From: an uncultured Methanosarcinales archaeon
GTDB taxonomy: Archaea; Nanobdellota; Nanobdellia; Woesearchaeales; DATDXC01
Length of the DNA stretch: 64,000 nucleotides
Direction: 5' to 3'
NCBI GenBank assembly: GCA_964510025.1
Contig: CAZDZV010000006.1
Coordinates: 11,143 to 75,142 of the forward strand
Part shown: positions 1-64,000 of the stretch, piece after piece
Layout of the letters: each line of letters begins with the position of its first letter
Position numbering within the stretch: position 1 is the stretch's first letter
Notes under the pieces: generated by a model
What the model was told of the DNA's origin: nothing
Database searches by the model: none
Seen by the model: the letters and a program-made list of their open reading frames with translations, nothing else
Translations under genes and position numbers: made by a program

Positions 1-227
1 CACCCTTCTTTTTGACAGGTCTGCCACAGCAAATATCAGAAATAAAACTAGCAAAAACCCTATTATAGGAAATATTCTACCCTTCACCACTTTTTTATCT
101 AAATTGAAGTTCTAGTCTTAAATAGTTTTCGGTTATATATGCTACACAAAAGGTAGTTAAAAACCGCTTGCCTTAAAATAAAAAAGTTTAAAAACAAGTA
201 GGTAATTACCTATTTCTAGGTGGTAAA

Positions 228-2774
228 ATGAACAAACTAGCTTTGATAAGTTTATTCTGTGTTATAGTCCTTGTGACTGGTGTTTATGGAATTGGCTATC
301 CTGTTCGTGGTAAAGTTAATGATGCCATTGATTGCGCAGATGGGGGGGCCAGAAGAGTGATACATGTTTACGTAACAGGGGATCCAGATAACTACGACAC
401 ATGTTACACCACGTCATATTTAGACAATAATAATTACGAATGTGATACTGAAAATATACCTGGGCATACTGTCGAAATTGGAAGCAGTATCACGGTTGAG
501 GTTATAGACAAAGGGGATGGTTATTATTCTGAACCTATATCTGTATTAGTTGATACGGTAACAAATGTACCTGATCTGCAACTAATTAAAGAAGGGATAA
601 TAGAACACCCAGATTATCCAACATGCCAGGGAGACACTGATGGTGATTATATAAATCAGGTTAGCGACAACTGTCCTTCTGTTTTCAACTGGGAGCAATA
701 CAATGCAGACAACGATGGCAGCGGCGATGCCTGCGATTGCGACAGCAGCGATGATACTGTTTACCATAACGCTCCTGAAATATGCGATGGCCAGGATAAC
801 CAGTGCGATGGGGATATTGGCTTTGGTGAGGTTGATGAAGGATGCGACGATGATTCAGATGATTATTGCGACCAGGCTATGACCACAGTTGGAACTCCTG
901 CTGTCTGCCCAAACGGTGGCGATGACTGTGATGATACAAATTCAGCTGTTAATCCAGGGGCATCAGAATCATGCAATGGATTAGATGACAATTGCGATGA
1001 TGTTATTGATGAAGGAGGAGATGCTCTTTGCAATCCTGGAGAGACCTGCACTGGTGAAGATGGCTGTATTGCTTCATCTTTCACATTATCATGGGAAGTT
1101 GTATTTGAGTCTACTTTGTTAACATATACAGATAGCTTCAATGCTGGTGTCGGTACAGGAGCATCAGATGGGTATGGTTCTGAAGATATCCTTCAGCCGC
1201 CTCCAAGCCCCAGTGGGATTGAGATGAAAACCATTGTGGATCTGGTGGCTCTGACAAAAGACTACAGACTAGATGATTCTGCAACGAAAATCTGGGAGAT
1301 AAAGTTGAAAGCGCAGGACCAGACAGGGGTCGGGTTTACTGGAAAGAATACGATATCCTGGTTCTTAGCTGATATACCTGATGATGTCAGACTTCTGATG
1401 ATAGACTACGGGACTGACAGTGCAAAGACCAATGTTGTAAATACTATTGACCTAAAGGTTGATCCTGACAACAAATATAGATTTGAGGTTTCAGGGGCAG
1501 ATGGGACCTATAGGTATCTGGAACTGATAGCAAGGCAGGTATCACCATCTGACAATATCGCTTACTATCCCTTTGACTCTGATTTCCTGGATGCTTCAGG
1601 AAACTTCCATGACGGAATTTCTCATGGGGACATCCAGTTTATCCCGGGGGTGATTAATGATGCAGCACTGTTCGATGGAGATGGAGATTACCTTGATATA
1701 GGCCTTTTTGTGCCCACTGACTCATTTAGCGTATCAGCCTGGGTAAAGAAAGCTGCTACCGCAAACGAGGACCAGGCCATCTTTGGCTATGGCACAGACG
1801 ATTATTTTGGTTACATGGGATTGATGAATATAGACCACAGCGGCTATAAGATGCCTTGGGGATCCATGTATACGACTGAAAGCCTGGATGACCAGTGGAC
1901 TTTCGTCACATGGGTAAGGGAGAGCACAGATAATCATTTCAGGGTTTATGTAGACGGTGAGATTTTTGCGCATATATATGGTACATGGACAGGATTGCTT
2001 CTGCCGCCTGCAAATAATACGCAATCAATAGGGGTCTCGCTAAACCATGCAAGCCCTATGGCAGACACATATTTCAGCGGCTATCTTGATGAGCTAAGAT
2101 TCTACGACAGGGTTCTGACAGAGCAGGAGATAGTAAATATGTGCAATGCAGACCAGGCAGCATCTGGCATTATCCCGGCAGACCAATGCTATAATATGAT
2201 GCCGCTTTCATCAGGATGGAATCTTGTTTCTATGCCGATCGTACCAACTGAATTCAACAAAGACAGGGAGATTTCCCTAAAGCAGGGCTGGAATCTTTTT
2301 GGGCATGTTTCCAAGGCTCCATTCTATTGGCTTGATGCAAAGATACGAAAAGCAGGGGAGACAAAAACAATAGAAGAAGCGCATTCAGATGTGTGGGTCC
2401 AGTCTACTATATACCATTTTGACCCTGGACAACAGGTCTATACCTTTGTGCCTGGAGACACTGACTACCTGGAGCCAAGCAAAGGCTACTGGCTGTATGC
2501 GTTCGAAGATGATCTGACCCTGATACTGGAAAACGCAGGTGGAGCAGCTATGGAAAACGACTTCTTGTGGACAGACGCTGAAATAAGCGATGGAACAGAG
2601 ACAAAAACACTTGAAGAGGCAAACCAGGCCGGATGGCTGCAATCGACAGTCTATTATTATGACGCAGAAGAGCAGGTTTACAAATTCGTGCCTGGAGACG
2701 ATGACTACACTTATCCATGGAAAGGCTACTGGATCTACTGCAACATAGATGACCTGACCCTGACTATCAGCTAA
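228..2774 (+). CDS. secreted mosaic surface protein: TSP3-like Ca-binding repeat, Cys/Asp-rich repeats, LamG-like domain, duplicated C-terminal ~95-aa module
   Basis: 848-aa ORF. ATG 228 is preceded by aggtgg. Hydrophobic leader MNKLALISLFCVIVLVTGVYG. DNCPSVFNWEQYNADNDGSGDACD is thrombospondin type-3-like. CDGQDNQCDG and CNGLDDNCDDVIDEG repeats. LamG_3-like FDGDGDYLDIG ... GYLDELRFYDRVLTEQEI. The tail module QST.Y..D...QVY.FVPGD.DY..P.KGYW.Y...DDLTL occurs twice. Confidence 0.75.
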   Translation: MNKLALISLFCVIVLVTGVYGIGYPVRGKVNDAIDCADGGARRVIHVYVTGDPDNYDTCYTTSYLDNNNYECDTENIPGHTVEIGSSITVEVIDKGDGYYSEPISVLVDTVTNVPDLQLIKEGIIEHPDYPTCQGDTDGDYINQVSDNCPSVFNWEQYNADNDGSGDACDCDSSDDTVYHNAPEICDGQDNQCDGDIGFGEVDEGCDDDSDDYCDQAMTTVGTPAVCPNGGDDCDDTNSAVNPGASESCNGLDDNCDDVIDEGGDALCNPGETCTGEDGCIASSFTLSWEVVFESTLLTYTDSFNAGVGTGASDGYGSEDILQPPPSPSGIEMKTIVDLVALTKDYRLDDSATKIWEIKLKAQDQTGVGFTGKNTISWFLADIPDDVRLLMIDYGTDSAKTNVVNTIDLKVDPDNKYRFEVSGADGTYRYLELIARQVSPSDNIAYYPFDSDFLDASGNFHDGISHGDIQFIPGVINDAALFDGDGDYLDIGLFVPTDSFSVSAWVKKAATANEDQAIFGYGTDDYFGYMGLMNIDHSGYKMPWGSMYTTESLDDQWTFVTWVRESTDNHFRVYVDGEIFAHIYGTWTGLLLPPANNTQSIGVSLNHASPMADTYFSGYLDELRFYDRVLTEQEIVNMCNADQAASGIIPADQCYNMMPLSSGWNLVSMPIVPTEFNKDREISLKQGWNLFGHVSKAPFYWLDAKIRKAGETKTIEEAHSDVWVQSTIYHFDPGQQVYTFVPGDTDYLEPSKGYWLYAFEDDLTLILENAGGAAMENDFLWTDAEISDGTETKTLEEANQAGWLQSTVYYYDAEEQVYKFVPGDDDYTYPWKGYWIYCNIDDLTLTIS

Positions 2775-4134
2775 ACATTATTTTTTTCTTGTTTCTTTGC
2801 GTCATTATGCATAGTAATATTAGTATGAATACCAGAACTGACAGTGCTACCAAAGCAATGTCTTTTGCGGACTTTTTTTGCGATTGGAGTATTATCTCCT
2901 GCATAATCTCTTCCTCGGTGATTCCGCTGATAGCAACATTTTCTAGATTATAGCCTTCTGCTTTAAAGTACACAAATTTTTCATCTTCATCGACCTTAAT
3001 GGTATTTAGCTTTTCCCACTGGTTTGTTTTCTGAATCCTGTTGTATAGGTATACGTCGTTTTCAGTGAGTTGATTGGTTTGCAGCCATGTTTTCTCCACC
3101 TTAAAGGTAAACACCACTTTCTCAACATCATCATCATCCATATTTCTTTTGACTATCTCAAACTGGCTATATGCTATGCCAGGTGGTTCGCTTGCAGCGA
3201 AAGCCGGTAGCACGCTTTTCACAGCCATGCCTACATTCTTGACTTTCTTTTTCGTAAAGATGGAGATGCTTTCTATAGCCATGCCATCCAGTACAACATT
3301 GACCGGCTTATCAGGGGTAATCTCCTGGTATCTGATCTTTTTCTGAATGATCTCCACAGGTGCTACCGCAACTGGCTGATCGGCGGTGGGAGCAGCGCTT
3401 CCTGCCCCGCCACCGCCGCCTCCGCCGCTGCATACCCCGCAATCCTGGGGGCAAGTCGAGCATGTTTCATCCGGACTGCAAGTCCCATCACCGCAGTCAG
3501 AGACAGCATCGACAGTAAAATAGGCATAGTTTGTCCTTACATTGTTTTCTGAATCATTTGCATAGATCTGGATTAGATATTCGCCATCCGCCAGGTCTTC
3601 GATATTTATTTCGCTGAAATTGCATTCCCTGCATAAGGTGATATTTGCTCCGCCATCAAAGCTATACCAGATTGTATCATTGTAATCCCTTATGGTTGTT
3701 GCATTCACCACAACAGAATCCTCGTCATAAGCTGTAGTTGACGGCGCATCGATTGAGACGATTGCCAGCAATTGCATTACCGGAGCTACGTTATAGGCAC
3801 CATAATCAGTAGTTAAGCTCACAGAATTAGATACATAGTTACCTTCATTATCCACCATCTTTGCATGCAAAATATCACCAGCATTCCAATCATAACTAGG
3901 TATCAAATCAGGATCGCAACAGTAAACATTGTCCCATGCATTTACAATACAGGAATCATTATTCGGTTCAGTATTCTCTGTGTAGATTACTACCTCTCTC
4001 CAAGCTGGTTCAGTTCCATCATAGGCGTTGCTGATTTCCCCACAGATTAAGGGAGCCCCAATAGCATTTATGCTCAGTAAAAAAAATACGGATATGTACA
4101 GTAGCACAAATTTATTCTTGTTGCCAGTTAACAT
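2767..4134 (-). CDS. surface protein with PGF-pre-PGF-like domain and C-terminal membrane anchor
   Basis: 455-aa ORF. Leader FVLLYISVFFLLSINAIGA. Poly-Gly linker CSGGGGGGGAGSA. PGF-pre-PGF-like block VNVVLDGMAIESISIFTKKKVKNVGMAVKSV ... FVYFKAEGYNLENVAISG. C-terminal TM IALVALSVLVFILILLCIM plus a basic tail. The 3' end overlaps the convergent 228..2774 gene by 8 nt. Confidence 0.7.
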   Translation of the reverse strand: MLTGNKNKFVLLYISVFFLLSINAIGAPLICGEISNAYDGTEPAWREVVIYTENTEPNNDSCIVNAWDNVYCCDPDLIPSYDWNAGDILHAKMVDNEGNYVSNSVSLTTDYGAYNVAPVMQLLAIVSIDAPSTTAYDEDSVVVNATTIRDYNDTIWYSFDGGANITLCRECNFSEINIEDLADGEYLIQIYANDSENNVRTNYAYFTVDAVSDCGDGTCSPDETCSTCPQDCGVCSGGGGGGGAGSAAPTADQPVAVAPVEIIQKKIRYQEITPDKPVNVVLDGMAIESISIFTKKKVKNVGMAVKSVLPAFAASEPPGIAYSQFEIVKRNMDDDDVEKVVFTFKVEKTWLQTNQLTENDVYLYNRIQKTNQWEKLNTIKVDEDEKFVYFKAEGYNLENVAISGITEEEIMQEIILQSQKKSAKDIALVALSVLVFILILLCIMTQRNKKKIMFS

Positions 4135-5581
4135 CGTCTGTTATGAATACACTATATGCTTCCTCCAAAGCTATTTCAAAATTTCCAATCTTAAAGGGCC
4201 CAATGTCAATAGAGCCATCCCATTCTTGTGTTGTTGCATCCCAGCGATTTACACTATTACTGGTTGGGATGCTGTCCATCAAATCATGAGCATCAGTATA
4301 AGTTGTATTACCATACAATGATACAAAATGTCTACCATTATGTTTGTTTTTATCTTCCACATAATTCATCGATATACTTTGGTTTTCAATGAGGCTGCCC
4401 GCCCAGCTCCACTCCATTGATATAGGGCTATCTGTCTTAAGATATACATATACAGCTGATGCTGTCTTATTGATATTAAAATTGCACGGTTCTGCACTGC
4501 AAAAAGCTGGAGGGGGGCAAGAGAATTCTGTACAAACCCAGTAATCTACTGTCGGATCTTCCGGTTGATAAATATAGAATCTCACACTATCAAACTCCTG
4601 AGAAAGCTCTAGCAAATCTTCAGCATCACTTATATATGATGCATTGAGATAAAGACCTAGATAATTCTTGGCAGAATCACCACTTTTCCTCGCAAACGTA
4701 AAATTCTGCTTTCCGACTATGTCAATTGTCTTGTTCAGGCCTCTGTCATTGACAGCAAAAACCCTGTAGTACACTCTTCTGTTCTGCAGCGCTGCTGCAT
4801 CCAGGAATGATTCTTCACCAACACCTATCGTAACGCAGTTGCTCCATCCAGACTGCAGGGAGGTTGTATTGCATATCATAATGTCCTTTGTGTAGTTAGT
4901 GTCGGCAACATCCCATGTCAAGGTGACACCCTCAGCTTCATCGAGGCTTATGTTGAGCCCCATAGGACCCAAAGGATACTTGCTGTAATTAACATCAACA
5001 TAGCTTGAGTTAACTGCTGTGCCGTTATCAGTGCCGTCGAAGGCCACAGCTTCGCATGTCCAGTTTGCCCCTATTGTGACATTTCCGTCCAATATGAGGC
5101 TGATGTTGTCAAACTCAGGCTTATGGGTGCCGTTTACGAACCATTTATAATAATACGAGAGATTATCATAGTTATCGTCAGAGCCGGTTGCAGTGCAGTT
5201 CAGATCGCTCGTCTCGTTTGGATTGGCGGGAAGAACCTCTACAGTCAGCACAGCTGGTGCTGTGTTGTCGACGCTCACATTCGCAAATGTGCTCAGGCTG
5301 TAATACCCTGTCAGGCTTGGGGCACCTAGATAGGTCAAGATTCCTGTTATGCTTAATATGACTGTTATCATGCTTATCGTCAGAAGAATATTTGTTTTTT
5401 CAAGCCTTCTTTGTTCAAGCTGCCTTATCTCTGACGTTATCTGCCTGACGCGGGCCTCGTAGCCCTCTATCCTCTCAGCATAATAACGCTTCAGCTCCCC
5501 ATCGACCATTGACCTATACCTGTCGGCAAGATGGATATAGCCTACAAGCTCTGCTCTTTTCTTCCTAAGTCTGTCGATCAT
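4112..5581 (-). CDS. type-II membrane-anchored, sequon-dense extracellular protein
   Basis: 489-aa ORF with an ATGA overlap to the upstream gene. Coiled-coil cytoplasmic N-terminus, one TM (ILLTISMITVILSITGILTYLG), then about 400 aa with about 20 N-x-S/T sequons. Domain pattern LNCTATGSDDNYDNLSYYYKWFVNG...NWTCEAVAFDG. Confidence 0.65.
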   Translation of the reverse strand: MIDRLRKKRAELVGYIHLADRYRSMVDGELKRYYAERIEGYEARVRQITSEIRQLEQRRLEKTNILLTISMITVILSITGILTYLGAPSLTGYYSLSTFANVSVDNTAPAVLTVEVLPANPNETSDLNCTATGSDDNYDNLSYYYKWFVNGTHKPEFDNISLILDGNVTIGANWTCEAVAFDGTDNGTAVNSSYVDVNYSKYPLGPMGLNISLDEAEGVTLTWDVADTNYTKDIMICNTTSLQSGWSNCVTIGVGEESFLDAAALQNRRVYYRVFAVNDRGLNKTIDIVGKQNFTFARKSGDSAKNYLGLYLNASYISDAEDLLELSQEFDSVRFYIYQPEDPTVDYWVCTEFSCPPPAFCSAEPCNFNINKTASAVYVYLKTDSPISMEWSWAGSLIENQSISMNYVEDKNKHNGRHFVSLYGNTTYTDAHDLMDSIPTSNSVNRWDATTQEWDGSIDIGPFKIGNFEIALEEAYSVFITDDVNWQQE

Positions 5582-6036
5582 TTTGTTCTGTTGTATACTG
5601 TCCAGATTGTCTTTTCATTTCTGTGCAGCAACTCCCCTATATCATGATAGCTGATTTCGAAATTATCCTTGATAAAAACAACAATTGCGCCTAGCAGGCT
5701 TGATCCTGATTTCAAAGCGTCAAAAGGGATGTCATACTTTGAATAGCTGTAGCTGTAGCTTCTTGGATACTTTCTCTTAGAGTTCCTGTAAGCAAGCCAG
5801 CAAGAAGAAACCTCTTTATCCAGCAAACCCGCTATCTCCTTAAAAGACTTGTCCATATTCTCCCGCAGAAACTTAACAACTGTCTCAAGTGGGCTTAGCT
5901 TATCATTGAAGATAGAAACAGGCAATTTGTCTTCACCTTCCAGCAAGCCAAAAACCTCTTCAGCGCTAAGGTCATACTTAGCCCTAAACCTGTCAAACCT
6001 TTCCTGCAATTGCACTAAATCAGTTTCCTGAATCAT
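5578..6036 (-). CDS. tandem helix-turn-helix DNA-binding protein
   Basis: 152-aa ORF with ATG at 6036. Two sigma70-region-4/LuxR-like HTH units: LSPLETVVKFLRENMDKSFKEIAGLLDKEVSSCWLAYRNSKRK and LLGAIVVFIKDNFEISYHDIGELLHRNEKTIWTVYNRTK. First gene of a 3-gene overlapping minus-strand operon. Confidence 0.5.
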   Translation of the reverse strand: MIQETDLVQLQERFDRFRAKYDLSAEEVFGLLEGEDKLPVSIFNDKLSPLETVVKFLRENMDKSFKEIAGLLDKEVSSCWLAYRNSKRKYPRSYSYSYSKYDIPFDALKSGSSLLGAIVVFIKDNFEISYHDIGELLHRNEKTIWTVYNRTK

Positions 6037-6285
6037 ATAAATAAGTATTAAAATTATATTTGTAAGTATATAAATCTTTTTATTTTATATTTGTAAGTTT
6101 CATTAAAATTTAAGTAAGTATTATCTTTTTATTTGTAAGTAATTTTATATATTTATAAGTATTTAATTTTATAAATAAGCAATAAAACAATATTTGTAAG
6201 CTTATATATTATATAAATAAGTAATTAATAAATATTTAAAAGTATAAATTTATATTAATAAGTAATAAATATTTATTTGTAAGAA
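6037..6285. repeat. AT-rich array of ~12 tandem 20-21-bp units with core AT(T/A)(T/A)(G/A)TAAG (iteron-like)
   Basis: TAAG cores at 6042, 6063, 6094, 6115, 6136, 6156, 6176, 6197, 6218, 6259 and 6280, plus a degenerate AAAG at 6239. Exact TATTTGTAAG at 6057, 6088, 6130, 6191 and 6274. Spacing is 20-21 bp except for one 31-bp unit. Almost no G/C. Confidence 0.8.
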
Positions 6286-7359
6286 CTATTTCTTGACAGG
6301 TTTCATATCTTTTGTCTTTTCCTTGTCAGGCTTGTCATCCTTCTTCTCTTTATCGTTCTTCTCTTCTTTTTTCTCTGATTTGACTTCAGCTGAAGCTTCA
6401 GCTGGCTTGCCTTCCAGATGCTTATTGAGGTATTCCTGAAGCTTTAGTCCCTGTGCAAACAAGGGATTGTCCTTGAGCAGATCTTCAAAGGCCTTTGACA
6501 TTATCTCTGCTTTCTCTATCTTAAATTCAAACTCGCCCCTTAGCTTGCCTTCCATCTCCTTGAACCTGTCTGCAAGCTTCCTGAAATATTCCTCAACCTC
6601 GGCAAGTACCTTCTTAACCTTCTTATCGTGTTTCTCTATCTTCTCTATCTTTGTCTCAAACTCCTTCTTCTTCAGGAATGTGCCGGAAGAGACCTCCAGC
6701 TTATCCACCTTGGCAGTAAGCTCCTTAAGCTCGCCTTTGAGGCTTTCAAGCTTGTCTGCAAATGTGTTAAACGCTTCAAAGCTTTTCTGCGCTTCTATGA
6801 AAACATTGTCCACCCTGTCAGCATGCCTCTCTACCTCGGCAGTTATCTTCTTCACGGTCATTATCTCTGTCTTGACCTCCTCATTGAGCTTTATGACCTG
6901 CTCTATGCCCCTGAAAACATTTACCTGGTCCCTTATTTTCCTCAGCTGGTCCATTATGTTCTTCATCATCTCTTCTTTAGCTTCCAGAATTCCCCGTAAC
7001 CCTTCTATCTTTCCATCCTCTTTCTGGACCTGGATCATCAGCTTGTCTGGATGCACGCTCTCTACCAGGTCAGCTGCCTTTGTGGCCTTAACCTCGATCA
7101 TTCCGACTGTCCTTTGAGTATCATTAATCTGCCCCCTTATCTCCCCTATCTGTTCGTTCATGGTGGCAAACCTTTCGCCTGTAGATTTCCTCATCTCTTT
7201 CAGGCTTTCCAGGGTGCCGTTTATCTTCGTAAGGTCTGCCTGGATCATCTCTACTTTCTGAGAAACATTCGCATCTGCAGGAATCTCTTTGTTCTCCTCT
7301 TCCTCTTCGTCATCAGATTCCTCTTCTTGCTTCTTTTTTTTCTTTTTAAAAGGCCACAT
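6286..7359 (-). CDS. long coiled-coil protein with Lys-run/acidic N-terminus and Lys-rich tail
   Basis: ATG at 7359; the ORF track begins one codon earlier at GTG 7362. N-terminal KKKKKKQEEESDDEEEEE, then about 300 aa of heptad-like E/K/L-rich sequence. No catalytic motif seen. Confidence 0.6.
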   Translation of the reverse strand: MWPFKKKKKKQEEESDDEEEEENKEIPADANVSQKVEMIQADLTKINGTLESLKEMRKSTGERFATMNEQIGEIRGQINDTQRTVGMIEVKATKAADLVESVHPDKLMIQVQKEDGKIEGLRGILEAKEEMMKNIMDQLRKIRDQVNVFRGIEQVIKLNEEVKTEIMTVKKITAEVERHADRVDNVFIEAQKSFEAFNTFADKLESLKGELKELTAKVDKLEVSSGTFLKKKEFETKIEKIEKHDKKVKKVLAEVEEYFRKLADRFKEMEGKLRGEFEFKIEKAEIMSKAFEDLLKDNPLFAQGLKLQEYLNKHLEGKPAEASAEVKSEKKEEKNDKEKKDDKPDKEKTKDMKPVKK

Positions 7360-7455
7360 CACACCAAATAATTAATAGACTACTATATTAAACTTTTGCA
7401 TAAAAGAAAACTTTATATATGTATTAAACGAATATTGGCCAAAAGGGGTGATAAA

Positions 7456-7929
7456 TTGAAGAAGGTTTCTCATATTGATGACTTTAGGACTCCTAACTAC
7501 AGGGTTTTCTATGCAGGACCTTATTTCAATCTTGATCTGTGGTATGAGATCACATGGAACAAGAAACATCTTAAAAAGCTGAAAAAACATGCGCAAAACC
7601 CCCATCTCTTCCATAAGCAGTTCCACGATAAGAAGTCAGACGATGCAAAGAAGAGGCATTTCAGGGAGCATGTGATTGACAGCATCCCTTTTCATGAAAA
7701 GATACTGGATGAGCATCAAAGAAGGCTTGACACTATCTTAGAGCTGATGCCTTTGCGAAAATACAAGAAGATCGTAGGCATCTCCATCAAACACGGCGGC
7801 ACGCCAGAATTTTTTGTCTATGACAAAATCAACAAGGAGGTATTTTTTGTTGTAGAGCATCTCACAGACGAAAGGAAAAAATGGATTAAGCTTGTCAGGA
7901 AATTATGTGATGTAATAATATTAAAATGA
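7456..7929 (+). CDS. hypothetical protein with C-terminal VRR-NUC / PD-(D/E)xK-like pattern
   Basis: Frame is open from 7396. TTG 7456 lies a few nt after the SD-like ggggtga; the start is uncertain. C-terminal GGTPEFFVYDKINKEVFFVVEHLTDERKKWIKLVRKL resembles the G.PD-hhh...hhh-E.K...W layout of VRR-NUC, but the Lys position is not conserved. Confidence 0.4.
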   Translation: MKKVSHIDDFRTPNYRVFYAGPYFNLDLWYEITWNKKHLKKLKKHAQNPHLFHKQFHDKKSDDAKKRHFREHVIDSIPFHEKILDEHQRRLDTILELMPLRKYKKIVGISIKHGGTPEFFVYDKINKEVFFVVEHLTDERKKWIKLVRKLCDVIILK

Positions 7930-8004
7930 TTATATTTAATACTTTTTAGCACTATGTTTATATATTTTTTAGGAAGGGGAAAAATCAATGCAAGGGGGTA
8001 GTAC

Positions 8005-9669
8005 ATGAAAAAAGGAACTGTACTGCTACTAATCTTGATAGTAAGCTCTTTTGCTAGCTTGGCAGATGAAGTCCTCATAAATTCCAAAGACTGGAAAGAT
8101 GTATACTCGGGCATGCAGTACGGATTTCTTTCCGGCAAAACGCCAAAATTCATAACAGGAGAAAAGCATGCCACCGTAATACTTAATGAGATCCGAAAGC
8201 AGGGCAACTTCATTGAGGTATACAGCTCACGGGACAAGCCTTTTATTATCGGTTATGAGTCGCTGCTTCTGTCAGAAGGCTATGATGCAGCCGAGACTAC
8301 ATCAAGATCATTGAGTATAGAACTCGCAAAAAAGCTTACGAATGTCACACGATTCATAATCATAGACGATTCCTACGGCTATAATGCAGTCGCAGCTTCT
8401 CCTTATGCGATGGTCACAGATGCGTATGTTCTTTTTGCAGACCGTAGCAACATTGGAGAGATTGTCAATTTCCTCGAAAGCCGTACTGTATCTTATCTAA
8501 TGATCTACGGGCACGTGGATAGGGAAGTCAGGGAAAGGCTTGCGAAGTTTAATCCTGAAGTGATAAACAATGACGGCGACAGGTTTGAGAATAATATTGA
8601 CATTGTAGAAAAATACAAGGAAGTTGAATCTACCAGGCAGGTTATCCTTACAAACGGTGAGTTCCTGGAAGGGGAGATACTGTCTGGAAACTTCCCGGTG
8701 CTGTTCATAGGGCAGAACAATGTGCCTGAAAAGATAAGGGAATATATCGTCAATAGTGATATAGAGGTCGGTGTCCTGATAGGGAACGATCTTGTTGGCA
8801 CAGCGAGCGTGGTAAGGAGACAGACAGGCATCAGCACATTTGTTAAATTTGCAAGGTCAGCCAGGCAACCACAGGGTGCAATCTCCCAGGTTGAGGGCCT
8901 GGACATATTCAGGGTTCCCAGATATGAGCTAAGCCTGAGCATCGATTCAGTAAGGTATAATGCAGCCGCAAGGCAGCTTGAGGTTTCGATAAAGAATGAT
9001 GTGGACCTTTCGACGTATCTGAGGGGGACATACACTCTCACCAGCGGAGACCAGGAGCAGACTGTAGGGGATGTCGATCCTGTTTTCTTGGAAGGCCAAG
9101 ATACAAAGACAGTTGTCTATGATATTGATCCGATAGCTGGTGAAGAGGACATAACAGCAAGAGTTTTCATAATCTATGGGGAATCCAAAGGTTCTCTAGA
9201 AAGGATATTGGAAGGGACCTACCCTGTAGACAGGATAGATGTGCTTGATGACACCTCTGTCACCATACAAAAAGTAGTCTACAACAAAGGGAACGACAAG
9301 TTCCATATCTATCTCACAAATGCTGGGGATATACCAGCTTACGCAGATACCGAGATCATAGACCTCCTTATAATAGATGAAAGGCAGACTTTTGGCTCAG
9401 ATGAAGTGATAAAGATAATGCCTGGAAGAACCAGGGCTTCTACAATTAAGGTTGAGCTGGCAGATGAGGACTTGGAGAACAATGAGATAGTGAGAGCCAG
9501 AGCTTATTACGGCCAGAGGGAGGATGCTCTTGTCAAGATCGTTGAAGGTGATTTTGAGCTGGTTATAAAAGCCTTTGATATAATGACATACTTGCCAGTA
9601 GCCCTCATCCTAGTGCTACTAATCTTGATATTGCTGGCCAGAAAGAAAAAGAAGAAAAAGAAATTCTAA
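8005..9669 (+). CDS. secreted, C-terminally anchored envelope protein (cell-wall-binding-repeat-2-like N-terminal region)
   Basis: 554-aa ORF. Leader MKKGTVLLLILIVSSFASLA. YGYNAVAASPYAMVTDAYVLFADRSN...LMIYGHVDREV resembles CW_binding_2 modules (low certainty). C-terminal TM YLPVALILVLLILILLA followed by KKKKKKKKF. Confidence 0.6.
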   Translation: MKKGTVLLLILIVSSFASLADEVLINSKDWKDVYSGMQYGFLSGKTPKFITGEKHATVILNEIRKQGNFIEVYSSRDKPFIIGYESLLLSEGYDAAETTSRSLSIELAKKLTNVTRFIIIDDSYGYNAVAASPYAMVTDAYVLFADRSNIGEIVNFLESRTVSYLMIYGHVDREVRERLAKFNPEVINNDGDRFENNIDIVEKYKEVESTRQVILTNGEFLEGEILSGNFPVLFIGQNNVPEKIREYIVNSDIEVGVLIGNDLVGTASVVRRQTGISTFVKFARSARQPQGAISQVEGLDIFRVPRYELSLSIDSVRYNAAARQLEVSIKNDVDLSTYLRGTYTLTSGDQEQTVGDVDPVFLEGQDTKTVVYDIDPIAGEEDITARVFIIYGESKGSLERILEGTYPVDRIDVLDDTSVTIQKVVYNKGNDKFHIYLTNAGDIPAYADTEIIDLLIIDERQTFGSDEVIKIMPGRTRASTIKVELADEDLENNEIVRARAYYGQREDALVKIVEGDFELVIKAFDIMTYLPVALILVLLILILLARKKKKKKKF

Positions 9670-9719
9670 AAAGGTAAACTATTTAAACATATCAGCAACT
9701 TTAGAGGTAGGTGAAGACT

Positions 9720-9986
9720 ATGGCAAAGAAAAAGAAAGAAAACGCCCCCCAGAGTGTTAGCAAAGAGGAGCAGATCGGTTTTCATAAGGGCGCTTTATCC
9801 ACATTAGCTAAAGAAAGGGAAGAGATGATGAGGATATTGCAGATTGTTGAGCAGCTTATGCAGATGCACATTAAAGGGTTGAAGGATTTGGGAATAGACT
9901 TAGAGGCAGCTGCAAAAAAAAACCAGAAACAGTCTGAAAAGAAGCCAAAGGAGCCTAAGAAACCCATAGAGGATATGCTTAGATGA
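9720..9986 (+). CDS. small basic coiled-coil protein, unknown function
   Basis: ATG 9720 follows gaggtaggtga; the ORF track starts at GTG 9711. 88 aa, Lys-rich at both ends. ATGA overlap with the next gene. Confidence 0.4.
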   Translation: MAKKKKENAPQSVSKEEQIGFHKGALSTLAKEREEMMRILQIVEQLMQMHIKGLKDLGIDLEAAAKKNQKQSEKKPKEPKKPIEDMLR

Positions 9987-10378
9987 TTTTTTATGCATTT
10001 GGCCATCCAAAAATTAGCGCTAAGCATAGGACCACCCTGGAGTTCACCAAAAGCCCAAGCCTGACAAAAGCAGGAGACTGTATTCTTGGGGTAAATTCTG
10101 ATTTTGACCCAGATAGCTTAATAAGATTCATCCAGAACAGAAAAATCCTAAGCATGGCTATATCTGCTGGCCAGATATCTGATGAGCTTACTTTCACCGT
10201 AAACCCAGGTTTTAGAAGCAGAGAAGAGCTGGTAATAAGGAAAAGTGATTTTATCTCAGAACGGACCTTAGGCACCAATGCCGATAAAGCCTGCACCGAT
10301 ATAAACAGGGATTTGATCAAAAAATTAAGGAATAAAGAAAAAATCAAGATACAGCTGTATGAAAAAGACGCTAAGTAA
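9983..10378 (+). CDS. DUF371-family archaeal protein
   Basis: 131 aa. N-terminal FGHPKISAKHRTTLEFTKSPSLTKAGDCILGV matches the DUF371 signature as I recall it (GH.N..A.H.TT.E.T....LT..GDCI.GV). Confidence 0.6.
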   Translation: MIFYAFGHPKISAKHRTTLEFTKSPSLTKAGDCILGVNSDFDPDSLIRFIQNRKILSMAISAGQISDELTFTVNPGFRSREELVIRKSDFISERTLGTNADKACTDINRDLIKKLRNKEKIKIQLYEKDAK

Positions 10379-10811
10379 AAAAGATAAAAAAGAGATAAAT
10401 GAGAGGATAAGACAGTACAATTACCAGATAGACAAGAAACAGAAAGCTGATATTCTAGATGACAGGATCCTGGTCGAAGATGAGGCTTTGCTCTTTCGCA
10501 AAGACAGCGATATTTACCCCACCTTAAGGCTGATCCTCAAACAGGATACAAAGCTGAAGAAGATTACAGTGGATATGGGCGCTATCAGGTTTATCGCAGA
10601 TGGTGCAGATATCATGCGTCCCGGAATCGTGCATATTGAACCAGGAATCCAGAAAGGGGATCCTGTCGTTATAGTGGACATCGAACATGAGAAGCCATTT
10701 GCGCTTGGGATCTCTCTTCATAGTTCAGAGGATATGCAGAAAACGCAATCCGGAAAAGCGATCAAAAATATCCATTATGTGGGAGACGATATCTGGAACA
10801 CTAGTCACTAG
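10359..10811 (+). CDS. PUA-domain RNA-binding protein (MCT-1/Tma20-like)
   Basis: 150 aa. KKITVDMGAIRFIADGADIMRPGIVHIEPGIQKGDPVVIVDIEHEKPFALGISL is a typical PUA domain. Confidence 0.7.
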   Translation: MKKTLSKKDKKEINERIRQYNYQIDKKQKADILDDRILVEDEALLFRKDSDIYPTLRLILKQDTKLKKITVDMGAIRFIADGADIMRPGIVHIEPGIQKGDPVVIVDIEHEKPFALGISLHSSEDMQKTQSGKAIKNIHYVGDDIWNTSH

Positions 10812-11262
10812 CTTTTATTCTTCTTGTTTTGGGGACATAGTTCAGCAGTTTATCTCCCGCAATCTTGCCGCACCCTAGGAAGTCATCCTTGTTTCTAACC
10901 AGCACGAATCCTGTCAGGCTGCCTTTATATTCCAGGTCATAGCCTTTGAGCCATTCTCGGGACTTTTTCTCATCCAGTTCAAGAATATTTTTGCATGCGC
11001 ATGGGCCTATGAGCTGGCTTCCTTCTATGCTAAGCCTTACCTGATCTTCTCTAAGTTCTGCGATATATAGTCCATAAGAATTTACTCTTAGTTTAGACAG
11101 ATCAATTTTTTTTACGTCCTCATTCACGATATATATCTTGTCCTTCTGGCTCAGCAGGAAGACATAATCAAGATCCTCCTCGAAGCCAAATTGCCTCCTG
11201 AATATCCCTAGAATGCCCTGTTTTTCCTTGTTGTTGAGTATCTTAAGCTTCATATTCCCCAT
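10801..11262 (-). CDS. Nip7-like ribosome-biogenesis protein with C-terminal PUA-like domain
   Basis: 153 aa. YGLYIAELREDQVRLSIEGSQLIG ... GFVLVRNKDDFLGCGK pattern. Overlaps the aIF5B stop, so it is probably co-transcribed. Confidence 0.55.
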   Translation of the reverse strand: MGNMKLKILNNKEKQGILGIFRRQFGFEEDLDYVFLLSQKDKIYIVNEDVKKIDLSKLRVNSYGLYIAELREDQVRLSIEGSQLIGPCACKNILELDEKKSREWLKGYDLEYKGSLTGFVLVRNKDDFLGCGKIAGDKLLNYVPKTRRIKASD

Positions 11263-13007
11263 ACAGGATTGTTCTTTCTCTTCATCTGCGAGATTTCCTT
11301 CAGCAGCTCGATCTCTTCCTTGGACAAGTACTGCTTCAGCTCCTTCATCTTTCTGAAATCGTCTTCAGGTATGTCTGAATAGAGGATATCCCCCTCATTG
11401 ATCTGCCTTCCTACTGTAACTCCGTCCACAGATATGGCTATCTGCTGGTTCCTCTCTGCCACCCTTATGTTTTCCTGGTCTTTCTGCATGGCTTTTATCT
11501 CTCCGATGGTCCGCCCGTCCTCTTTCATTATGGGGGTGCCTATTCTAAGCTTGCCCGCTATGATATCTACCCCGCATATTGCTGGGTTGGACTGTCTGAA
11601 TACATAGCCTTTCATCAGCTGTAGCTTGGCAGGCCTTACCAGCTCATCAAGCTGTCCGGCCTCTAATCTTGTCTTTTCTTGCTGCTGCCATTTTTCTAGA
11701 TCTTCGATAAGCTTGTAGATTACGTCATTTGTGATTACCTTTACATTCTCCTTGCATATTCCTGAACTGTCTTCGACATTAAAGCCGAGCACGACAGAAT
11801 ACAGCGGATTTGACTCATAATTCGCCTCAGCATCTGCAAGCTCTTTTTTCTTAATAGTGCCGATGGTGGCCTTTTTTATCGGAACATCTTTGTCCCTTAG
11901 CAGTTTTATCAGCGCTTCCAGGGATCCCAGAGTATCTGCCTTGATGACAACCCCTTCCTTGTCTGTTTCAATGACAACCTCCTCAATTTCTTTTTGGACC
12001 TCCTCTTTTGCTTTATCTATGTTATCCGAAGCAGCTCTTATCGGCATTCCGGCTACTACAGCCTCCACACCAGGCGCAATTATCCTTACACCTGTAGCAG
12101 CGACCACCTCCTTCACAGGCTTGAACCTGCTTTTCCTGTCCCTCATCTCAGCCAGTGCTGCTGGCTCAAAAAGCCCCCTTACCTTGGTCACTATAGGTTC
12201 ACCCAGCGACCCGATAACGATAGTATCGTTCTTCTTCAGCGTTCCATCGTAGATTATGACATCCAGACAGGTGCCAAGCCCTTTCTGCTCTTTTACTTCC
12301 ATTATAGTGCCTTTTGCTTTGCCGCTGACATCGCACTTAAGGCAGCTCTCCAGAAATTTCTGTGCCAGTCCTGTGAGGACCATCAGAAGCTCAGCTATAC
12401 CTTCGCCTGTGTGCGCTGATGTAGGCACTATGGCTATCTGCTTGGTATAGTCATCAATCCTATCAAACCTTTCTGAGTTGAATCCAAGCTCAGATAATTT
12501 CCCCACAAGAGTGTAGATCTTGTTGTCCAGCTGCTGACGCACAGACTCTGCCTGGCTGCCTATGTTTTCAATCAAAAAATCCTTTTTTTTCTGCCAACCC
12601 GAAACAAGGTCAATCTTGTTCGCGGCGATGACAAAGGGGGTCTTATAGTTCTTCAATATCTCAATGGATTCCATTGTCTGGGGCTTGACGCCTTCATTGA
12701 TATCTACAACTAAGATAGCAATATCTGCCAGATTTCCCCCTCTTTTTCGAAGATTTGTAAAAGCTGCATGCCCCGGCGTATCGATAAACAGCAATCCCGG
12801 GATAGTAAGCTCCATCTTTAGCGAGGTCAGCAGTTTTCCGCAGATCTTTCTTATAACGTCCAAAGGGATTATGGAAGCGCCAATAGCCTGTGTGATTGCT
12901 CCTGCCTCTGCTTTTACAATAGCTGTCCCCCTGATCTGATCAAGGATGCTTGATTTTCCGTTGTCTACATGGCCCAATGTGGTGCATATTAAGCTTCTTG
13001 TTACCAT
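11250..13007 (-). CDS. infB: translation initiation factor aIF5B
   Basis: 585 aa. GTPase motifs GHVDNGKSS (G1), DTPGH (G3) and NKID (G4), with colinear domain II-IV length typical of aIF5B. Confidence 0.9.
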   Translation of the reverse strand: MVTRSLICTTLGHVDNGKSSILDQIRGTAIVKAEAGAITQAIGASIIPLDVIRKICGKLLTSLKMELTIPGLLFIDTPGHAAFTNLRKRGGNLADIAILVVDINEGVKPQTMESIEILKNYKTPFVIAANKIDLVSGWQKKKDFLIENIGSQAESVRQQLDNKIYTLVGKLSELGFNSERFDRIDDYTKQIAIVPTSAHTGEGIAELLMVLTGLAQKFLESCLKCDVSGKAKGTIMEVKEQKGLGTCLDVIIYDGTLKKNDTIVIGSLGEPIVTKVRGLFEPAALAEMRDRKSRFKPVKEVVAATGVRIIAPGVEAVVAGMPIRAASDNIDKAKEEVQKEIEEVVIETDKEGVVIKADTLGSLEALIKLLRDKDVPIKKATIGTIKKKELADAEANYESNPLYSVVLGFNVEDSSGICKENVKVITNDVIYKLIEDLEKWQQQEKTRLEAGQLDELVRPAKLQLMKGYVFRQSNPAICGVDIIAGKLRIGTPIMKEDGRTIGEIKAMQKDQENIRVAERNQQIAISVDGVTVGRQINEGDILYSDIPEDDFRKMKELKQYLSKEEIELLKEISQMKRKNNPVWGI

Positions 13008-13103
13008 GATTTTTGGATTTTTTGGTTGTTTTTAAATGTTGCTACTTTTTCCGAACATAAATCATTATATATTCAGATGCATTCGAAATATAGAGTGGTT
13101 TGC

Positions 13104-13454
13104 ATGCATTGGAAGCAGATAGCTCTTTTGGTTATGTTCGGGGTTGTAGGTGTTAATTTACTTGGAAGATCCTATATCCCCCCATTGGAAGCTGGCCAGG
13201 AGATGGAAATGTTTTTTACAGTGCGCAATCCGACAAAGTATGATCTTGAGGATCTAAATGTCAAGGTGCACATCTATGATCTAGGGTTGACGCTTTTTTC
13301 AAATGAATTTCACTTAAATGACGAAACGCATAAGCTTGTCAGGATCAGCTGGATAGCACCCTCAAGGCTTGGCAAAGGCAGCTACCTTGCTAGAATTTCC
13401 GTTGGAAATGACCATCTTAAGGATATAAACCATGTCTCCCTTACTGCAAATTGA
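13104..13454 (+). CDS. small secreted/membrane-anchored beta-sandwich-like protein
   Basis: ORF track starts at TTG 13026. ATG 13104 gives MHWKQIALLVMFGVVGVNLLG (signal/anchor) followed by about 95 aa. No family recognised. Confidence 0.35.
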   Translation: MHWKQIALLVMFGVVGVNLLGRSYIPPLEAGQEMEMFFTVRNPTKYDLEDLNVKVHIYDLGLTLFSNEFHLNDETHKLVRISWIAPSRLGKGSYLARISVGNDHLKDINHVSLTAN

Positions 13455-13489
13455 AAAGTTTTTTATTGTGATTTCTTTTTCTGGTTTTT

Positions 13490-14488
13490 ATGCAGGAAGG
13501 AAAGGCAAAGATCTCCTATAAGCCTGGAAAGATAAGCAAAGCAATGGAAGTGTTCTATAACCCTGTTATGAGACTAAATAGGGACATAACCATTTTGCTG
13601 CTTAGCTGCATCAAAGAAAGCAACCTTGCTGTCGCAGACCCCTTGGCAGGAACAGGAATACGGAGTATAAGGCTCATGTTGGAGCTGAAAAGAAAGATCA
13701 AAAGCATCTTTATAAATGATAATTCAGAAAAAGCTGTAAGATGCATAAGAAAAAACCTTAAAATAAATAAAATTAAGGAGGGTGTGGTTGTGTCAAACCA
13801 GGACGCAAACCTTTTTCTGCTGAATTCACAAGGATTTGACTTTATTGATATAGACCCCTTCGGAACGCCTAACCCTTATCTTGATTCGGCAGTTAAGAGA
13901 ATATCAAGAAAAGGCATCATGGCTGTGACTGCAACTGATACCTCAGCTCTTGCAGGGACATACCCCAAGGCATGCCTTAGAAAATATTGGGCGCATCCCT
14001 TGAGAAATGAGCTTATGCATGAGGTTGGCATTAGGATACTGATAAGAAAAGTGCAGCTGGTTGGCGCCCAGTATGATAAGGCCATGATACCTATTTTCTC
14101 CTATTCCAAGGACCATTATATGAGGATATTTCTTCGGTGCAATAAAGGAAAGGGCCACGTGGATAGCCTTCTTAGTGAGCATGGACTCTTCAGAAAGGCA
14201 GGGCCATTGTGGCTTGGTAAGCTTTGGGACAGCAGGCTGGCATCAAAGATGTACAGGAACAATAGTGTTGATGAAAATAAGAGGTTCCTTGGGATAATCA
14301 AAGACGAGAGCAGAATTGACACTGTTGGATTCATTGATACCCATAGGATCGCTAAGCAGGTACCTAGGAAATCAGAGATGATCAATAAGATAAAGGGCCT
14401 TGGCTTCAAAGCTTCTGAAACACATTTTAGCGATACAGGGATAAGGACAGATATCGATTTTGACAGGATTATCCAACTGCTCTCCTGA
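13490..14488 (+). CDS. trm1: tRNA (guanine26-N2)-dimethyltransferase Trm1
   Basis: 332 aa. VFYNPVMRLNRDITILLL, DPLAGTGIRSIR (SAM motif) and DIDPFGTP. Confidence 0.85.
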   Translation: MQEGKAKISYKPGKISKAMEVFYNPVMRLNRDITILLLSCIKESNLAVADPLAGTGIRSIRLMLELKRKIKSIFINDNSEKAVRCIRKNLKINKIKEGVVVSNQDANLFLLNSQGFDFIDIDPFGTPNPYLDSAVKRISRKGIMAVTATDTSALAGTYPKACLRKYWAHPLRNELMHEVGIRILIRKVQLVGAQYDKAMIPIFSYSKDHYMRIFLRCNKGKGHVDSLLSEHGLFRKAGPLWLGKLWDSRLASKMYRNNSVDENKRFLGIIKDESRIDTVGFIDTHRIAKQVPRKSEMINKIKGLGFKASETHFSDTGIRTDIDFDRIIQLLS

Positions 14489-14747
14489 CATCGATAATCT
14501 CTGCAGAATTAACTCCCTCTAAATCTGAGATCTGTTCTGCAACAGGGTCGGGGCTTCCTTTCTGCTCATCCATCACAAAGAAAATCTTCAAAGCCTTAAG
14601 ACCGAAAGCAACCGGTTCTATCTCTGTTTTTGTCTCCCCTTCACCTGCAAATTCAGCAATCTTGGCCTTTGCTTTGGTCTCAACCTTAGAAAGATCGATT
14701 TCAGGTGACTGGGGCATTATCTTGACAGTTACAATCGCATTTGCCAT
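14469..14747 (-). CDS. ef1b: elongation factor aEF-1beta
   Basis: 92 aa. The MANAIVTVKIMPQSPEIDL... layout and size are typical of archaeal EF-1beta. Confidence 0.8.
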   Translation of the reverse strand: MANAIVTVKIMPQSPEIDLSKVETKAKAKIAEFAGEGETKTEIEPVAFGLKALKIFFVMDEQKGSPDPVAEQISDLEGVNSAEIIDVRRAVG

Positions 14748-14748
14748 C

Positions 14749-14916
14749 TTAGTTCGGACCAGTAAAGCCGCAAGAAGGGCATGTATATTTAGCAGATATG
14801 GATCTGCAGTGCTTGCACCTTATTACCTCATGCTTGCCGCATTTAGGGCAGGGAAACCTTGCTGTGCCTTCAAGATTGGTGATTCTCACCCTGCATGAAG
14901 AGCATTTTAATTCCAT
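14749..14916 (-). CDS. small double zinc-finger protein (DUF1610 / HVO_2753-like), below the ORF-track size cut-off
   Basis: My own translation gives MELKCSSCRVRITNLEGTARFPCPKCGKHEVIRCKHCRSISAKYTCPSCGFTGPN (55 aa). Four CxxC pairs. The stop lies 1 nt before the aEF-1beta start, which is the classical archaeal gene pair. Confidence 0.75.
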   Translation of the reverse strand: MELKCSSCRVRITNLEGTARFPCPKCGKHEVIRCKHCRSISAKYTCPSCGFTGPN

Positions 14917-14939
14917 GATGCTTAGGACTCTGCCTCGCT

Positions 14940-15980
14940 TTAAAAAGGTTTTGTTTCGATAATATTTTCTTTTACAGAAATCTTTCTTCCCAAAAACCTT
15001 TCACAGACATATATGTTGGTAAGGGTATGGTCTGATACCTGTGATACCTTTATCCTTTGGCCTTTTAATGCCAAAAAAGGGATTAGGTTGTCTGCAAGAT
15101 GCTGATCAACCGGAGCTTTGCTCTCAATTTCTTTCAATAGCATCTCTGCAGCTTCCTTACCCACATCTTCAGCTCTCTTTCCCTTTTCACCCAGGGAATC
15201 TGACCCTATCCTGACAGGATTTTCATAGTCTATCTCTTCAGCATCTTTTGAGAAGATAGCCCATAGTGTGATGCCAGAGCCTGTAGACTCAGTGTTGCAG
15301 TATTCCGCCCTTATCTCCACAGGACATGACAGCTTGCTGAGCAGAAGCTTCGCAGTTCTTGCCTGCCTTTCGGCGACCTGTGCTTTTTGCAGTTCAAGCG
15401 AAGCATGAGATATGCCTTTTATCTGTATTAGCCTGCCCTGCTCTACTAGATCTATCTTTTTGTCTGACTCTTTTGGTTTTATCTTGAGGTCTATCCTGCC
15501 GCCTCCTTTCGGATAATACCCGCGTCTTATGATGCGGGAATCAATCGCTGCATATTTCAGCAGATGCACCAAAAAAACATTCTTGAAATAATCAAAAGGA
15601 ATGGCCCATCTTGTATCTGTGCCCCCGGTTATCTTGAGCCTGGATGGTCTTTTGGCTAGCACCAATGGCAGCACTATCGACTGGAGCAGAAGGCTTACCG
15701 AACCTGCAGTGCCGATATCAATAGACAAGTTTTGCGGCTTTATCGCCCCCGGTATATACCTTAATTTCAGGGACCCTACTTCTCCTCCCCCTGCCTTGGC
15801 TCCGGCAAGCATTTCAAGGGCTTTTATGCAATGGCTGTGCTGGGCCTTTAGCCCCGGGTTGGCCCTGCCCTGCCTTATGTTCTTTATCTCAAATGGTTTT
15901 CCGGTCATCGTAGACAATGCCAGCGCAGTCCTTACGATCTGCCCGCCTCCTTCGCCATAGCTGCCGTCTATTTCAATCAT
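14940..15980 (-). CDS. rtcA: RNA 3'-terminal phosphate cyclase
   Basis: MIEIDGSYGEGGGQIVRTALALS...NPGLKAQH. I place the start at ATG 15980; the ORF track extends to TTG 16019. A TTTAAA box lies about 25 nt upstream, which is a leaderless-type arrangement. Confidence 0.85.
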   Translation of the reverse strand: MIEIDGSYGEGGGQIVRTALALSTMTGKPFEIKNIRQGRANPGLKAQHSHCIKALEMLAGAKAGGGEVGSLKLRYIPGAIKPQNLSIDIGTAGSVSLLLQSIVLPLVLAKRPSRLKITGGTDTRWAIPFDYFKNVFLVHLLKYAAIDSRIIRRGYYPKGGGRIDLKIKPKESDKKIDLVEQGRLIQIKGISHASLELQKAQVAERQARTAKLLLSKLSCPVEIRAEYCNTESTGSGITLWAIFSKDAEEIDYENPVRIGSDSLGEKGKRAEDVGKEAAEMLLKEIESKAPVDQHLADNLIPFLALKGQRIKVSQVSDHTLTNIYVCERFLGRKISVKENIIETKPF

Positions 15981-16152
15981 GCGAATATAGAATTGATAAG
16001 GATTTAAATATCTTGCCAATAAAAAAAATAAGAAAAAATAAAAAAAATCTATGTGAGGAACTTTGGTTCTCTCACCTCAGATAGCCAAATTTAGGTGTTA
16101 ATAGCTTAAAAAGCGTAGTTTATTTATAAATACGCTTATATTTGCCAAAATT

Positions 16153-16214
16153 TAAAGCTTTATATAGCCTCCTAAAGCTTTATAAAAGATAATTTAGCCC
16201 TTTAAAACTTTATA
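16153..16214. promoter_or_regulatory. three copies of palindromic BRE/TATA-like element TAAA(G/A)CTTTATA
   Basis: Copies at 16153-16164, 16173-16184 and 16203-16214. The core TAAAGCTTTA is its own reverse complement. Related AAA(G/A)(C/T)TTTATA boxes precede several genes here (16943, 50300s, 7410s). Confidence 0.45.
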
Positions 16215-16286
16215 TATGCATTATTGACCTATATCTCTTAAGCAATATTAGAAATCTTTTTAAAGAGTAGTCAGTTAGTAGAATCC

Positions 16287-16934
16287 ATGAAGAGAATAGC
16301 TGTTTTGGCGATGCTCATATTACTCTCGCAAATGTCTTTTGGCGCTATTCTTCATGGCACAATATACGACACGAAGTTCAATAAGCTAAACGATGTTATA
16401 GTTGAGATAAATTCAACTCCCCCCCAGATCTTTGTTTCTAAAGAAGGGCAATATTCTTTTGTTCTTGACCCAGGACCATATAAGATCACCGCTAAATACC
16501 AGCTCAGTGATGCAAACTACCTTTATTCAGAGTCAAACGTGACAATCGCCAGGAATGGCTACTTTCTGGTAGACCTGTTCCTTAGGCCTGCCAGGAAGAT
16601 TGAAATGCCGACAGGAGCTGTTGTCGGAACCAACGTATTCCTAAATTATTCGATACTCGCATCGGTTAGCGTAACTCTGCTTATAATTTTGGGATTCTCA
16701 GTCTACAAGCTTCGTTCCAGCAATCCTCAAGCCCCTGAATTTGATGACTATACAAACAAGGTCCTTAATGCTGTCAGGGAAGAGGGAGGTAGGACCACCC
16801 AGAAGGACATAAGGAAAAAGATAGCATTGTCTGAAGGAAAGATAAGCCTCATAATATCTGATTTAGAGAACAAAGGGATATTGAAGAGGATCAAAAAAGG
16901 AAGGGGAAACATCATTATCTTAAGCAAGAGATAG
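16287..16934 (+). CDS. membrane protein: extracellular carboxypeptidase-regulatory-like domain, TM, cytoplasmic winged-helix domain
   Basis: 215 aa. Leader MKRIAVLAMLILLSQMSFGA. HGTIYDT...VSKEGQYSFVLDPGPYKITAKY. TM ILASVSVTLLIILGFSVY. C-terminal wHTH TTQKDIRKKIALSEGKISLIISDLENKGILKRIKKGRGNII. Confidence 0.6.
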   Translation: MKRIAVLAMLILLSQMSFGAILHGTIYDTKFNKLNDVIVEINSTPPQIFVSKEGQYSFVLDPGPYKITAKYQLSDANYLYSESNVTIARNGYFLVDLFLRPARKIEMPTGAVVGTNVFLNYSILASVSVTLLIILGFSVYKLRSSNPQAPEFDDYTNKVLNAVREEGGRTTQKDIRKKIALSEGKISLIISDLENKGILKRIKKGRGNIIILSKR

Positions 16935-16942
16935 TTCTATAG

Positions 16943-16955
16943 AAAAGTTTATAAA
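16943..16955 (+). promoter_or_regulatory. BRE/TATA-like box AAAAGTTTATAAA upstream of the ParB-like gene
   Basis: Matches the recurrent A-rich/TTTATA promoter pattern seen upstream of other genes in this window. About 115 nt before ATG 17070. Confidence 0.4.
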
Positions 16956-16991
16956 CAATCTAAGCTAGAGCACTTCAGAAGGGGGTTGTTT

Positions 16992-17053
16992 AATATTGTT
17001 CAACCATTTAACAATATTCAACCATTTTACAATTAAACCACAGATTTATGGTT
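16992..17053. promoter_or_regulatory. repeat cluster in the leader of the ParB-like gene (candidate parS/operator)
   Basis: Inverted repeat AATATTGTT (16992-17000) / AACAATATT (17010-17018). Direct 11-mer TTCAACCATTT at 16999 and 17017. AACCA (17036) -N8- TGGTT (17049). Confidence 0.5.
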
Positions 17054-17069
17054 AAAAAAGTGGGTTTTT

Positions 17070-17882
17070 ATGGGCAGAATTCAGGAGAGATTAGAGCTAG
17101 CCTTGTCAGAATTCGCAGCTCAGGAAAAAAAGGAAAAAGAGAGTATACTATTTCTACCTTTGAGTGAAATAAAGCTTAATCCCAACAGGATAAGAAGAAA
17201 GATCAACAGAGAGGAGATTGCAGATATGGCTAACAACCTGAAGAAGTTTGGCATACTTCAGCCTCTTGAAATCAACGGAAAAAAAGAAGTGGTCCTGGGC
17301 AACAGGAGATTTGAGGCTGCAAAACTAGCTTCTTTGGAGAAGGTTCCTTGTGTAATACGCAACAGCTCAGACATCTTGGAGATGGAAAAACAGCTTGTTT
17401 CCGACCTTCACACAAAGCATCTAAGTGTGCTTGAGAGGGCAATAGCTTTTAGCACCCTTATGGAACTGAAGTCAATGACCAAATACGCGCTTGCAAAATA
17501 TCTAAATCTAAGCCACAACCTTGTATGCAGGACCTTGGCGCTGCTGAAAGCAAATGAGAATACCATGAGATTGATCAGGCTAGGCAGAATCAGCCAGAGA
17601 AAGGTAGCTATGGTTTTGTATAGGCTGAAAGACAAAAAAATGGAAGATTTCGTGATTCAGGAGATAATAGGCAGAAAGATGAATATAGTTCAGGCAGGAA
17701 ATTTCATAGCAGAGATAAATGATCCTGAGATATTCAAGAAGCATTTCTTGACAAGAATAAAGGCTTTCAAAACAACAGTGATGCACTTTAGGGAAAAGCT
17801 CGAAAAACTCAATCTTACCGAAGAGCAAAGAAAAGAGATTCTGGAAGAGCTAAGGTCCATTGATTTCAGTGAAATATTATGA
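17070..17882 (+). CDS. ParB/Spo0J/KorB-like protein (ParB N-terminal domain + HTH)
   Basis: 270 aa. LPLSEIKLNPNRIRRKIN...ILQPLEI...VLGNRRFEAAKLA contains the GxxRxxA arginine patch. HTH KYALAKYLNLSHNLVCRTLALLK. No ParA is nearby. ATGA overlap with the next gene. Confidence 0.75.
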   Translation: MGRIQERLELALSEFAAQEKKEKESILFLPLSEIKLNPNRIRRKINREEIADMANNLKKFGILQPLEINGKKEVVLGNRRFEAAKLASLEKVPCVIRNSSDILEMEKQLVSDLHTKHLSVLERAIAFSTLMELKSMTKYALAKYLNLSHNLVCRTLALLKANENTMRLIRLGRISQRKVAMVLYRLKDKKMEDFVIQEIIGRKMNIVQAGNFIAEINDPEIFKKHFLTRIKAFKTTVMHFREKLEKLNLTEEQRKEILEELRSIDFSEIL

Positions 17883-18718
17883 AGGTTGATTTCGATTTCC
17901 ATACCCATACTGACGTATCTGATGGTAGCTTAAGCCCTTCTGCCCTGGTCAGAAAAGCCAAGCGTGAAGGATTGAGGCTTATTGCGATAACAGACCACGA
18001 CAATATTGACGGTATACCTGAAGCAGTTGAGACTGGCAGGAAGATAGGTATTGATGTCATTCCGGGTGTGGAGATTAGCATTGACTTCAAGGCTACGATG
18101 CATATGTGCGGCTACTTCATCGACATAACTGATACCCAGCTCAGAAAAGCCCTGAAGTTTGTGCAGGATGCTCGCAGAGACAGAAATCCTCAGATTATCG
18201 ATAAGCTGAACAAGCTGGGCATGGATGTGAGGATTGAAGATGTTAAGAAACATGCAGGCAGGGATCAGATTGGAAGGCCCCATTTCGCAAAAGCGCTTAT
18301 CGAGAAAGGCTATGTTACGACAAAAGAAGAGGCCTTTGAAAAATATCTGGCAAAAGGCAGGCCGGCGTATGTAGACAAGAAGCGGCTTGACAGGGAGAAA
18401 GCAGTGAAGACCATCCTGGATGCAGGAGGCACTGCTGTCCTTGCGCATCCCAAGCAGCTTCGCCTGGACACTGCCAAAGAATACAGGAAGCTTTTTATGG
18501 AGATGAAGGAATTGGGCGTCTCTGGCATCGAAGCATACTCAAGCTGCCATACAGAAGATGAAAATAAGATGTTCAGGGAGATCGCTGATGAGCTGGGGAT
18601 GCTTGTCACCGGAGGCAGCGACTTCCATGGTGACACAAAACAAGATGTTGAACTAGGGGAATTCGGAGAGAACATTGATATTGACGTGGATAAGTTGGTT
18701 GAAAAGATGAAAGCATGA
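17879..18718 (+). CDS. PHP-domain phosphoesterase, COG0613 (TrpH/YciV-like); candidate 3',5'-bisphosphate nucleotidase
   Basis: 279 aa. DFHTHTDVSDGSLSPSALVRKAKREGLRLIAITDHDNIDG, ...AHP..., GGSDFHG. The stops and starts at both ends overlap as ATGA. Confidence 0.8.
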   Translation: MKVDFDFHTHTDVSDGSLSPSALVRKAKREGLRLIAITDHDNIDGIPEAVETGRKIGIDVIPGVEISIDFKATMHMCGYFIDITDTQLRKALKFVQDARRDRNPQIIDKLNKLGMDVRIEDVKKHAGRDQIGRPHFAKALIEKGYVTTKEEAFEKYLAKGRPAYVDKKRLDREKAVKTILDAGGTAVLAHPKQLRLDTAKEYRKLFMEMKELGVSGIEAYSSCHTEDENKMFREIADELGMLVTGGSDFHGDTKQDVELGEFGENIDIDVDKLVEKMKA

Positions 18719-20118
18719 GAGAAAAGCACATTTTCTGGCTTCTGCTTGTTTTTATTGTATATATGCATTTTGAAGACCTGGTGAAGCTCTATTTCAATTA
18801 TCATCCGATAGCGCATGGGTTCAAGTATGTTTTTGCCCTGGTATTCTTCCTTATATGGATTTTTCAGATTGGGGTAGTTAATACAAGATTTACGATACCT
18901 CTGGCTGTTTATCTGTTCTTTGTATTTGTCCAGTTCATAAATCCCCTCATGTTTGGAAAACAGGGCTTTATGTTGTCGGTTATTGGGTCGCTTTACTATA
19001 TAGCATTTGTGCCCTTGTTTTTTGTTGCCCATCGGGTATTTGATATAGAAAGGCTGAAAAAGACACTATGGATTGTCTTAGGCTTGGCTTGCTTTTCAGC
19101 TCTGGCAGCGCATATACAGTTCTTCCTTGGCTGGCAGAGATACCTCCAGCTGATGCCTTACAGCCATGAGATGTTCCTGAGGACCAAAAACTTTGTTTTC
19201 CATGGGCCTTTGGCTTTCAGCGTAAAGCCCCCAAGATACTGGTATGTTGCAGGCATAATGATCAGCAGCATTTTTGTTCTTTCTGAAAAGAAAAAGCTCA
19301 TAGCTGGCTTTCTGGGCCTTAACTGCTTGCTTGCTTTGGCCCTTTCAGGAATGAGGTTTGCCATGGCAGCTTCTTTTTTTTCCCTGATGATAGTCTTTTT
19401 CTTTGGACTAAGAAAGCAGAAAATATCTAATGCGATGAGGATAGCTGCAGTTTTGATACTGCTATTGACTATGTTTTTCCCTTTCTCGATGCTTCCCAAG
19501 CAAAGGTACATTCAGTTCATCACAAATCCTGTTGGTACATATATCCAGCAAAGAGGGAGGATGTGGCCACAGTTTTTCAGGGATATCGTCAAATATCCGT
19601 TAGGCACAGGATTGAGGGCCGGAGGGCATATTGACACCGAAAGGTTTAAGGTACCTGATGTATCGATGCGTGCCGGAGAAAACTACATAGCAGTCATCGC
19701 TTCCCAGATTGGCATATTTGGGCTGATTGCAGTGCTTTGGCTATATGTTGCGATAGCCCGAAAATTCTATGAAAACTTGTCCCTGAGGAGATTCAGATAT
19801 TTTGTCAGTCTGGGCATATTTGCCCTGCTATTTTCCTTTATGTTTGAGGTGGGTTTTTTCCCGGGAGAAGGCCCGAGCTACTGGATGTTCTGGCTGTTTT
19901 CAGGTGTCTTGTTCAAAATAGATAAGATGGAGGTACAAAAGATGCGAAAAACATATTCTTTGGCTAGCGAAAGTTTTTTTCTCAGGGGAATTCCTGATGT
20001 AAGGGTATGGCTCTTACAAAGCAAATTTGTCAAGCTGGGCCATAGGATATTCTGTTGTTTCAGGAATTCAAGGTTTTTTAGGTTTATTGAGAATATAGTC
20101 AAGTATGCGGAAATTTAA
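18715..20118 (+). CDS. polytopic membrane protein, O-antigen ligase/polymerase (Wzy_C)-like
   Basis: 467 aa, about 10-12 hydrophobic helices. The loop GTGLRAGGHIDTERF lies between helices, as in the Wzy_C family. Confidence 0.5.
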   Translation: MREKHIFWLLLVFIVYMHFEDLVKLYFNYHPIAHGFKYVFALVFFLIWIFQIGVVNTRFTIPLAVYLFFVFVQFINPLMFGKQGFMLSVIGSLYYIAFVPLFFVAHRVFDIERLKKTLWIVLGLACFSALAAHIQFFLGWQRYLQLMPYSHEMFLRTKNFVFHGPLAFSVKPPRYWYVAGIMISSIFVLSEKKKLIAGFLGLNCLLALALSGMRFAMAASFFSLMIVFFFGLRKQKISNAMRIAAVLILLLTMFFPFSMLPKQRYIQFITNPVGTYIQQRGRMWPQFFRDIVKYPLGTGLRAGGHIDTERFKVPDVSMRAGENYIAVIASQIGIFGLIAVLWLYVAIARKFYENLSLRRFRYFVSLGIFALLFSFMFEVGFFPGEGPSYWMFWLFSGVLFKIDKMEVQKMRKTYSLASESFFLRGIPDVRVWLLQSKFVKLGHRIFCCFRNSRFFRFIENIVKYAEI

Positions 20119-20893
20119 GGTCCTGGTTGCCATACTATCGCTGATTGTCGTCGTGGAACTAGTTTTGAGGTTATTCGGTTTTGGGAACCCTGTGCTCTAC
20201 GTTGAGGACCCGGATATAGGGTATCTGCCGAAAGCCAATCAAAGCATATACAGGTTTGGCAACAAAATATACTACAATGAATATCATCAAAGGTCTGATG
20301 ACCTGATGGCAGATCCAGACTATAGGGTATTTATGTTGGGTGATTCTGTCCTGAATGGTGGGACCTTAATAGACCAGAAAGATACAATCAGTGAGATATT
20401 AGAGAGGCAGTTAAATTCATTCTGTAATTGTAAAGGCGAGGTCCTAAGCGCATCTGCCAAAGGATGGGCAATAGAAAATGAGTATGAATACCTTAGAAAA
20501 TTCGGCACTTTTAATTCAAGTCTGATTATATGGGTGATAAATGAAGGTGATTTGTACCAAAAAAAGAATTTGGGCCGAGACTATCCGTCAAAACCTTACT
20601 TATTTGCTTTGTCTAAGGTATTTTTCCACTATCTGCGCCCGAGAAAATCCGCTTCTGGATCCCAGAATCCGCCGTTGTCCTTTCTTTCACTTTTGAAGAC
20701 TGACTCTCAAGTCGTTATAGTGCAAATACCTAAAAGAAGATCTACTTCAGGAAAGCTGGATATTCAATTAGAAAGAATTGATATCAGGCTTAGTGACAAT
20801 GCGTACAGGGATGATATCCACCTTAACAGGCAAGGCAATTATATTGCCAGTGAAATTATATTTTCCACTATTAAGGACAAAATATTAGACTGA
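20105..20893 (+). CDS. membrane-anchored SGNH/GDSL-type hydrolase
   Basis: 262 aa. N-terminal TM. Block I FMLGDSVLNGG and block V DDIHLN (DxxH). Confidence 0.6.
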   Translation: MRKFKVLVAILSLIVVVELVLRLFGFGNPVLYVEDPDIGYLPKANQSIYRFGNKIYYNEYHQRSDDLMADPDYRVFMLGDSVLNGGTLIDQKDTISEILERQLNSFCNCKGEVLSASAKGWAIENEYEYLRKFGTFNSSLIIWVINEGDLYQKKNLGRDYPSKPYLFALSKVFFHYLRPRKSASGSQNPPLSFLSLLKTDSQVVIVQIPKRRSTSGKLDIQLERIDIRLSDNAYRDDIHLNRQGNYIASEIIFSTIKDKILD

Positions 20894-20937
20894 AAATCAG
20901 CCGATTATTGAAAAGTCTCTGCTAAAATAATCATAAG

Positions 20938-21762
20938 ATGGAAGGATATTTGATAATAGCAGCTTACCAACAAAAGTTCCTTGAGATGGCCTCGAATCTA
21001 GCACTATCGATAAGGTTGAAGGATGACAGGCCAATAGCAATCGCAGTTAAGGACATTAAGGTTGATCCAGGCTCTAAAAGAATATTTGATCACATAATTG
21101 AGATACCGCATGAAAAGTCCAGAAAGGCGCATCTTAATAAGTTTATTATGAATGAACTTACCCCTTTCAGCAAAACGATGTACATTGATGCAGATTGCCT
21201 AATGGTCAAGGATGATATTTCTATTATTTGGAAAAAGCTAAAGAAATACAATTTCACAGTACAGGGGACCAAGGTGGAATATGGAAACCATAGAGGGATT
21301 GACGTTTTAAATGTCAAAGACAAACTTGGCATTCCTTATTTTGTAAAGTCAAATAGCGGATTAATTTATTTTGATAAAACTAAAAAAACAAAGAAAGTTT
21401 TTGAGAAATTGAATTGGTATTTGTTGAAAGATGAAAAGATACTGCGTGTTCCATTTCGCGGTCAAATCAAAGATGAGACTTATATCGGTGCTGTAATGGG
21501 GCACCTTGAGCTTGAACCATTTCCAGTTGTATTTAGACATTATTTTCAGCTCAAGCAATGGATGCAGTGTGTATCAGCTAGGTATTGTGCAGAGATCGAT
21601 GTTTTGAAAGGAAAATCCAAGATAACCTTCCGAGATGGCCATACTGATAGCCCAACGGTCGCGCACTTTGTCGGCTTTGTAGGCAAAAGGCAGCTTTATT
21701 TAAGGGAATCGAATAGGCTAAGAAAAGAATTTGGATTTTCTAAAAATAAGATTTTATGCTGA
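20938..21762 (+). CDS. putative GT-A-fold glycosyltransferase (GT8-like, DxD)
   Basis: 274 aa. MYIDADCLMVKDD is a DxD motif in a nucleotide-diphospho-sugar-transferase-like context. The family call is tentative. Confidence 0.4.
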   Translation: MEGYLIIAAYQQKFLEMASNLALSIRLKDDRPIAIAVKDIKVDPGSKRIFDHIIEIPHEKSRKAHLNKFIMNELTPFSKTMYIDADCLMVKDDISIIWKKLKKYNFTVQGTKVEYGNHRGIDVLNVKDKLGIPYFVKSNSGLIYFDKTKKTKKVFEKLNWYLLKDEKILRVPFRGQIKDETYIGAVMGHLELEPFPVVFRHYFQLKQWMQCVSARYCAEIDVLKGKSKITFRDGHTDSPTVAHFVGFVGKRQLYLRESNRLRKEFGFSKNKILC

Positions 21763-22667
21763 ATAGACCAAGTTGTACATTATCATTCTTCGTGGCAAGA
21801 ACAGATGTCTCATTTATGATGCATACCATACCCCATCTGGTGCGGATGGCTAATTATCCATTTAGTAAAAAAATTATTTTTGTAGATTCAAAGGATCTGA
21901 AAAGCGACAAGAAAAACCGGGCTAATATAGGGACACTAGAAGAAGTCAGAGATAAATGCAAGGAGCTGCAAGATCAGAATATAATTGATGAGATTATTGA
22001 CTTTGATTATACACATCCTATCGTAGCAGAGACATACAGAAAATATTTTGAAAAAAATTTGAGACATACCCATAATTGGAAAGGTTACCCGGTATATGGA
22101 AATCTTTTTGCAATTGAAAACTGCGATTCAGATTATTTATTGCATTTTGATAGCGACATACTAATGTATCAAGACAACAATTTTAGCTGGGTTGATGCGA
22201 GTATGAAGATAATGGGGGGTAATTGTAACATAGTTACGACCAGGCCCCTCGCAGGCCCATCTGAAAAATCTTCGCCAGGATATCACTTAAGCCAGACATT
22301 TGGAAGTCGATGCTATTTGATACATACTAAAAGACTTAAACAGATATTACCCCTGCCCCTTTTGGTAAGCTTCAGACGCACAAGAATACTGGATTCCTTT
22401 CCCCAGCGAATCAAAAAAAAGTTATATTTGAGTTTCGAAAAGGGCGAGCTGGATTCATGGGAATTGATGGTTGGAGCAGCGCTGAGGAAAAACAGGAAAT
22501 TTCGGGCAATACTATCTTCAGATAAGGCGTGGACTTTGCACCCAAAGGATCATGGTGAGCAATTTATTAGGTTGCTTCCCGAAATTATCCAGAGGATTGA
22601 GCATAAAGATTTTCCTTTGGAACAGGAAAAGAAATACGATCTTGATTTGAATTTATGGACTCGATAA
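21756..22667 (+). CDS. putative GT-A-fold glycosyltransferase
   Basis: 303 aa. KKIIFVDSKD ... LLHFDSDILMYQ (DxD). Tentative. Confidence 0.3.
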   Translation: MLNRPSCTLSFFVARTDVSFMMHTIPHLVRMANYPFSKKIIFVDSKDLKSDKKNRANIGTLEEVRDKCKELQDQNIIDEIIDFDYTHPIVAETYRKYFEKNLRHTHNWKGYPVYGNLFAIENCDSDYLLHFDSDILMYQDNNFSWVDASMKIMGGNCNIVTTRPLAGPSEKSSPGYHLSQTFGSRCYLIHTKRLKQILPLPLLVSFRRTRILDSFPQRIKKKLYLSFEKGELDSWELMVGAALRKNRKFRAILSSDKAWTLHPKDHGEQFIRLLPEIIQRIEHKDFPLEQEKKYDLDLNLWTR

Positions 22668-23683
22668 GAAAGAAACCAAAAATATTTTTCTATTTGCCTG
22701 AGGAATATCTTCCGCAAGGCCAGATACCAGAGGATTATACAGAATTCTGGGACTACTGTGTAAAGAACTGGAATGGGTACTATGCGGGAATTCTAGTCTG
22801 GACCCTTAAGACGTACCTATTGCTTAAAGATTATGTTTCATGCAAATTAGTTACAAACATTCCTGAAAAAGGGATAATCATTGCTCATAGAAAATCCTTA
22901 CCTGCAAAACCGAAGCCGAAGCAGCTCTTTGTTTGCATCAAGGCAGATAAGTCAGTACACCCATATTCGCAGATCCATCTGGTGCAAAATTCTTGTGACT
23001 GTCTCTTCAAAAGGTCACCCGGACTGTGGCAGACATACTATGTCCCCCGTTGGCCCCAGGATAAATTGAAGCCAAGGTCAAAATCGAGAGGCACAAGACT
23101 AGAGAATGTTGGTTATTATGGGGTAAGACGGGAGCTGGCCAAAGAGTTACAGTCTAAAAAATTTGAGAGACTTATGCAATCGAACGGTTTTAAGTGGCAT
23201 ATTTTTTCCAATCCGAAGAAGTGGGTTGATTACAGCAAAACAGATGCTATTGTAGCGGTTAGGAGTTTTAAAAAACAGGGATTCAATAATAAGCTAGCGT
23301 CTAAACTATATAATGCGTGGCGAGCAGGTGTACCTGTATTATTGGGGCCAGAGACAGCTTATCAAAATGAGAAAAAAAGCCGGTTTGATTATATGGAAGT
23401 AAATTCAGCAAATGAAATAATCTCAGCACTTAAAAGCTTAAGAAAGAATCATAGGTTATACAAGCAAATGGTGAATAATGGAATTATCCGATCCAAAGAG
23501 GTCAGTCAGAATAAGATTATCGGTCTTTGGAAATCTTTTTTGGTGAATGTTGCAGTTCCTGCATATCGAAGGCACTGTAAAAATCGTATTTCCACTAACA
23601 TGTTCCTGCTGCAGAGATATTTTTATAACGTATATTATCAACTTCATTTTAAATTTAGGTCGAAAATTTTGTATGGCATATAA
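22655..23683 (+). CDS. putative GT-B-like glycosyltransferase
   Basis: 342 aa. C-terminal NNKLASKLYNAWRAGVPVLLGPE resembles the GT-B donor-binding helix. Tentative. Confidence 0.3.
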   Translation: MDSIRKKPKIFFYLPEEYLPQGQIPEDYTEFWDYCVKNWNGYYAGILVWTLKTYLLLKDYVSCKLVTNIPEKGIIIAHRKSLPAKPKPKQLFVCIKADKSVHPYSQIHLVQNSCDCLFKRSPGLWQTYYVPRWPQDKLKPRSKSRGTRLENVGYYGVRRELAKELQSKKFERLMQSNGFKWHIFSNPKKWVDYSKTDAIVAVRSFKKQGFNNKLASKLYNAWRAGVPVLLGPETAYQNEKKSRFDYMEVNSANEIISALKSLRKNHRLYKQMVNNGIIRSKEVSQNKIIGLWKSFLVNVAVPAYRRHCKNRISTNMFLLQRYFYNVYYQLHFKFRSKILYGI

Positions 23684-24194
23684 TAAAATATTTGGGATAG
23701 GTCTTTCAAAAACTGGGACTACATCTTTAGCTAGGGCCTTGGAGATTTTGGGATTTAGGACTGTTCACTCCCCTAGGAAGTCCTATTTATATGAGAAAAG
23801 AAGAGGCCTTCCATATTTCTCTACATTAGAAGAATATAGGGGTTTTACAGATTTTCCTTGTTGGGCAATATACAAAGAAGTGGATATTTTGTATCCGGGC
23901 AGCAAATTTATCCTAACTGTTCGAAATCCTCATGATTGGTACGTCAGCAGAAAGAAGCATTATAAAGCAAGACTGAAACAGGATATCAAACTTGATTGGG
24001 ATATGAGCAAAAAGTCAATGGATAAACTTCTGAAACATAACCAAGAAGTGATGGGGTATTTTAAGAGAAGAAAAAAAGATTTACTAGTGCTTGATATTGC
24101 AAAGGGAGAAGGTTGGGACAAGCTGTGCCGGTTCCTGCAGGTCCAAGAACCTTCCTTAACATTCCCCCACCTTAACAAGTCAGAATGTCTGTGA
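23673..24194 (+). CDS. sulfotransferase-family protein (1 of 3)
   Basis: ATG 23673 gives MAYNKIFGIGLSKTGTTSLARALEILGF, a PAPS 5'-phosphosulfate-binding P-loop-like motif. The ORF track start at 23547 overlaps the previous gene and is probably over-extended. Confidence 0.6.
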   Translation: MAYNKIFGIGLSKTGTTSLARALEILGFRTVHSPRKSYLYEKRRGLPYFSTLEEYRGFTDFPCWAIYKEVDILYPGSKFILTVRNPHDWYVSRKKHYKARLKQDIKLDWDMSKKSMDKLLKHNQEVMGYFKRRKKDLLVLDIAKGEGWDKLCRFLQVQEPSLTFPHLNKSECL

Positions 24195-25051
24195 AACCTA
24201 TTGTTTCCGTGATTATACCTGTCTATAATGATTTCAGGATAGTAAAATGTCTAAAAGCTCTGAAGAATCAGACATATCCAAGAGAAAGATATGAGATCAT
24301 AGTAGTTGACAACAACTCTGACAAACACTTCCTGACAAATCTTAGGAAATATAAAATAAGATTATTGTCTGCAAAAGAAGGGACTTATGCAGCCAGAAAT
24401 AAGGGGATTAAGGCAGCCAAAGGGGATATATTAGCATTTACTGATGCTGACTGCATACCTGCAAAAGAGTGGATAGAAAAAGGGGTAGATGCTATTCGCA
24501 ATCAGGCAGCTGGATTAGTAGCAGGAAAAATTGAGTTGTTTCCAAAAGGAAACAGGCCGACCATTGCAGAGATGTTTGAAATCATTACTGGATTTAGGCA
24601 AGAACTTTATGTTAAAAAATGGCATTTTGGAGCTACAGCAAATGTCTTTACAAAGAAGCAAGTGATTAATAAGGTTGGGCCTTTTAATGATTACCTAATA
24701 TCTGGTGGTGACTTAGAATTCGGAAAAAGGATTTTTGAAGCAGGCTATATGCAAATCTATGCACCTGAAGTTATTGTCTGGCATCCGGCAAGAGGCTCTG
24801 TCTTGAAGATATTGGGAAAGCATCGCAGGGTAGTGAGGGGCATAAACTGCATACAAAAGACTAAATCCATAAAGAAATTATTGGTGGATATTAAGGATGA
24901 CTGGCCGCAGCTGGCAGATTTTAGAGAAATTTTAGGGGATCGACGCCTAAAAAAATTTAGGTTAAAGGCATCTATATTTTTTATTTTACTCCTTGTTCGT
25001 TTTGCACGAACATCACAAAGAATATTTTTTATAGACCGCAAAAATAGCTAA
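24185..25051 (+). CDS. GT2 glycosyltransferase
   Basis: VSVIIPVYNDFRIVKCLKALKNQTYPRERYEIIVVDNNS ... AFTDADCIP (DxD). Confidence 0.85.
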   Translation: MSVKPIVSVIIPVYNDFRIVKCLKALKNQTYPRERYEIIVVDNNSDKHFLTNLRKYKIRLLSAKEGTYAARNKGIKAAKGDILAFTDADCIPAKEWIEKGVDAIRNQAAGLVAGKIELFPKGNRPTIAEMFEIITGFRQELYVKKWHFGATANVFTKKQVINKVGPFNDYLISGGDLEFGKRIFEAGYMQIYAPEVIVWHPARGSVLKILGKHRRVVRGINCIQKTKSIKKLLVDIKDDWPQLADFREILGDRRLKKFRLKASIFFILLLVRFARTSQRIFFIDRKNS

Positions 25052-26091
25052 TGAGAAGGAAAGCAGCGCTTTTATTCCCAACATTCCATGGTGGAGGTGC
25101 GGAAGCAGTATGTGCCTGGATATTAGATGCTTTGAAAGGCAGATATGATATAGATTTATTCACCTGTCAAAAAATTACGGCAGAAGAACTTAACAGGTTT
25201 TATGGAACCAAATTATCCAGAAACTCGTTTAGGCTTATTTATAGCAAGCTATTCAATGCGCTTATCCGGATTAACAAAATTTTGCCTTTTGATCCTAATC
25301 TTAGAAGCAGACTGCTAAAAATTACCTTTGAAAAATTTAAGCAAGATTATGATCTTGTTATAAATGGGAAGGATGAAATAGACATCAGTGAAAAAAGTAT
25401 TCATTATATCCATTTTGCAGGCAATCTCATTAAGGGCAAACCATTGCATAAGCATCGTTACATAGCGAATTCCAGAAGTACGGCTAAGCGTGCTGGCTTT
25501 AGGGATATAGGGGTAGTCTATCCGCCCGTGTGTAAAAGGTTTAAAAAAGTTCCCTGGAAATCAAAAGAAGAAGGCTTCATAATAATAGGCAGGATTACAG
25601 AAGAAAAGGGTACACATAAGGCAATTCAAATACTGCAGAAAGTGAGGGCCAAAGGATATGAGGTTAACCTCCATATCGTAGGGACAGTTTATAATTGGCG
25701 CTATTTTGGTTTGGTGAAAAAGATGGCCAGGAAAAGGGATTGGGTGATCCTACATAAGTCAATTTCTAACTATCGGCTTAAAAAGTTGTTGGAAAAGAAT
25801 AAATATGGCATACATTGTAAAGGCGGTGAGCCCTTCGGTATCGATCCTGCGGAAGTGCTTTATTCAGGCGGCATACCGTTTGTACGTAATAAAGGGGGGC
25901 AGACTGAGATTGTCGGAGACAAAAGGCTGATATTCGGGTCCGAGGATGAGGCTGTAGAGAAGATATGCAAGGTGCTTAGCTCAAAAAAAATTCAGGCTCA
26001 TTTATTAAAAAAACTAAATAAAAGAAAAAAAATATTGGGATGCGACAGGTTTAGAGAGAATTTTTTGAAGGCTATCCACAAAATGCAATGA
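25051..26091 (+). CDS. GT4-type (GT-B) glycosyltransferase
   Basis: 346 aa. EKGTHKAIQIL...GEPFGIDPAEVLYSGGIPFV, an E-x7-E-like region. Confidence 0.6.
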   Translation: MRRKAALLFPTFHGGGAEAVCAWILDALKGRYDIDLFTCQKITAEELNRFYGTKLSRNSFRLIYSKLFNALIRINKILPFDPNLRSRLLKITFEKFKQDYDLVINGKDEIDISEKSIHYIHFAGNLIKGKPLHKHRYIANSRSTAKRAGFRDIGVVYPPVCKRFKKVPWKSKEEGFIIIGRITEEKGTHKAIQILQKVRAKGYEVNLHIVGTVYNWRYFGLVKKMARKRDWVILHKSISNYRLKKLLEKNKYGIHCKGGEPFGIDPAEVLYSGGIPFVRNKGGQTEIVGDKRLIFGSEDEAVEKICKVLSSKKIQAHLLKKLNKRKKILGCDRFRENFLKAIHKMQ

Positions 26092-26915
26092 AGAGAGGCA
26101 TCTATCTCTTAGCAAATGACCAGGTCTTAGATAATACGCTCGCATTAATCAATAGCATACGTTTTTTTGATCCATATGCATCAATTATCATGATACCTTA
26201 CGATTGTCATGATGTCCGCATAACAACTATTCTGAGAGAGAAATATGGCATTCCGAAGTACCGGAATGATTCGCTGCTCAATAGAATTGACCTGAAAATT
26301 AAGGAGTTTTTTGGAAAGAAATTTTTTACCAGACCTAATCAGTTTAGGAAGCAAGCCTGTTGGTTTGGACCTTTTGATGAATTTCTTTATCTAGACACCG
26401 ACATTGTGGTTTTTGAAAGAATAATTAACAATCTAGAACATCTTAAAAACAAGGATTTTGTTTTTTGTGACTATCAGCACAAGAACGGAATAAAATATTT
26501 GTTTAATCCGCCAATCAAGAATGCCTTAGAAAAAGAGGATCTGAAATTTGTTTTTAACGCTGGTTTTTGGGGATCAAGAAAAGAACTGATAACAGAGCGC
26601 AAGCTATATGGCGCACTTGAAGAATGCGCCAAAAATATGAATTTTTTTGATTTTTCAGCAAAAGTTACTGATATGCCAATTTTTAATTATTTAGTTTTAA
26701 GGAAAATAAAAAAAAGAATCAATTTGGTAAGGGATCTAGAAAGAAAAGGACCAGGAAATTGGGCAGGGATGGATCATTTTATCAGAAAAGGGAACCGGCT
26801 TTTTGATCCAAATGTAAAGCAGTACCTCAAATACCTGCATTGGGCTGGGATTAATATCCAAAAAGGTTGTCCTTACTATGATGTATGGAATTACTATCGG
26901 AGATTGAATAAGTGA
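26088..26915 (+). CDS. putative GT-A-fold glycosyltransferase (GT8-like)
   Basis: 275 aa. GIYLLANDQVLDNTLALINSIR ... FLYLDTDIVVF (DxD). Tentative. Confidence 0.35.
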   Translation: MKRGIYLLANDQVLDNTLALINSIRFFDPYASIIMIPYDCHDVRITTILREKYGIPKYRNDSLLNRIDLKIKEFFGKKFFTRPNQFRKQACWFGPFDEFLYLDTDIVVFERIINNLEHLKNKDFVFCDYQHKNGIKYLFNPPIKNALEKEDLKFVFNAGFWGSRKELITERKLYGALEECAKNMNFFDFSAKVTDMPIFNYLVLRKIKKRINLVRDLERKGPGNWAGMDHFIRKGNRLFDPNVKQYLKYLHWAGINIQKGCPYYDVWNYYRRLNK

Positions 26916-27667
26916 ATATCTGTTTTTCAACGCTCGCATTGGGAAAAAAGTACCAAGAAATGGCCAAGACCCTTGCCGCTGATATCAAAAAATTCAATCC
27001 AAAAATGAAGATAATTATTTTATCAGACGATACTAAGGTCTTTGAAGATATGGACAATGTGATGGCGATACATCATTGCCAGCAGGGAGTGATGTTCCCT
27101 TACCATGATAAAAGATTTGTTGTAGCTGAAGCGTTGAGACGATTTGACGCTACATTATTTGTAGATGCTGACAGCAGGTTGAACTCGTATGTTGATATAT
27201 CGGGCATATCAAGAGAGGATATATACTGTAACCAGACTGAAAATCTGATAGCTCACATTAAGAAATACAACCCAGATCGTTTATACCATGTAAACAAGAT
27301 AGCCAAGAAAATGTCAATTAATCCCGATAAGGTAACTTATATGGGAGAATCTTTTTTTTTTATCGGAACAAAAAAGATTCAGGATTTTATCTATTATTGG
27401 GGCAAGATAGTAGGATATTTGGAAATTCACAGGATTGTTGCAGGAGCAGGCATTTCGATGGGACTCGCTGCACATAAGGCAGGTATCAAAATATGTGAAT
27501 CAGACAGGTTGCTTACCGCTTCAAGATCCTTTGAACATATCAATATTGCCAAAAAAAAGAGTAAGCAGTCTCTTTACGAATCATTTAAGAACAGGTTCCT
27601 TTACCACTATAGGCTTAATAAAGCTAGGATAAAAGCTATATCAGATTTTGATTTTTACTACAGATAA
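26912..27667 (+). CDS. putative GT-A-fold glycosyltransferase
   Basis: 251 aa. GTG start in a GTGA overlap. LFVDADSRL (DxD). Contains a T10 run at 27352-27361. Tentative. Confidence 0.3.
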   Translation: MNICFSTLALGKKYQEMAKTLAADIKKFNPKMKIIILSDDTKVFEDMDNVMAIHHCQQGVMFPYHDKRFVVAEALRRFDATLFVDADSRLNSYVDISGISREDIYCNQTENLIAHIKKYNPDRLYHVNKIAKKMSINPDKVTYMGESFFFIGTKKIQDFIYYWGKIVGYLEIHRIVAGAGISMGLAAHKAGIKICESDRLLTASRSFEHINIAKKKSKQSLYESFKNRFLYHYRLNKARIKAISDFDFYYR

Positions 27668-27668
27668 T

Positions 27669-28598
27669 ATGAATGAACCTAAGCCTTTTCTCTCAATCGT
27701 GACACCAACATTGGGAAGATTTTCAGAATATTGGCTAGAATCATTGCTGTCAATTGAAGGGGATGTTGAGTTTATCTTGGCATATCCACCACATTCCGAT
27801 ACCCTTACGATAAACGACCTTAGACTAAAGGTCATTATTAGCGATTTTATTGGGGAGGTCATGCAAAGAGCAGCTGGATTAAGGCATGCGAAAGGAAAAT
27901 ATGTTTTAGCATTGGATGACGATGATTATGTGCACCCCAATATAGTTGAATTGGCTAAGGATTATTTTGATAAATATCCCGGAAGCTGGCTTTTTAGGTT
28001 GCAGAAACATGGTATCGATTACAAGAATATGCAGGATATTCGAGCCCCGTGGAAACCTGTCAAAAAAGTCGAGAAGATGAAGCTCTTAGAAATACCCATT
28101 GCTCCCCTAAGAAAAAGGTTTGAACCGATGGCTTTATGGCCCCAGTATAGAAGAAAAGACCATCATGGCATTCATTCAGAAAATTTCGTAGATAGGATAT
28201 GGAGAAACGATTTGGTACAGCCTGCAGTAGATGATTTTTTTGACTGTTTGAAAATTTTTGGACAGGTCAGATATATCCCCCCGAAAAATTCATATGGATT
28301 TGACAGAGTTATGTCCCTTTTTCTGCAGGCCAAATACTTTGAGCCTGGAATAAAAATAGGGCATTGGATTAAAGATTCAGAAGCACAGATAAGAAAAGTA
28401 CATATGCCAAATGAGTTAAAGCCTGCTAGATTCCACTTTCTTTCCCATTTAGTTTTAGTGAAGAAATTTCCCCGATACGGCTACCTTTGGAACTTATTTT
28501 TTGAGACATTTTGGGATATACCCCGAAAAATTGGGAAGGCATTAAAGATCAGACAGCGGCAGAATCATAAACTGGGTAAGACGATTAAAATGAGGTAG
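27669..28598 (+). CDS. GT2-like glycosyltransferase
   Basis: ATG 27669 lies 1 nt after the previous stop; the ORF track starts at TTG 27648. LSIVTPTLGR ... VLALDDDDYV. Confidence 0.45.
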   Translation: MNEPKPFLSIVTPTLGRFSEYWLESLLSIEGDVEFILAYPPHSDTLTINDLRLKVIISDFIGEVMQRAAGLRHAKGKYVLALDDDDYVHPNIVELAKDYFDKYPGSWLFRLQKHGIDYKNMQDIRAPWKPVKKVEKMKLLEIPIAPLRKRFEPMALWPQYRRKDHHGIHSENFVDRIWRNDLVQPAVDDFFDCLKIFGQVRYIPPKNSYGFDRVMSLFLQAKYFEPGIKIGHWIKDSEAQIRKVHMPNELKPARFHFLSHLVLVKKFPRYGYLWNLFFETFWDIPRKIGKALKIRQRQNHKLGKTIKMR

Positions 28599-28612
28599 TC
28601 TGCAAGAAGAAA

Positions 28613-29476
28613 TTGGCTAACGAAACATATATTTCCGTGATTGTCCCCGTATATAACGGAGAGAAGACCATTGAGAGATGTTTATGCTCACTTGCAAATC
28701 AGCGCTATCCTAAAAAAAGATATGAAGTGATAATAGTCGACAATAATTCCACTGATGATACAAAAAAAATAATTGAGAAATATCCAGCTAAATATTTGTG
28801 TGAAAAAAAAAGAGGTTCTTATGCTGCAAGAAATAAAGGTATTAGATATGCTAAAGGCAGAATCTTGGCATTTACTGATGCAGACTGCATGGCTCATGTG
28901 AATTGGATAGCAGATGCTGTTAGGGAATTTTCAGACAAAAAAACCGGATGCGTCGCCGGAAGGATAGGTGCAGGTCAAAGAAATAGCCATATAGAAAGGT
29001 ATATTGCTAAAAAGAAGCTGCTTATACAAAAGAAAGAACCATGCGGTCTGCCGCTCCCCTATGCAAAGACAGCAAACGCTTTTTATAGAAAAGAAGTTTT
29101 TGACAAGATAGGATTGTTTGAAGAATGGATTTCCGGAGGAGATGCTGATCTCTGCTGGAGGATGCAGAAGAAAACAGAATATGGGCTGAAGTTTTCGCGT
29201 GCGCTAGTTATACATAAACATAGGACCTCAACAGCAGGATTGTTTAAGCAGTGCTTTAAGTGGGGTATAGGCAATGCCTTCTTGAAAAAAAAATACCGAG
29301 AAATGCCGCAAATATCATTTAGGGGCCGTTTGTGGATTATTTGCCGGATCCTCTTCGGTTTGCCCATGCTTTTTTATCTGATCCTAAAAAAGGACTCATC
29401 TGACAGATTATTTGATAGGCTAGCATTTATTGGATGGCATTTAGGAATGTTTATCGGATTTATAAAAAAAAGATGA
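28613..29476 (+). CDS. GT2 glycosyltransferase (paralog of 24185..25051)
   Basis: ISVIVPVYNGEKTIERCLCSLANQRYPKKRYEVIIVDNNSTDDT ... AFTDADCMA. TTG start. Confidence 0.85.
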   Translation: MANETYISVIVPVYNGEKTIERCLCSLANQRYPKKRYEVIIVDNNSTDDTKKIIEKYPAKYLCEKKRGSYAARNKGIRYAKGRILAFTDADCMAHVNWIADAVREFSDKKTGCVAGRIGAGQRNSHIERYIAKKKLLIQKKEPCGLPLPYAKTANAFYRKEVFDKIGLFEEWISGGDADLCWRMQKKTEYGLKFSRALVIHKHRTSTAGLFKQCFKWGIGNAFLKKKYREMPQISFRGRLWIICRILFGLPMLFYLILKKDSSDRLFDRLAFIGWHLGMFIGFIKKR

Positions 29477-30303
29477 AAGGTCCAGATTTCATTGTCTTAG
29501 GAGCGGCAAAAGCAGGAACTACCTCTCTTTATCATTACTTAAAGCAGCATCCGGCAATTTTTATTCCAAGTAAAAAGGAATTAAGATTTTTTACTAACAG
29601 GACAGCTGATATTGACGAATATCTGAGGTTTTTCGTGGAGAAATCTGATAAAGTAGCCGGGGAAGTTTCAAGTGATTACTTGTATTCCGGACCCGATACT
29701 GCTAAAAGGATAAAGAAATATTTTCCAGGTGTAAAGCTTATAGCTATACTGCGAAATCCTATTGATAGGGCATATTCAGAATATTGTATGGATCTAAGAC
29801 TTGGAAAAGTCACAGGAAGTTTTGCTGATGAGTTGGGGGGGAAATTCAAAACAAGGTATCTTAATCAGGGATTTTATCATAAGCAGATAAAAAGATATTT
29901 AAAAATATTTGATGAGAAACAATTTAGGGTTTGGCTTTATGATGACCTGTGCCAGGATCCTATGAAGCTATTACAGGAAATTTTTAAATATATCCGTGTA
30001 GATACTAACTTTATACCCAATATCAAAATAAAACATAATAAAGGGGCTGTACCAAAAAATATTTTTGTTCAGGTTTTAGTCCAAAGACCTAATATATTAA
30101 GAAAAGTATTTAGAAATTTTTCAGCACTATTTTTTCCTTTACATATTAGACAAAGAATTCGTAATAGTATAATAAATCACAATTTAAGGAAAATTCTTCC
30201 TATGGATTCAGACATAAGAAGGTCTTTATTAGAGTTTTATAGATCTGACATAATTAAGTTACAGACCCTAATGAATCGTGATTTGTCTTCATGGTTGCGC
30301 TAA
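29473..30303 (+). CDS. sulfotransferase (Sulfotransfer_1-like; 2 of 3)
   Basis: ATG 29473 in an ATGA overlap gives MKGPDFIVLGAAKAGTTSLYHYLKQHP (5'-PSB loop). RNPIDRAYSEY is the 3'-PB region. Confidence 0.8.
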   Translation: MKGPDFIVLGAAKAGTTSLYHYLKQHPAIFIPSKKELRFFTNRTADIDEYLRFFVEKSDKVAGEVSSDYLYSGPDTAKRIKKYFPGVKLIAILRNPIDRAYSEYCMDLRLGKVTGSFADELGGKFKTRYLNQGFYHKQIKRYLKIFDEKQFRVWLYDDLCQDPMKLLQEIFKYIRVDTNFIPNIKIKHNKGAVPKNIFVQVLVQRPNILRKVFRNFSALFFPLHIRQRIRNSIINHNLRKILPMDSDIRRSLLEFYRSDIIKLQTLMNRDLSSWLR

Positions 30304-30309
30304 CATAAT

Positions 30310-31218
30310 ATGCAAATCCAAATATCTGCCATAGTATGTACATATAACAGAAGCAATTATCTTAAGAGAACTTTGAAAAGCTTGATTAAACAGAGTTTAG
30401 ATAACCAGGTGTATGAAATAATTGTGGTAGATAACGCATCAACAGATAATACTAAGAAGATGGTTTCAGAATATTCAAGAATTAATTTTAAATACAGCTA
30501 TGAGAGCAAATTGGCTTTATCTATTGCTAGAAATACAGGTTTAGAAAAAGCAAAAGGTAAATATGTTGCATATATCGACGATGATGCAATAGCTGATGAA
30601 TATTGGTTACAGAATATTCTAAGTTCTTTTAAAAAAGAGAAGAATGTTGGCTGTATCGGAGGGAGGGTAAAACCAATTTGGGAAAGCAAAAAACCAGTAT
30701 GGTTGGATTACAACCTATACCCTTTTCTCAGCTTGCTGGATAAGGGAAAGAAAAGATATATCTTTTCGGAATCTGAGTGGTTCTCCGGGACCAATATGGC
30801 TTTCAGAAAGGATTTGTTAAGAAAAATAGGGGGGTTTCCCGTACATCTCGGTAGAAAAGGCAATTATCTTTTGTCCGGGGAAGAGGTTTATGTCAAGCAG
30901 AAAATCGAGAACCTAGGCTACTTAGCCCTCTATAATCCAGAAGCTCTTGTGCATCACAGTATACCTGGCAGTAGGCTTGCAAAGCAGTGGTTTATTGGAA
31001 GGTTGTTTTGGCAAGGCGTTACCAATGCCGTAATGGAGCCAAAAAAACCTTTTTTGCACCAGCTAAGATCGGGAATCGCTATGTCCCTGCCCGTTTTCTT
31101 CAACCTAGATTCACTTTCTGCCTTGTTCGACAGTTCAGATGATCCAAAGCTTTTCTATGAGAAATGCAGGGTGATTGGCAGATTTGGCTATAGCATGAAG
31201 ATGCTAAGATTGATATGA
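30310..31218 (+). CDS. GT2 glycosyltransferase
   Basis: ISAIVCTYNRSNYLKRTLKSLIKQS...YEIIVVDNASTDNT...YIDDDAIA. Confidence 0.85.
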   Translation: MQIQISAIVCTYNRSNYLKRTLKSLIKQSLDNQVYEIIVVDNASTDNTKKMVSEYSRINFKYSYESKLALSIARNTGLEKAKGKYVAYIDDDAIADEYWLQNILSSFKKEKNVGCIGGRVKPIWESKKPVWLDYNLYPFLSLLDKGKKRYIFSESEWFSGTNMAFRKDLLRKIGGFPVHLGRKGNYLLSGEEVYVKQKIENLGYLALYNPEALVHHSIPGSRLAKQWFIGRLFWQGVTNAVMEPKKPFLHQLRSGIAMSLPVFFNLDSLSALFDSSDDPKLFYEKCRVIGRFGYSMKMLRLI

Positions 31219-32231
31219 AAATCGCGTATCTATCAGACAACTGGCCATGGTTTGGTAGATATAGCTCATATTCTCGATTAATTCACTATATTAAGAAGCT
31301 TTCAGATGTTGATGTTGTAGAGACAAAATACACTTTACCCAGGAAGGTCATGGGAAAGATTTATTCTACTGTCCAGGGCGTCGGCAGAAAAGACTCAGTG
31401 TTTGCTGCATCTGAATTTCTGTTCAGGAAAAAAATAAACAGGGGACTGGCCCATGTCCTGTATTACGATACGCATTATCCGATGTGGAAAAAAGAGCTGA
31501 AAAATGTTGTTACCACCATACATCATCCGCCAGACAGGATGCTTCCGGCCCTTATGAAGATGAATCTTAGAAATGTTTCCAAAGCCATCGTACTATCTAG
31601 AAAAAATATTGAATTCTACAAAGAAGCTGTGGGTGAAAATAATGTTGTATTCATCCCTCATGGTGTAGACACTGAATTTTTCAGCCCTGCTGAAACCTGC
31701 GATGAACAAAGAATGCTTTTCGTAGGTCAAAATGGAAGGAATACTGTAATGTTTTCAAAAGTTGTAAAAAAATTGCTCAGACATAATCCTGATTTGATAT
31801 TTGATTTGCTAGTAGTAAAAGACAAGAGGACTGTCTCAGGATTGAAAGAACTTAGGCACCTTCCTAATGTTAACTGGCTTTCTACTAAGAGCAGCGAAGA
31901 GCTTAGAGATATTTACCAGAGAAGTTATCTGTTAGTGATGCCAATGGAAAGCTGCTCAGCCAACAACGCTATTGTTGAGTCTTTGGCATGCGGGCTGCCT
32001 GTAGTGACAACTGATGTTGGTGGTATCAGGGATTATGGTGGAGGAACTGTCTATAAGACAGCAGATAATGTTCAGGAGACTGTTGAACTTGTAGAAAAGT
32101 ATTTGGAAGATAGATCATTTCGGGATAAGATCGCAAAAGACTGCAGGTATTTTGCAGTTGAAATTCTGGATTGGAAGAAAATTGCAATATTGCATATGGA
32201 TTTTTACATTCAGATGGCCTATGAAAAATAG
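31215..32231 (+). CDS. GT4 glycosyltransferase
   Basis: LVMPMESCSANNAIVESLACGLPVVTTDVGG. ATGA overlap. Confidence 0.75.
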   Translation: MKIAYLSDNWPWFGRYSSYSRLIHYIKKLSDVDVVETKYTLPRKVMGKIYSTVQGVGRKDSVFAASEFLFRKKINRGLAHVLYYDTHYPMWKKELKNVVTTIHHPPDRMLPALMKMNLRNVSKAIVLSRKNIEFYKEAVGENNVVFIPHGVDTEFFSPAETCDEQRMLFVGQNGRNTVMFSKVVKKLLRHNPDLIFDLLVVKDKRTVSGLKELRHLPNVNWLSTKSSEELRDIYQRSYLLVMPMESCSANNAIVESLACGLPVVTTDVGGIRDYGGGTVYKTADNVQETVELVEKYLEDRSFRDKIAKDCRYFAVEILDWKKIAILHMDFYIQMAYEK

Positions 32232-33129
32232 TCTTGAAAAGAAAAAACCACTGGCGACAGTTATTGTACCCACATACAACCATGCCTGTTTCATCGAAGA
32301 TGCACTGGATAGCCTGCTGAATCAGAGCTATGAAGAAATTCAGATAATTGTCGTGGATGATGGCTCAACAGACCAGACAAGCAAGATTTTGACAAAATAC
32401 AAAAAAGACATTAAATATGTTTATCAAAAGAATTCAGGCCAGGCCGCTGCAATCAAAAAAGGCATAGGGTTGGCAAAAGGCACATATATCTTCATCTTAA
32501 ATGCTGATGATATGTTCATGGCAAATAAGATTGGCAAAGTTGTTTCAGTATTCGAATCCTGCCCGACGGTAACGCATGTCTCGCATCCTGTCCTGGAATG
32601 GGATGGAACATCTAGAAAAATAGAGCCTATACCCAGCCAGATATTGAATAAAGTAATCGATGGAAAAAGACTGTTAGAGTATTTTTACCTGAACAGGTTC
32701 TACGGCGGTGGATCTACCGTAGCTGGCAGAGCATCTATCTGGAAAGAAATCCATATTCCAAGGCAGGTTGATATGTTCATTGATGAATATCTGGCCATCT
32801 CATCTTTAAGAACCGGTTCAGGCTATTTTATAGGTACACCCCTCTCCATATACCGGATTCATGATTCCAACTATTCCAGAATCCCAATAGCCAGGAAGGC
32901 TCTAAGAAATATGAAGGCAAATAAGGCCATACTGGATCAGCTGGACGGTGAGATAAAAATAATGTATGAACTAAAAACAAGGATAGCATATCTGAAATAT
33001 AAGGAGATTATATGCAAAAAAGAGCTCGCGGATGTGATCTCTTTGTGGCAATTTCTATTTAGGCATAAGAGCCTGATGAGATGGAAGACAATCAAAAATT
33101 ATCGGATCCTGCATAGAACAGTCCTATGA
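32221..33129 (+). CDS. GT2 glycosyltransferase
   Basis: ATG 32221; the ORF track start at 32152 is over-extended. LATVIVPTYNHACFIEDALDSLLNQSYEEIQIIVVDDGSTDQT ... ILNADDMF. Confidence 0.85.
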   Translation: MKNSLEKKKPLATVIVPTYNHACFIEDALDSLLNQSYEEIQIIVVDDGSTDQTSKILTKYKKDIKYVYQKNSGQAAAIKKGIGLAKGTYIFILNADDMFMANKIGKVVSVFESCPTVTHVSHPVLEWDGTSRKIEPIPSQILNKVIDGKRLLEYFYLNRFYGGGSTVAGRASIWKEIHIPRQVDMFIDEYLAISSLRTGSGYFIGTPLSIYRIHDSNYSRIPIARKALRNMKANKAILDQLDGEIKIMYELKTRIAYLKYKEIICKKELADVISLWQFLFRHKSLMRWKTIKNYRILHRTVL

Positions 33130-34034
33130 AAACCAGTGTAATCATCCCTAGCTATAGAAGACCGGCATGCCTGCAAAAATGCTTAAACGCATTGGAGAAC
33201 CAGTCAGTTGCGCCGGAAGAAATAATTGTGGTTCTCAGAAAAAATGATATAGAGACTGTCAGCATGGTAAAAAGAGAGAATTGCAGGGCTATTTATGTAA
33301 ATAGTCCTGGGCAGGTAGCTGCACTCAACACTGGATTAGATAATGCCTTAGGCGACATAATAGCGATTACAGACGATGATGCTGTACCCCACAAGGATTG
33401 GATTAAACTGATTGAAAGGCACTTTAGAAATGACAATGATTTGGCTGGACTCGGGGGGAAGGACAATCTTTACATCGATTACAGGTTGTTGAGGGGTAAA
33501 AAAAGGCTGGTTGGAAAGATCCGATGGTTTGGAAGCATAGTGGGAAATCACCATCTGGGATACGGGCGACCCAGGGAGGTGGACCATCTTAAAGGCGTCA
33601 ATATGAGTTTCCGCAAGGAAGCTATCAAAGATTTACGCTTCGATAAGCGGTTAAGGGGGCTGGGTGCCCAGGTTAGAAATGACACTGCCTTCTGCTTACA
33701 GCTCAAGAGAAAAGGCGCCAAGCTGGTATATGACCCAGAAGTTGTCGCTGACCATTTTCAGGCACCTAGATTTGAGAGGGATAAACGTGGAAATTTTGAC
33801 TATAGTGCTGTATTAGACGGTGCTTTTAACGAGACTCTTGTTCTATTAGAGTACCTCCCTTTCTTTGGAAAGATCTGCCACCTTTTTTTTGCCTTACTTA
33901 CGGGGAATATCTTCACCCCGGGCCTGATCCAGTTCATCCGAATCCTGCCAAGAGAAAAAAAAGATGCTGTTCATAGGTTTTTGGCTTCTTTGGAAGGCAG
34001 AAAGAAAGCCATTCTATTAACATGGATAAAGTAG
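33126..34034 (+). CDS. GT2 glycosyltransferase
   Basis: TSVIIPSYRRPACLQKCLNALENQS ... ITDDDAVP. Confidence 0.8.
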   Translation: MKTSVIIPSYRRPACLQKCLNALENQSVAPEEIIVVLRKNDIETVSMVKRENCRAIYVNSPGQVAALNTGLDNALGDIIAITDDDAVPHKDWIKLIERHFRNDNDLAGLGGKDNLYIDYRLLRGKKRLVGKIRWFGSIVGNHHLGYGRPREVDHLKGVNMSFRKEAIKDLRFDKRLRGLGAQVRNDTAFCLQLKRKGAKLVYDPEVVADHFQAPRFERDKRGNFDYSAVLDGAFNETLVLLEYLPFFGKICHLFFALLTGNIFTPGLIQFIRILPREKKDAVHRFLASLEGRKKAILLTWIK

Positions 34035-35155
34035 CTTTCATAGTCAGCCACCCGATCCAGTATTTCTCTCCGCTATTTAGATTACTATCGAAAAAAATGG
34101 ACCTTACGGTCATTTATCTATCAGATGAAACATTGAAGACTTTCATGGATAAAGAATTTTCAGCAGCGATTAAGTGGGATATTCCTTTGTTAAAAGGGTA
34201 TAGGTACAAATTACTAAAAAATAATTCACCTGTCCATTCTGTTTCCAGGCCACCTTTTGGTTTATTAAATCTTGGGATTCTAAATGAGATAACCAATAAA
34301 AAATATGATTGCATAATAGTCCATGGGTGGCATTATGTAAGCCATTGGTTAGTCTACATCCTATGTATCCTTAGGCAGCTGCCTTTCTATATTAGGTCTG
34401 AATCTCCCCTAAACCAGGAAAAAACAAAGCCTGATTGGAAGATTTACATCAAAAAAATTTTACTTGGATATTTATTTCGTAGGGCAGCTGGTCTTCTGGC
34501 GATTGGAACTCAAAACAGGAGATTCTATGGGTTCTATGGGGTAGAAAATAAAAAAATCTTTTATGCACCTTATTCTGTCGATAATGATAGGCTTATGCCA
34601 AAAAAACGTAAAACTAAAAAAGACAAAATAGTAATCTTGTTTGTTGGGAAGCTTATAGAGAAAAAAAGGCCTATGGATCTGTTGCAGGCCTTTGAAAGGA
34701 TAAGTTATGAAACAAAAGCCCTGTATTTTGTAGGCGAAGGAAAAATGAAGAGACAGCTGCAAAAATATACGAAAAAAAATCATCTAAAAAACGTATTTTT
34801 CCCTGGATTTGTAAATCAGACAGCCCTCCCAGACTATTATAATATGGCGGATATATTTGTGCTTCCGTCTGGAATAGGAGAAACCTGGGGGCTGGTAGTA
34901 AACGAAGCAATGTGTTTTGGCCTCCCAGTTATAGTATCGGATATTTCAGGATGCAGCACAGATTTGGTAAAACAAGGCAAAAATGGCTACATATTTAAAA
35001 CAGGAGATATAGGACAATTGTCACGATATTTGAACATGCTTATAAAAAATAAGAAACTAAGAAACCAGATGGGATCTAGGTCTCTCAAAATCATAGGTCA
35101 ATTTAGCTGCAAAGCAGCAGCCGAAGGGATTGCTAAGGCTGTCAAGAGAAAATGA
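34022..35155 (+). CDS. GT4 glycosyltransferase
   Basis: FVLPSGIGETWGLVVNEAMCFGLPVIVSDISG. Confidence 0.8.
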   Translation: MDKVAFIVSHPIQYFSPLFRLLSKKMDLTVIYLSDETLKTFMDKEFSAAIKWDIPLLKGYRYKLLKNNSPVHSVSRPPFGLLNLGILNEITNKKYDCIIVHGWHYVSHWLVYILCILRQLPFYIRSESPLNQEKTKPDWKIYIKKILLGYLFRRAAGLLAIGTQNRRFYGFYGVENKKIFYAPYSVDNDRLMPKKRKTKKDKIVILFVGKLIEKKRPMDLLQAFERISYETKALYFVGEGKMKRQLQKYTKKNHLKNVFFPGFVNQTALPDYYNMADIFVLPSGIGETWGLVVNEAMCFGLPVIVSDISGCSTDLVKQGKNGYIFKTGDIGQLSRYLNMLIKNKKLRNQMGSRSLKIIGQFSCKAAAEGIAKAVKRK

Positions 35156-36963
35156 AGCCATTTTTAAAAATAAGGAAAATTTTAGGACTTTTCAGAAAAC
35201 TCGAAATCCGCTTAGTTTACTTTGCGATCCCTATAGTTCTTTCGTTTCTAATAGCATTTTTTGAAGGCCTAAGCATCGGACTGCTAATACCCTTGGCTAA
35301 AGGGATTGTGGAGATGGAATTCAGTTTTGTGAGAAACCTTCCTTTTTTTAAGACAATCAATGACCTTTTCCCCCAGTTGCTAGCGCATAATAGGGCGATC
35401 TTTGTGACTCTTGTACTGATCATATTCATCTCAGCAGTCTTAAAAAATGTCTTCACCTATCTATCTTCCGTCATAGTAAGATATCAAATACGGCAAGCTG
35501 CGCATAAAGCAAGAAAGCACATATTCAATAGATATCTAAGTTTTGGCAAGCTTTTTTATGACAGGAATAATGAGGGCCATCTGCAAAGCATACTGCTCAG
35601 CTATACAAACTCGATCATAGGTCAGCTAGGCTCTATCTCCCACCTCATGAACGGCTCCGCTATGCTTCTTGTGTATTTTATTATGATGTTTTCCATATCC
35701 TGGAGATTGACTGTATTCATTCTGCTGATATTTCCGGTCCTGAACCTATCACTGAAATATCTGATTGCGAAGATAAAGAAAACCTCAAAGTTCTCGGCAG
35801 ATGCTAGGAAGAGGATGAACAGGGCAGTCTTCAACGTGCTTTCGTCTATACCGATTATAAAGGCATATACGAAAGAGGAGGAGGAAAAGAAGAACTTTGA
35901 CAAAATGAGCGAAGAAATGTCAAAATGGGACTTCAGTATGGATAAAAAATACGACCTGATAGGGCCAATGCAGGAAGTTATAACCTTGATAGCAGTACTG
36001 TTGGTAATCTCAGCCATGGCCTTCTTGTTTATAAAAACTAAGACAGGTGATATCTACGGGTTTGCCGTATTTTTTTATCTGTTGAAGAAATCCATGGGCA
36101 CGTTTGGTATCTTTAACAGCTTCAAGGGATCATTGGCAAAAGCCTCCGGACAGGTGCAAGAAATAATGCATATTCTCAGTGAGAAGAATAAGCATTATGT
36201 AAAAGGAGGAAGAAAAGAATTCAATGGATTGGAATCAGAGATTAAGCTGAGTAGGCTAAGCTTCCATTATGACTCAAAAGTTCCCATAATCAAGGACATA
36301 TCCTTCTCTATCAGAAAAGGAAAGATGACGGCTATTGTAGGGCCAACTGGCTCAGGTAAGACAACAATAATCAATCTTCTTCTGAGATTTTATGAATGCC
36401 CTGAAGGTTCTATATTTGTAGATGGGCGGGATATCAAGGAGTTCACGTTAAAATCGATAAGAAAGCATATGGCCCTTGTCAGCCAGGATACTATGCTTTT
36501 CAATGATACATTGAGAAAAAATATGACCTACGGAATAGACAGACAGGTGTCTCAGCAGGAGTTGGCTAGGATAGCAAAAAAGGCCCGGATCTATGACTAC
36601 ATCAAGAAGCTTCCGCGTGGCTTTGAAACGGTTATAGGTGATAGGGGAGTGCAGCTTTCTGGAGGTGAAAAGCAGAGGATATCGATTGCAAGAGCCCTCT
36701 TGAAGAACGCCGATATATTGATACTAGATGAAGCCACAAGCTCCCTGGACTCCAGAACAGAAAAGCTCATTCAGGAAGCTATCTACGAAGCTGTGAAGGG
36801 GAGAACCTCTATAGTCATCGCACACCGGCTTTCGACTATAAAGAACGCTGACAAGATTATCATCATTGAGAAAGGCAAGATAATTGAAAAAGGAAAACCC
36901 AAGGAACTGCTTGGAAAAAAAGGCAGATTCTATCAATATTGGCAGGAGCAGAAGTTTGAATAA
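35152..36963 (+). CDS. ABC exporter, fused permease/ATPase (MsbA-type)
   Basis: 603 aa with six N-terminal TM helices. Walker A GPTGSGKTT, signature LSGGEKQRISIARAL, Walker B ILILDEATSSLD and H-loop IVIAHRLST. Confidence 0.9.
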   Translation: MKPFLKIRKILGLFRKLEIRLVYFAIPIVLSFLIAFFEGLSIGLLIPLAKGIVEMEFSFVRNLPFFKTINDLFPQLLAHNRAIFVTLVLIIFISAVLKNVFTYLSSVIVRYQIRQAAHKARKHIFNRYLSFGKLFYDRNNEGHLQSILLSYTNSIIGQLGSISHLMNGSAMLLVYFIMMFSISWRLTVFILLIFPVLNLSLKYLIAKIKKTSKFSADARKRMNRAVFNVLSSIPIIKAYTKEEEEKKNFDKMSEEMSKWDFSMDKKYDLIGPMQEVITLIAVLLVISAMAFLFIKTKTGDIYGFAVFFYLLKKSMGTFGIFNSFKGSLAKASGQVQEIMHILSEKNKHYVKGGRKEFNGLESEIKLSRLSFHYDSKVPIIKDISFSIRKGKMTAIVGPTGSGKTTIINLLLRFYECPEGSIFVDGRDIKEFTLKSIRKHMALVSQDTMLFNDTLRKNMTYGIDRQVSQQELARIAKKARIYDYIKKLPRGFETVIGDRGVQLSGGEKQRISIARALLKNADILILDEATSSLDSRTEKLIQEAIYEAVKGRTSIVIAHRLSTIKNADKIIIIEKGKIIEKGKPKELLGKKGRFYQYWQEQKFE

Positions 36964-38053
36964 TAAATTAAGAGTTCTCTTGATAGGCAATTATGCTGCC
37001 AATAATCAAAAAAGCATGCAAAGATTTGCCACTATGATGAAAAAAGGGCTGGAAAAAAGAGGGCATTATGCTATTTTAGCTATACCTACAGCGATTTTTG
37101 GAAAATTTTTTGCAGATACCAATAAGGGGCTCGGTAAATGGCTAGCATATATTGATAAGTTTATTGTTTATCCCTTCTATTTGATCAGACAAGCGAAAAA
37201 ATTCGACCTTGTGCATATTTGCGACCATGGTAATTCCATCTACTCGTTATTTACCGGAAGAACGCCGTGTGTGGTTACCTGCCACGACACAATGGCTATC
37301 AGATGCGCTTTAGGAAAGATAAAAGAAAATAAGCTTCATTTAACTGGAAGAATATTCCAGAAGCTGATAGCCTTCGGCATAAAAAAATCTGACTATGTCG
37401 TATGCATATCAAAAAAAACCAAATCGGATCTGCTAAAAATACTACGTATAGACAGGATTAGCTTGGTTTATAATGGACAGGTGTTTAAGCCGATGCCAAA
37501 AAAAGTATCAAAAAGATATCTCAGGAAGCTTAAAGTCAATATCCCTTACTTTCTGCATGTAGGCAATAACAATTGGTATAAGAACCGGATCGGCGTTTTA
37601 AAGATATTTAGCGATCTAGAACTGCCAGGTTACGGCTTGGTGATGGTGGGCGCTTCTTTTTCAAGGGGCATGAAGGATTTTGTAGCTAAACATAATTTAC
37701 CTGTAAGAGAAATCACATCAGCTGACGATAATGAGCTGGGGGCATTGTATTCTAATGCTGAAGCGCTGATATTTCCGTCTCTGGAAGAAGGTTTTGGTTG
37801 GCCTATAATTGAGGCCCAGGCATGCGGATGTCCTGTCTTCACCACTGACAGAAATCCGATGAAAGAGGTTGCAGGAGATGGCGCTATATATTTTCAGAAT
37901 CCCGAGAGCCACAGACAATGTGCGGATATTATTATCAATAATTTGGCGAAAGCAAGGAATAAAATAAAAAAAGGTTTAGAAAACGCTGCAAGTTTCAAAC
38001 CGAGTTACATGATAGATGGTTATATCAAAATCTACAAGTCATTGAAAAAATGA
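36956..38053 (+). CDS. GT4 glycosyltransferase
   Basis: I prefer TTG 36956, giving MNNKLRVLLIGNY with an 8-nt overlap on the ABC stop, over TTG 36884, which has an 80-nt overlap. LIFPSLEEGFGWPIIEAQACGCPVFTTDRNP. Confidence 0.8.
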   Translation: MNNKLRVLLIGNYAANNQKSMQRFATMMKKGLEKRGHYAILAIPTAIFGKFFADTNKGLGKWLAYIDKFIVYPFYLIRQAKKFDLVHICDHGNSIYSLFTGRTPCVVTCHDTMAIRCALGKIKENKLHLTGRIFQKLIAFGIKKSDYVVCISKKTKSDLLKILRIDRISLVYNGQVFKPMPKKVSKRYLRKLKVNIPYFLHVGNNNWYKNRIGVLKIFSDLELPGYGLVMVGASFSRGMKDFVAKHNLPVREITSADDNELGALYSNAEALIFPSLEEGFGWPIIEAQACGCPVFTTDRNPMKEVAGDGAIYFQNPESHRQCADIIINNLAKARNKIKKGLENAASFKPSYMIDGYIKIYKSLKK

Positions 38054-38170
38054 GGATTCTTTACATTGTCTAAATGAAGGATATAATAGCTCAAGCTACA
38101 ACAAGATGAAACTAAGTACGATACAAATTAAAGAAAGGATTGTAGGTTTGTTCAGTTTAGTAGGAACAAG

Positions 38171-38935
38171 ATGTTAATCAACATGCTAAAAAAGAGTGAA
38201 TATGTGCGAAAAAAATACCATGGCATAAAAGATTTTTTTTATGGCCTTAAATACTTTTCAGGAACTAAAAAAGGTCTAAAATACTTTATAGTTGTATGTC
38301 AAGCAAGGACAGGCAGTACATTATTGATGGACTTATTAGGTTCACACCCGAATATTAAAGTAGACCATCACAGCTTTTTTAAGATAGATAATTTGAAGCA
38401 TAAAATAACCCAGCAAAAAGCAAATACGCGTAAATTCTGCAGGGGATTCAAGTTTAGGTTGTACGATGATGGAAAGGAATATGATTTTAGCAAAATGTAT
38501 CAATTCTTTTGCTCTCTGGATAATGCAGATATTAAGATGATCCACCTAATCAGAAAAAACCAGCTAAGACAGTCCCTTTCCGCAGAAGTGGTAGACTATT
38601 ACAAGAAAATTGGATTGACAAGGCTTCATTCAAAAGATAAGAATCCTGAGATACCGAAAATAAAGGTAGATATCCAAAAGACGCTAAATCGGATTAATTA
38701 TTCAAGAAAGTTGCTAAAGGCAGAGAATGATCTGCTCAAGCATTTCCGCCATCATACAGTTAATTATGAAAAAGATCTTTTGCATTCAACCGACCATCAA
38801 AAAACATCAGACAAGATATTTGCATTTTTGGGCCTCCCCTCTGCTAAGGTCAGTTCAGATTATCGAAAGACAAGTATTGACAACCCATCAGAATATATTG
38901 ATAATTTTAATCAATTGAGGTTGCACTACGAATGA
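38171..38935 (+). CDS. sulfotransferase-family protein (Stf0-like P-loop; 3 of 3)
   Basis: 254 aa. YFIVVCQARTGSTLLMDLLGSHPNI. Preceded by the largest gap of the block (117 nt). Confidence 0.6.
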   Translation: MLINMLKKSEYVRKKYHGIKDFFYGLKYFSGTKKGLKYFIVVCQARTGSTLLMDLLGSHPNIKVDHHSFFKIDNLKHKITQQKANTRKFCRGFKFRLYDDGKEYDFSKMYQFFCSLDNADIKMIHLIRKNQLRQSLSAEVVDYYKKIGLTRLHSKDKNPEIPKIKVDIQKTLNRINYSRKLLKAENDLLKHFRHHTVNYEKDLLHSTDHQKTSDKIFAFLGLPSAKVSSDYRKTSIDNPSEYIDNFNQLRLHYE

Positions 38936-40059
38936 AAGTCCTGGAAGTGATATCATCACTGAATCCTAGAACAGGCGGCACTGCTGAATCCCTAAAGCAA
39001 CTGGAAAAGATACTGTCCAGCAAGCATACTATAGAAATACTCTGTCTTGATAAACCAAAATCTCCATGGCTAAGGGATTTCAAAAGCAAGATATATGCCT
39101 TGGGTCCAGCAATCACCAGATATGCATTTTCTAAAAGGCTTCTAGGTTGGCTAAGAAAGAATGCAGTCAGCTATGATTGCATTATAGTCAATGGCATATG
39201 GCAATATGTGGGTTTTGCTGTATGGCTCATCCTAAAAAATTCCGAAACACCGTATTTTATCTATGCACATGGAATGCTGGATCCTTGGTTTAAAAAAAAC
39301 TATCTTATCAAGCATTTAAAGAAGTCAATTTATTGGCCTATCCAATACAGAATACTAAAAGACGCAGAAGCGGTTGTTTTTAACTGCAAGGAAGAAGCCC
39401 GGTTAGCCTCAAAATCATTCTGGCCAAATAGATGGAATTCAAAAATAATTAGTCATGGCATCTTTAAGCCGCCTGTCAACAAATCTCATCTTGTTGCCGG
39501 CTTTTTGGACAGATACAAAATACCTAGAAACCAGAATTTAATCCTCTTTTTGGGACGCATACACGAAAAAAAAGGCATTGATAACCTGGTGAAATCATTC
39601 GCAGAACTTAGCTCCGATTACCGCTTAATCATTGCCGGTCCTGAGTCAGCCTACGGCAATAGGATGAAAAGGCTTGCAAAAAAACTCGGTATCAGCCACA
39701 AAATTACATGGACAGGGATGCTCGAAAACGACCTAAAATGGGGTGCTTTCTATGCATCAGATGCATTTATTCTTCCTTCTCATCAAGAAAACTTTGGGAT
39801 TGCAGTAGTAGAAGCTTTGGCATGTGGATTGCCTGTCTTGATTTCAGATAAGGTGAATATATGGAAGAAGATTTATGATTTCAGTGCGGGTTTTGTTGAG
39901 AATGATAGCCTTGAAGGAACTTCAAAATTGTTGAAAAGATGGCATCTAGCTAGTGAAGAGAAAAAGAAAAAGATGGCTAAGTCAGCGAAAATTTGTTTTG
40001 AGTCTAACTTTGATATAAACAAGAATATCAGCCAGTTGATTAGGCTTGTCAGTAAATGA
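38932..40059 (+). CDS. GT4 glycosyltransferase
   Basis: MKVLEVISSLNPRTGG ... FILPSHQENFGIAVVEALACGLPVLISDKVN. Confidence 0.85.
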   Translation: MKVLEVISSLNPRTGGTAESLKQLEKILSSKHTIEILCLDKPKSPWLRDFKSKIYALGPAITRYAFSKRLLGWLRKNAVSYDCIIVNGIWQYVGFAVWLILKNSETPYFIYAHGMLDPWFKKNYLIKHLKKSIYWPIQYRILKDAEAVVFNCKEEARLASKSFWPNRWNSKIISHGIFKPPVNKSHLVAGFLDRYKIPRNQNLILFLGRIHEKKGIDNLVKSFAELSSDYRLIIAGPESAYGNRMKRLAKKLGISHKITWTGMLENDLKWGAFYASDAFILPSHQENFGIAVVEALACGLPVLISDKVNIWKKIYDFSAGFVENDSLEGTSKLLKRWHLASEEKKKKMAKSAKICFESNFDINKNISQLIRLVSK

Positions 40060-41021
40060 ATGTGAAAAAAGACATCTCAATAGTCATCCCGACATATAAC
40101 GGCTCAAGGTACCTGCCCGAAGTGTTAAACGCTTTGAGGAATCAGGAAGGCCTAAAGGAGATATCCTGGGAGGTTATTGTCGTAGATAATAACAGCACAG
40201 ACACTACGCCGAAGATCGTCGAAGAATTTCAGAAAAAATGGGATATGGACAATAAATTAAGGTATCTTGTTGAAAAAAGACAAGGCGCAGCGTATGCGAG
40301 GGAAACTGGTGTAAGAAATGCAAAAAGCAAGATTATTGGGTTTCTTGATGATGATAATATTCCTGAGAAGAACTGGATCCTGGAAGCTTATAGATTTGGG
40401 TCTGAACATCATGAAGCAGGAGCATGGGGGAGTAGGATCAAAGCAAGATATGAAAAAATGCCGCCTGAAAATTTCGATAGCATAAAGATGTATTTTGCGA
40501 TTATGGAAAAAGGGGAAAATGCTTATTGTTCTGAAGCTAAAAAATTTGTCTTGCCCCCTAGTGCTGGTCTTGTGGTAAGAAAAGATATATGGCCCGCATC
40601 ACCTTTATTGCTAACTGGAAGAACAAAGGAAACATGGCTAGCTGGTGAAGATATAGAGCTATTAGTTAGAATACAGAATAAAGGCTATGGAATATGGTAC
40701 AATCCAAGGATGGAAATTACACATATAATACCTGCTGCAAGGCTTGAGCCAGAATATGCCATTAACTTGATGAAAGGGATTGGATTATGCAAATACATAA
40801 CCAGGATGTTGAGACAATATGTATTGGCTAGACCTGTGGCCATAGTGGGATATTGTATTTCAGATTTTTTAAAGATGATGAAATTTATGCTCAGGTTCCG
40901 AGCCAAAATAATAAAAGATGCTCTGCTGAAGGCTGAATTTTTTTTATATCTGTACAGTTTTTATAGCCCTTTTTATTTTTTATTTAGATACCCAAAAAAG
41001 TTTTTTCTGATAGGAAAATGA
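40056..41021 (+). CDS. GT2 glycosyltransferase
   Basis: ISIVIPTYNGSRYLPEVLNALRNQ...WEVIVVDNNSTDTT...FLDDDNIP. Confidence 0.85.
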   Translation: MNVKKDISIVIPTYNGSRYLPEVLNALRNQEGLKEISWEVIVVDNNSTDTTPKIVEEFQKKWDMDNKLRYLVEKRQGAAYARETGVRNAKSKIIGFLDDDNIPEKNWILEAYRFGSEHHEAGAWGSRIKARYEKMPPENFDSIKMYFAIMEKGENAYCSEAKKFVLPPSAGLVVRKDIWPASPLLLTGRTKETWLAGEDIELLVRIQNKGYGIWYNPRMEITHIIPAARLEPEYAINLMKGIGLCKYITRMLRQYVLARPVAIVGYCISDFLKMMKFMLRFRAKIIKDALLKAEFFLYLYSFYSPFYFLFRYPKKFFLIGK

Positions 41022-41833
41022 CAAAAATTAAAGATGCTGTTGATAAAGCATATATCATTTGTCATAGCTCATCCACTGAAGAATTATCCAAGAGTTTAAC
41101 AAAGAACAATTTAGATGTAGAAGAATTAAGACAAAAACCTAAAAAAAGTTGGAATAAATATTCAAACATATACAAATGCTTGCTTAATCACGAAAGGGCA
41201 TGGAAAAAAGCACTGAACAATGAATTTACATTGATAGTTGAAGAGGATTTTGTACCTGTTAGTAATTTTGGAGACTTTTCTTTACCATTTGATCCAAAAA
41301 AGGATTTTGGAATCTGCTGGATTTATTACTGCGGACCAAGGATTTATAGTGCTTCAGACACAGGCTATATAGAAGGTGGTGCAACTTCCCTAGTTGCATA
41401 TATAATAAACAAAAAAAGCGCAGCGCTTCTAATCGAATTTGCCAAAAAAATGAAAAAAACTATGAAGGGAAAGTATTATCCATTTGATTCAGATATAGAC
41501 GGTTATTTTATAAAGAAAGGATTGAAAAACTATATCGCTTTCAGAAACTATGGCGAGCATGGCGGGCTTCCGAATCCTGAACACAGGCAGAATAAAACAG
41601 GAAACCAAGGTATACACAGGGCTGATGTGTTGGCCGGAAAACTTGATTTTATGCCCCTTTATTCCAAGCACAATATCATTATATATATCGTTGTAAGGAT
41701 AAAGGCAAGAATCAAGGGACTAGTACGTTTATTCAGCGGAAGATATTTAAGGCCAAAGATCTTCTGCTCATCAAGCTTTCCGTTGAGGCTTTTGAAGTGT
41801 GCGATTAAAAGGCATTTGACATGGAACCTATGA
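41018..41833 (+). CDS. GT25-like glycosyltransferase
   Basis: AYIICHSSSTEE ... CLLNHERAWKKALNNEFTLIVEEDFVP resembles the LPS/LOS GT25 pattern (C.LSH..W...liLEDD). Confidence 0.45.
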   Translation: MTKIKDAVDKAYIICHSSSTEELSKSLTKNNLDVEELRQKPKKSWNKYSNIYKCLLNHERAWKKALNNEFTLIVEEDFVPVSNFGDFSLPFDPKKDFGICWIYYCGPRIYSASDTGYIEGGATSLVAYIINKKSAALLIEFAKKMKKTMKGKYYPFDSDIDGYFIKKGLKNYIAFRNYGEHGGLPNPEHRQNKTGNQGIHRADVLAGKLDFMPLYSKHNIIIYIVVRIKARIKGLVRLFSGRYLRPKIFCSSSFPLRLLKCAIKRHLTWNL

Positions 41834-42384
41834 AAGACTTGCTTAAAGGGACAGTTGCATCTGCCGGCCCAAGTTTTAGCTTGAGCAACAGGTTTAGAAG
41901 AGCTGTCTGGAATCTGGTATATCATGTTATGTTCAGGTTATCTCCGGTGTTTTTTCATGAGTGGCGCTCTATCCTGCTAAGGCTGTTCGGGGCAGAAATC
42001 GGCAAAGGCTGCCACATATACCCAAGAGCAGCAATATGGGCCCCGTGGAACCTTAAAACAGGTGATTTTGTAGGCATAGCCGATGATGTGAAGCTTTATA
42101 ACCAGGCAGAGATAGTCATAGGTGACCTCACAGTAATCTCACAAGGGTCCCATATATGTACCGGCACACATGATTATCAGAAAAAGGCGTTTCCGGTCAT
42201 CATCAAGCCAGTTACCATAGGAAAAAGGGCCTGGATATGCGCTGATGCATTCATACATCCGGGAGTCAGCATCGGCGAAGGGGCAGTTGTCGGAGCTAGA
42301 TCTGTTGTGACTAGAGATATTAAGAAATGGACAGTCTGCGCTGGAAATCCGTGCACTGAGATTAGGAAAAGAAATGTTATATAA
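41821..42384 (+). CDS. hexapeptide-repeat O-acetyltransferase (WcaF-like)
   Basis: ILLRLFGAEIGKGCHIYPRAAIWAPWNLKTGDFVGIADDVKLYN...IGDLTVISQGSHICTGTHDY...GARSVV. An alternative start is ATG 41830 in an ATGA overlap. Confidence 0.8.
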   Translation: MEPMKDLLKGTVASAGPSFSLSNRFRRAVWNLVYHVMFRLSPVFFHEWRSILLRLFGAEIGKGCHIYPRAAIWAPWNLKTGDFVGIADDVKLYNQAEIVIGDLTVISQGSHICTGTHDYQKKAFPVIIKPVTIGKRAWICADAFIHPGVSIGEGAVVGARSVVTRDIKKWTVCAGNPCTEIRKRNVI

Positions 42385-43222
42385 TCTTACTATAGTCATT
42401 CTCACATTCAATTCAGCAAGAACAATCAACGAAGTTGTTTCTTCATGCAGGCATTTGTCTGAAAAAATACTGGTTGTGGACTCATACAGCAAGGATGACA
42501 CTGTTAAGATTGCAAGGTCTCTCGGATGCAAAGTCCTGCAGCATACGTTCAAGGATTACTCGACGCAAAGGAACTGGGCGCAGCAGAAAGTAAGAACTCA
42601 ATGGGTTCTGCATCTCGATAGTGATGAGATAATCTCCAAGAAACTGGCTGACAGCATCCAGGCAGCTTTCTCAAAAAAATCAGATAATGACGGCTATCTT
42701 ATGAAAAGGCTTACTTATTTTATGGGCAAGCCAATCAGATTTGGCCACATGAACCCAAACTGGCACCTGAGGCTTTTTAAGGTCAAGACCGGATATTGTG
42801 AGGACAGGTTGTATGACCAGCATTTTATCGCAAAAGGCAATCTCGCAAGATTGGACGGCTACATATTGGATGTTCCCAAAAAATCTGTAGAAGAATGGAT
42901 AGATAATCATAATCGATGGTCGACAGCAGAAGCAGAGGAGCTCTTGTCTGGAAATTCTTTATGCAAGAGCCTGCCTGGGAAACTTAACAAGGATCCCAGA
43001 ATAAGGAAAAGGCTGATAAAGAATAATGTGTATTACAGGCTACCGCCGCTTGTCAGGCCTTTTATCTTCTTTGGTTACAGCTACATCGTGCGGCTGGGCT
43101 TTTTAGATGGACGGGCGGGATTTATATACAGCATACTCCAGTCTTTCTGGTTCCGGTTCCTGGTGGATGTGAAAATTCTAGAAAGGAAAATCTTTATAAA
43201 ATACGCTAGATTCAGGAGATAA
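42374..43222 (+). CDS. GT2 glycosyltransferase
   Basis: LTIVILTFNSARTINEVVSSCRHLSEKILVVDSYSKDDT ... HLDSDEII. Confidence 0.8.
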   Translation: MLYNLTIVILTFNSARTINEVVSSCRHLSEKILVVDSYSKDDTVKIARSLGCKVLQHTFKDYSTQRNWAQQKVRTQWVLHLDSDEIISKKLADSIQAAFSKKSDNDGYLMKRLTYFMGKPIRFGHMNPNWHLRLFKVKTGYCEDRLYDQHFIAKGNLARLDGYILDVPKKSVEEWIDNHNRWSTAEAEELLSGNSLCKSLPGKLNKDPRIRKRLIKNNVYYRLPPLVRPFIFFGYSYIVRLGFLDGRAGFIYSILQSFWFRFLVDVKILERKIFIKYARFRR

Positions 43223-43223
43223 G

Positions 43224-44444
43224 ATGAAGTTAGTGGATGATAAAGGGAAAGTCTTGGGAAGGATAAACATATTTGATCTGATGATAGTCATACTGGTTTT
43301 TTTGCTTCTGTTGCAGGGGACTATCCATATAGCTAGGAACTGGACACTTTCCGAGCCTGAACAGGTTCTTGTTAAGATAAAAGGTGAGCTCTGCAATGTT
43401 GATTCCAGCCTGAAAACAAGAGATTGTGGCTCTTCATTGCCAGAATATTTTTACGACAATATCTACATCGGACAGGCTATGAGAAGCAAGGGCGAAATTA
43501 TAGCCAAGGTTGATAAGATAGAAGCCATAGGTGAAACAGAAGCCAAAAAGATTGTTCTCACGCTTGAGGTCAGGGCACAGCTTCAGGACAATGAGCTTAC
43601 CTTTCTGGGCCAAGAGCTGAAGATCAACAGAAGATTTGTATTCGCTACGCCGACGATTAATTTTGGGGTGAATGTCATATATCTTGACAGCAATATCATT
43701 GAGCAGGCAGCCGAGACCATAACCGATGCAACTGCAAACCGGCAAACCAGGATATATGATGGCTGGGATTCTGTCATAGGGGAGTTGTGCACTTTGGATG
43801 AGGCAGATCACGCAAAAGAATGTGGAATAGATATTCCGGACTGGTTTGTCAATCGTATCGAAAATCTGGGGACTATTGAAGATAAGAATGCGATTATCAA
43901 GGTTCAGGAGATAAGGCAGATGATGGTAGACCAGATGACAACTGTCATCATCCTTAACTTAACCACCTATGACAATGAAGCCAAAGAAAAGATGTTTCAG
44001 GGGGTACCTTTGAAGATAAACAATAGGCTGGTTGTAAAAAGTCCCCAAATTAATTTTGGGGTAAAGATATTGAATATCGGGACTGGGCTTCCTGAAGAAT
44101 CCAGGCTTCACGAAAAAACAATAATACTGAAAATAGAAAATCTGGAGCCGGAAATATTCAACAGTATACAGGAAGGCATGACAGAGAAAAACAACAACAA
44201 TGAAGTTATAGCTGAGATAGTTGGCAAGACAGTCCAGCCCCACATTTTGCTGTTGACTACAGAAGATGGCCAGCTGCTGACAGAAGAGCATCCGATAAAC
44301 AAGGATATCACCCTGGAGACCCTTATAAAAGCATCGAAATCCAGGGATTACTATTATAACGGGCAGCTCGTTAAGATCGGAAATCCCCTCACAGTAAAGA
44401 CCGATATTATGGATTTAAATGGAGAGATAATAGCGATATCTTGA
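43224..44444 (+). CDS. DUF4330-like membrane-anchored protein with internal duplication
   Basis: N-terminal MKLVDDKGKVLGRINIFDLMIVILVFLLL is DUF4330-type. Repeated ELKINRRFVFATPTINFGVNVIYLD / PLKINNRLVVKSPQINFGVKILNIG. Confidence 0.55.
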   Translation: MKLVDDKGKVLGRINIFDLMIVILVFLLLLQGTIHIARNWTLSEPEQVLVKIKGELCNVDSSLKTRDCGSSLPEYFYDNIYIGQAMRSKGEIIAKVDKIEAIGETEAKKIVLTLEVRAQLQDNELTFLGQELKINRRFVFATPTINFGVNVIYLDSNIIEQAAETITDATANRQTRIYDGWDSVIGELCTLDEADHAKECGIDIPDWFVNRIENLGTIEDKNAIIKVQEIRQMMVDQMTTVIILNLTTYDNEAKEKMFQGVPLKINNRLVVKSPQINFGVKILNIGTGLPEESRLHEKTIILKIENLEPEIFNSIQEGMTEKNNNNEVIAEIVGKTVQPHILLLTTEDGQLLTEEHPINKDITLETLIKASKSRDYYYNGQLVKIGNPLTVKTDIMDLNGEIIAIS

Positions 44445-45595
44445 TTGAAGTGAATATTCTTACAAGGGATTTCTTCCCAGACTACAGTGCGGTGGCTAAA
44501 AAGATGACCGGGCTAGCAGAGGATCTTACAGCTGCCGGCATAGACGTTCAGGTATACACAGCTAATCCGCAGTATTACTGCAGAGAAAAGCCTGAAAAGC
44601 GCAGAAATATCAGAAGGGTTTTATGCACCTCGTTCGATAAGGATAATCTCTTATTGAGGGCCATTAATGAGGTTAGCTTTGGAATATCAATATTTGCTAT
44701 CTTGCTTTTTTCGAAAAAAAAGATGAATATAATCCCCTCTCTTCCATTTTCGCTTCAGCTCTCTGCTCTCCTTTTAAGGAAAATAAGAAACCAGGATTAC
44801 ATCATAATAAACTATGAGATTATGCCCGAACTTATGTGTTCCTCCGGTCTAATGTCATATGATGGCCCCTTCTTCCGGATGCTCAACAAGATAGCCAAGA
44901 AAGTGCTTGATAACGCCAGGTGCATTATTACTTTAACTGCATCTATGAGCAAAAAGCTGGAAAGCAAGGTCAGAAAAAAGATAGTGACTATCCCGAATTG
45001 GACTGACACAGATGTCTATTACCCCATCAAAAGAAAAGAAAACGAATTCTTGAGAAGAAACAAGCTTTCAGATAGCTTCGTTGTATCATACTCAGGTAAT
45101 TTCGGCAGGTACATGGATTTTGATACTGTACTTAAGGCTGCGGAGCTTTTGCCCCAGATAAGATTTCTTTTTATAGGTAATGGGGCGCAAAAGGGCAGAA
45201 TAACCAAGGCAGACAATATTTTTTATCATGATTATCTGCCAAACTCAAGGATCAATGAATCTCTGAATTCCGGAAATATAGCATTGGTGCTTACAAACCA
45301 GAAAGATGACGATTATGTTATGCCGAGCAAGATCCTTGACCTGATGGCTGCTGGAAGGCCAATAGTTGCTGTATCAAGAAATTCGGAGATTAAAAAGATA
45401 ATTGCCAGGTCAAGGAACGGGTTTGTTGTAAATCCTGGAGAACCAGATAGCCTAAAAAGAGCTATTCTGGCCCTGAAGAACGACAAAAAATTGCAGAAAG
45501 AAATGGGCAAAAACTCAAGGGATTATGCTGCTAGACATTTTTCCAGAAAGAAGATTACCGGGCAGTATGTTGAACTGCTGAAGAAAAATTTATAA
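44441..45595 (+). CDS. GT4 glycosyltransferase (WcaI-like)
   Basis: 384 aa. TTG start in a TTGA overlap. YVMPSKILDLMAAGRPIVAVSRNSE. Confidence 0.6.
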   Translation: MIEVNILTRDFFPDYSAVAKKMTGLAEDLTAAGIDVQVYTANPQYYCREKPEKRRNIRRVLCTSFDKDNLLLRAINEVSFGISIFAILLFSKKKMNIIPSLPFSLQLSALLLRKIRNQDYIIINYEIMPELMCSSGLMSYDGPFFRMLNKIAKKVLDNARCIITLTASMSKKLESKVRKKIVTIPNWTDTDVYYPIKRKENEFLRRNKLSDSFVVSYSGNFGRYMDFDTVLKAAELLPQIRFLFIGNGAQKGRITKADNIFYHDYLPNSRINESLNSGNIALVLTNQKDDDYVMPSKILDLMAAGRPIVAVSRNSEIKKIIARSRNGFVVNPGEPDSLKRAILALKNDKKLQKEMGKNSRDYAARHFSRKKITGQYVELLKKNL

Positions 45596-45617
45596 ACTAC
45601 CTGCCTAGGCGAAGATT

Positions 45618-46229
45618 ATGGGCATTCTGAAAAGGGTTTTGGATTTTGGGATAGCTGCCATAGCTTTAGCTGTTTCTCTGCCGGTCTTCATCACAATTTC
45701 GGCCCTTATAGTGGCAGATTCAGGCTTCCCTGTTTTTTTTAGTCAGCGGAGGGTAGGCCATAGGCAGAAAAAATTTACCCTGTATAAATTTCGCACAATG
45801 GTTAAAGATGCCGAAAAGATCAAGCACAGGTACAAGAAGCTTGATTATACTGACGGGCCTGTTTTTAAGATTAGAAAAGATCCAAGATACACAAAAATAG
45901 GGCTTTTCCTTGCAAAGACGAGCTTGGATGAGCTACCTCAGCTTTTCAACGTCCTGAAAGGTGACATGTTCATTGTTGGGTTTAGGCCGCCTACACCTGA
46001 AGAGGTAAAAGAGTATAAAGAATGGCAGCTTGAGCGTTTTAAGGGCTATCCTGGGATTACATCTCTTTGGGCCATATCGGGGATGCACAATATAAGGTTT
46101 GATGACTGGATAAAGATGGATATAAAATACAGCAAAAAAGCCAATTTTTTTCTGGATATGAAAATAGTTGCAAAAACAGTCACAAAAATCATAGAAAACA
46201 TATATGCTTCACTTAAACACGGTCTGTAG
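45618..46229 (+). CDS. monotopic phosphoglycosyl transferase (Bac_transf; PglC / WbaP C-terminal type)
   Basis: 203 aa. Re-entrant helix LDFGIAAIALAVSLPVFITISALIV. RVGHRQKKFTLYKFRTM, GPVFKIRKDPRYTKIG, DELPQLFNVLKGDMFIVGFRP. Confidence 0.85.
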   Translation: MGILKRVLDFGIAAIALAVSLPVFITISALIVADSGFPVFFSQRRVGHRQKKFTLYKFRTMVKDAEKIKHRYKKLDYTDGPVFKIRKDPRYTKIGLFLAKTSLDELPQLFNVLKGDMFIVGFRPPTPEEVKEYKEWQLERFKGYPGITSLWAISGMHNIRFDDWIKMDIKYSKKANFFLDMKIVAKTVTKIIENIYASLKHGL

Positions 46230-46571
46230 TTTTCTCGTATATTTTATCGGATCCTTTTCCTTTAGGGTTTTTATTAGCTTGAAATAAGGGATAACCTCTG
46301 ATTCTATTTTTCTGAACAATCTCTCCCCCTTTGCAGTCAGCTTCAGCTCTTTGTTCTCATAGCTGACCAGTTTTTTTTTCTGCAGTATCTCTAGATTCTT
46401 ATATAATGCCCTCTCCTGTTTCTTCGCAATTTTAGCTTTCTTGACAATCTCAATAAAGCTGACCTTGTTAATCGAGACAACAAGGGGCCTGTCCTTTATC
46501 CTTTTATTGGCTTCCTGGAACCATTTGCCCAGTGCGTAAAGGATGTACTTTTGTACCTTGGTCATCTTCAT
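46209..46571 (-). CDS. small winged-helix DNA-binding protein
   Basis: 120 aa. ALYKNLEILQKKKLVSYENKELKLTAKGERL is wHTH-like. Convergent 21-nt overlap with the transferase gene. Confidence 0.45.
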   Translation of the reverse strand: MKMTKVQKYILYALGKWFQEANKRIKDRPLVVSINKVSFIEIVKKAKIAKKQERALYKNLEILQKKKLVSYENKELKLTAKGERLFRKIESEVIPYFKLIKTLKEKDPIKYTRKLQTVFK

Positions 46572-46608
46572 ATTTCTTCAATATTGAAACCAAGATATAA
46601 AAATATTG

Positions 46609-47019
46609 CTATTTTAGCCTTCTTATCATCTTAAGCGCAGATTCAACGCTTCTTTTTGCATAGCTTTCTATTCTCTTTATGCCGTCTGCCCGGGTCATCT
46701 TGGGTCCTGAAATTCCCAAAGACACCGGTTTGCCTGACTGTACGCTTATGTCTGCGATCTTTCTTGCTGCGTTATTGGCCACGATCTGATCATGGTCTGT
46801 ATCTCCCTCTACAACCGCGCCTAAGCAGACTACCCCGTCAATTTCTTTCCTCTTGACAAGCTTGCTTACCGCGAGGGGTATATCAAAAGCTCCTGGCACC
46901 CTTATTGTCTTGGCTGCCGTTGCTCCCAAAAATCCCGCATGCTCTTGTGCAATCTTGCTCATAAGATGGGTTATATCTGCGTTGTAGTCTGAGACCACAA
47001 ATCCTAGCTTTTCGTTCAT
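46609..47019 (-). CDS. ribH: 6,7-dimethyl-8-ribityllumazine synthase
   Basis: 136 aa. GFVVSDYNADITHLM, RVPGAFDIPLAV, DGVVCLGAVVEGDTDHD. Confidence 0.85.
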   Translation of the reverse strand: MNEKLGFVVSDYNADITHLMSKIAQEHAGFLGATAAKTIRVPGAFDIPLAVSKLVKRKEIDGVVCLGAVVEGDTDHDQIVANNAARKIADISVQSGKPVSLGISGPKMTRADGIKRIESYAKRSVESALKMIRRLK

Positions 47020-47540
47020 TTTTTTGCCTCCACCTGATCTCTGAATTTGATCAGGTACTTATCATAATCATAAACCCTTGCACCCCTGACCCCGAAGATA
47101 TATGCTAAATTCACTTTCAAGAAATCAGTGACGTCGAATCCATTTCCGTCCCATCGGGTGAAGTATCTTCCGTCACGATAATAGAAAGACGCATAGCCGG
47201 CTTGGGCCAGAGCAGCCAGATTGCCGGGTGTCAGGTCGGTATTTGGCTGGGAATATGCCCTTACTAGAGCCGTTAGCTCCGTTTGATACACTCCAATATC
47301 GGCCTTAGGTAGCATTTCTGAAATTGCCTTTCTTAAAGCTTTGCGCTTTCTTGTTCTAACCAAGTTAGTTGCCATTGTTCTTCTTTGTAAAAAGTCTGAA
47401 TCTCTAGGTACCGGCTGTCTTCCTGTTCTGTAGGCTCTTTCTTCCGAATATAGACTGTCTATGTCATATCTCGCTATCTCCCTTTCTGCTAAGAAATTCC
47501 TGTTTCGGATTCTTCCTGTCAGCAGCTGCATCCTGGTCAT
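47016..47540 (-). CDS. uncharacterised 174-aa protein embedded in the riboflavin operon
   Basis: ATGA overlaps at both ends (47016-47019 and 47537-47540). It is the only long frame in this 0.5-kb interval. Arg/Tyr-rich with no motif recognised. Confidence 0.55.
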   Translation of the reverse strand: MTRMQLLTGRIRNRNFLAEREIARYDIDSLYSEERAYRTGRQPVPRDSDFLQRRTMATNLVRTRKRKALRKAISEMLPKADIGVYQTELTALVRAYSQPNTDLTPGNLAALAQAGYASFYYRDGRYFTRWDGNGFDVTDFLKVNLAYIFGVRGARVYDYDKYLIKFRDQVEAKK

Positions 47541-48004
47541 CTGATTCCACCTGCATCTGATTTGCCCTGCCTGACGCCCTTGCCTGCCTTCATCTTTAGC
47601 TTGTCCTTTCCTGTTGCAAGCGCTATTGTATTCAAGGCATGGTCATAGGTCCGGTTGTAGACAATATCATAAAGTTCCTTGTCGCCCTGTGCCTCATCCA
47701 GGTGCACAAAAACCTCGATTATGTGCTTGTTGGCCAGAAGCTGGACAGTGATTATGCCCTGAGAAGCCTCATGCGCGCATGTCTTGTCAACTGGCTTATC
47801 CCCTGGCATCCCCAAAGCCATACATATATCGCAGCTATGCTCTTCAAAAAGCTTCTTGCATGCGACAGGCAGATCTTTAACGCCCGGTACAGTATACCTC
47901 TCAATCTTGATTCCGCTTAGCATACTATCGTCTACAGCCTTCCTCACTATATGGTACATGTCCACCCTGGCGAACATTGTATCTGCTATGCCTATCTTAA
48001 TCAT
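47537..48004 (-). CDS. ribC: archaeal-type riboflavin synthase
   Basis: 155 aa. MIKIGIADTMFARVDM... N-terminus. Size and layout resemble the MJ1184-type enzyme. Adjacent to ribH and rbkR. Confidence 0.75.
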   Translation of the reverse strand: MIKIGIADTMFARVDMYHIVRKAVDDSMLSGIKIERYTVPGVKDLPVACKKLFEEHSCDICMALGMPGDKPVDKTCAHEASQGIITVQLLANKHIIEVFVHLDEAQGDKELYDIVYNRTYDHALNTIALATGKDKLKMKAGKGVRQGKSDAGGIR

Positions 48005-48018
48005 GCTGCACCCCCAGA

Positions 48019-48657
48019 TTATTTCGTTATAATGACAGTATCACTTTCATTGATCTTTAGGTATTTTCTAAGATTAACAGGCGAGATTATCTCAATAATA
48101 TCCTCGCCATGCCTGGTTCTTTCAGGAACAACTATAGCTGCTTGTTTCCCCCCTAGCTTTATCTTGTAGCATTTCAATGAACCGAATGTCCTCTCTTTTG
48201 TTTTAAACCCTGATATTTTTATTTCTTCTAGGTCAGATAAAAACAACAAAAGCGATTCCTTGTCTATCTTGACATTTAGTGTGCCTGGATAGGCCTCAAA
48301 CCCGAGTCTGCTGTTGAACTGCCTCTGATAATTTAATTGGGATACATAATATGACCCTTCTCCTATTCCTGATTTCACAGAACCTTCTAAAGAATCTTTA
48401 GCATCAAATAATTTTCTTATCCTGCAATAGTGTTCTTTTAAGAAGCTCCTGCCTTTTTCATCAATATTTAATACAACACCACTTGTAGATGCTAGCCGTC
48501 TTATGAGCCCAGACTGCTCCATTTCCCGCAATTTTCTGCTTATGGACTGTTGGGATAAACCAAATTTTTTGGCTAACTTAATAGTGGATGTTTCAAACTT
48601 GCCAAAAAATCCGCCTTTTTTCGCGATATGGACTAGTAGCTCCAGATATTCATACAT
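48019..48657 (-). CDS. rbkR: RbkR-type fusion: winged-helix regulator + CTP-dependent riboflavin kinase
   Basis: 212 aa. HTH FGLSQQSISRKLREMEQSGLIRR. Kinase part YPGTLNVKI ... VPERTRHGEDIIEIISP. Confidence 0.75.
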   Translation of the reverse strand: MYEYLELLVHIAKKGGFFGKFETSTIKLAKKFGLSQQSISRKLREMEQSGLIRRLASTSGVVLNIDEKGRSFLKEHYCRIRKLFDAKDSLEGSVKSGIGEGSYYVSQLNYQRQFNSRLGFEAYPGTLNVKIDKESLLLFLSDLEEIKISGFKTKERTFGSLKCYKIKLGGKQAAIVVPERTRHGEDIIEIISPVNLRKYLKINESDTVIITK

Positions 48658-48675
48658 ATCTTATAGGAATAAGTA

Positions 48676-48703
48676 GATACTTATAAATTTTATGATACTT
48701 ATA
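48676..48703. promoter_or_regulatory. direct repeat GATACTTATA x2 in the rbkR/DUF460 divergent promoter region (candidate RbkR operator)
   Basis: Copies at 48676-48685 and 48694-48703, 18 bp apart, 19-46 nt upstream of the rbkR start (48657). Confidence 0.35.
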
Positions 48704-48762
48704 GATGAGTAATTAAAGATAAACAAAAAATATTATAAAACAAGCTGCAACATTGATCATAG

Positions 48763-49944
48763 ATGCAAAAAAAGCTGCTTATTGTTGGCATTGATCCTGG
48801 CACTACTCTAGCCTATGCAGCTATCGATACAGCGGGTAATCTGGTCAGAGTATTCTCAAAAAAAAATATTGATCTTAGCACCCTGATTGCTCACCTGATT
48901 GGTTTGGGCAAGCCGCTGGTTATTACCGGAGATAAAGAGCATACGCCGGAATTTGTGCAAAAGGTGGCTGTGAAGGTTGGTGCGAAGGTAGTGTCCCCAA
49001 GCTACGATCTCAAGGTAGAAGAGAAAAGGAGACTGGTAAAGGAATATGATACTAACAACCAGCATGAGATTGATGCCCTTGCATCTGCCTTCTTTGCTCT
49101 TAACAAGGTAAGCCCGTTGCTAAAAAAGATAGATATCTTCGTGAAACACTATGGCAAAGAGAAGATAAGGAACGAGCTTATAGAATTTGTGGTCGGAAAA
49201 GAGCTTAATATAAAAGATGCGGCCGATATCATCGAAGAGCCTGAAAAAGAGGAAGTGAAGATAATTAAGGATGTTGTTGATGAGAAAAAGTTGTCTGAAA
49301 AAGACTTCCTCCAGCTATACAGGAAATATAAGGATGCACTAGAAGATATTGAATTGCTGAGAAATCAGAATAACAAGCTAAGGGACAGGCTGAAACAGAT
49401 AAAGAAGGACTATACATATATGTTTCAGAAAGCCACAAGATCTCAGTTGGATGATAAGTTGCAGTCCTTATTGACCTTCAAGGAAAGAAGACTAAAGGTC
49501 TATGACAGCCAGATCAGGCAAAAGGAGAACGGAATAAAGGAAATGCAGGATGAGATAACTACCTTGATCTATTTCTTATCAAATGTAGGTTCAAATATCC
49601 TGTTGAAGAAATTAGACAATTTAGGTACCAAGGAATTTCAGAAAAAGGAGGAGATTCTGAATATATCCGAAGGTGATGTCCTGCTGGTTAAAGACCCGGA
49701 CATAATAAGCGACAGCGTGGTTGACAAAATAAGAGATAAGGTAAACTATATATTCTATAAGAAAAAGGTCAGTAGGAAAATAAAGGAAAAGCTGCCTTTT
49801 GTTTTTATTGACTCGGGGAAAATCAGGATCGAGGAAAACAGTTATTTTGCTATCACCGACAAAGACAGGTTTAATGCGCTAAAAGGCGATCAGGACCTGA
49901 TAAAGGATATTGTCAACAACTATCAGAAAAGCAGAAAAGTCTAA
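48763..49944 (+). CDS. DUF460 / COG2433-like protein (RNase-H-fold N-terminus + long coiled coil)
   Basis: 393 aa. LLIVGIDPGTTLAYAAIDTAGNLV is a RuvC/YqgF-like start. Central K/E-rich coiled coil. Confidence 0.55.
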   Translation: MQKKLLIVGIDPGTTLAYAAIDTAGNLVRVFSKKNIDLSTLIAHLIGLGKPLVITGDKEHTPEFVQKVAVKVGAKVVSPSYDLKVEEKRRLVKEYDTNNQHEIDALASAFFALNKVSPLLKKIDIFVKHYGKEKIRNELIEFVVGKELNIKDAADIIEEPEKEEVKIIKDVVDEKKLSEKDFLQLYRKYKDALEDIELLRNQNNKLRDRLKQIKKDYTYMFQKATRSQLDDKLQSLLTFKERRLKVYDSQIRQKENGIKEMQDEITTLIYFLSNVGSNILLKKLDNLGTKEFQKKEEILNISEGDVLLVKDPDIISDSVVDKIRDKVNYIFYKKKVSRKIKEKLPFVFIDSGKIRIEENSYFAITDKDRFNALKGDQDLIKDIVNNYQKSRKV

Positions 49945-50240
49945 TAAAAACGGAACAAGACAGTTACTCTATATACTTGCCTGCTGGTAAGCCTGTTCTT
50001 TGAATGCAGTCTTCTCGAAATCTTCAGCTCTCCTTTAAAGCTTTTCTTCAGCTTCTTGCCCAGGGAAAGCAGAAATCTGTTCGAAGATATATAATAGTCC
50101 ACCCCTGTCTTCAGCTTCTCAACCTTGGCAATCCATGCTTTCTCGTTGTTCTTAAATTGGTTTTTGATAAACCTGAATGCTTCTTCATCAGGATTTCTTA
50201 GCTGCAGTATTCCCTCAAAATATTGCGGATTTTTTTCCAT
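49941..50240 (-). CDS. small NMD3-like domain protein
   Basis: 99 aa. YFEGILQLRNPDEE...WIAKVEKLKTGVDYYISS resembles the central part of NMD3-family proteins. Much shorter than canonical NMD3. Confidence 0.35.
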   Translation of the reverse strand: MEKNPQYFEGILQLRNPDEEAFRFIKNQFKNNEKAWIAKVEKLKTGVDYYISSNRFLLSLGKKLKKSFKGELKISRRLHSKNRLTSRQVYRVTVLFRFY

Positions 50241-50340
50241 GATATTGTTGATATATCTTTTTTTAAATAACTATCTATATTTTTAACTGAATCTCCCTAA
50301 ATAGAAAGCTTTTTATTTAGGCCGTGAACCAATCATAAGG

Positions 50341-50946
50341 ATGGGCAAAAAAAATAATTTTTTAAAAGGTGTCAAAAAAACCTGGAAGTTTATATGGGAG
50401 GATGACAGTCTCCTGAGCTGGATTCTGAACATAATCCTGGCCTTTGTACTCATCAAGTTTATTGTGTATCCCGGCCTGGGTTTTGTTCTTTCGACATCTC
50501 ATCCTATTGTTGCTGTTGTTTCAGGATCTATGGAACATGACCAGGCTTTTGACGGTTGGTGGGAATCAAATGGGGAATGGTATGTTAGTGCTGGGATCAC
50601 CAAAGAGCAGTTTGCAGGTTTCGATTTTCAAGATGGCTTTAATAAAGGCGACATAATGATACTTAGGGGCATAAAAACAAAAGATATAAAAATAGGGGAA
50701 GTGATTGTTTTTGAGAGCAAAAGACCTGACCCCATAATACATAGGGTAGTGAAGAAATGGGAGCAGGATAATGATTACCTGTTTCAGACAAAAGGGGATA
50801 ATAATATCGGCTCTATAAAATCGCCGTATCTGGATGAGACAACTATCGGAGAAGAACGGATCATCGGTAAGGCAGTATTTCGGGTTCCCCTGCTAGGCTA
50901 TATCAAGATATGGTTTGTGGAGCTTATCCAGTTGTTTACAAGGTGA
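50341..50946 (+). CDS. archaeal/ER-type signal peptidase I (S26B)
   Basis: 201 aa. TM anchor, SGSMEH (Ser box), IIHRVV (His box) and GDNN. Confidence 0.75.
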   Translation: MGKKNNFLKGVKKTWKFIWEDDSLLSWILNIILAFVLIKFIVYPGLGFVLSTSHPIVAVVSGSMEHDQAFDGWWESNGEWYVSAGITKEQFAGFDFQDGFNKGDIMILRGIKTKDIKIGEVIVFESKRPDPIIHRVVKKWEQDNDYLFQTKGDNNIGSIKSPYLDETTIGEERIIGKAVFRVPLLGYIKIWFVELIQLFTR

Positions 50947-50950
50947 GAAT

Positions 50951-51271
50951 ATGTTTTGTCCAAAATGCGGTTCAATATTGGTGCCAAAAAAAGAAGGTAA
51001 AAAGACAGTAGTTAAGTGCTCCTGCGGCTATAAGGCAAAAAACCAGGAATCTACCATAATCCGTGAGGAGGTGGTGGATAATACTAAAGAAGTAGAGCTT
51101 ATTGATGATGATAAAAGCCTTGAGACCCTGCCTAAGATGAAGGCAGAATGCCCAAAATGCCAGAACAATGAGGCTTATTTCTGGGAAGTGCAGACCAGAG
51201 CTTCAGATGAGCCCGCAACCAAATTTCTTAAGTGCACGAAATGCAAGCATGTGTGGCGGGACTATAATTAA
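50951..51271 (+). CDS. tfs: transcription factor S (TFS / RpoM-like)
   Basis: ATG 50951 follows aggtga. N-terminal Zn ribbon CPKCGS...CSCGY. C-terminal CPKCQNNEAYFWEVQTRASDEPATKFLKCTKCKHVWR with the acidic DE loop. Confidence 0.85.
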   Translation: MFCPKCGSILVPKKEGKKTVVKCSCGYKAKNQESTIIREEVVDNTKEVELIDDDKSLETLPKMKAECPKCQNNEAYFWEVQTRASDEPATKFLKCTKCKHVWRDYN

Positions 51272-51813
51272 AGTATATAAGGGTTATTTCTAGCTTGCTC
51301 GAGAACACCTACTAGCTGCACCAGGCCCTCAGCTCCTGGAAACCCATTGCCTATATAGCCTCTTGCTCTAAGAATATCGCATGCGTCCCTGAATTCGTCC
51401 CCGCCGCCTGTCACCATCACAACAGCAATACGTTGGGTAGCAGCATCTCTCCCAAGCAAAGCCAGGGTTTCAATGCCTGATTCATCATGAGAATAAGACA
51501 GGGTGTTTCCTGTTCTTGGATGTACAATCTGGATTCTCCTGCTATCAACAGGCTCTCCTTGAACTAATCTTTTTGTGCTATAATTTACAGCTAAGAAAAC
51601 CATCAGTGGATCTAGTTCCCTTACCCTATCAGCTACAGACTCAGGGGTTGTTTCGGCTGAAACAGCTTCTGCAACAGCATCATAACCAGCATCCTTCAGC
51701 GTACTTATGTAAAGATCCGCTAACTCAGTTCTAGGATGAAACACTGCAATCTTATTTGGCATACAGGATATGTATAAAGCTTTACTATATAAATGTTTGT
51801 ATTTAGTTATCAC
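51268..51813 (-). CDS. hypothetical alpha/beta (flavodoxin/receiver-like?) protein, GC-rich relative to neighbours
   Basis: The ORF track starts at GTG 51813 and an in-frame ATG lies at 51762 (MPNKIAVFH...), so the start is unresolved. The stop forms TTAA with the convergent tfs stop. Confidence 0.4.
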   Translation of the reverse strand: MITKYKHLYSKALYISCMPNKIAVFHPRTELADLYISTLKDAGYDAVAEAVSAETTPESVADRVRELDPLMVFLAVNYSTKRLVQGEPVDSRRIQIVHPRTGNTLSYSHDESGIETLALLGRDAATQRIAVVMVTGGGDEFRDACDILRARGYIGNGFPGAEGLVQLVGVLEQARNNPYIL

Positions 51814-52036
51814 TTTTAAGTGATGACTGCCCTACAAACCTAGAATTCTGCAATTTTAGGCTTTAATGCGTCTTTCATGCAAGACATGAATAACGACTCT
51901 GTGCTTCTCTTTGATCGGCCCACATCGGCTTTCTATTTTCATTGAGCCCATTTTATTTATATATAGGCAAGATAATGCTTTGATAATATATAAAAGCTGT
52001 GTTTATTTTGGGGAATTTGTGAGTCGACAAATCCCT

Positions 52037-52966
52037 CTAAATTATGATGTCTTTTAGGATTCCTTGTTTTACTAATTCGATATTTATCAAGTAATCATTA
52101 TGCAGAAAAGTTTCAAATAATGATTTCTTTGTTGTTTTCCATCCAAGACCATCGGTAATCCAAATTAAGTCGATTCCTTGTTTTCTTAAGAAGTCTGATA
52201 AGTACTGATATTCACCAGCTGTTGACTTTAATTTTGACCCACCGCCACTATAATAATTGGTTTCAATTACAAAAATCTTATTTTTTGATTTCTCAAATAC
52301 TGCAAAATCAAATATTCGATTGGTTTTATCAAGTTCAATATCAAAATTCCATTTCTCCTTGATCTTTTTTTGTGTTGCTTGCGGAATGTAGTCCAAGTTA
52401 TTTTTCTCTGAGAATTTCAGTATTATCTTCTCAACAATGCTCTCCATTGATTGACCTGTACGGTTTTTTCTTGCATTTGTATCCATTCCTACTTCGACAC
52501 CAAAGCAATAGTCAACAATATTCTTAACATTTTTATCTTTGAATATACTTTTTAATCCCGATTCCTTAAAGAAAATTAGTATGTCTTCTCTTATATCTGA
52601 AGTAAGCTCAACATCAGGATTAAATAATTCCAGTTTACTACCAGACTTTAGCTCTTCAAAATCATCAATGATGTTTACTGCCTTTAATTTGCTTTTTCTG
52701 ATAGCAATGAGAATTGGAAGAACCTTTCTTACATTTGGATATTCAGTAATAAGTTCAATGAATTCTTTTTCTATATCGCTTTTTCCAATTAACACATTAA
52801 GAAGATTTAGCTCTTTTTCAATTAAGTGAGTGTTATTCTTAACTTTCTCAAAATCAACAAAATAATCCCATGTAAATATGGAATCTGTCAAAGTTTGTAC
52901 AAGATAGTCAAATATCCCTTTCTCATCTTTTAGGTTTAATTTTTCATATGTTTGTAAGTATTTCAT
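52037..52966 (-). CDS. type II restriction endonuclease, DpnII/MboI family (GATC)
   Basis: 309 aa. FTWDYFVDFEKVKNN...ELNLLNVLIGK matches the DpnII-family N-terminus as I recall it. ggtga SD. Last gene of the methylase operon. Confidence 0.7.
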   Translation of the reverse strand: MKYLQTYEKLNLKDEKGIFDYLVQTLTDSIFTWDYFVDFEKVKNNTHLIEKELNLLNVLIGKSDIEKEFIELITEYPNVRKVLPILIAIRKSKLKAVNIIDDFEELKSGSKLELFNPDVELTSDIREDILIFFKESGLKSIFKDKNVKNIVDYCFGVEVGMDTNARKNRTGQSMESIVEKIILKFSEKNNLDYIPQATQKKIKEKWNFDIELDKTNRIFDFAVFEKSKNKIFVIETNYYSGGGSKLKSTAGEYQYLSDFLRKQGIDLIWITDGLGWKTTKKSLFETFLHNDYLINIELVKQGILKDIII

Positions 52967-52975
52967 TTCTTCACC

Positions 52976-53809
52976 TTAATAGTTTGTAACGACAACTTCA
53001 TTTATCTTTCCCCTTTTGTCCCCATTACAATTGATCATTCTTGTTGCCTGAACAAAATGGATTTCATAATTAGGATATAATTCTTTAATAAATTTTGTAT
53101 CGCTATTGCTTAACATCACAAGGCAACCATTATCATCCAGTTTTTTGAATACTTCAGCAAGCTGTTTCTGCTCTTCTTCTAAAAATGTGTCTTTTGTGTA
53201 GGTTGTAAAACTCTTTCCTTTTTTAAGTGGATAATAAGGAGGATCAAAATAAATAAAGTCTCCTTTATTTGCTAGATTAACAACCTTTTCGAAAGACATT
53301 ACTTTAATCGTAACATTTTTCAATAATTCTGAAACTAGTCTTAATCTATCTTCTTGGACAATATCTGGATTTTTGTAGGAACCCATCGGAACGTTGAATT
53401 TTCCCTTTGAGTTTACTCTATATAGTCCATTGAAGCAAGTCTTATTTAAATAAATGAATCGTGCTGCTCTTTCAAGAGAAGGTAATTCTTTTGGATTTGT
53501 TGCACGAATTGTTAAATAATATTTTTTGCCTTCAACCATATGATATTCCTTATGCTGTTTTAATTCAATTATTAATCTCTCTACATCACCCCTTATGGTT
53601 TCGTAAGCATTGATTAATTCTTCATTTATGTCTGAAATAATAATTTCAGAAGGATTAAACTTTTGAATTATATAGAAGAAAACTGCTCCGCTACCAACAA
53701 AAGGCTCTAAATAGCGATTAAACTTCTTTGGAAATAATGGCTCAAACTGTTCTAAAAGTTGACCTTTACCGCCTGCCCATTTAACAAATTTGGGGATTTG
53801 GATATTCAT
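52976..53809 (-). CDS. dam: Dam-family N6-adenine DNA methyltransferase (GATC; DpnM-like)
   Basis: 277 aa. KWAGGKGQLL, EPFVGSGAVFF (motif I) and FDPPYYP (motif IV). The start overlaps the OLD stop (ATGA). Confidence 0.9.
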   Translation of the reverse strand: MNIQIPKFVKWAGGKGQLLEQFEPLFPKKFNRYLEPFVGSGAVFFYIIQKFNPSEIIISDINEELINAYETIRGDVERLIIELKQHKEYHMVEGKKYYLTIRATNPKELPSLERAARFIYLNKTCFNGLYRVNSKGKFNVPMGSYKNPDIVQEDRLRLVSELLKNVTIKVMSFEKVVNLANKGDFIYFDPPYYPLKKGKSFTTYTKDTFLEEEQKQLAEVFKKLDDNGCLVMLSNSDTKFIKELYPNYEIHFVQATRMINCNGDKRGKINEVVVTNY

Positions 53810-55563
53810 TTTTTATTCTCCACCAATTCAGAAACAAATACTTTTAAATTGTCTGTTACCAAATAACTTTTTTCTAATAATTTTTCACATATCATCTTAC
53901 AAATATACTTTTTCAACCCTTCATCACAGAAATTAATCACTTCTTTATCTGAATTTTTACTTTTTATCTTTTCAGTTGCAAAATTCAAAATTTCACTATT
54001 ATTATATGCCTGATTTGTTCTTTCCTTAAATTCATCATAAGCCATAATAGTATAGTGGTTTCTTTTATCTTTTAAAAATTCATTAATTGTTTCTAAAATT
54101 AATTTTGGTTCAAAAATATCTTCAATCTCAAAATTAGCTACATTATTTTCATAATTATCAAAACGCTTAACATATTTACATTCTACACTAAAACAGTTAT
54201 ATGTTTTTGACTTTATTTGTTGAAATATACTTTTTCCAGCTGTATCAAAATCAAAAAGTGCGATAATTTTTGGCTTAAAAGATAGATTATTGCAAAACAA
54301 TTCTAGAAATTGTAGGTAACCTTTATATTTATCAACCCCTCCTGCAACAAGAATATTAGGTTTGATAATTTTTAGTTGTTCAAATAATGCAAATAAATAA
54401 TCTTTATCTTCCTGTCCTTCCACCAATAGATTGAAAGGCAAGATCTCCCAAGAATCATTCTTAGAAATTCCTAGGTGCTCTTTGACCATGTACACTTTTT
54501 CAATACCTGCAGCATTATTTATTCTTGTATTTACTTCATAGAATTTCTCGTCTTTTTTCCTGATGTATTCTTTTAATTGTATATCTGCTTCTAGCAAAAC
54601 TACTTCTTCCACTTTCTCAAGCCGTATAAAATTTGGAGAATGTGTATTAATAATGGTTTGATATTTTTTTGAAAGTTGAAACAAGATATCACTTACCCTT
54701 TTCTGAAGTGATGGTTGAAGAAATGCTTCTGGCTCGTCAAACCCCCAGATAATCTCTTTTCCAGTTTTATCAGATATATATTCGATTAAAGAGTATAAAA
54801 CAATTCTCTGAATTCCGCTCCCTTTTGTTTCAATTTTGTTTGAATTGCTATCAATCAGAGTAAAATCAATTAAATCAGATAAAACTTCTCGTAAGTTAAT
54901 GTATTTTGGGAATAGAATTTCTGCCCTCCATAATGAATTATCTATCCCATTAATTCCATTTGTATATTTTTTGATATTTTCAGTAAGTTCTTTTTTTATT
55001 TCTACTAATGCCTTTTCAGATTCTTCAATAAAAGTATTCAAATGTTCCATTGGTTTTGTTTTTCTTTTTCTCAGATTATCCAGGGGAGTTAATAATTCAT
55101 TACTAACAAACCTTGCAATCTCTTTAGAAGTGTCAATATTACTAGCTTCGACCATAATAAATTGATATTTATTTAGAACATTTTTACAATCTTTATCGCT
55201 CATTAGGGTTTCTTGTTTACCTTTTACTTTTATTTTGCCCTCTATCGTTAATGATTTGATTCCCTTTTTCTGCTCTTTATATGTTGTAGAAATAGTAATT
55301 CTATCTTGATTTTTATTAACAAATTCAGCTGTGATTTTTGTTCTGAATCCTGCTCCTCTTTTTCCATAGTAGATATGATGAGGAATATCCTCGTTAGCAT
55401 TAAATTTATTTTCGTCTAACGAGAAGAACAAATTTATAGCTCGTAATACATTTGTTTTACCAACATTATTTGAACCACAAATGATTTTATAGTTATCATT
55501 AGAGAAATCAATCTTTAACTTACTTATTGATCTGTAATTACTTATACTTATTTTCTTTAACAT
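53806..55563 (-). CDS. OLD-family nuclease: ABC-type ATPase + C-terminal TOPRIM
   Basis: 585 aa. Walker A GSNNVGKTN, signature-like KGSGIQR, Walker B IIWGFDEPEAFLQP and THSPNF. TOPRIM residues LLVEGQEDKDYL and ALFDFDTAG. Confidence 0.75.
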   Translation of the reverse strand: MLKKISISNYRSISKLKIDFSNDNYKIICGSNNVGKTNVLRAINLFFSLDENKFNANEDIPHHIYYGKRGAGFRTKITAEFVNKNQDRITISTTYKEQKKGIKSLTIEGKIKVKGKQETLMSDKDCKNVLNKYQFIMVEASNIDTSKEIARFVSNELLTPLDNLRKRKTKPMEHLNTFIEESEKALVEIKKELTENIKKYTNGINGIDNSLWRAEILFPKYINLREVLSDLIDFTLIDSNSNKIETKGSGIQRIVLYSLIEYISDKTGKEIIWGFDEPEAFLQPSLQKRVSDILFQLSKKYQTIINTHSPNFIRLEKVEEVVLLEADIQLKEYIRKKDEKFYEVNTRINNAAGIEKVYMVKEHLGISKNDSWEILPFNLLVEGQEDKDYLFALFEQLKIIKPNILVAGGVDKYKGYLQFLELFCNNLSFKPKIIALFDFDTAGKSIFQQIKSKTYNCFSVECKYVKRFDNYENNVANFEIEDIFEPKLILETINEFLKDKRNHYTIMAYDEFKERTNQAYNNSEILNFATEKIKSKNSDKEVINFCDEGLKKYICKMICEKLLEKSYLVTDNLKVFVSELVENKK

Positions 55564-55579
55564 TATTTCCCCAGTATAG

Positions 55580-56365
55580 TCAAATAAGCTTATTCTTTAT
55601 AGAGTTTATCCTTTTTATTGTGGTTTTTAAAAAATTCTCCTCTTTATCAATACCTATAAATTGTCGATTAAGCATACTTGATACAACCCCTGTAGTACCA
55701 GATCCATTAAATGGATCTAGTACAACGGCATTTTCTTTTGTTGAAGATGCGATAATTCTTCTCAATAATTCTATTGGCTTTTGAGTGGGATGCTTTCCAT
55801 GAGTCTTTTCGCTCATTGGAGTTAACGGAATATGCCAAATGCTCCTCATTTGTTTACCTTTTGGAGCAATATTATCATCCCATTCCCTCATTAAATCATA
55901 ATTAAAAACATGAGGAATCTTCCCATCTTTTCTTGCCCATAAAACAGTTTCATGTGCATGAGCAAAATACCTGCAGCTTAAATTTGGTGGTGCATTAGGT
56001 TTAAACCATGCAATTTCATTTAATAATTTGAAATTGAGCTTTTGTAACGCATATCCTACTTGGTATATATTATGCATTGTCCCAGAAATCCAAATAGTAC
56101 CATTATCTTTTAATACCTTACGACATGCATTTATCCATTCATAAGTGAATTTGAAATCTTTGTCTATTCCATTAGATTTATCCCAGTCTGCTTTATTAAC
56201 TGAGACCATTTTACCAGCCCTGCAAGAGATCCCTCCGTTAGATAGGAAATAAGGTGGATCTGCAAAAACCATATCAACAGATTTTTCAGGTAATGTGTTT
56301 AGAATACTAATACAATCATTATGGAAAAGTTGCACAGTTTCAGACTTGTAATAGGGTTTAATCAT
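55580..56365 (-). CDS. beta-class N6/N4 DNA methyltransferase, DpnA (M2.DpnII)-like
   Basis: 261 aa. VDMVFADPPYFLSNGG (motif IV first), PNLSCRYF, HPTQKP, LDPFNGSGTTGVV (motif I). Near-colinear with S. pneumoniae DpnA as I remember it. Confidence 0.85.
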   Translation of the reverse strand: MIKPYYKSETVQLFHNDCISILNTLPEKSVDMVFADPPYFLSNGGISCRAGKMVSVNKADWDKSNGIDKDFKFTYEWINACRKVLKDNGTIWISGTMHNIYQVGYALQKLNFKLLNEIAWFKPNAPPNLSCRYFAHAHETVLWARKDGKIPHVFNYDLMREWDDNIAPKGKQMRSIWHIPLTPMSEKTHGKHPTQKPIELLRRIIASSTKENAVVLDPFNGSGTTGVVSSMLNRQFIGIDKEENFLKTTIKRINSIKNKLI

Positions 56366-56558
56366 TTATAAATCTAATAAAGTCCTTTATTATAAACTTT
56401 GTTATTAAACTTTCGAAATATTACTATTTTCTTTGCAATGAGCCGTCTCATCGCCCCCTCTCTTCGCAGATCCTTCTATATACAATGCAAGCCTTATGTA
56501 TTACATACTCCGAACGTTGCTTATAAACGATGGGAGCCTTAAATTAGGTGGTGATAAA

Positions 56559-57113
56559 ATGACCTTGGAATATAAGCGTGAACCTCTAGAAGAGGATGAA
56601 GTGTTGGCTTTAAGGAGAGCATCTACTTTCTTTGAAGAAGAATTAGTTATAAACTGTCTGTTAGATACTGGCATGAGAGTATCAGAGCTTGCCAACCTAA
56701 GAGAAGAAAATATCTCCTGGCAAAGAAACTGTATCAGCTTGATAGGAAAAGGTAATAAGCGTAGGGTGATCCCAATGAGTAAAAGAGTAAGGCTACTCCT
56801 ATTAGACTGTTTTTCTCACAATAATACCAAATTTCCATTAGCCATGCGAACAATCCAAAAATATGTTAAAATCGTGGCAGACAAGGCAAGGATAAGAAAA
56901 ACTGTAAGCCCTCACGTGCTAAGACACACATTTGCAGTAACCTATCTTCACAGAGGAGGCAATTTAAGGGCATTACAGGCTATTCTAGGGCATAGTTCCA
57001 TAACAACTACTGATATTTACCTCAACTACTCAGGGAAGCGAGTTATTGATGATTTTCAAAGAATATGGAATGAGCCAGATACAAATAACAAGTTATTGAC
57101 GGGGTATTTTTAA
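56559..57113 (+). CDS. tyrosine recombinase, catalytic domain only
   Basis: ATG 56559 follows ggtggtga; the ORF track starts at 56496. TGMRVSEL (Arg), HVLRHTFA (H-x-x-R), LGHSS, TDIYLNY (Tyr). Confidence 0.75.
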   Translation: MTLEYKREPLEEDEVLALRRASTFFEEELVINCLLDTGMRVSELANLREENISWQRNCISLIGKGNKRRVIPMSKRVRLLLLDCFSHNNTKFPLAMRTIQKYVKIVADKARIRKTVSPHVLRHTFAVTYLHRGGNLRALQAILGHSSITTTDIYLNYSGKRVIDDFQRIWNEPDTNNKLLTGYF

Positions 57114-57115
57114 AA

Positions 57116-58162
57116 ATGGCAAAAAACATCTTCTTTTTTATTATTAAGCATGGAGCTTTGCTTGGCATAGCATTTCCATTTATATTATCCATAAAAATAA
57201 GCACATCTCCTTTTGGTTTGGTACATTTAGTGTTAACCCTAATTATTTTGGAATACTATGCTTATTCCATACACCAGTTTTTATTTGATTTTCAGGATAA
57301 AAGAAGAAAGTTAAGAATAAAAAAATTTGAAGAGTCTAAACTGATTGATAAATTCCTAAATGCTAAATTAGATTACTCTAAATCTTCAGAACTATTAGAG
57401 TTAATTTCTATTATAAAGAATACAGAATTCTTGCCAAAATTAAAAGAAATGTATAATCAGAAAATCGAAGAAAAAATGATTTATGCTGAAAGACTACTTG
57501 AGAAATTACAGCACCAAGAAGAAATACAAGAACTTGAGCTGAAGAAAAGTCAACTTAATAACAACATTCAATATCTAATAAAGCAAGAAAAGGAGATGAC
57601 TCAAACAGAAGAAGAAAGGAAGGAAGATCTAAAGGGGGAGATGAATCTTGAAGAAAATAAGGTGTTTGAAGAGTCAGATCTTACTGATGAAAAAGCAAAT
57701 TTTCTTCTGGAAGAAGGATACGAACAAACCAATCAATATTCAATTATGGAAGAAGGAAATATCTCGGTTTATATCAAACCCGTACTTAATCATTCAAAAT
57801 CACATATGTTTTTGGTTTACGAATTAAAGCAGATTTTGGAACATTGGTATGAAGCTGAAAACATAGAAGAGCATCTAACAAAGGATGCAGACCTTACTTT
57901 CAAGTATAACAAGAAAATCTACGCTCTGGAAGTTGAGACAGGAACATTGCTGAAAAAGAAAGACCAAGCTAGAGATAAAGTAGAATATCTAAATAGGAAA
58001 TATCAAAACAGATGGATGTTCATAGTAACAAATAGAAACCAAGTGGCTAAATACAAGAAATTAGGAATAGTCAGTGAGAGAAAGCAGGTGACAAAAAATC
58101 TTGATAAGATGCTAAAACTCCGCACCCCCCTAGATCGGGTGTCTGAGGAATTTCCCGACTAA
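57116..58162 (+). CDS. unknown: 2 TM helices + coiled coil + C-terminal PD-(D/E)xK-like domain
   Basis: 348 aa, starting 2 nt after the recombinase stop. TM helices GALLGIAFPFILSI and LVHLVLTLIILEYYAY. E/K-rich coiled coil. C-terminal HMFLVYELKQ...KDADLTFKYNKKIYALEVETG. Confidence 0.5.
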   Translation: MAKNIFFFIIKHGALLGIAFPFILSIKISTSPFGLVHLVLTLIILEYYAYSIHQFLFDFQDKRRKLRIKKFEESKLIDKFLNAKLDYSKSSELLELISIIKNTEFLPKLKEMYNQKIEEKMIYAERLLEKLQHQEEIQELELKKSQLNNNIQYLIKQEKEMTQTEEERKEDLKGEMNLEENKVFEESDLTDEKANFLLEEGYEQTNQYSIMEEGNISVYIKPVLNHSKSHMFLVYELKQILEHWYEAENIEEHLTKDADLTFKYNKKIYALEVETGTLLKKKDQARDKVEYLNRKYQNRWMFIVTNRNQVAKYKKLGIVSERKQVTKNLDKMLKLRTPLDRVSEEFPD

Positions 58163-58215
58163 AAAATCACTAAAATAGTCACTTATTCAATCTCCGTATA
58201 ATATCACTTCTTATA

Positions 58216-58977
58216 TTACATAAGGCTATTTTCCAGCTTCTCAATTTTTACAAGCATCTCGTACTTCTCTTTGAATTCTTCCATACTTAACTCTCCCTCC
58301 ACATACTTCATCTTGAGTGCTTCCAATGGTTCAATTGTAGATTCTTTTGTGGATTGCTTCGGCTCTCTCTTCGTACCAAAAGCCATGTTTATCTTGTTTT
58401 GTAAGTCTTTATTTGTAATGTAAGCATAGATTTGGGTAGTATGGATATCAACATGCCCAAGAGATCTCTGAACATAGTAGAGGTCGACTCCTTTTTCTAG
58501 TAGATAGGTTGCATAGGTATGTCTCAATGTATGAAAACTGTAAGCATACCTTTGCTGTCCAAGTTGTGTTTTGAAAGTCTCGATACTAAGCTTAGCTTTC
58601 AGAAGATATTTTCTAAAATGCTTGCTTAAAATGTTGTTAGCAAATGGTCTTCCAGAATAGTTTGAAATAAAATACTCTGATTCATCTGAAAGCCTGAACC
58701 ATTTCTCAATCAATGGTTTGACTTTTTCAGGTAGCATCACTACTCTGTCTTTGCTACCTTTTCCCTGTCTTACAATTACCCTTTCAGCTTCAAGATCAAC
58801 ATCTTGTTTTTTCAGATTGCAGACTTCACTTATACGCAGACCACAAAACAAGGCAATAATACAGCCCATAAATATATTTGCATCATCAATCTGCTCAAAA
58901 AGTGCCATTAATTGCTTTTTATTGAAAACATTAGGTAGTTTTCTTTTTGTATTTGGTCTCCCGAATCTCATCTTCAC
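58216..58977 (-). CDS. tyrosine recombinase/integrase (XerA-like catalytic domain + C-terminal extension)
   Basis: CGLRISEV (Arg), HTLRHTYATYLL, LGHVDIHTTQIYAY (Tyr). The start is GTG 58977 or ATG 58971. Confidence 0.8.
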   Translation of the reverse strand: MKMRFGRPNTKRKLPNVFNKKQLMALFEQIDDANIFMGCIIALFCGLRISEVCNLKKQDVDLEAERVIVRQGKGSKDRVVMLPEKVKPLIEKWFRLSDESEYFISNYSGRPFANNILSKHFRKYLLKAKLSIETFKTQLGQQRYAYSFHTLRHTYATYLLEKGVDLYYVQRSLGHVDIHTTQIYAYITNKDLQNKINMAFGTKREPKQSTKESTIEPLEALKMKYVEGELSMEEFKEKYEMLVKIEKLENSLM

Positions 58978-59381
58978 ATCCTCGCAATAAGGTTTAATCC
59001 ATGATCCCTGATCACTTGGGTTACATCTTCAAACCTTTCCTGTCTTCGCTTTAAAGCCTCAGAAACCGCTTTTTTCTGCGATATAGTCCTCTGCTTGATC
59101 TGGAACTTGATGTCAATCGGAATCTTTTCTAAAAGCAACCATCTGTAAACCGTAAAGGGGTTATAGCTACTTTTGATAAGAAAATCATACAACTCCTTCT
59201 CTAGCCCAAGAACTAGAAACTTCTTCCTATTATAATGAAAATGAGCTAATTTACCCATAATCTGCAAGAAATCACGACTCTCTAGCTGAGGAAGACGACT
59301 ATATACCAATTTCCTCAAGCATTCTAGCTTCTGGACAAAATTTTTCTGCATATCTGCTTGTTTCACGACCGACACCCCCAT
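58974..59381 (-). CDS. unknown 135-aa protein immediately upstream of the integrase (possible detached N-terminal domain or excisionase-like partner)
   Basis: The stop TGA (58974-58976) overlaps or abuts the integrase start. No motif recognised. Confidence 0.4.
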   Translation of the reverse strand: MGVSVVKQADMQKNFVQKLECLRKLVYSRLPQLESRDFLQIMGKLAHFHYNRKKFLVLGLEKELYDFLIKSSYNPFTVYRWLLLEKIPIDIKFQIKQRTISQKKAVSEALKRRQERFEDVTQVIRDHGLNLIARM

Positions 59382-59507
59382 GTCAGCTCAATAAGAAAGA
59401 AAAGACCGACGTGAACTCACAAGATGCAGAATCTATAAATCTTTCTATTATTTACTATTAATTAGTAATAACATATCCTTAAAAATATTGGATTATCTAT
59501 ACAATAT

Positions 59508-59738
59508 ATGGATATCGAAGGGCCTGTATTCAGGATTATCGTAAAGCCGAGCAGTCCAAATAATAAGGTGCTTGGCTATGATAAGGCTAAAAAAGCATAT
59601 AAGGTACAGATAAAAGCAAAACCAGAAAAAGATAAGGCTAACATTGAAACAGTAAAATTTTTGTCCAGATTGCTTAAGAGAAAGGTAAAGATAATAAAAG
59701 GCTTCAGGAGTAAGCAGAAGATACTATCTTTTGAATAA
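59508..59738 (+). CDS. DUF167 (YggU-like) protein
   Basis: 76 aa. FRIIVKPSSPNNKVLGYD...KVQIKAKPEKDKANIETVKFLSRLL...VKIIKGFRSKQKIL. Confidence 0.65.
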   Translation: MDIEGPVFRIIVKPSSPNNKVLGYDKAKKAYKVQIKAKPEKDKANIETVKFLSRLLKRKVKIIKGFRSKQKILSFE

Positions 59739-61688
59739 TTTTCGCCTAACCAGGACCACCAAGATAATAAGGATACCGAAGATAGTCAGGAGGCCGCCTA
59801 AAATGTCAGCAAAAGTCTTTCCATAATAAAGCCTGACATGCTCTGATTCTGGATATACAAGCATAAAGCTTGGGCTAACCAGGTATACCTTATCCGCTCC
59901 TTGCACCTTCCAGTTAGGGAAGTAGGAAACCTTGATTACATGCGGTTTGCCTGTGCAGTCTGTCCTGAATATGATTTCTTCGTCGCTAATTAGCTCTTCG
60001 TTTATTTCACATGCATTATCGATCTTTTTTATGGCCATATTTTCAGCTGAATTCTCAAAGACAACATAATAGCTCAGATTAGACTGCTCAAACCATATCA
60101 TGGAATTTTTTTTCCAGTTCCTCCTCGGATATGTCAGTGGACGATATTTTGGAACTTCGATATATCCTGTCTGGCTGATTTCATATATCTCAATATTTTC
60201 TATCTTCTCCAAAAGCCGGAAACCTGGATGATTCCTAGCCTTGAATTTTACAGAATCAGAGGTAGCTAAGAAATATCTTATGTTGAATAGTCCCATATGT
60301 TTCAGGCCCCTGTCAATATCGACATCAGGGCAGCTCAGGCCCATGATAGGGCAGGAAGCATTTTCAGATAGCTCTGCCTGCATTATGAAATGGAAAGGTG
60401 CTGTGATAGATGAGTCTACAAACAGCCCGGTGATTACTGGTTTATTCGCAAAAACAGGTATAGTCTCAAATGCTCTTGGACTCCCGAATCTGTCATGAGA
60501 GTCGCTGTATTCGTAGAAAATCCTTCCATCAGGCAGATTCTTGAGATAATGTGTTAGTTCAAAGAAAGAACCTTCTTTTTTTTCCAAACCTTCATAGTTC
60601 CATTTTATCCAGCTGGGGGTGTACGCTGTTGTCAGGTTGGCGTATACTAGGACAAGAAGGACAAATAATACGATAAAAATCTCAGTATATTTGGTCTTTT
60701 CTAGAAGATTCTTTATCGGTATAGCGGCCAGAAGCAGCATGAACAGGTAAACAAAAGGTAAAAATCTCACGTTCCATATATGGCCATCTGGCAGTGCAAA
60801 AAAGACAACAAGGGACACAAAGACTATATACATAAAGAAACGTATACGCTCATCCTTGAAGTATAGGATAGCCCCTAAGATTGCGACTGCATAGAAGACA
60901 ATAAGTGTGGGCGGAACTAGAAGCATGATGTTATGCAGCTGGTTCCAGTTGTAGGAGGTTGTATAGCCTATCTTAGCCATGAATGGAACTGACCAGAAAG
61001 CAGAAAGCGAAAAAGCCAGCAGTCCAATTTTCGTAAGATAGACAGAATTATGCTTCAACCTCCTTTGTAGTAAAAAAAAGACCGAGCCTAACGCCGCTAT
61101 CACTGCAACAAAAACATGCGTTAAGGCTATGGAAGCCAGCAACACCGAGTTCAAAATGATATGCTTCCTATGCTTAATGCCATAGTAGAGAAAACCGAAA
61201 TACACCAGCAGTAGTGAAATTGCAATGCTGTGACAAAACTCGCCTGCTAAAGTGCTGGCAATATTACCCCCATACATAGAATGGCTCTCTAAAAAAAGGA
61301 AAGGCAGCACCAGGACAGAGGCTATGACTGGCTTTCTTATGCCCATAAGCTTGAACATCAGATAGGCTGAAGCTGGTAAGGAAAATATTCCTATGACTGT
61401 AATGATCCTAAATGCCAGCTCCAGCGGGATTACATAGGACAAGCCGGCAATTAGTAGAAAAGGCAGCTGGAAATAAAACTGAAACATTGGCAGCCCTGCA
61501 AACCAGGACAAAGAAAAACCTGAAATCCTGCCTTTACCCAGGCTCTCCCTCATAAATCCTGCTGCATGATAATGTGATATAGTGTCTCCTCCAGCCACAG
61601 CCTCAGACTGAAAAACCAGCTGCGGGCTGAAGTAAGCAAATAAGAAAGAGTAGATTATAACCAAAATCAGCATATCTATGTATTTCAT
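59724..61688 (-). CDS. large polytopic membrane protein, GT-C-fold-like (COG5617-like), with extracytoplasmic C-terminal domain and terminal TM
   Basis: 654 aa with about 11-13 TM helices. GGDTISHYHAAG and WFAGLPMFQFYFQLPF lie in the first loops. About 270 aa of soluble domain follow the last N-terminal TM. Final TM LGGLLTIFGILIILVVLV. Confidence 0.45.
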   Translation of the reverse strand: MKYIDMLILVIIYSFLFAYFSPQLVFQSEAVAGGDTISHYHAAGFMRESLGKGRISGFSLSWFAGLPMFQFYFQLPFLLIAGLSYVIPLELAFRIITVIGIFSLPASAYLMFKLMGIRKPVIASVLVLPFLFLESHSMYGGNIASTLAGEFCHSIAISLLLVYFGFLYYGIKHRKHIILNSVLLASIALTHVFVAVIAALGSVFFLLQRRLKHNSVYLTKIGLLAFSLSAFWSVPFMAKIGYTTSYNWNQLHNIMLLVPPTLIVFYAVAILGAILYFKDERIRFFMYIVFVSLVVFFALPDGHIWNVRFLPFVYLFMLLLAAIPIKNLLEKTKYTEIFIVLFVLLVLVYANLTTAYTPSWIKWNYEGLEKKEGSFFELTHYLKNLPDGRIFYEYSDSHDRFGSPRAFETIPVFANKPVITGLFVDSSITAPFHFIMQAELSENASCPIMGLSCPDVDIDRGLKHMGLFNIRYFLATSDSVKFKARNHPGFRLLEKIENIEIYEISQTGYIEVPKYRPLTYPRRNWKKNSMIWFEQSNLSYYVVFENSAENMAIKKIDNACEINEELISDEEIIFRTDCTGKPHVIKVSYFPNWKVQGADKVYLVSPSFMLVYPESEHVRLYYGKTFADILGGLLTIFGILIILVVLVRRKLFKR

Positions 61689-61689
61689 C

Positions 61690-62868
61690 TCAGATATTCA
61701 AAATTCTTGAAACGTTCTCCTTGATTCTTTTTTCAAAATCTGAAACCTTCTCGCCCTCATTTCTTCCGGTAGAAAGCACCTTCATAAGTTCTTTTGTAAT
61801 CTCCAGATTGCCTGCATTTTCCCTGATAAGCTTATCCTCAATATCCTCGACACTGTCAGCATCTATCTTAATCTCATCAAACTCCTTGGTTGTTAAGGAT
61901 ACGGTATTTTTCATGACAAAATATGCTCCTTTATCATATATCATCTGGATGATGCTCTTAAAGTCGATATCAGAAGGTTTCCCTGTCTCCAGCACGCCGC
62001 CTAACCTTATGGTCACGATTGTATTGATAAACTCCTTATCCTTGATTTCGTCCTTAAGCATCGATTCCACCTGCTCCACGGTCCTGTGGTCGCATTCCAG
62101 CTTTATAGGATAGGTGTTGTAGATCTGCACAGGTTCCCAGCTAAGCTGGCCTTCTTCGTAAATATAGAAGCCGCCGTTTCCTAGTTTTTCCAGCTCCGAG
62201 AAGTTGTTTGGAAAAAGCGGCCCTGGATATGAGATCATACCATAGCCTTGCTCAGCCTTATTGTAGACAAAATGTGGATGTCCGCCAGCGTAGTAATTGA
62301 AATTCCTTGGAAGCAGGGAGATGGGTTGCGAATCTGCATTTTGCATCTCCTTTGGCTTTAGCTCTGTCAGCAATGAGTGGAACATGAAAATTTTGAAGCC
62401 ACCTTCCTTTTCCAGAGGATCCCGGTTAAGTTCTTCATAAAAACCCTTTTCAAGGCCCCCTCTTTTGCCCACCAGCCCTGTAATCTTTGCTCCTGTAATC
62501 TCATCTATGGTGAACTGCAGGTCCAGCTTCCCGTCCTTTACCTTGCCTCTAGCTACGTTTATGCATAAACCAGCATTTTCGAGCACATCCAGCATAGTCT
62601 TTCCAGAAGGTGAAAAATCGTGGCTGCCTGCAATTATATAGAAAGGGATTCCTTTGTCCTTGATCTCCTTGAGCTTTTTTGTGACCGCTTTAAGCTTGTC
62701 GATGGCTGGCAAAGAAGTATTGAAAAGGTCACCTGAAACTATGATAAAGTCGACTTTTTTGCTTGCTGCAAGGTCAATTGCCTTTTGGAATGCCTGCAGG
62801 CTTATGTTGTTTAGCTTAGGGTCTCTCCAGCTGCCAATATGGCAGTCTGCCAGATGAGCGAATTTCAT
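61690..62868 (-). CDS. mre11: Mre11/SbcD-type metallophosphoesterase nuclease
   Basis: 392 aa. Motifs HLADCH, VSGDLFN, AGSHD, MFHS and GGHPH. Directly downstream of herA. Confidence 0.7.
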   Translation of the reverse strand: MKFAHLADCHIGSWRDPKLNNISLQAFQKAIDLAASKKVDFIIVSGDLFNTSLPAIDKLKAVTKKLKEIKDKGIPFYIIAGSHDFSPSGKTMLDVLENAGLCINVARGKVKDGKLDLQFTIDEITGAKITGLVGKRGGLEKGFYEELNRDPLEKEGGFKIFMFHSLLTELKPKEMQNADSQPISLLPRNFNYYAGGHPHFVYNKAEQGYGMISYPGPLFPNNFSELEKLGNGGFYIYEEGQLSWEPVQIYNTYPIKLECDHRTVEQVESMLKDEIKDKEFINTIVTIRLGGVLETGKPSDIDFKSIIQMIYDKGAYFVMKNTVSLTTKEFDEIKIDADSVEDIEDKLIRENAGNLEITKELMKVLSTGRNEGEKVSDFEKRIKENVSRILNI

Positions 62869-62901
62869 ATTAGCAGGTAATCGACAAATATATATAAAGA
62901 T

Positions 62902-64000
62902 TTATGATAATTTGATGCCGCTAAAATCTCTTGGGCTATCAGATTTATCTTTCCTGGAAAAATTATCGAAGAGGCTGATCTTTATAGGCGTGGCGAACCT
63001 AGCGAAGTTGCTTGAAAGGATAGCTTCGCCCACATCTAGCGAAGCGATGTTCCTGTCGTCCTCGCTAAGATCCTGGGCTGCTGAATCTATGATGGCCTGT
63101 CTTTCAGGCTTCATCTCTATGCCCAAGATTATCTTAGTATTTATATTTGCCAGTATCTGCCTCGGTATCAGAGAGGGCAGCTGCGTTATGGCTGTCAGAC
63201 CAACTTTAAATTTCCTTCCTTCCCTAGCGATCGTGGAAAATATATTTGGACCTTTTTCCAGGACTTCCTTGCCTAGCACTCTGGGTGCTTCTTCTAATAT
63301 TATTGAAATAACAGGCTTGTCCCGTAAAGTCCCTTCTGTTTTGTAATGCTTGTATTTGTTAAAGACCTCTGTGCTAATGAGGCTGCCGATCAGGATCTCT
63401 ATTTCACCAGCATATCCTGAAGTGTCTATTATTACTGTTTTGCTTGCTTCAAGCTCTTGGCCTATATCCCTTAATGTCGAAATCCCGCTCTTAAGCTGGA
63501 AGATACCGTTAAAAAATAGCTGGTTATCTGCAAAATCAATATCCAACAGCCTGAGCATCCTTCTTCTTAGGACAGCAAGTGTAGCTTCATTGAACCCATC
63601 CACTGGTTTCTCCAGGATTATGGCTTCGATCCATTTTTTTTGGTATTTGTGATAAAAGGCAGCCAGGCCTTCCCTTTGGGCCTGCGACCAGTCAACGACC
63701 CCGTTGAAATGTGCAGGTCTGATGAGCTCCAGGTTTATCCTAAGGGTTTTGCCCCCGGGAGGGGCATCTTTTGGCCGGTAATATACGATATTATTCTTAG
63801 TAGGGTGGTTCTTTATCCTACCATAGTACTCATCATGAGGATCAAGGACAAGTATGCCGCAGTAATCCTTGTCGATGCTGTCCCAGAGCATGCATGACAT
63901 AAGGTTAGATTTTCCTTTTCCTGTTGTTGCAGGAATAAGGATATGATGTGAGAAAGCCTTTACACCATCCAGGTATATGCCTACATCCAACACCTTGCTG
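62902..64000 (-). CDS. herA: HerA-type (COG0433) ATPase/helicase, N-terminus outside the window
   Basis: Walker [11 protein letters not shown] lies only about 25 aa after the listed GTG start, and the frame stays open to position 64000. [34 protein letters not shown]. Confidence 0.65.

Follow-up and report, generated by a model that had tools for sequence, protein, structure and literature searches.

Cv1693 of Chromobacterium violaceum (PDB 2YB1) is reported as a pAp hydrolase (PMC8268124) and, following Cummings et al. 2014 as cited in PMC9410882 and PMC8268124, as a member of the PHP/amidohydrolase superfamily with 3',5'-nucleotide bisphosphate phosphatase activity. RNase AM of E. coli (YciV/TrpH, PDB 7UG9) is a 5'-to-3' exoribonuclease, nanoRNase and deFADding enzyme whose activity is enhanced towards 3',5'-pAp (PMC11528712). 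With respect to pAp removal, the canonical bacterial and eukaryotic phosphatase is CysQ, a member of the inositol-monophosphatase/FIG superfamily acting on the pAp that arises from PAPS-consuming enzymes (PMC8268124). The archaeal pAp phosphatases named in PMC8268124 as studied biochemically are all of the DHH type, namely the DHH/DHHA1 (NrnA-type) enzymes PyapApase of P. yayanosii, Ton_1706 of T. onnurineus and APE_0124 of A. pernix, and here, too, clustering with sulfate-activation genes is described.

The PHP gene considered here resides in a 64-kb stretch of DNA (the window, meaning the whole stretch that was analysed) from a Woesearchaeota-like DPANN archaeon. Its product resembles Cv1693 in fold, length, nine metal ligands, three pocket arginines and a stacking phenylalanine as well as in the proposed conversion of pAp to AMP and phosphate, but differs from it in overall sequence (33.6% identity), in having Gln193 for Arg194 and Arg169 for Trp170, in belonging to a clade found within PAPS-synthesis/polysaccharide loci, and in its archaeal host. 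With RNase AM it has the family and the active site in common, whereas the identity is again 33.6%, the score falls short of the NF047791 cut-off, a yciO neighbour is lacking, and the context is one of sulfation and not of rRNA maturation. CysQ, although alike in the proposed role, is unrelated in fold and metal chemistry, and the archaeal DHH enzymes, likewise comparable in role, belong to a two-metal as opposed to a three-metal superfamily, the gene in the window being of bacterial type.

A PHP gene at the edge of a surface-glycan cluster

The features of the locus that bear on the role of the PHP gene are as follows.

16935..17069, intergenic, upstream of the ParB-like gene: candidate promoter/operator of the ParB-PHP-Wzy unit
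17070..17882, + strand: orphan ParB-like protein (ParB_N + HTH_ParB; PF02195 3.4e-16, PF17762 2.7e-11)
17879..18718, + strand: PHP phosphoesterase gene, ATG start, 279 aa
18715..20118, + strand: Wzy_C / O-antigen-ligase-like polytopic membrane protein (PF04932 1e-7)
20105..46229, + strand: surface-glycan cluster with about nine GT2, about seven GT4 and several ORFs without a family (Pfam)
within 20105..46229, + strand: DUF4330 gene (Pfam)
23547..24194, + strand: sulfotransferase 1 of 3 (Sulfotransfer_4; PF17784 2e-32; motifs GLSKTGTTS, RNPHDWYVS)
29434..30303, + strand: sulfotransferase 2 of 3 (Sulfotransfer_1/3; PF00685 3.8e-15, PF13469 1.7e-14; motifs AAKAGTTS, RNPIDRAYS)
35152..36963, + strand: ABC exporter in the glycan cluster (Pfam)
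38171..38935, + strand: sulfotransferase 3 of 3 (Sulfotransfer_3; PF13469 1.4e-6; motif QARTGSTLL)
41821..42384, + strand: hexapeptide acyltransferase in the glycan cluster (Pfam)
45618..46229, + strand: priming Bac_transf sugar transferase in the glycan cluster (Pfam)

The ORF at 17879-18718 is a real gene coding for a full-length PHP phosphoesterase of the TrpH/YciV/Cv1693 type (COG0613). Since its length and start agree with those of about 120 homologues (278-303 aa), it is not a chance reading frame, and its translation, MKVDFDFHTHTDVSDG...AITDHDNIDG, matches the one quoted in the initial annotation. The protein is matched by the Pfam PHP family PF02811 (E=1.5e-15), by the NCBIfam model NF041577 for 3',5'-nucleoside bisphosphate phosphatase (top match, 240.7 bits, E=1.6e-71, profile positions 3-262 of 276) and, in second place, by NF047791 for RNase RNM (196.6 bits). 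The top match in the PDB is 2yb1, i.e., Cv1693 (HMMER, E=1.4e-38, residues 4-255), followed by 7ug9, the E. coli 5'-3' exoribonuclease (E=1.4e-33), and judged by its similarity to these two solved structures the fold is fixed. Both NCBIfam scores lie below the respective equivalog cut-offs of 400 bits (NF041577) and 375 bits (NF047791). Having missed the former, the protein is by the NCBI criterion a relative and not an equivalog, and since it is equally identical to Cv1693 and RNase AM, sequence alone does not allow for a choice between them.

The PHP gene is flanked on both sides by 4-bp ATGA overlaps, the stop of the ParB-like gene (17880-82) lying within the PHP start and the PHP stop (18716-18) within the start of the Wzy-like gene at 18715. 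The ParB-like protein is matched by TIGR00180 at 90.1 bits, above the cut-off, no ParA was found in the 64-kb window, and a regulatory function of this protein for the array is possible. Adjacency of ParB and PHP was seen only in the window and in an identical 3-kb Logan contig; ParB-PHP as a conserved pair is ruled out by the lack of ParB matches in all 97 other loci. The intergenic region upstream contains an AT-rich, TATA-like sequence (TTTATAAA), an inverted repeat (AATATTGTT-N9-AACAATATT) and two copies of the direct repeat TTCAACCATTT, and is a candidate promoter/operator for the ParB-PHP-Wzy unit, its function being read from these elements only. The RNA-related genes RtcA, Trm1 and aIF5B are located just upstream, on other transcription units and strands.

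In all three sulfotransferases a 5'-PSB loop (K/R-[TA]-G-[TS]-T) and a 3'-PB-like motif are visible, so that the domain and loops of PAPS-dependent sulfotransferases were found in each of the three cluster partners, marginally in the third (29.1 bits against a cut-off of 27). The true start of the first is probably an internal ATG at 23673 (MAYNKIFGIGLSKTGTTS), and the second is 30% identical (tblastn 8e-33) to a sulfotransferase of a bacterial locus, L095, that also holds a close PHP homologue. From 17070 to 46229 all genes are on the + strand and mostly overlap, with gaps of 44, 117 and 22 nt, and such a co-directional array suggests a single operon. The PHP gene forms the 5' edge of this 28-kb glycan cluster, the sulfotransferase genes starting 4.8, 10.7 and 19.5 kb 3' of its stop. 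Its GC and GC3 contents (0.47/0.52) match those of core genes, compared to 0.32-0.37 in the sulfotransferase genes, and the two may therefore have had separate histories.

The initial annotation had described a COG0613-type PHP protein (DFHTHTDVSDG...ITDHDNIDG) together with three sulfotransferases, and both assignments are borne out, the first by the PF02811, NF041577 and 2yb1 matches, the second by the Pfam matches and the PAPS-binding loops. Its further claim of translational coupling stands as far as the overlaps at both ends of the PHP gene are concerned, but the partners are the ParB-like and Wzy-like genes and not the sulfotransferases; to place the gene inside the sulfotransferase operon thus overstated the closeness, given that it lies at the 5' edge and 4.8 kb from the nearest of them.

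Active site and nucleotide pocket

In RNase AM, Mn-alpha is liganded by H13, E72 and D255, Mn-beta by E72, H83 and H198, and Mn-gamma by D20, H45 and H257, while R107, R110 and R141 form the 5'-phosphate pocket and F161 is the stacking residue (PMC9410882). Nine metal ligands are present in the aligned PHP protein, H8, H10, D15, H40, E65, H75, H190, D248 and H250, corresponding in this order to H13, H15, D20, H45, E72, H83, H198, D255 and H257 of RNase AM; likewise, R99, R102, R133 and the base-stacking F153 correspond to R107, R110, R141 and F161. The HxH motif and trinuclear metal site of COG0613 PHP enzymes were hence found, as was the insertion domain with its basic 5'-phosphate pocket and stacking aromatic residue. 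Every RNase AM/Cv1693 residue listed in PMC9410882 (metal ligands, 5'-phosphate pocket and stacking phenylalanine) is identical in the PHP protein, and the metal ligands, the three arginines and the phenylalanine are invariant in 120 of 120 members of the clade.

R201 of RNase AM, equivalent to R194 of Cv1693, follows the H-P-G motif and touches the scissile or product phosphate; this arginine is absent from the aligned PHP protein, which has Gln193 instead (HPKQLR). Across the clade this position is occupied by Gln in 76 and by Arg in one of the 120 members, and the GR(Y) motif is confined, within the alignment, to the two reference enzymes from proteobacteria. R169 or R195 may compensate for Gln193, and the signature HPxQL(R/K) together with R169 is common to the window protein and PAPS-linked PHP genes of Planctomycetes.

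Gene context of the closest relatives

The nearest relatives of the PHP protein are bacterial (54-62% identity), suggesting that the Woesearchaeota-like archaeon acquired the gene from bacteria. The close clade consists of about 110 metagenomic sequences, the majority of which come from bacteria of the FCB group, KSB1 and the like; a metagenome scan with the single PHP protein returned six loci, all of them distant. Among ten of the closest homologues (54-62% identity), which were picked for the length of their contigs and irrespective of context, PAPS-synthesis genes (Sat/CysC or CysD/CysN/CysC) adjoin the PHP gene or lie at most 6 kb from it in nine, in at least five different architectures:

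L002: PHP-CysD-CysN/C
L004: TauE-PHP-permease-Sat/CysC
L006, L093 and L097: PHP-Sat/CysC
L095: three sulfotransferases, radical-SAM gene, PHP, Sat/CysC
L096 and L098: PHP-CysC-CysD-CysN
P0047: sulfate ABC transporter, Sat, CysC, arylsulfotransferase, PHP, then Sulfotransfer_1

As a control, 80 more distant family members (35-48% identity) among the matches listed from GTDB genomes were compared, of which only six showed such a linkage (Fisher p=6.6e-8), their immediate neighbours being otherwise heterogeneous. Most of the PAPS-linked PHP modules reside, like the gene in the window, within surface-polysaccharide loci (Wza/Wzc, DegT, GT2, GT9, Wzy_C). As the closest clade is tied to PAPS-synthesis genes, the pAp-removal reading is supported at the level of gene context. 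The possibility raised at the outset that no orthologue has a link to sulfotransferases was examined and did not hold: besides the PAPS linkage in nine of the ten loci, Sulfotransfer_1/3 genes were found near PHP in two (L095 and P0047). Of note, the P0047 locus codes for a DHHA1 protein in addition to its PHP protein.

Probable pAp removal and its alternatives

Taken together, the PHP protein is probably a pAp 3'-phosphatase serving sulfation, as the initial annotation had proposed; the PAPS linkage of nine in ten close versus six in 80 distant homologues and the intact catalytic and nucleotide-binding residues argue for this assignment. Each PAPS-dependent sulfotransferase reaction releases pAp, a toxic by-product, and according to this proposal the three sulfotransferases of the cluster would therefore yield it in proportion to glycan sulfation. 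As pAp inhibits sulfotransferases and other enzymes, a three-metal hydrolase of the PHP fold in the cytoplasm, splitting it into AMP and phosphate, would relieve product inhibition and recycle adenylate. The overlaps (ATGA) that the PHP gene shares with its ParB-like and Wzy-like neighbours suggest that it would be co-transcribed with the cluster, and the substrate in vivo would be pAp. Against this reading stand the NCBIfam scores below the cut-offs and the equal identity to the two characterised enzymes, the replacement of the scissile-phosphate arginine by Gln193, and the observation that within the window the PHP gene adjoins neither a sulfotransferase nor a PAPS synthase. In addition, its composition is core-like, unlike that of the sulfotransferase genes, there is no PAPS-synthesis gene in the 64 kb, and short 5'-phosphorylated RNA is also degraded by both characterised enzymes (PMC11528712).

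The last point leads to the alternative that the gene stands beside the cluster by accident and codes for an RNase AM-like enzyme with a housekeeping role, a 5'-to-3' exoribonuclease or nanoRNase involved in rRNA 5' trimming or in clearing di- or oligoribonucleotides. In its favour, the protein belongs to the same family as E. coli YciV/RNase AM (7ug9 and NF047791 matches), an enzyme that matures rRNA 5' ends (PMC7261194) and acts as a diribonuclease (PMC11528712); some nanoRNase would be needed by DPANN genomes, GC3 is core-like, and RtcA, Trm1 and aIF5B are close by. However, these RNA genes belong to other transcription units and strands, the nearest clade is tied in nine of ten cases to PAPS synthesis and not to RNA genes, and the NF047791 score is not only below its cut-off but also lower than that of the bisphosphatase model. 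Moreover, a gene of the yciO type (Sua5_yciO_yrdC, PF01300), the typical partner of yciV (bioRxiv 10.1101/2023.12.18.571875), was found neither beside the PHP gene nor in the ten close contexts, so that we regard this alternative as unlikely.

A general 3',5'-bisphosphonucleotide phosphatase not dedicated to the cluster, handling pAp from CoA/4'-phosphopantetheinyl transfer or controlling the pool by converting PAPS to APS, would perform the same chemistry and differ from the sulfation reading only in its physiological source. Coenzyme A metabolism does yield pAp (PMC8268124), the gene is core-like in composition and has a ParB-like gene as its partner, not one for sulfation, and no PAPS synthase is seen in the window; yet the clade-wide occurrence in PAPS-synthesis/polysaccharide loci and the head position by three sulfotransferases favour sulfation, making a purely general role very unlikely.

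In Gram-positive bacteria, PHP-fold phosphatases of the CpsB type are found at the head of capsule loci, and the PHP gene does overlap a Wzy-like gene where the glycan cluster begins, but a CpsB/Wzh-like protein-tyrosine phosphatase or a sugar-phosphate phosphatase regulating or feeding polysaccharide assembly is barely credible, as PF02811 is the only Pfam match, with none to the CpsB family at E<=0.01, the histidinol-phosphatase-type model matches weakly and N-terminally only, the window cluster has no BY-kinase (Wzc/CpsD; Wzz/GNVR/CpsD-type), and the insertion domain carries the nucleotide-binding R99, R102, R133 and F153; on the Pfam result and these pocket residues the tyrosine phosphatase was rejected.

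Returning to pAp removal in glycan sulfation, the origin of the PAPS itself needs to be considered. Sat/CysC, CysD and CysN/C gave no tblastn match in the 64-kb window, and Inositol_P (CysQ-type), DHH/DHHA1, ATP-sulfurylase and APS-kinase domains were absent from its Pfam-scanned ORFs (at least 110 aa outside and at least 150 aa inside the 16-46 kb cluster). The window thus contains only the pAp-clearing half of the bacterial PHP-PAPS module, near three sulfotransferases, and PAPS production was possible in only two of 19 Woesearchaeota genomes of a survey (PMC5994134). It is conceivable, if quite unlikely, that PAPS for the sulfation of surface glycans is scavenged and not self-made, or else that the HPxQL/R169 clade is a distinct pApase subfamily that is dedicated to sulfation and recognises phosphate in an altered way. 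In the former case, a host-dependent DPANN cell would keep only the detoxifying phosphatase and import sulfate in activated form, or else APS/PAPS precursors, and such an import would represent a new kind of metabolic dependency.

Although the PHP gene reveals no new chemistry, comparative evidence now supports a functional label for a hitherto unnamed gene. The view that a sulfated glycan is built by the 28-kb cluster of this Woesearchaeota-like archaeon thereby gains weight, polysaccharide sulfotransferases of archaea being still uncharacterised (PMC11625862). For COG0613 proteins, whose two characterised activities are inseparable by sequence score, gene context offers a rule for annotation, and the PHP phosphatase and PAPS synthase in polysaccharide loci would together constitute a glycan-sulfation module of the type 'make PAPS, clear pAp'.

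The PHP phosphoesterase and its active site

The open reading frame previously annotated as a PHP-family phosphoesterase is present exactly as described, including its quoted motif, and has matches in both Pfam and NCBIfam.

17879..18718, + strand: PHP-family phosphoesterase of 279 codons, beginning MKVDFDFHTHTDVSDG and including AITDHDNIDG

In Pfam the protein matches PHP (PF02811, 1.5e-15), and its top NCBIfam match is the model for 3',5'-nucleoside bisphosphate phosphatases (NF041577, 240.7 bits, E = 1.6e-71, nearly full length), followed by RNase RNM (NF047791, 196.6 bits), both scores being below the respective equivalog cut-offs of 400 and 375 bits. The best match among solved structures is Cv1693 (2YB1, 1.4e-38), the next being the E. 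coli 5'-3' exoribonuclease RNase AM (7UG9, 1.4e-33). In a neighbour-joining tree these two enzymes, to either of which the window protein is 33.6% identical, group together; the window protein itself lies in a clade that comprises about 111 metagenomic proteins and leaves all GTDB loci outside. Judged by this tree position and by the identity to each reference, the protein is placed firmly in the family, yet in neither characterised orthologue group.

RNase AM, whose architecture is common to Cv1693, binds its metals via His13/Glu72/Asp255, Glu72/His83/His198 and Asp20/His45/His257, and has a 5'-phosphate pocket of Arg107, Arg110 and Arg141 with Phe161 as the stacking residue (PMC9410882). The equivalents in the aligned window protein are H8(H10)/E65/D248, H75/H190 and D15/H40/H250 for the metal ligands, R99/R102/R133 for the pocket and F153 for stacking, all of them invariant across the aligned 120-member clade. 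In contrast, the phosphate salt-bridging arginine of Cv1693/RNase AM (Arg194/Arg201) is replaced by Gln193 (window 18455-18457) and their tryptophan (Trp170/Trp177) by Arg169 (window 18383-18385), a swap that is clade-specific relative to both enzymes.

Position within the glycan cluster

According to the initial annotation, the gene is translationally coupled at both ends inside an operon encoding three sulfotransferases. Both ends do overlap, the gene sharing an ATGA with the upstream reading frame (its own ATG, the other's TGA) and another with the downstream one (its own TGA, the other's ATG); however, the partners are a ParB-like and a Wzy_C-like gene at the 5' edge of the cluster, neither of them a sulfotransferase. 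All three sulfotransferases could be recovered by Pfam, the third marginally.

17070..17882, + strand: orphan ParB-like protein (ParB_N and HTH_ParB; TIGR00180 above cut-off)
18715..20118, + strand: Wzy_C/O-antigen-ligase-like membrane protein (Pfam)
23547..24194, + strand: sulfotransferase 1 (Sulfotransfer_4, 2e-32)
29434..30303, + strand: sulfotransferase 2 (Sulfotransfer_1/3)
38171..38935, + strand: sulfotransferase 3 (Sulfotransfer_3, marginal)

From 17070 to 46229 all genes lie on the + strand; most overlap their neighbours by 1-20 nt, and there are gaps of 44, 117 and 22 nt, so that they may be co-transcribed. The array comprises about 16 GT2/GT4 glycosyltransferases, an ABC exporter, a hexapeptide acyltransferase, a priming Bac_transf enzyme and the sulfotransferases, which start 4.8, 10.7 and 19.5 kb downstream of the PHP stop codon and in which the PAPS 5'-phosphosulfate-binding loop and 3'-phosphate motif are visible in all three sequences. 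As called, sulfotransferase 1 and the gene before it share 137 nt; the homologous part starts with the internal ATG at 23673 (MAYNKIFGIGLSKTGTTS), likely the true start. Seven consecutive or clustered reading frames of 250-340 aa (20105-23683, 26088-27667, 41018-41833) match no Pfam family at E ≤ 0.01 and may code for novel glycosyltransferases or modifying enzymes.

The ParB-PHP adjacency was found only in the window and in none of the other loci compared, and there is no ParA within the window. In the intergenic stretch 16935-17069 upstream of the ParB-like gene, a 9-nt inverted repeat (AATATTGTT-N9-AACAATATT) overlaps both copies of TTCAACCATTT, and there is a TATA-like TTTATAAA; the ParB-like protein may use this region as its operator or as a parS-like site.

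With respect to base composition, the PHP gene (GC 0.47, GC3 0.52) is close to core genes, aIF5B (0.46/0.52) for example, in contrast to the low-GC stretch with the three sulfotransferase genes (GC 0.32-0.37), and is therefore part of the core-like 5' edge of the cluster and not of its middle. While the cluster ends (17070-20100 and 41800-46229) and the core genes have a GC of 0.40-0.47, values are mostly lower at about 20.9-41.8 kb (roughly 0.32-0.40 per gene, one GT2 at 0.44), which points to a central cassette, replaceable or acquired horizontally, with a conserved flank on either side (ParB/PHP/Wzy; hexapeptide transferase to Bac_transf).

Linkage to PAPS synthesis

Gene context was compared for ten close homologues (54-62% identity, selected for contig size).

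Gene neighbourhoods of the ten close homologues (P numbers)
P0007: DegT-PHP-CysD-CysN/CysC, in a Wza/Wzz/Wzc capsule locus
P0016: TauE-TauE-PHP-anion permease, a Sat/APS-kinase fusion further along
P0003, P0005, P0022: a Sat/APS-kinase fusion immediately after PHP, the genes overlapping in P0005
P0011: three Sulfotransfer_1/3, radical-SAM, PHP, Sat/APS-kinase, radical-SAM, GT2; Wzy_C and GT9 nearby
P0033, P0045: DegT-acetyltransferase-oxidoreductase-PHP-CysC-CysD-CysN
P0047 (JGI 3300075153): sulfate ABC transporter, Sat, CysC, DHHA1 protein, arylsulfotransferase, PHP, Sulfotransfer_1
P0009: the same sugar-modification genes upstream, a porin-like gene downstream, where the contig ends

The expected linkage of orthologues to sulfation genes is borne out mainly for PAPS synthesis, found in nine of the ten in at least five architectures, PAPS-type sulfotransferases being near the PHP gene in two; one of these is 30% identical to window sulfotransferase 2. 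By comparison, among 80 control loci from GTDB, more distant family members (35-48% identity) among the matches listed, only six have an APS kinase or CysDNC within 10 kb (9/10 versus 6/80, p = 6.6e-8; p = 7e-5 for distinct architectures only, 5/6). Five of the six belong to Planctomycetota/FCPU426, with cysC directly upstream, and one to Calditrichaceae; other immediate neighbours are heterogeneous (LysR 7, NFACT 5, APS kinase 2 of 139). The HPxQL(R/K) plus R169 pattern recurs in five of these six loci, including the planctomycete L028, L035, L037 and L069, and Q193 occurs in 5/6 linked versus 11/79 unlinked control loci (p = 7e-4, the lineages not being phylogenetically independent). The pattern may mark a sulfation-dedicated subtype.

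The P0047 locus also contains several PAPS-independent arylsulfate sulfotransferases; as an NrnA-like DHHA1 protein and PHP lie there beside a PAPS-type sulfotransferase, two candidate pApases coexist in one sulfation island. On two independent contigs of bacterial relatives (L004, L006), the PHP, PAPS-synthase and sugar-modification genes have 23S-rRNA intervening-sequence genes (PF05635/bAvd-like) scattered among them.

Proposed function and origin

Comparative genomics thus supports the proposal that the protein removes pAp for sulfation, and it is probably a pAp phosphatase relieving product inhibition of the three PAPS-dependent sulfotransferases. The trinuclear-metal hydrolase would hold pAp by its adenosine 5'-phosphate in the Arg99/Arg102/Arg133 pocket, with the base stacked on Phe153, and hydrolyse the 3'-phosphate to yield AMP and Pi, thereby clearing the pAp released by these enzymes. 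The chief alternative, an RNase AM-like role as nanoRNase or in rRNA trimming, is compatible with Cv1693 and RNase AM each hydrolysing short 5'-P RNAs as well as pAp (PMC11528712), but is unlikely given the gene context of the clade and the absence of yciO, the typical yciV partner (bioRxiv 10.1101/2023.12.18.571875). Somewhat less probable still is general pAp scavenging or PAPS regulation, which differs from sulfotransferase-coupled pAp removal in physiology only. A CpsB-like tyrosine phosphatase was rejected on the Pfam result and active-site alignment.

The flanking genes of the window are archaeal (aIF5B, Trm1, RtcA, CTP-dependent riboflavin kinase, TFS-like zinc ribbon, DUF460, HerA), aIF5B having 65-75% identity to proteins labelled Woesearchaeota or Nanoarchaeota archaeon. 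In contrast, the named relatives among the 120 best PHP matches are all bacterial (Chitinispirillaceae, KSB1, Marinimicrobia/Fidelibacterota, Omnitrophica, Acidobacteria, Desulfobacteraceae), and among the bacterial markers on the contigs of the closest matches are LolA, Wza, a heptosyltransferase and 23S-rRNA-IVS proteins. The gene is most simply read as bacterial in origin, and its core-like GC3 points to a transfer that was not recent.

Elsewhere in the window, two lumazine-synthase paralogues, one divergent, and a MarR-fused CTP-dependent riboflavin kinase stand in a row (46609-48657, − strand), a partial riboflavin/FMN module of note for a DPANN archaeon with a reduced genome. The region 52037-58977, with a very low GC of 0.29, is a defence island encoding a DpnII-type restriction endonuclease, a Dam-type (D12) methyltransferase, an AAA_15/OLD-like ATPase and a second N6_N4 methyltransferase, with two tyrosine-recombinase genes on its 3' side (56496-57113, + strand; 58216-58977, − strand).

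PHP-type pAp phosphatases are already known (Cv1693), with an NCBI equivalog model, and one close homologue carries the JGI label '3',5'-nucleoside bisphosphate phosphatase'. The archaeal pAp phosphatases studied are DHH-family enzymes (PMC8268124), the sulfotransferases predicted in Woesearchaeota are uncharacterised (PMC11625862), and PAPS production was predicted in only 2 of 19 Woesearchaeota genomes (PMC5994134); no PAPS synthase was seen in the 64-kb window. Modestly new, then, are a distinct clade whose PHP genes accompany PAPS synthase within polysaccharide loci, and the presence of one of its members in a DPANN archaeon, where, within the 64 kb seen, the gene stands apart from PAPS synthase.

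Follow-up and report, generated by a model that had tools for sequence, protein, structure and literature searches.

Does an archaeal gene cluster direct the synthesis of a glycan that is sulfated by more than one kind of enzyme? A preliminary description of the 64-kb stretch of DNA analysed here, hereafter the window, had proposed that three ORFs lying among glycan genes code for PAPS-dependent sulfotransferases that are not close paralogs of one another. The three ORFs are found on the forward strand at 23673..24194 (ST1), 29473..30303 (ST2) and 38171..38935 (ST3), full length and with the motifs quoted at the time. All three proteins score above the curated Pfam thresholds for PAPS-type sulfotransferase families (ST3 by about 2 bits), and a profile check of whether the ORFs might instead fall in non-sulfotransferase P-loop families returned sulfotransferase families, so that the assignment stands. 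The PAPS-binding motifs, for the 5'-phosphosulfate (5'-PSB) and for the 3'-phosphate (3'-PB), are kept in ST1, ST2 and ST3; the 3'-PB residues, on whose presence the assignment had been staked in advance, are R84/S92 in ST1, R94/S102 in ST2 and R128/S137 in ST3, invariant or nearly so. Pairwise BLASTP yields only motif-sized matches of 21-24 residues, in agreement with the view that the proteins are not close paralogs, and in a six-frame translation of the window each of the three family HMMs recovers its own ORF only, with no fourth sulfotransferase. As judged from their sequences, ST1, ST2 and ST3 are three different branches of the PAPS-dependent sulfotransferase superfamily, each of them a typical representative of a large family found mostly in bacteria. 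The reading that we favour, with a probability of about 0.6, is that the locus is an archaeal surface-glycan cluster in which a lipid-linked glycan is predicted to be sulfated in the cytoplasm by ST1, ST2 and ST3 and then exported.

ST1 (173 residues) matches Pfam Sulfotransfer_4 (PF17784) with an E-value of 6.2e-33 (114.9 bits against a cut-off of 22.8), and a sequence search of the PDB brings up SgdX2 and the sulfotransferases of Schistosoma, with E-values near 1e-13. Moreover, when its AF2 model (pLDDT 94.7) is compared with the PDB by Foldseek, the top 21 matches are sulfotransferases, the first 19 with a TMq of 0.71-0.79. The best of these are SgdX2, Cpz8 and the Schistosoma sulfotransferases (TMq 0.72-0.79), Sulfotransfer_4 enzymes with which ST1 shares the fold, both PAPS-binding motifs and a C-terminal segment, GW..LC.FL...P...FPH.N. 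ST1 is, however, more compact than Schistosoma SULT-OR, SgdX2 and Cpz8, which have 195-260 residues, and while their deposited names indicate drug-activating or natural-product enzymes, ST1 is embedded in a glycan cluster. T14 and S18 of its 5'-PSB loop, SKTGTTS, are family-invariant, as are the 3'-PB residues R84, W89 and S92; H122 and D60, candidates for the catalytic base, are also invariant. The closest homologues of ST1 (58-66% identity) adjoin HD-domain, SpoU-methylase or CutA1 genes or ribosomal operons, in neighbourhoods with no glycosyltransferases and no glycan cluster, and a Thorarchaeota homologue is likewise located outside any glycan cluster. ST1 is 60% identical to a protein of an Omnitrophota bacterium.

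ST2 matches both Sulfotransfer_1 (PF00685; 3.4e-15, 56.6 bits, cut-off 22) and Sulfotransfer_3 (PF13469; 1.4e-14, 55.3 bits, cut-off 27), and has more than 1000 homologues at E<=1e-10. A start at 29473, which gives a protein of 276 residues and an ATGA overlap with the preceding stop, fits the homologue consensus better than the 289-residue database call from 29434. Over its full length ST2 aligns with a solved bacterial enzyme from Alicyclobacillus (PDB 3rnl; 7.9e-49), which to our knowledge has no assigned substrate, and over residues 4-180 with the heparan-sulfate N- and 3-O-sulfotransferases NDST1 and 3-OST (1e-9 to 1e-12), although the alignments with the animal enzymes look distant. Common to these alignments are a PKxGTT loop, a Glu past the second strand and an RNPxDRxxS helix. 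In ST2 the loop reads AKAGTTS, with K13 and T16 family-invariant; R94 is invariant and S102 nearly so (at least 90% of family sequences). E64, also invariant, aligns with the Glu in the NDST1 segment EKSANYF, which we take to be the proposed catalytic base of that enzyme. ST2 is 48-54% identical to proteins encoded on contigs with SmpB or a DbpA-type helicase and 37-43% identical to cyanobacterial and Geobacillus proteins; the named proteins among its best matches are mostly cyanobacterial.

ST3 (254 residues) is more divergent. Its match to Sulfotransfer_3 (PF13469) is marginal and covers the N-terminal part only (29.1 bits, cut-off 27), and the sequence alone has no match to the Pfam Stf0 model (PF09037). 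An exhaustive search with ST3 against 1.8 billion representatives returned 1251 cluster representatives at E<=1e-3, the best non-self homologue being 35% identical; a Winogradskyella protein is 32% identical. Among the aligned members of this family, 59/64 match Sulfotransfer_3 and 21/64 match Stf0, and the family profile matches the solved NodH LPS sulfotransferase (9vki; 2.2e-9) and Stf0 (1tex; 4e-4). R46, G48, R128, S137, Y199, E200 and L203 are invariant; R46 and G48 belong to the 5'-PSB loop, ARTGSTL, and R128 and S137 to the 3'-PB motif, and the adjacent Y199 and E200 are candidates for the catalytic base. With the rhizobial NodH and the mycobacterial Stf0 the family has in common an RxGS(T) 5'-PSB loop and an R..N....S 3'-PB helix. 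The AlphaFold (AF2) model of ST3 (pLDDT 91.6) finds solved sulfotransferases in all of its top 22 Foldseek matches in the PDB, though with a modest TMq of 0.40-0.50. By family profile and predicted structure, ST3 is probably a divergent member of a NodH/Stf0-like sulfotransferase family. Both solved relatives appear to be carbohydrate sulfotransferases, 9vki having been deposited as "LPS sulfotransferase NodH" and 1tex containing Stf0 with trehalose. Wherever taxonomy is readable, the nearest relatives of each of the three sulfotransferases are bacterial, and we infer that the three genes were acquired from bacteria.

The three genes lie within a run of about 28 kb (roughly 17.9-46.2 kb of the window), with all genes on the forward strand and neighbours overlapping or abutting at their starts and stops throughout, an operon-like packing. 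The preliminary description had called this a glycan cluster, and the Pfam glycosyltransferases, priming transferase and exporter found around the three ORFs bear this out: besides the three sulfotransferases, the run codes for 14 Pfam-supported glycosyltransferases (eight GT2 and six GT4), an initiating sugar-phosphate transferase, an ABC exporter, a Wzy-like protein and an acetyltransferase. At its head is a PHP-family phosphoesterase gene (17879..18718), the stop of which overlaps the start of a gene for a polytopic membrane protein (18715..20118) with many hydrophobic windows, resembling Wzy polymerases or O-antigen ligases; its match to Pfam Wzy_C is marginal (32.3 bits, cut-off 31.7). 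Four abutting ORFs follow (20105..20893, 20938..21762, 21756..22667 and 22655..23683), none of which matched a family in Pfam and NCBIfam searches; their translations contain DxD-like strings (IDADC, FDSDI) and a GDS string, and their context makes them candidate glycan-modifying or glycosyl-transfer enzymes. The start of the ST1 gene overlaps the last of these, and its stop overlaps a GT2 gene (24185..25051, Glycos_transf_2). Between this gene and that of ST2 are genes for a GT4 enzyme (25051..26091, Glycos_transf_1), a member of the Npun_R2821/R2822 family (26088..26915; NCBIfam NF045582, 263.8 bits, cut-off 250), a protein with no family assignment within the glycosyltransferase block (26912..27667), a GT2-like enzyme (27648..28598) and a GT2 enzyme (28613..29476, Glycos_transf_2). 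ST2 is followed by a block of glycosyltransferase genes with Pfam E-values of 1e-14 to 1e-40, of which those at 30310..31218, 32152..33129 and 33126..34034 are GT2 and those at 31215..32231 and 34022..35155 GT4, and then by the gene for a fused TMD-NBD ABC exporter (35152..36963; ABC_membrane 3.4e-22, ABC_tran 2.3e-35), by its sequence a candidate flippase or exporter for a lipid-linked glycan. A GT4 gene (36884..38053; Glycos_transf_1 8.1e-19, Glyco_transf_4 8.8e-14) precedes that of ST3. Beyond ST3 are a GT4 gene (38932..40059), a GT2 gene (40056..41021), an ORF with no family assignment (41018..41833), and genes for a hexapeptide acyltransferase (41821..42384), a GT2 enzyme (42374..43222), a DUF4330 protein (43224..44444) and a GT4 enzyme (44441..45595), all but the unassigned ORF recognised by Pfam. 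The run ends with the gene for a small initiating phosphoglycosyl transferase (45618..46229; Bac_transf, PF02397, 2.8e-58), with a single N-terminal hydrophobic segment. A Pfam scan of the cluster ORFs gave no match to Wzx/MATE-type flippases, PCP or OPX proteins.

On the basis of this gene content, a sulfated glycan is probably produced for the cell surface. The Bac_transf-type enzyme would prime polyprenyl or dolichyl phosphate, and the GT2 and GT4 enzymes, at least 14 in number, would assemble an oligosaccharide at the cytoplasmic face, to be decorated by the acetyltransferase and by three soluble, cytoplasmic PAPS-dependent sulfotransferases; the fused ABC exporter would carry the product across the membrane and the Wzy-like protein would polymerise or ligate it. 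The glycan substrates, the order of the steps and the source of PAPS are presumed in this scheme. A cytoplasmic location is supported by the hydrophobicity scans: no transmembrane segment was detected in ST1, ST2 or ST3, while the phosphoglycosyl transferase and the Wzy-like protein clearly have such segments. The acceptor-binding parts of ST1, ST2 and ST3 are unrelated, and therefore different hydroxyls or sugars are the most likely targets; that each enzyme would sulfate a position or sugar of its own, as had been suggested from the outset, is a reasonable proposal by analogy with the enzyme pairs Agl30/Agl31 and XssA/XssE discussed below. For ST1 the analogy is weaker than for ST2 and ST3, because the solved enzymes related to it include some that act on small molecules but none for which a glycan acceptor is described, and because its closest homologues lie outside glycan clusters. 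The PHP-family protein may hydrolyse PAP, the inhibitory by-product of the sulfotransferases. Its closest solved structure is 2yb1 (1.4e-38), which we take to be the PAP phosphatase Cv1693, and the Arg residues aligned with R99, R102 and R134 of 2yb1, presumably functional, are conserved. The best NCBIfam model, NF041577 (3',5'-nucleoside bisphosphate phosphatase), gives 240.7 bits, below its cut-off of 400, and the second, RNase RNM, 196.6 bits; the protein is a candidate 3',5'-bisphosphate (PAP) phosphatase. The same PHP family also includes 5'-3' exoribonucleases. No PAPS-synthesis gene (ATP sulfurylase or APS kinase) was found within the 64-kb window.

Could the three proteins have another function altogether? 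The 5'-PSB motif is similar to Walker A, and the structural match lists do include kinase folds at lower ranks. At the top, however, sequence, profile and structural searches alike return sulfotransferases throughout, and the E-values of kinases are weaker by orders of magnitude. Each family also retains, with little or no variation, the sulfotransferase-specific Arg and Ser that bind the 3'-phosphate; that the ORFs code for P-loop kinases or other nucleotide-binding proteins is disfavoured and extremely improbable. It is rather unlikely, but by a lesser degree, that at least one of the three, and ST1 in particular, leaves the cluster glycan unmodified, either because its acceptor is instead a protein, a lipid or a small molecule or because it is idle for want of PAPS. 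The drug-activating and natural-product enzymes among the solved relatives of ST1 (the Schistosoma oxamniquine-activating enzyme, SgdX2 and Cpz8), the housekeeping-type genes beside its closest homologues and the lack of a PAPS-synthesis gene in the window fit such a role. Yet the ST1 coding sequence overlaps both of its neighbours inside the 28-kb run, carbohydrate sulfotransferases are among the solved relatives of ST2, and the ST3 family has solved relatives in the NodH LPS sulfotransferase and in Stf0, crystallised with trehalose; moreover, the Winogradskyella homologue of ST3 sits within a cluster rich in glycosyltransferases. Every PAPS-binding residue is intact in ST1, ST2 and ST3, which is evidence against decay.

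A different doubt concerns the host: were the contig chimeric, or a piece of bacterial DNA placed in the wrong bin, an archaeal sulfated glycan would be an artefact. The bacterial affinities of the three sulfotransferases, the bacterial-style components Bac_transf and Wzy_C, the ORF belonging to a family named from the cyanobacterial genes Npun_R2821/R2822 and the GC content, 35-39% over most of the cluster (41.5% at 32-34 kb) against mostly 42-45% in the left flank, could all be read in this way. However, the same contig carries archaeal housekeeping genes on either side of the cluster. To the left are those for Trm1, RtcA, a DUF7343 wHTH protein and an aIF5B that includes EFTU domain 4; to the right are genes for CTP-dependent riboflavin kinase and DUF460 and genes of the HerA/Mre11 type. 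Two precise joins would thus be required, while the first genes of the cluster overlap the upstream ParB/PHP genes and the coding density continues without a break. We regard a chimera as very improbable, and the archaeal origin put forward in the preliminary description holds. The closest matches of aIF5B, 55-61% identical, are genes of Woesearchaeota/Nanoarchaeia MAGs, and the host is probably an uncultured archaeon of the DPANN type; this affinity would fit the reduced genome supposed in the preliminary description. The remark that such enzymes are not expected in a reduced genome was overstated, as a 2024 review records uncharacterised Pfam sulfotransferases for Woesearchaeota and Pacearchaeota.

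The archaeal surface-glycan cluster that we favour thus joins predicted sulfotransferases already known in Woesearchaeota and Pacearchaeota and polysaccharide clusters with several sulfotransferases already known in cyanobacteria. The xss cluster of Synechocystis sp. PCC 6803 directs the synthesis of synechan, a sulfated exopolysaccharide, and codes for two sulfotransferases of distinct subfamilies, XssA and XssE; sulfation is thought to take place in the cytoplasm, on the lipid-linked repeat unit (PMC8205485). The two clusters are alike in having many glycosyltransferases (eight in xss, at least 14 here), a Wzy-type polymerase (marginal here), a priming transferase and more than one sulfotransferase, and the association of a priming transferase (Bac_transf, 2.8e-58), several glycosyltransferases and at least two sulfotransferases that marks xss-like clusters is found here. 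In contrast, the cluster does not combine Wzy with Wzx and the export pair PCP/OPX: an ABC exporter stands in place of the recognisable Wzx flippase of xss-like systems, and family searches found neither PCP/OPX proteins nor XssQRS-type regulators among the cluster ORFs. Moreover, xss has two sulfotransferases and a cyanobacterial host, whereas the present cluster has three and an archaeal host. In archaea, the sulfotransferases of haloarchaeal N-glycans can no longer be called poorly defined, since they were identified in 2025: Agl30 and Agl31 of Halobacterium salinarum, one of them soluble, each serve a different sugar or position (PMC11980604). H. salinarum and the present archaeon are alike in having a glycan gene cluster that codes for more than one sulfotransferase, but the Halobacterium cluster is anchored by aglB, and AglB was not seen here. 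The closest relatives of Agl30 and Agl31 in sequence and structure are sulfatases of the alkaline-phosphatase-like superfamily (PMC11980604); unlike them, ST1, ST2 and ST3 have the sulfotransferase fold and PAPS-binding motifs, and neither they nor other cluster ORFs match the sulfatase/alkaline-phosphatase family. With Agl30/Agl31 and XssA/XssE, there is precedent for a single glycan being the target of different sulfotransferases (PMC11980604, PMC8205485).

All three ORFs that the preliminary description had read as sulfotransferases are present on the + strand, with the N-terminal motifs quoted for them: ST1 (23673..24194, 173 aa), ST2 (29473..30303, 276 aa) and ST3 (38171..38935, 254 aa). 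In the public annotation ST2 starts at 29434 and has 289 aa (29434..30303); we favour the 276-aa form starting at 29473 because of the homologue consensus and of an ATGA overlap with the upstream stop. In HMM searches, each ORF matches a Pfam sulfotransferase family, and chance P-loop look-alikes are excluded. The preliminary description had named two outcomes that would refute it, namely that ST1, ST2 and ST3 fall into P-loop families other than sulfotransferases or that they lack the residues that bind the 3'-phosphate of the donor, PAPS. Neither was observed, and the P-loop alternative was rejected, since sulfotransferases make up all the top matches by sequence, profile and fold and the 3'-phosphate residues are conserved in all three. 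Moreover, the three are not close paralogs, as had been proposed, since pairwise BLASTP gives matches of only 21–24 residues, at the shared motifs, and the HMM of each family recovers only its own ORF from all six-frame segments of the window. A fourth sulfotransferase or a hidden paralogue was found neither by the three family HMMs in the six frames of the window nor by Pfam among all cluster ORFs. NCBIfam holds no specific model for ST1, ST2 or ST3.

ST1 falls into Pfam Sulfotransfer_4 (E=6.2e-33), its nearest solved sequences being Schistosoma sulfotransferases and SgdX2 (about 1e-13). It shares its 173-aa short form with its closest homologues, and residues T14, S18, R84, W89 and S92 are family-invariant. 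ST2 matches Sulfotransfer_1 (3.4e-15) and Sulfotransfer_3 (1.4e-14). Its alignment with 3rnl, a bacterial sulfotransferase of solved structure, is full-length (7.9e-49), and that with the heparan-sulfate enzymes NDST1 and 3-OST spans residues 4–180; K13, T16, E64 and R94 are invariant in its family, S102 nearly so. ST3 scores 29.1 bits against Sulfotransfer_3, just over the 27-bit cut-off and in its N-terminal part only. The possibility that ST3 is an orphan, for which a word-indexed protein search returned three matches and only two non-self relatives, was rejected, because an exhaustive HMMER scan gave a family of 1251 cluster representatives (E<=1e-3, full-length alignments), the best non-self relative being 35% identical. 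Invariant in a 64-member alignment of this family are R46 and G48 of the RTGST loop and R128 and S137 of the R.N..RQ..S helix, which form the PAPS motifs, as well as Y199, E200 and L203; 59 of the 64 members match Sulfotransfer_3 and 21 match the Stf0 family. The family profile also matches the solved "LPS sulfotransferase NodH" 9vki (2.2e-9) and Stf0 1tex (4e-4). Candidates for the catalytic base are H122/D60 in ST1, E64 in ST2 and Y199/E200 in ST3. In Foldseek searches, the predicted structures of ST1 and ST3 both match solved sulfotransferases. The ST1 model (pLDDT 94.7) resembles SgdX2, Cpz8 and the Schistosoma enzymes (TMq 0.72–0.79); for the ST3 AlphaFold2 model, built from the 64-member alignment (mean pLDDT 91.6, pTM 0.86), each of the top 22 PDB matches is a sulfotransferase of solved structure (3-OST isoforms, 3rnl, TPST, Stf0), at modest TM-scores of 0.40–0.50.

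The assignment of these genes to a glycan cluster is borne out by a run at about 17.9–46.2 kb in which all genes are read from the + strand, most of them overlapping or abutting their neighbours. Its Pfam content includes eight GT2 and six GT4/GT1 genes, a fused ABC exporter, a hexapeptide acyltransferase, a DUF4330 protein, a marginal Wzy_C-type membrane protein (32.3 bits vs 31.7) and, as the last gene, a small Bac_transf phosphoglycosyl transferase (2.8e-58). Unlike the Wzy-like protein and unlike the priming transferase, ST1, ST2 and ST3 have no hydrophobic segment that could span a membrane. Six cluster ORFs (four within 20105..23683, together with 26912..27667 and 41018..41833) have no Pfam or NCBIfam match; the DxD-like strings IDADC, FDSDI and VDADS can be read in their translations, and a GDS string in that of 20105..20893, so that they may encode unrecognised glycosyltransferases or an SGNH-type esterase/acyltransferase. 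The product of 26088..26915, also without a Pfam match, belongs to the NCBIfam Npun_R2821/Npun_R2822 family (263.8 bits vs a cut-off of 250); we take the Npun_ locus tags to be those of Nostoc punctiforme, and this membership is consistent with the cyanobacterial names among the ST2 relatives. A promoter and terminator scan of 36.5–47 kb gave counts at shuffle level and was uninformative.

The host is archaeal, as had been stated, with archaeal genes on both flanks of the cluster: aIF5B (with EFTU domain 4), Trm1, RtcA and a DUF7343 wHTH protein on the left, and a CTP-dependent riboflavin kinase, two lumazine-synthase-like genes, DUF460 and HerA/Mre11-type genes on the right. Among representative genomes, aIF5B has 12 close matches (55–65% identity), of which four are labelled Candidatus Woesearchaeota, one Candidatus Nanoarchaeia, and the remaining seven come from third-party assemblies labelled "uncultured Methanosarcinales". 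Together, the flanking genes and these labels support an archaeal host and make a DPANN affiliation likely; tRNA and Rfam scans of the window added no taxonomic anchor. That the contig is chimeric, joining a foreign cluster to archaeal DNA, is unlikely because the archaeal markers lie on both sides of the cluster. Immediately downstream of the cluster, 46609..48657 is an archaeal-type riboflavin/FMN gene group, in which the pair of lumazine-synthase-like genes (136 and 155 aa), along with an unassigned 174-aa ORF, stands beside the kinase gene, which is fused to MarR. Further on, a low-GC (29–30%) stretch at 52037..57113 has the look of a mobile island for restriction-modification or defence: a phage-type integrase accompanies a DpnII-type restriction endonuclease, a D12-class adenine methylase, a second N6/N4 DNA methylase and an AAA_15/DUF3226 ATPase. 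Also outside the cluster, an 848-aa protein with Laminin_G_3 and MopE-type metal-binding motifs (228..2774) and a 654-aa PTPS_related (PF10131) membrane protein (59724..61688) may be cell-surface or glycan-related.

The relatives of the three enzymes, and a GC content that over most of the cluster is lower (35–39%, with 41.5% at 32–34 kb) than on the left flank (mostly 42–45%), point to acquisition of the sulfotransferase genes from bacteria, the direction of transfer being inferred. ST2 has more than 1000 homologues; the closest (48–55%) include proteins on contigs with SmpB or a DbpA-type helicase, and the named members of the next tier (37–43%) include cyanobacteria and Geobacillus. The sole named relative of ST3 (32%) comes from Winogradskyella, where it is embedded in a cluster rich in glycosyltransferases. 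No syntenic archaeal cluster bearing such genes was found among relatives, and the closest ST1 and ST2 homologues are in unrelated contexts on bacterial-looking contigs. For ST1, these homologues (58–66% identity) include one from the complete 1.27-Mb genome of an Omnitrophota bacterium (CP070684.1) and others on contigs with bacterial features; all adjoin housekeeping-type genes rather than glycosyltransferases, and a Thorarchaeota homologue (41%) is likewise outside any glycan cluster. ST1 is the weakest link of the glycan reading: its solved relatives include small-molecule enzymes and none that is described as glycan-acting, and its nearest orthologues are not glycan-linked. The close homologues occur in small-genome Omnitrophota-like bacteria (CP070684.1; L020/L029), and on two contigs the gene holds a conserved position beside HD-domain, SpoU-methylase and CutA1 genes, a neighbourhood that hints at a non-glycan role in those bacteria.

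Within the 64-kb window there is no ATP sulfurylase or APS kinase for the synthesis of PAPS. The run begins with a PHP-family phosphoesterase gene (17879..18718, + strand), which is overlapped by a ParB-like gene (17070..17882) and itself overlaps the first glycan gene. PAP is the inhibitory product of PAPS-dependent sulfotransferases. Among solved structures the PHP protein is closest to 2yb1 (1.4e-38), which we take to be a 3',5'-bisphosphate nucleotidase. Among NCBIfam models, 3',5'-nucleoside bisphosphate phosphatase scores highest, its 240.7 bits falling short of the 400-bit cut-off; a role as the PAP-removing partner of the sulfotransferases is plausible. The second NCBIfam model is RNase RNM, and the protein is possibly an RNase AM-type exoribonuclease.

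At the annotation level the observation is correct: an unusual host carries a polysaccharide cluster with sulfotransferase genes. A 2024 review (PMC11625862) had already noted that Woesearchaeota and Pacearchaeota have Pfam sulfotransferases that are uncharacterised; beyond this mention our literature search found no study of DPANN sulfotransferases. Expectations are not overturned, as ST1, ST2 and ST3 come from large database families in which the named proteins are annotated as sulfotransferases, and both predicted Woese- and Pacearchaeota sulfotransferases and cyanobacterial multi-sulfotransferase polysaccharide clusters are on record. Agl30 and Agl31 of Halobacterium, reported in 2025, are the only archaeal glycan sulfotransferases identified experimentally, and are most like sulfatases (PMC11980604); the literature searched holds no characterised PAPS-type enzyme of sulfotransferase fold from an archaeon. 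Our broader reading, to which we give a probability of only about 0.3, is that a genome-reduced DPANN archaeon acquired from bacteria three different sulfotransferases that depend on PAPS and fitted them into a polysaccharide pathway of bacterial style, yielding a multiply sulfated, strongly anionic surface polymer. A PAP phosphatase dedicated to the pathway possibly supports it, and the polymer possibly serves to attach the cell to a host or to protect it from one. Such a system would be the first of PAPS type for glycan sulfation in Archaea, mechanistically unlike the sulfatase-like Agl30 and Agl31, and experimental proof of such sulfation in an archaeon would be of greater interest. As three compact, soluble candidates, with confident models for ST1 and ST3 and a defined pathway context, the enzymes are a reasonable start for heterologous tests of archaeal, possibly DPANN, surface-glycan sulfation, and could find use in engineered sulfated polysaccharides.

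In the pathway that we propose, the priming transferase would place a sugar phosphate on a lipid carrier and the GT2 and GT4 enzymes would lengthen the lipid-linked glycan at the cytoplasmic face, where the soluble sulfotransferases, each taking PAPS as donor, and the acetyltransferase would decorate it; the ABC exporter would then carry the glycan across the membrane, to be polymerised or ligated by the Wzy-like protein. Because their acceptor-binding regions are unrelated, each sulfotransferase probably has its own target position. The proposed steps follow the general scheme summarised for the xss sulfated-polysaccharide cluster of Synechocystis (PMC8205485), whose two sulfotransferases represent distinct subfamilies, and the proposal of one enzyme per position finds a parallel in Halobacterium, in which two different sulfotransferases are required for two positions (PMC11980604).

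Follow-up and report, generated by a model that had tools for sequence, protein, structure and literature searches.

Nucleases encoded inside defence operons have been described for several systems. In the EcoprrI locus, the embedded prrC gene acts as a guardian, and PrrC was shown to be masked by the restriction-modification (R-M) complex and activated by an anti-restriction factor; ABC-ATPase nucleases in R-M operons have accordingly been described as second-line effectors, or 'RM guardians' (PMC3710099, PMC12707154). PARIS responds to an anti-restriction protein by aborting infection (PMC11464382). OLD-ABC/TOPRIM modules have been identified inside BREX and BREX-related operons, where they were read as 'backup effectors' (PMC12839542), and an OLD-plus-helicase (Gabija-like) pair is linked to the PluTI type IIF R-M system (PMC2875022). 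Class 1 OLDs are by definition isolated genes, away from other defence genes (PMC6755086, PMC10568477). The first-pass annotation of the DNA analysed here knew of no system with an OLD nuclease in a type II R-M operon. This stood in so far as no published description of an OLD within DpnII cassettes was found, but nucleases encoded within R-M or BREX operons are, as a general concept, already in the literature.

The window, which is the whole stretch of 64,000 nucleotides that was analysed, contains such an arrangement, with the following features:

52011-52035, minus strand: hairpin directly after the DpnII stop codon, then a T-run (RNA fold)
52037-52966, minus strand: DpnII-family type II restriction endonuclease, 309 aa (PF04556, PADLOC REase_II)
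52976-53809, minus strand: Dam-like alpha-class (D12) N6-adenine methyltransferase, 277 aa (PF02086, TIGR00571)
53806-55563, minus strand: OLD-family protein, 585 aa (AAA_15, PADLOC Old, AF2 model, Foldseek)
55580-56365, minus strand: DpnA-like beta-class N6-adenine (N6_N4) DNA methyltransferase, 261 aa (PF01555, PADLOC)
56386-56407, minus strand, upstream edge: putative archaeal promoter with the TATA-like, A/T-rich element tttataataaa (56396-56386), from the sequence
56496-58977, both strands: remaining low-GC island beside the cassette, with two tyrosine recombinases and an ORF
56496-57113, plus strand: short tyrosine-recombinase gene (PF00589)
57116-58162, plus strand: unannotated ORF of 348 aa between the two recombinase genes
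58216-58977, minus strand: short tyrosine-recombinase gene (PF00589)

The four minus-strand reading frames of the cassette are exactly those of the first-pass annotation, which had also called the locus a DpnII-type cassette, and the profile searches agree with that identity. The DpnA-like protein was matched by PF01555 (N6_N4_Mtase, 9.1e-61) and PADLOC MTase_II (PDLC03371, 1.3e-99) and contains the DPPY and FNGSGTT motifs. The Dam-like protein was matched by PF02086 (D12 methylase, 7.4e-68) and TIGR00571 (dam, 9.7e-92), and the DpnII-like protein by PF04556 (3.5e-90, profile positions 2-277 of 278) and PADLOC REase_II (2.5e-92). All components of a DpnII cassette are present, namely a D12 alpha-class methylase, a second, DpnA-like beta-class methylase and a DpnII-family endonuclease. 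The canonical three-gene order dpnM-dpnA-dpnB is absent; on the minus strand, the four genes follow each other as DpnA-like methylase, OLD, Dam-like methylase and DpnII endonuclease. For recognition and methylation of GATC by the cassette, family membership is the basis of the prediction. Within the host part of the window, GATC has an observed-to-expected ratio of 0.65, which ranks second lowest among the 16 palindromic tetramers and is at most suggestive.

The gaps of 16, -4 and 9 nt reported earlier were found again when the junctions were read from the sequence. The DpnA-like gene ends with TGA and is followed by 16 nt (ctatactggggaaata) and the ATG of the OLD gene, the end of OLD and the beginning of the Dam-like gene share 4 nt (ATGA), and the TAA of the Dam-like gene is followed by 9 nt (ggtgaagaa), including the Shine-Dalgarno-like motif ggtga, ahead of the DpnII ATG. 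Upstream, the TATA-like element has its centre some 27 nt ahead of the start codon of the DpnA-like gene; as a putative promoter, it would give an operon transcript with a short leader or none. The hairpin 3' of the DpnII gene (-9.2 kcal/mol, z -2.1) is a possible candidate for the transcript's 3' end. The four genes are probably cotranscribed.

The 585-aa protein had been assigned to the OLD family with the TOPRIM E and DxD residues, and both profile and fold confirmed it as such. An N-terminal ABC ATPase (~1-330) with a helical insertion (~145-245) is followed by a TOPRIM domain (~375-470) and a C-terminal helical region (~480-585). AAA_15 was matched with 1.4e-24, PADLOC 'Old' gave the best defence-model match (4.5e-29), and AAA_21 and SMC_N also matched the ATPase region, to which a match of the AriA model is confined (3e-27, residues 1-313). 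The match to DUF3226 (Toprim-like) at residues 378-455 is weak, as are those to the MADS ATPase MAD3. Walker A (K36/T37), Walker B (D276/E277), H308, a signature-like motif (KGSGIQ) and the TOPRIM residues E382 and D438-x-D440 are invariant in 42 family members, as are D386, a second acidic cluster (E481/D482) and K551. In the AF2 model (pLDDT 84), E382 follows beta1 (377-381) and D438-x-D440 follows beta3 (432-437), and the acidic residues would form two metal sites. Foldseek returned the Class 1 protein TsOLD from Thermus scotoductus (6p74, 1.4e-18) as the best match, then GajA and the retron-Eco8 OLD; a resemblance to Rad50 heads was also seen. For the TOPRIM region, no significant sequence match to solved OLDs was obtained; across the family, OLD-like_TOPRIM matched 12 of the 42 members and DUF3226 matched 19, and Toprim_2 matches also occur. 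The active-site motifs are intact, and nuclease and ATPase activities are predicted from the sequence. The protein belongs to a small, distinct OLD subfamily (76 representative clusters at E<=1e-30), which may match one of the uncharacterised OLD clades U1-U11 (PMC12796447).

The same four-gene order was identified on a second contig, L080, so that the arrangement is not unique to this contig. Both copies align as a single colinear block (blastn, 56407-52044, ~4.4 kb, 78% nucleotide identity) between unrelated flanks, and the DpnA-like methylases are 88% identical at the amino acid level. dN/dS values of 0.043 for the DpnA-like gene, 0.127 for OLD, 0.060 for the Dam-like gene and 0.032 for DpnII were obtained at a dS of 1.3-2.6, which is roughly saturated. 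All four genes are under purifying selection, and the cassette is inherited as one block; the colinear block with unrelated flanks, the common order and dN/dS values of 0.03-0.13 identify it as one unit. It lies in a low-GC island (~51.9-59.4 kb, GC 0.27-0.36 versus 0.40-0.46 outside), the two recombinases of which match PF00589 with 6.9e-28 and 1.5e-32. The L080 cassette also adjoins an integrase, 33-34% identical to the island recombinases. The four-gene set is a mobile defence cassette in a small archaeal (DPANN) genome.

The surroundings of the OLD subfamily were surveyed for 41 non-redundant close relatives that had 3 kb or more of flanking sequence on either side. Ten are located within DpnII cassettes of several gene orders, nine within type I operons (HsdM-(HsdS)-OLD-HsdR), and three adjoin Dam- or DpnA-like methylases, giving 22 R-M-linked relatives; the other 19 are stand-alone genes among housekeeping genes. 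Of all Pfam families, those of DpnII cassettes occur most often in the same-strand neighbours, and in other loci OLD commonly overlaps the adjacent R-M gene by 1-8 nt (e.g. L007, L019, L016, L021, L034 and L036). The DpnA-like methylase adjoins OLD in L011, L088 and L089, and in L011 a MutH homologue is encoded between the two, so the GATC link of OLD extends to a different nuclease fold. The first-pass annotation's view of OLD as an integral cistron, tightly coupled and flanked by the two methylase genes, is supported; recurrence in L080 and OLD/R-M adjacency in dozens of independent loci make it more than a chance juxtaposition. The association is, however, not restricted to this layout: the same subfamily also occurs in type I operons, beside a MutH-type GATC nuclease and alone.

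The R-M-linked members come out as polyphyletic in a rough tree, gene order varies inside the DpnII cassettes with OLD, and DpnII and OLD distances agree only in part (Mantel r 0.42, Spearman 0.11). Modular shuffling explains these observations better than an obligate complex would. Since some half of the close relatives are stand-alone genes, OLD does not need an R-M partner to persist. The reading to which we lean, with slightly less than even confidence, is that OLD is a catalytically autonomous module, repeatedly recruited into R-M operons as a coexpressed second-line effector, analogous to PrrC and PARIS. The most likely mode of action would be a layered defence. The Dam-like and DpnA-like methylases would protect host DNA (at GATC, by homology), while the DpnII-family endonuclease would cut unmethylated incoming DNA. 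OLD would be made along with the R-M enzymes and stay latent, and its ATPase would, like that of other OLD proteins, do the sensing and gating. It would fire when restriction fails to stop the invader, the trigger being perhaps inhibited or evaded restriction, or intermediates of the invader's replication or recombination. The TOPRIM site might then cut nucleic acid, either by nicking or degrading DNA or by cleaving tRNA as reported for P2 OLD, identified as a tRNase (bioRxiv 10.64898/2026.07.10.737580), and PARIS, and the infected cell would be arrested or the invader destroyed. Latency, trigger, substrate and any contact with the R-M proteins are what we infer for this OLD; PARIS, the P2 OLD tRNase and the BREX backup effectors are precedents for OLD-type sensing of infection or anti-restriction. 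Against a guardian role, DpnII-type enzymes have, to our knowledge, no protein inhibitor whose presence it could detect.

A serious, if rather doubtful, alternative, which the first-pass annotation had named beside a sensor of R-M failure, is that OLD is an independent single-gene (Class 1-like) defence without functional dialogue with the R-M system, and that it sits in such operons since compact, cotransferred and coexpressed cassettes spread well; post-segregational 'addiction' to the R-M system may stabilise any embedded gene. Stand-alone relatives at 40-47% identity retain all catalytic residues, at least three kinds of R-M context with several gene orders are occupied by polyphyletic members, the cassette lies in an integrase-bearing island, and Class 1 OLDs can defend alone (VcOLD, PMC12392090; YbjD, PMC13261556), all of which favours mere stacking. 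It accounts less well for a neighbourhood bias towards GATC-type and type I R-M systems rather than defence genes in general, for the constant position in type I operons and the recurring overlaps of reading frames, and for an arrangement kept under purifying selection across roughly saturated dS.

A further reading, that the subfamily is a dedicated R-M companion and a new 'R-M-embedded' OLD class, which monitors restriction and fires upon its failure, is considered unlikely. If true, the companion role would span GATC type II systems with DpnII-fold or MutH-fold nucleases as well as type I systems, and a guardian would for the first time be described for a classical type II system, as would a defence-type OLD be characterised for the first time in archaea (DPANN).

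Less probable still is a role in processing restriction products, in which OLD would be an ATP-dependent exonuclease or nickase acting, RecBCD-like, on DNA ends made by DpnII or HsdR. Restricted DNA would be destroyed before repair or recombination, which could matter in small-genome DPANN and CPR organisms; in a variant, accidental self-cuts would be processed for repair. In vitro, P2 Old and TsOLD degrade linear DNA as 5'-3' exonucleases (reviewed in PMC10568477), and the Rad50/SMC-like fold of end-binding ATPases and the many R-M-linked members from Patescibacteria and DPANN agree with such a function, but nothing observed points to end recognition by OLD, no cutter adjoins the stand-alone relatives, and other recently studied OLDs are infection-triggered nickases or tRNases (PMC12392090; bioRxiv 10.64898/2026.07.10.737580). 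Very improbable is methylation-guided restriction by OLD and the Dam-like methylase as an R-M-like pair, with two nucleases reading the same GATC mark: it is suggested by 12 overlapping two-gene OLD-Dam modules beside valS (Streptococcus and metagenome loci, no DpnII-family gene detected nearby), a Dam-OLD pair in L014, a DpnA-OLD pair in L062 and the weak MAD3 matches, but the OLDs beside valS are only 25-28% identical to the window OLD and fall into a clade of their own, the OLD model shows no evident domain for reading DNA or sensing methylation, and the same subfamily occurs in type I operons of presumably varied specificity.

Compared to known systems, the cassette shares its three R-M protein families and compact operon with the S. 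pneumoniae DpnII cassette (dpnM-dpnA-dpnB), MboI and LlaDCHI, and differs from the S. pneumoniae cassette in gene order, in the fourth gene, OLD, and in its archaeal (DPANN) host. Classical plasmid-borne DpnII cassettes are without a close relative of the window OLD among the matches listed: none of 20 plasmids matching the DpnII endonuclease appeared among the listed OLD matches, and plasmid OLD matches are at most 28% identical.

With the Class 1 OLDs (P2 Old, TsOLD, V. cholerae OLD and E. coli YbjD), the window OLD shares the single polypeptide of ABC ATPase and TOPRIM, a length of ~585 aa and the lack of a helicase, reverse transcriptase or split partner, but its gene lies as a cistron inside an R-M operon, as do the genes of about half of the subfamily. 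Class 2 (Gabija GajA) does not apply, as cassette and island contain no helicase and the neighbours are methylases and DpnII; nor does Class 3 (retron), as no reverse transcriptase was present among the island ORFs scanned, or Class 4 (PARIS), as ATPase and TOPRIM are fused in one ORF. PARIS (AriA/AriB) likewise combines an OLD-type ABC ATPase with a TOPRIM nuclease, but as separate proteins and without embedding in an R-M operon, and the likeness is limited to the ATPase. In the BREX and PluTI modules, an OLD-family nuclease, read as a back-up effector, is also encoded within or beside a methylation-based defence operon; here, in contrast, the host is a classical type II DpnII cassette, and the OLD lacks a helicase partner and belongs to a small subfamily.

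Like PrrC-type guardians, the window OLD is an NTPase-nuclease whose gene is embedded in an R-M operon. Masking by the R-M proteins and activation upon inhibited restriction, as demonstrated for PrrC, would be hypothetical by analogy for the window OLD, and the stand-alone relatives argue against obligate masking. In EcoprrI, prrC presumably occupies the same slot as the type I-linked OLDs, between the specificity/methylase genes and hsdR. In the type Ic EcoprrI locus, as in the window, an ABC-type ATPase is fused to a nuclease, which is a TOPRIM rather than a HEPN domain in the window, where the host system is of type II (DpnII).

The minus-strand genes at 52037-56365 had been described in the first-pass annotation as a DpnII-type restriction-modification (R-M) cassette, with an OLD gene as an integral cistron between the two methylases. 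All four ORFs were recovered at the proposed positions, and profile searches assigned them as follows.

Genes of the cassette, in order of transcription
56365-55580, minus strand: DpnA-like, beta-class N6_N4 methylase (PF01555, 9e-61)
55563-53806, minus strand: OLD, ABC-type ATPase (top defence-model match PADLOC 'Old', 4.5e-29, residues 2-446)
53809-52976, minus strand: Dam-family D12 methylase (PF02086, 7e-68; TIGR00571, 1e-91)
52966-52037, minus strand: DpnII-family endonuclease, full-length match (PF04556, 3.5e-90)

The three gene boundaries also read as had been proposed. The TGA of the DpnA-like gene is separated by 16 nt (ctatactggggaaata) from the ATG of OLD, OLD and the Dam-like gene overlap in an ATGA, and the TAA of the latter is followed by ggtgaagaa and the ATG of the DpnII gene. 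A TATA-like tttataata is located about 27 nt 5' of the first ATG of the cassette, and a modest hairpin (-9.2 kcal/mol, z -2.1) lies 3' of the last stop codon. Since all gaps between the genes are too small for an internal promoter, the simplest reading is that the four genes are co-transcribed, as is probable from the sequence. ORFs, profiles and junctions together confirmed the presence of OLD within a DpnII-type operon and support the structural interpretation of the cassette.

For the 585-aa OLD protein, an alignment of 42 family members revealed that Walker A residues K36 and T37, Walker B residues D276 and E277, H308 and a signature-like KGSGIQ motif are invariant, as are E382, D386, D438-x-D440, E481/D482 and K551 in the C-terminal half. 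PDB sequence searches with the single protein or with a family profile aligned the ATPase part and not the TOPRIM part. In the AlphaFold model (pLDDT 84), E382 is located at the end of beta strand 377-381 and the DxD motif after strand 432-437, a predicted layout of strands and acidic residues which is that of the TOPRIM topology. The best Foldseek match in the PDB was the Class 1 OLD of Thermus scotoductus (6p74; 1.4e-18, 504 aligned columns), followed by GajA and the retron-Eco8 OLD. The window protein has a weak match to the Toprim-like DUF3226 at residues 378-455, and across the family Pfam matches were obtained for OLD-like_TOPRIM (12/42), Toprim_2 (5/42) and DUF3226 (19/42). The TOPRIM assignment is thus based on motifs, model topology, Foldseek and weak family-wide Pfam matches. 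The earlier naming of the protein as OLD/TOPRIM was borne out by profiles, invariant catalytic motifs, modelled fold and Foldseek, which place it in the OLD nuclease family as a predicted nuclease. Another ORF of 585 aa in the window (11250-13007) was rejected as an OLD paralogue, since it codes for aIF5B.

The closest OLD homologue, P0002 (71% identity), is encoded on a 939-kb JGI contig (locus L080) in the identical order DpnA-OLD-Dam-DpnII, so that the arrangement is not unique to the window contig. The DNA common to both loci forms one colinear block, window 56407 to 52044, of 4391 nt and 78% identity; by these limits the shared span extends from the putative promoter to the last DpnII codons. 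The flanks of the two cassettes are unrelated, and an integrase adjoins the L080 cassette. All four genes are under purifying selection.

dN/dS between the window and L080 (synonymous divergence similar across the four genes and near saturation)
DpnA-like: 0.043
OLD: 0.127
Dam-like: 0.060
DpnII: 0.032

The colinear block, the unrelated flanks and the purifying selection indicate that the cassette behaves as a single inherited mobile unit. Within it, non-synonymous change is two to four times faster in OLD than in the other genes, and the R-M proteins of both loci share 85-88% identity. The least conserved OLD segment is the C-terminal helical region, residues 471-585, with 54% identity (window 53806-55563 versus L080 8001-9758). 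The most conserved one, with 84% identity, is a putative dimerisation insert at residues 141-245.

The OLD subfamily was shown to be small and sharply bounded, with 76 clusters at E<=1e-30 and 301 at E<=1e-10 (50% identity clusters among 1.84 billion representative sequences). Full-length relatives with 36-47% identity were identified in many bacterial phyla. From genomes and metagenomes, 160 related loci were taken, and R-M neighbours were identified by tblastn with the three window R-M proteins and, for type I systems, the subunits encoded in L081, a locus with a type I-embedded relative. For the census of gene contexts, redundancy was removed at 90% identity and clusters with less than 3 kb of flank on either side were discarded; this left 62 clusters, of which 41 were close relatives (at least 29% identical over 450 aa or more).

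Gene contexts of OLD (all clusters; close relatives)
Inside or beside a DpnII cassette: 12/62; 10/41
In a type I operon: 10/62; 9/41
Beside a Dam- or DpnA-like methylase only: 4/62; 3/41
None of these R-M contexts: 36/62; 19/41

Gene orders (loci before redundancy removal)
Dam-DpnII-OLD-DpnA: 9
Dam-DpnA-DpnII-OLD: 7
DpnA-DpnII-OLD: 3
DpnA-OLD-Dam-DpnII: 2 (window, L080)
HsdM-(HsdS)-OLD-HsdR: at least 8

In many of the loci, OLD overlaps its R-M neighbour by 1-8 nt. In a Pfam scan of same-strand neighbours (n=112), DpnA-type methylases, DpnII and D12 were the most frequent families, type I subunits ranked next and the remaining families were scattered; a PADLOC scan of the OLD neighbours added R-M families only. 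No close relative of the window OLD was found on plasmids (at most 28% identity), including 20 plasmids with DpnII endonucleases, among them the classical Lactococcus plasmid. OLD is thus an optional accessory of DpnII systems and not a core component. Viral contigs contained no relative of the window DpnII endonuclease.

Several loci show further gene combinations. In a Parcubacteria MAG (L011, 563-3784), OLD is preceded in the same direction by a DpnA-like methylase and a full-length homologue of MutH (206 aa), an arrangement that resembles a GATC system with a MutH-type nuclease at its core; the same DpnA-then-OLD spacing is present in L088 and L089. In a distant Streptococcus clade, overlapping OLD-Dam gene pairs are located directly downstream of valS (L067, L068, L070, L079 and, from metagenomes, L151, L153, L155, L157, L160 and L161). 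No DpnII-family gene was detected near these pairs, which may be R-M-like on their own; 3' of them lies either a Fic gene or a C5 methylase with an unannotated 524-aa protein. In L070 the latter has no PDB or Pfam match, so that there is no basis for a Sau3AI-type assignment. The MutH context and the OLD-Dam pairs sharpen the GATC link of OLD. In L081 (3761-12702), the order is HsdS-HsdM-SduA_C (Shedu-like)-HsdS-OLD-HsdR, followed by a YgjP-like gene; this type I operon with two embedded genes is a compact multi-layer defence operon. Endonuclease genes of the Mrr family (type IV, modification-dependent) lie inside or directly beside DpnII-OLD cassettes in L007 (5311-6207) and L032 (1825-2661), in L032 between DpnA and DpnII.

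In a neighbour-joining tree, rough and without support values, the DpnII-linked OLDs are split over six or more clades, among which type I-embedded and stand-alone clades are interspersed, and the sister of the window and L080 OLDs is the type I-embedded OLD of L081. Each gene order tends to form its own OLD clade, but the clade of the order Dam-DpnII-OLD-DpnA is associated with two distantly related DpnII lineages. The distance matrices of OLD and DpnII are in partial agreement only (Mantel r 0.42, reached by 0/2000 permutations; Spearman 0.11). OLD is seen as a module which moved between R-M operons and was then co-inherited, and not as an ancient obligate subunit.

As to function, the best-supported explanation, put forward tentatively, is a layered defence, in which OLD would be co-expressed with the R-M enzymes and would act as a second-line effector once restriction fails or is evaded. 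The main rival, by which OLD is purely stacked in or hitch-hikes with R-M operons without any functional dialogue, is a possible but rather doubtful reading: stand-alone members between housekeeping genes (for example ychF/tyrS, groEL or alaS) and the polyphyly of R-M-linked OLDs are in its favour, whereas the preference of OLD for GATC-type and type I R-M contexts, the constant position of the gene within type I operons and the recurring gene overlaps argue against it. A role of OLD in processing the ends of restricted DNA is improbable, and a methylation-guided nuclease paired with Dam is more improbable still.

The window DNA is archaeal, as judged from its genes for aIF5B, TFS, a CTP-dependent riboflavin kinase and DUF460. 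The host is considered to be a DPANN archaeon, because the closest named aIF5B homologues (65-71% identity) are annotated as Nanoarchaeota or Woesearchaeota. A run of about 25 co-directional plus-strand ORFs of 250-600 aa, many overlapping, at 17070-45595, with an ABC exporter at 35152-36963, resembles a large gene cluster for surface polysaccharides or glycosylation. In the host DNA (1-51900), GATC is moderately depleted (O/E 0.65, second lowest of the 16 palindromic tetramers) and CGCG is lower still (0.53, the lowest); the GATC depletion is compatible with past GATC restriction and proves nothing.

The cassette lies in a low-GC island of about 7.5 kb (GC 0.27-0.36, versus 0.40-0.46 outside) which also contains two short tyrosine-recombinase genes. 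No tRNA gene was found in the window and no convincing direct repeats at the island ends that would mark an integration site. The recombinase genes, at 56496-58977, are oppositely oriented (205 and 253 aa, 29% mutual identity) and flank a 348-aa ORF (57116-58162, plus strand). A 14-nt inverted repeat (56490-56503/58214-58227) bounds the first recombinase gene and this ORF on their outer sides; the segment could be an invertible or mobile sub-element, or the repeat could be due to chance. The 348-aa, 135-aa and 181-aa ORFs of the island have no PHROGs, Pfam or NCBIfam match, and the first also no PADLOC match. By eye, the 348-aa product is hydrophobic at its N-terminus and rich in Glu and Lys in the middle, and a stretch near its C-terminus (…DADLTFKYNKKIYALEVETG…K) resembles a PD-(D/E)xK nuclease motif.

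With its compact size (4.4 kb), clear mutant predictions and natural variants with and without OLD, the cassette is a tractable model for the wiring between first-line restriction and second-line effectors. It also bears on the organisation of defence in DPANN archaea and CPR bacteria with small genomes, where many such loci are found.

In OLD proteins, an ABC ATPase sensor or gate is coupled to a TOPRIM nuclease (PMC6755086, PMC10568477). AriA of PARIS responds to the anti-restriction protein Ocr, which it senses, by releasing a TOPRIM tRNase (PMC11464382), P2 OLD was reported to act abortively as a tRNase, with RecBCD inhibitors and replication intermediates as triggers (bioRxiv 10.64898/2026.07.10.737580), and VcOLD is a nickase that defends unaided (PMC12392090). 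By gene context, OLD proteins are sorted into Class 1 (isolated), 2 (Gabija), 3 (retron), 4 (PARIS) and 5 (Cran1), while eleven more clades await characterisation (PMC12796447). Near the window OLD there is neither a helicase nor a reverse transcriptase gene, nor a split gene for TOPRIM, so that Classes 2, 3 and 4 are excluded by context. With Class 1 it shares the single-protein architecture but not the defining isolation: Class 1 genes are stated not to be near other defence genes (PMC10568477), whereas the window OLD is embedded in an R-M operon. An R-M-embedded class is absent from current classifications (PMC10568477, PMC12796447), and about half of the subfamily members being R-M-embedded points to an extra context class.

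The first-pass annotation had supposed, with reserve, that an OLD nuclease within a type II R-M operon was undescribed. No literature joining DpnII with OLD was found, so this part stood; Krishnan et al. 2020 (ABC ATPase classification, NAR 48:10045), cited for OLD-ABC conflict systems in PMC12839542, may depict OLD in R-M neighbourhoods. The concept as such, in contrast, has precedents in PARIS and in further systems: PrrC, the textbook 'RM guardian', is an ABC-ATPase/HEPN nuclease inside the EcoprrI type I locus (PMC3710099, PMC12707154), OLD-ABC/TOPRIM modules embedded in BREX operons were interpreted as back-up suicidal effectors (PMC12839542), and a gene pair of OLD and helicase is linked to the type IIF system PluTI (PMC2875022). 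Schiltz et al. assigned 107 of 837 old genes to 'species-specific operons', several of which relate to defence (PMC6755086). Compared to these systems, what is new here is that a distinct subfamily of OLD proteins recurs inside GATC-type II and type I R-M operons, here in one of a DPANN archaeon.
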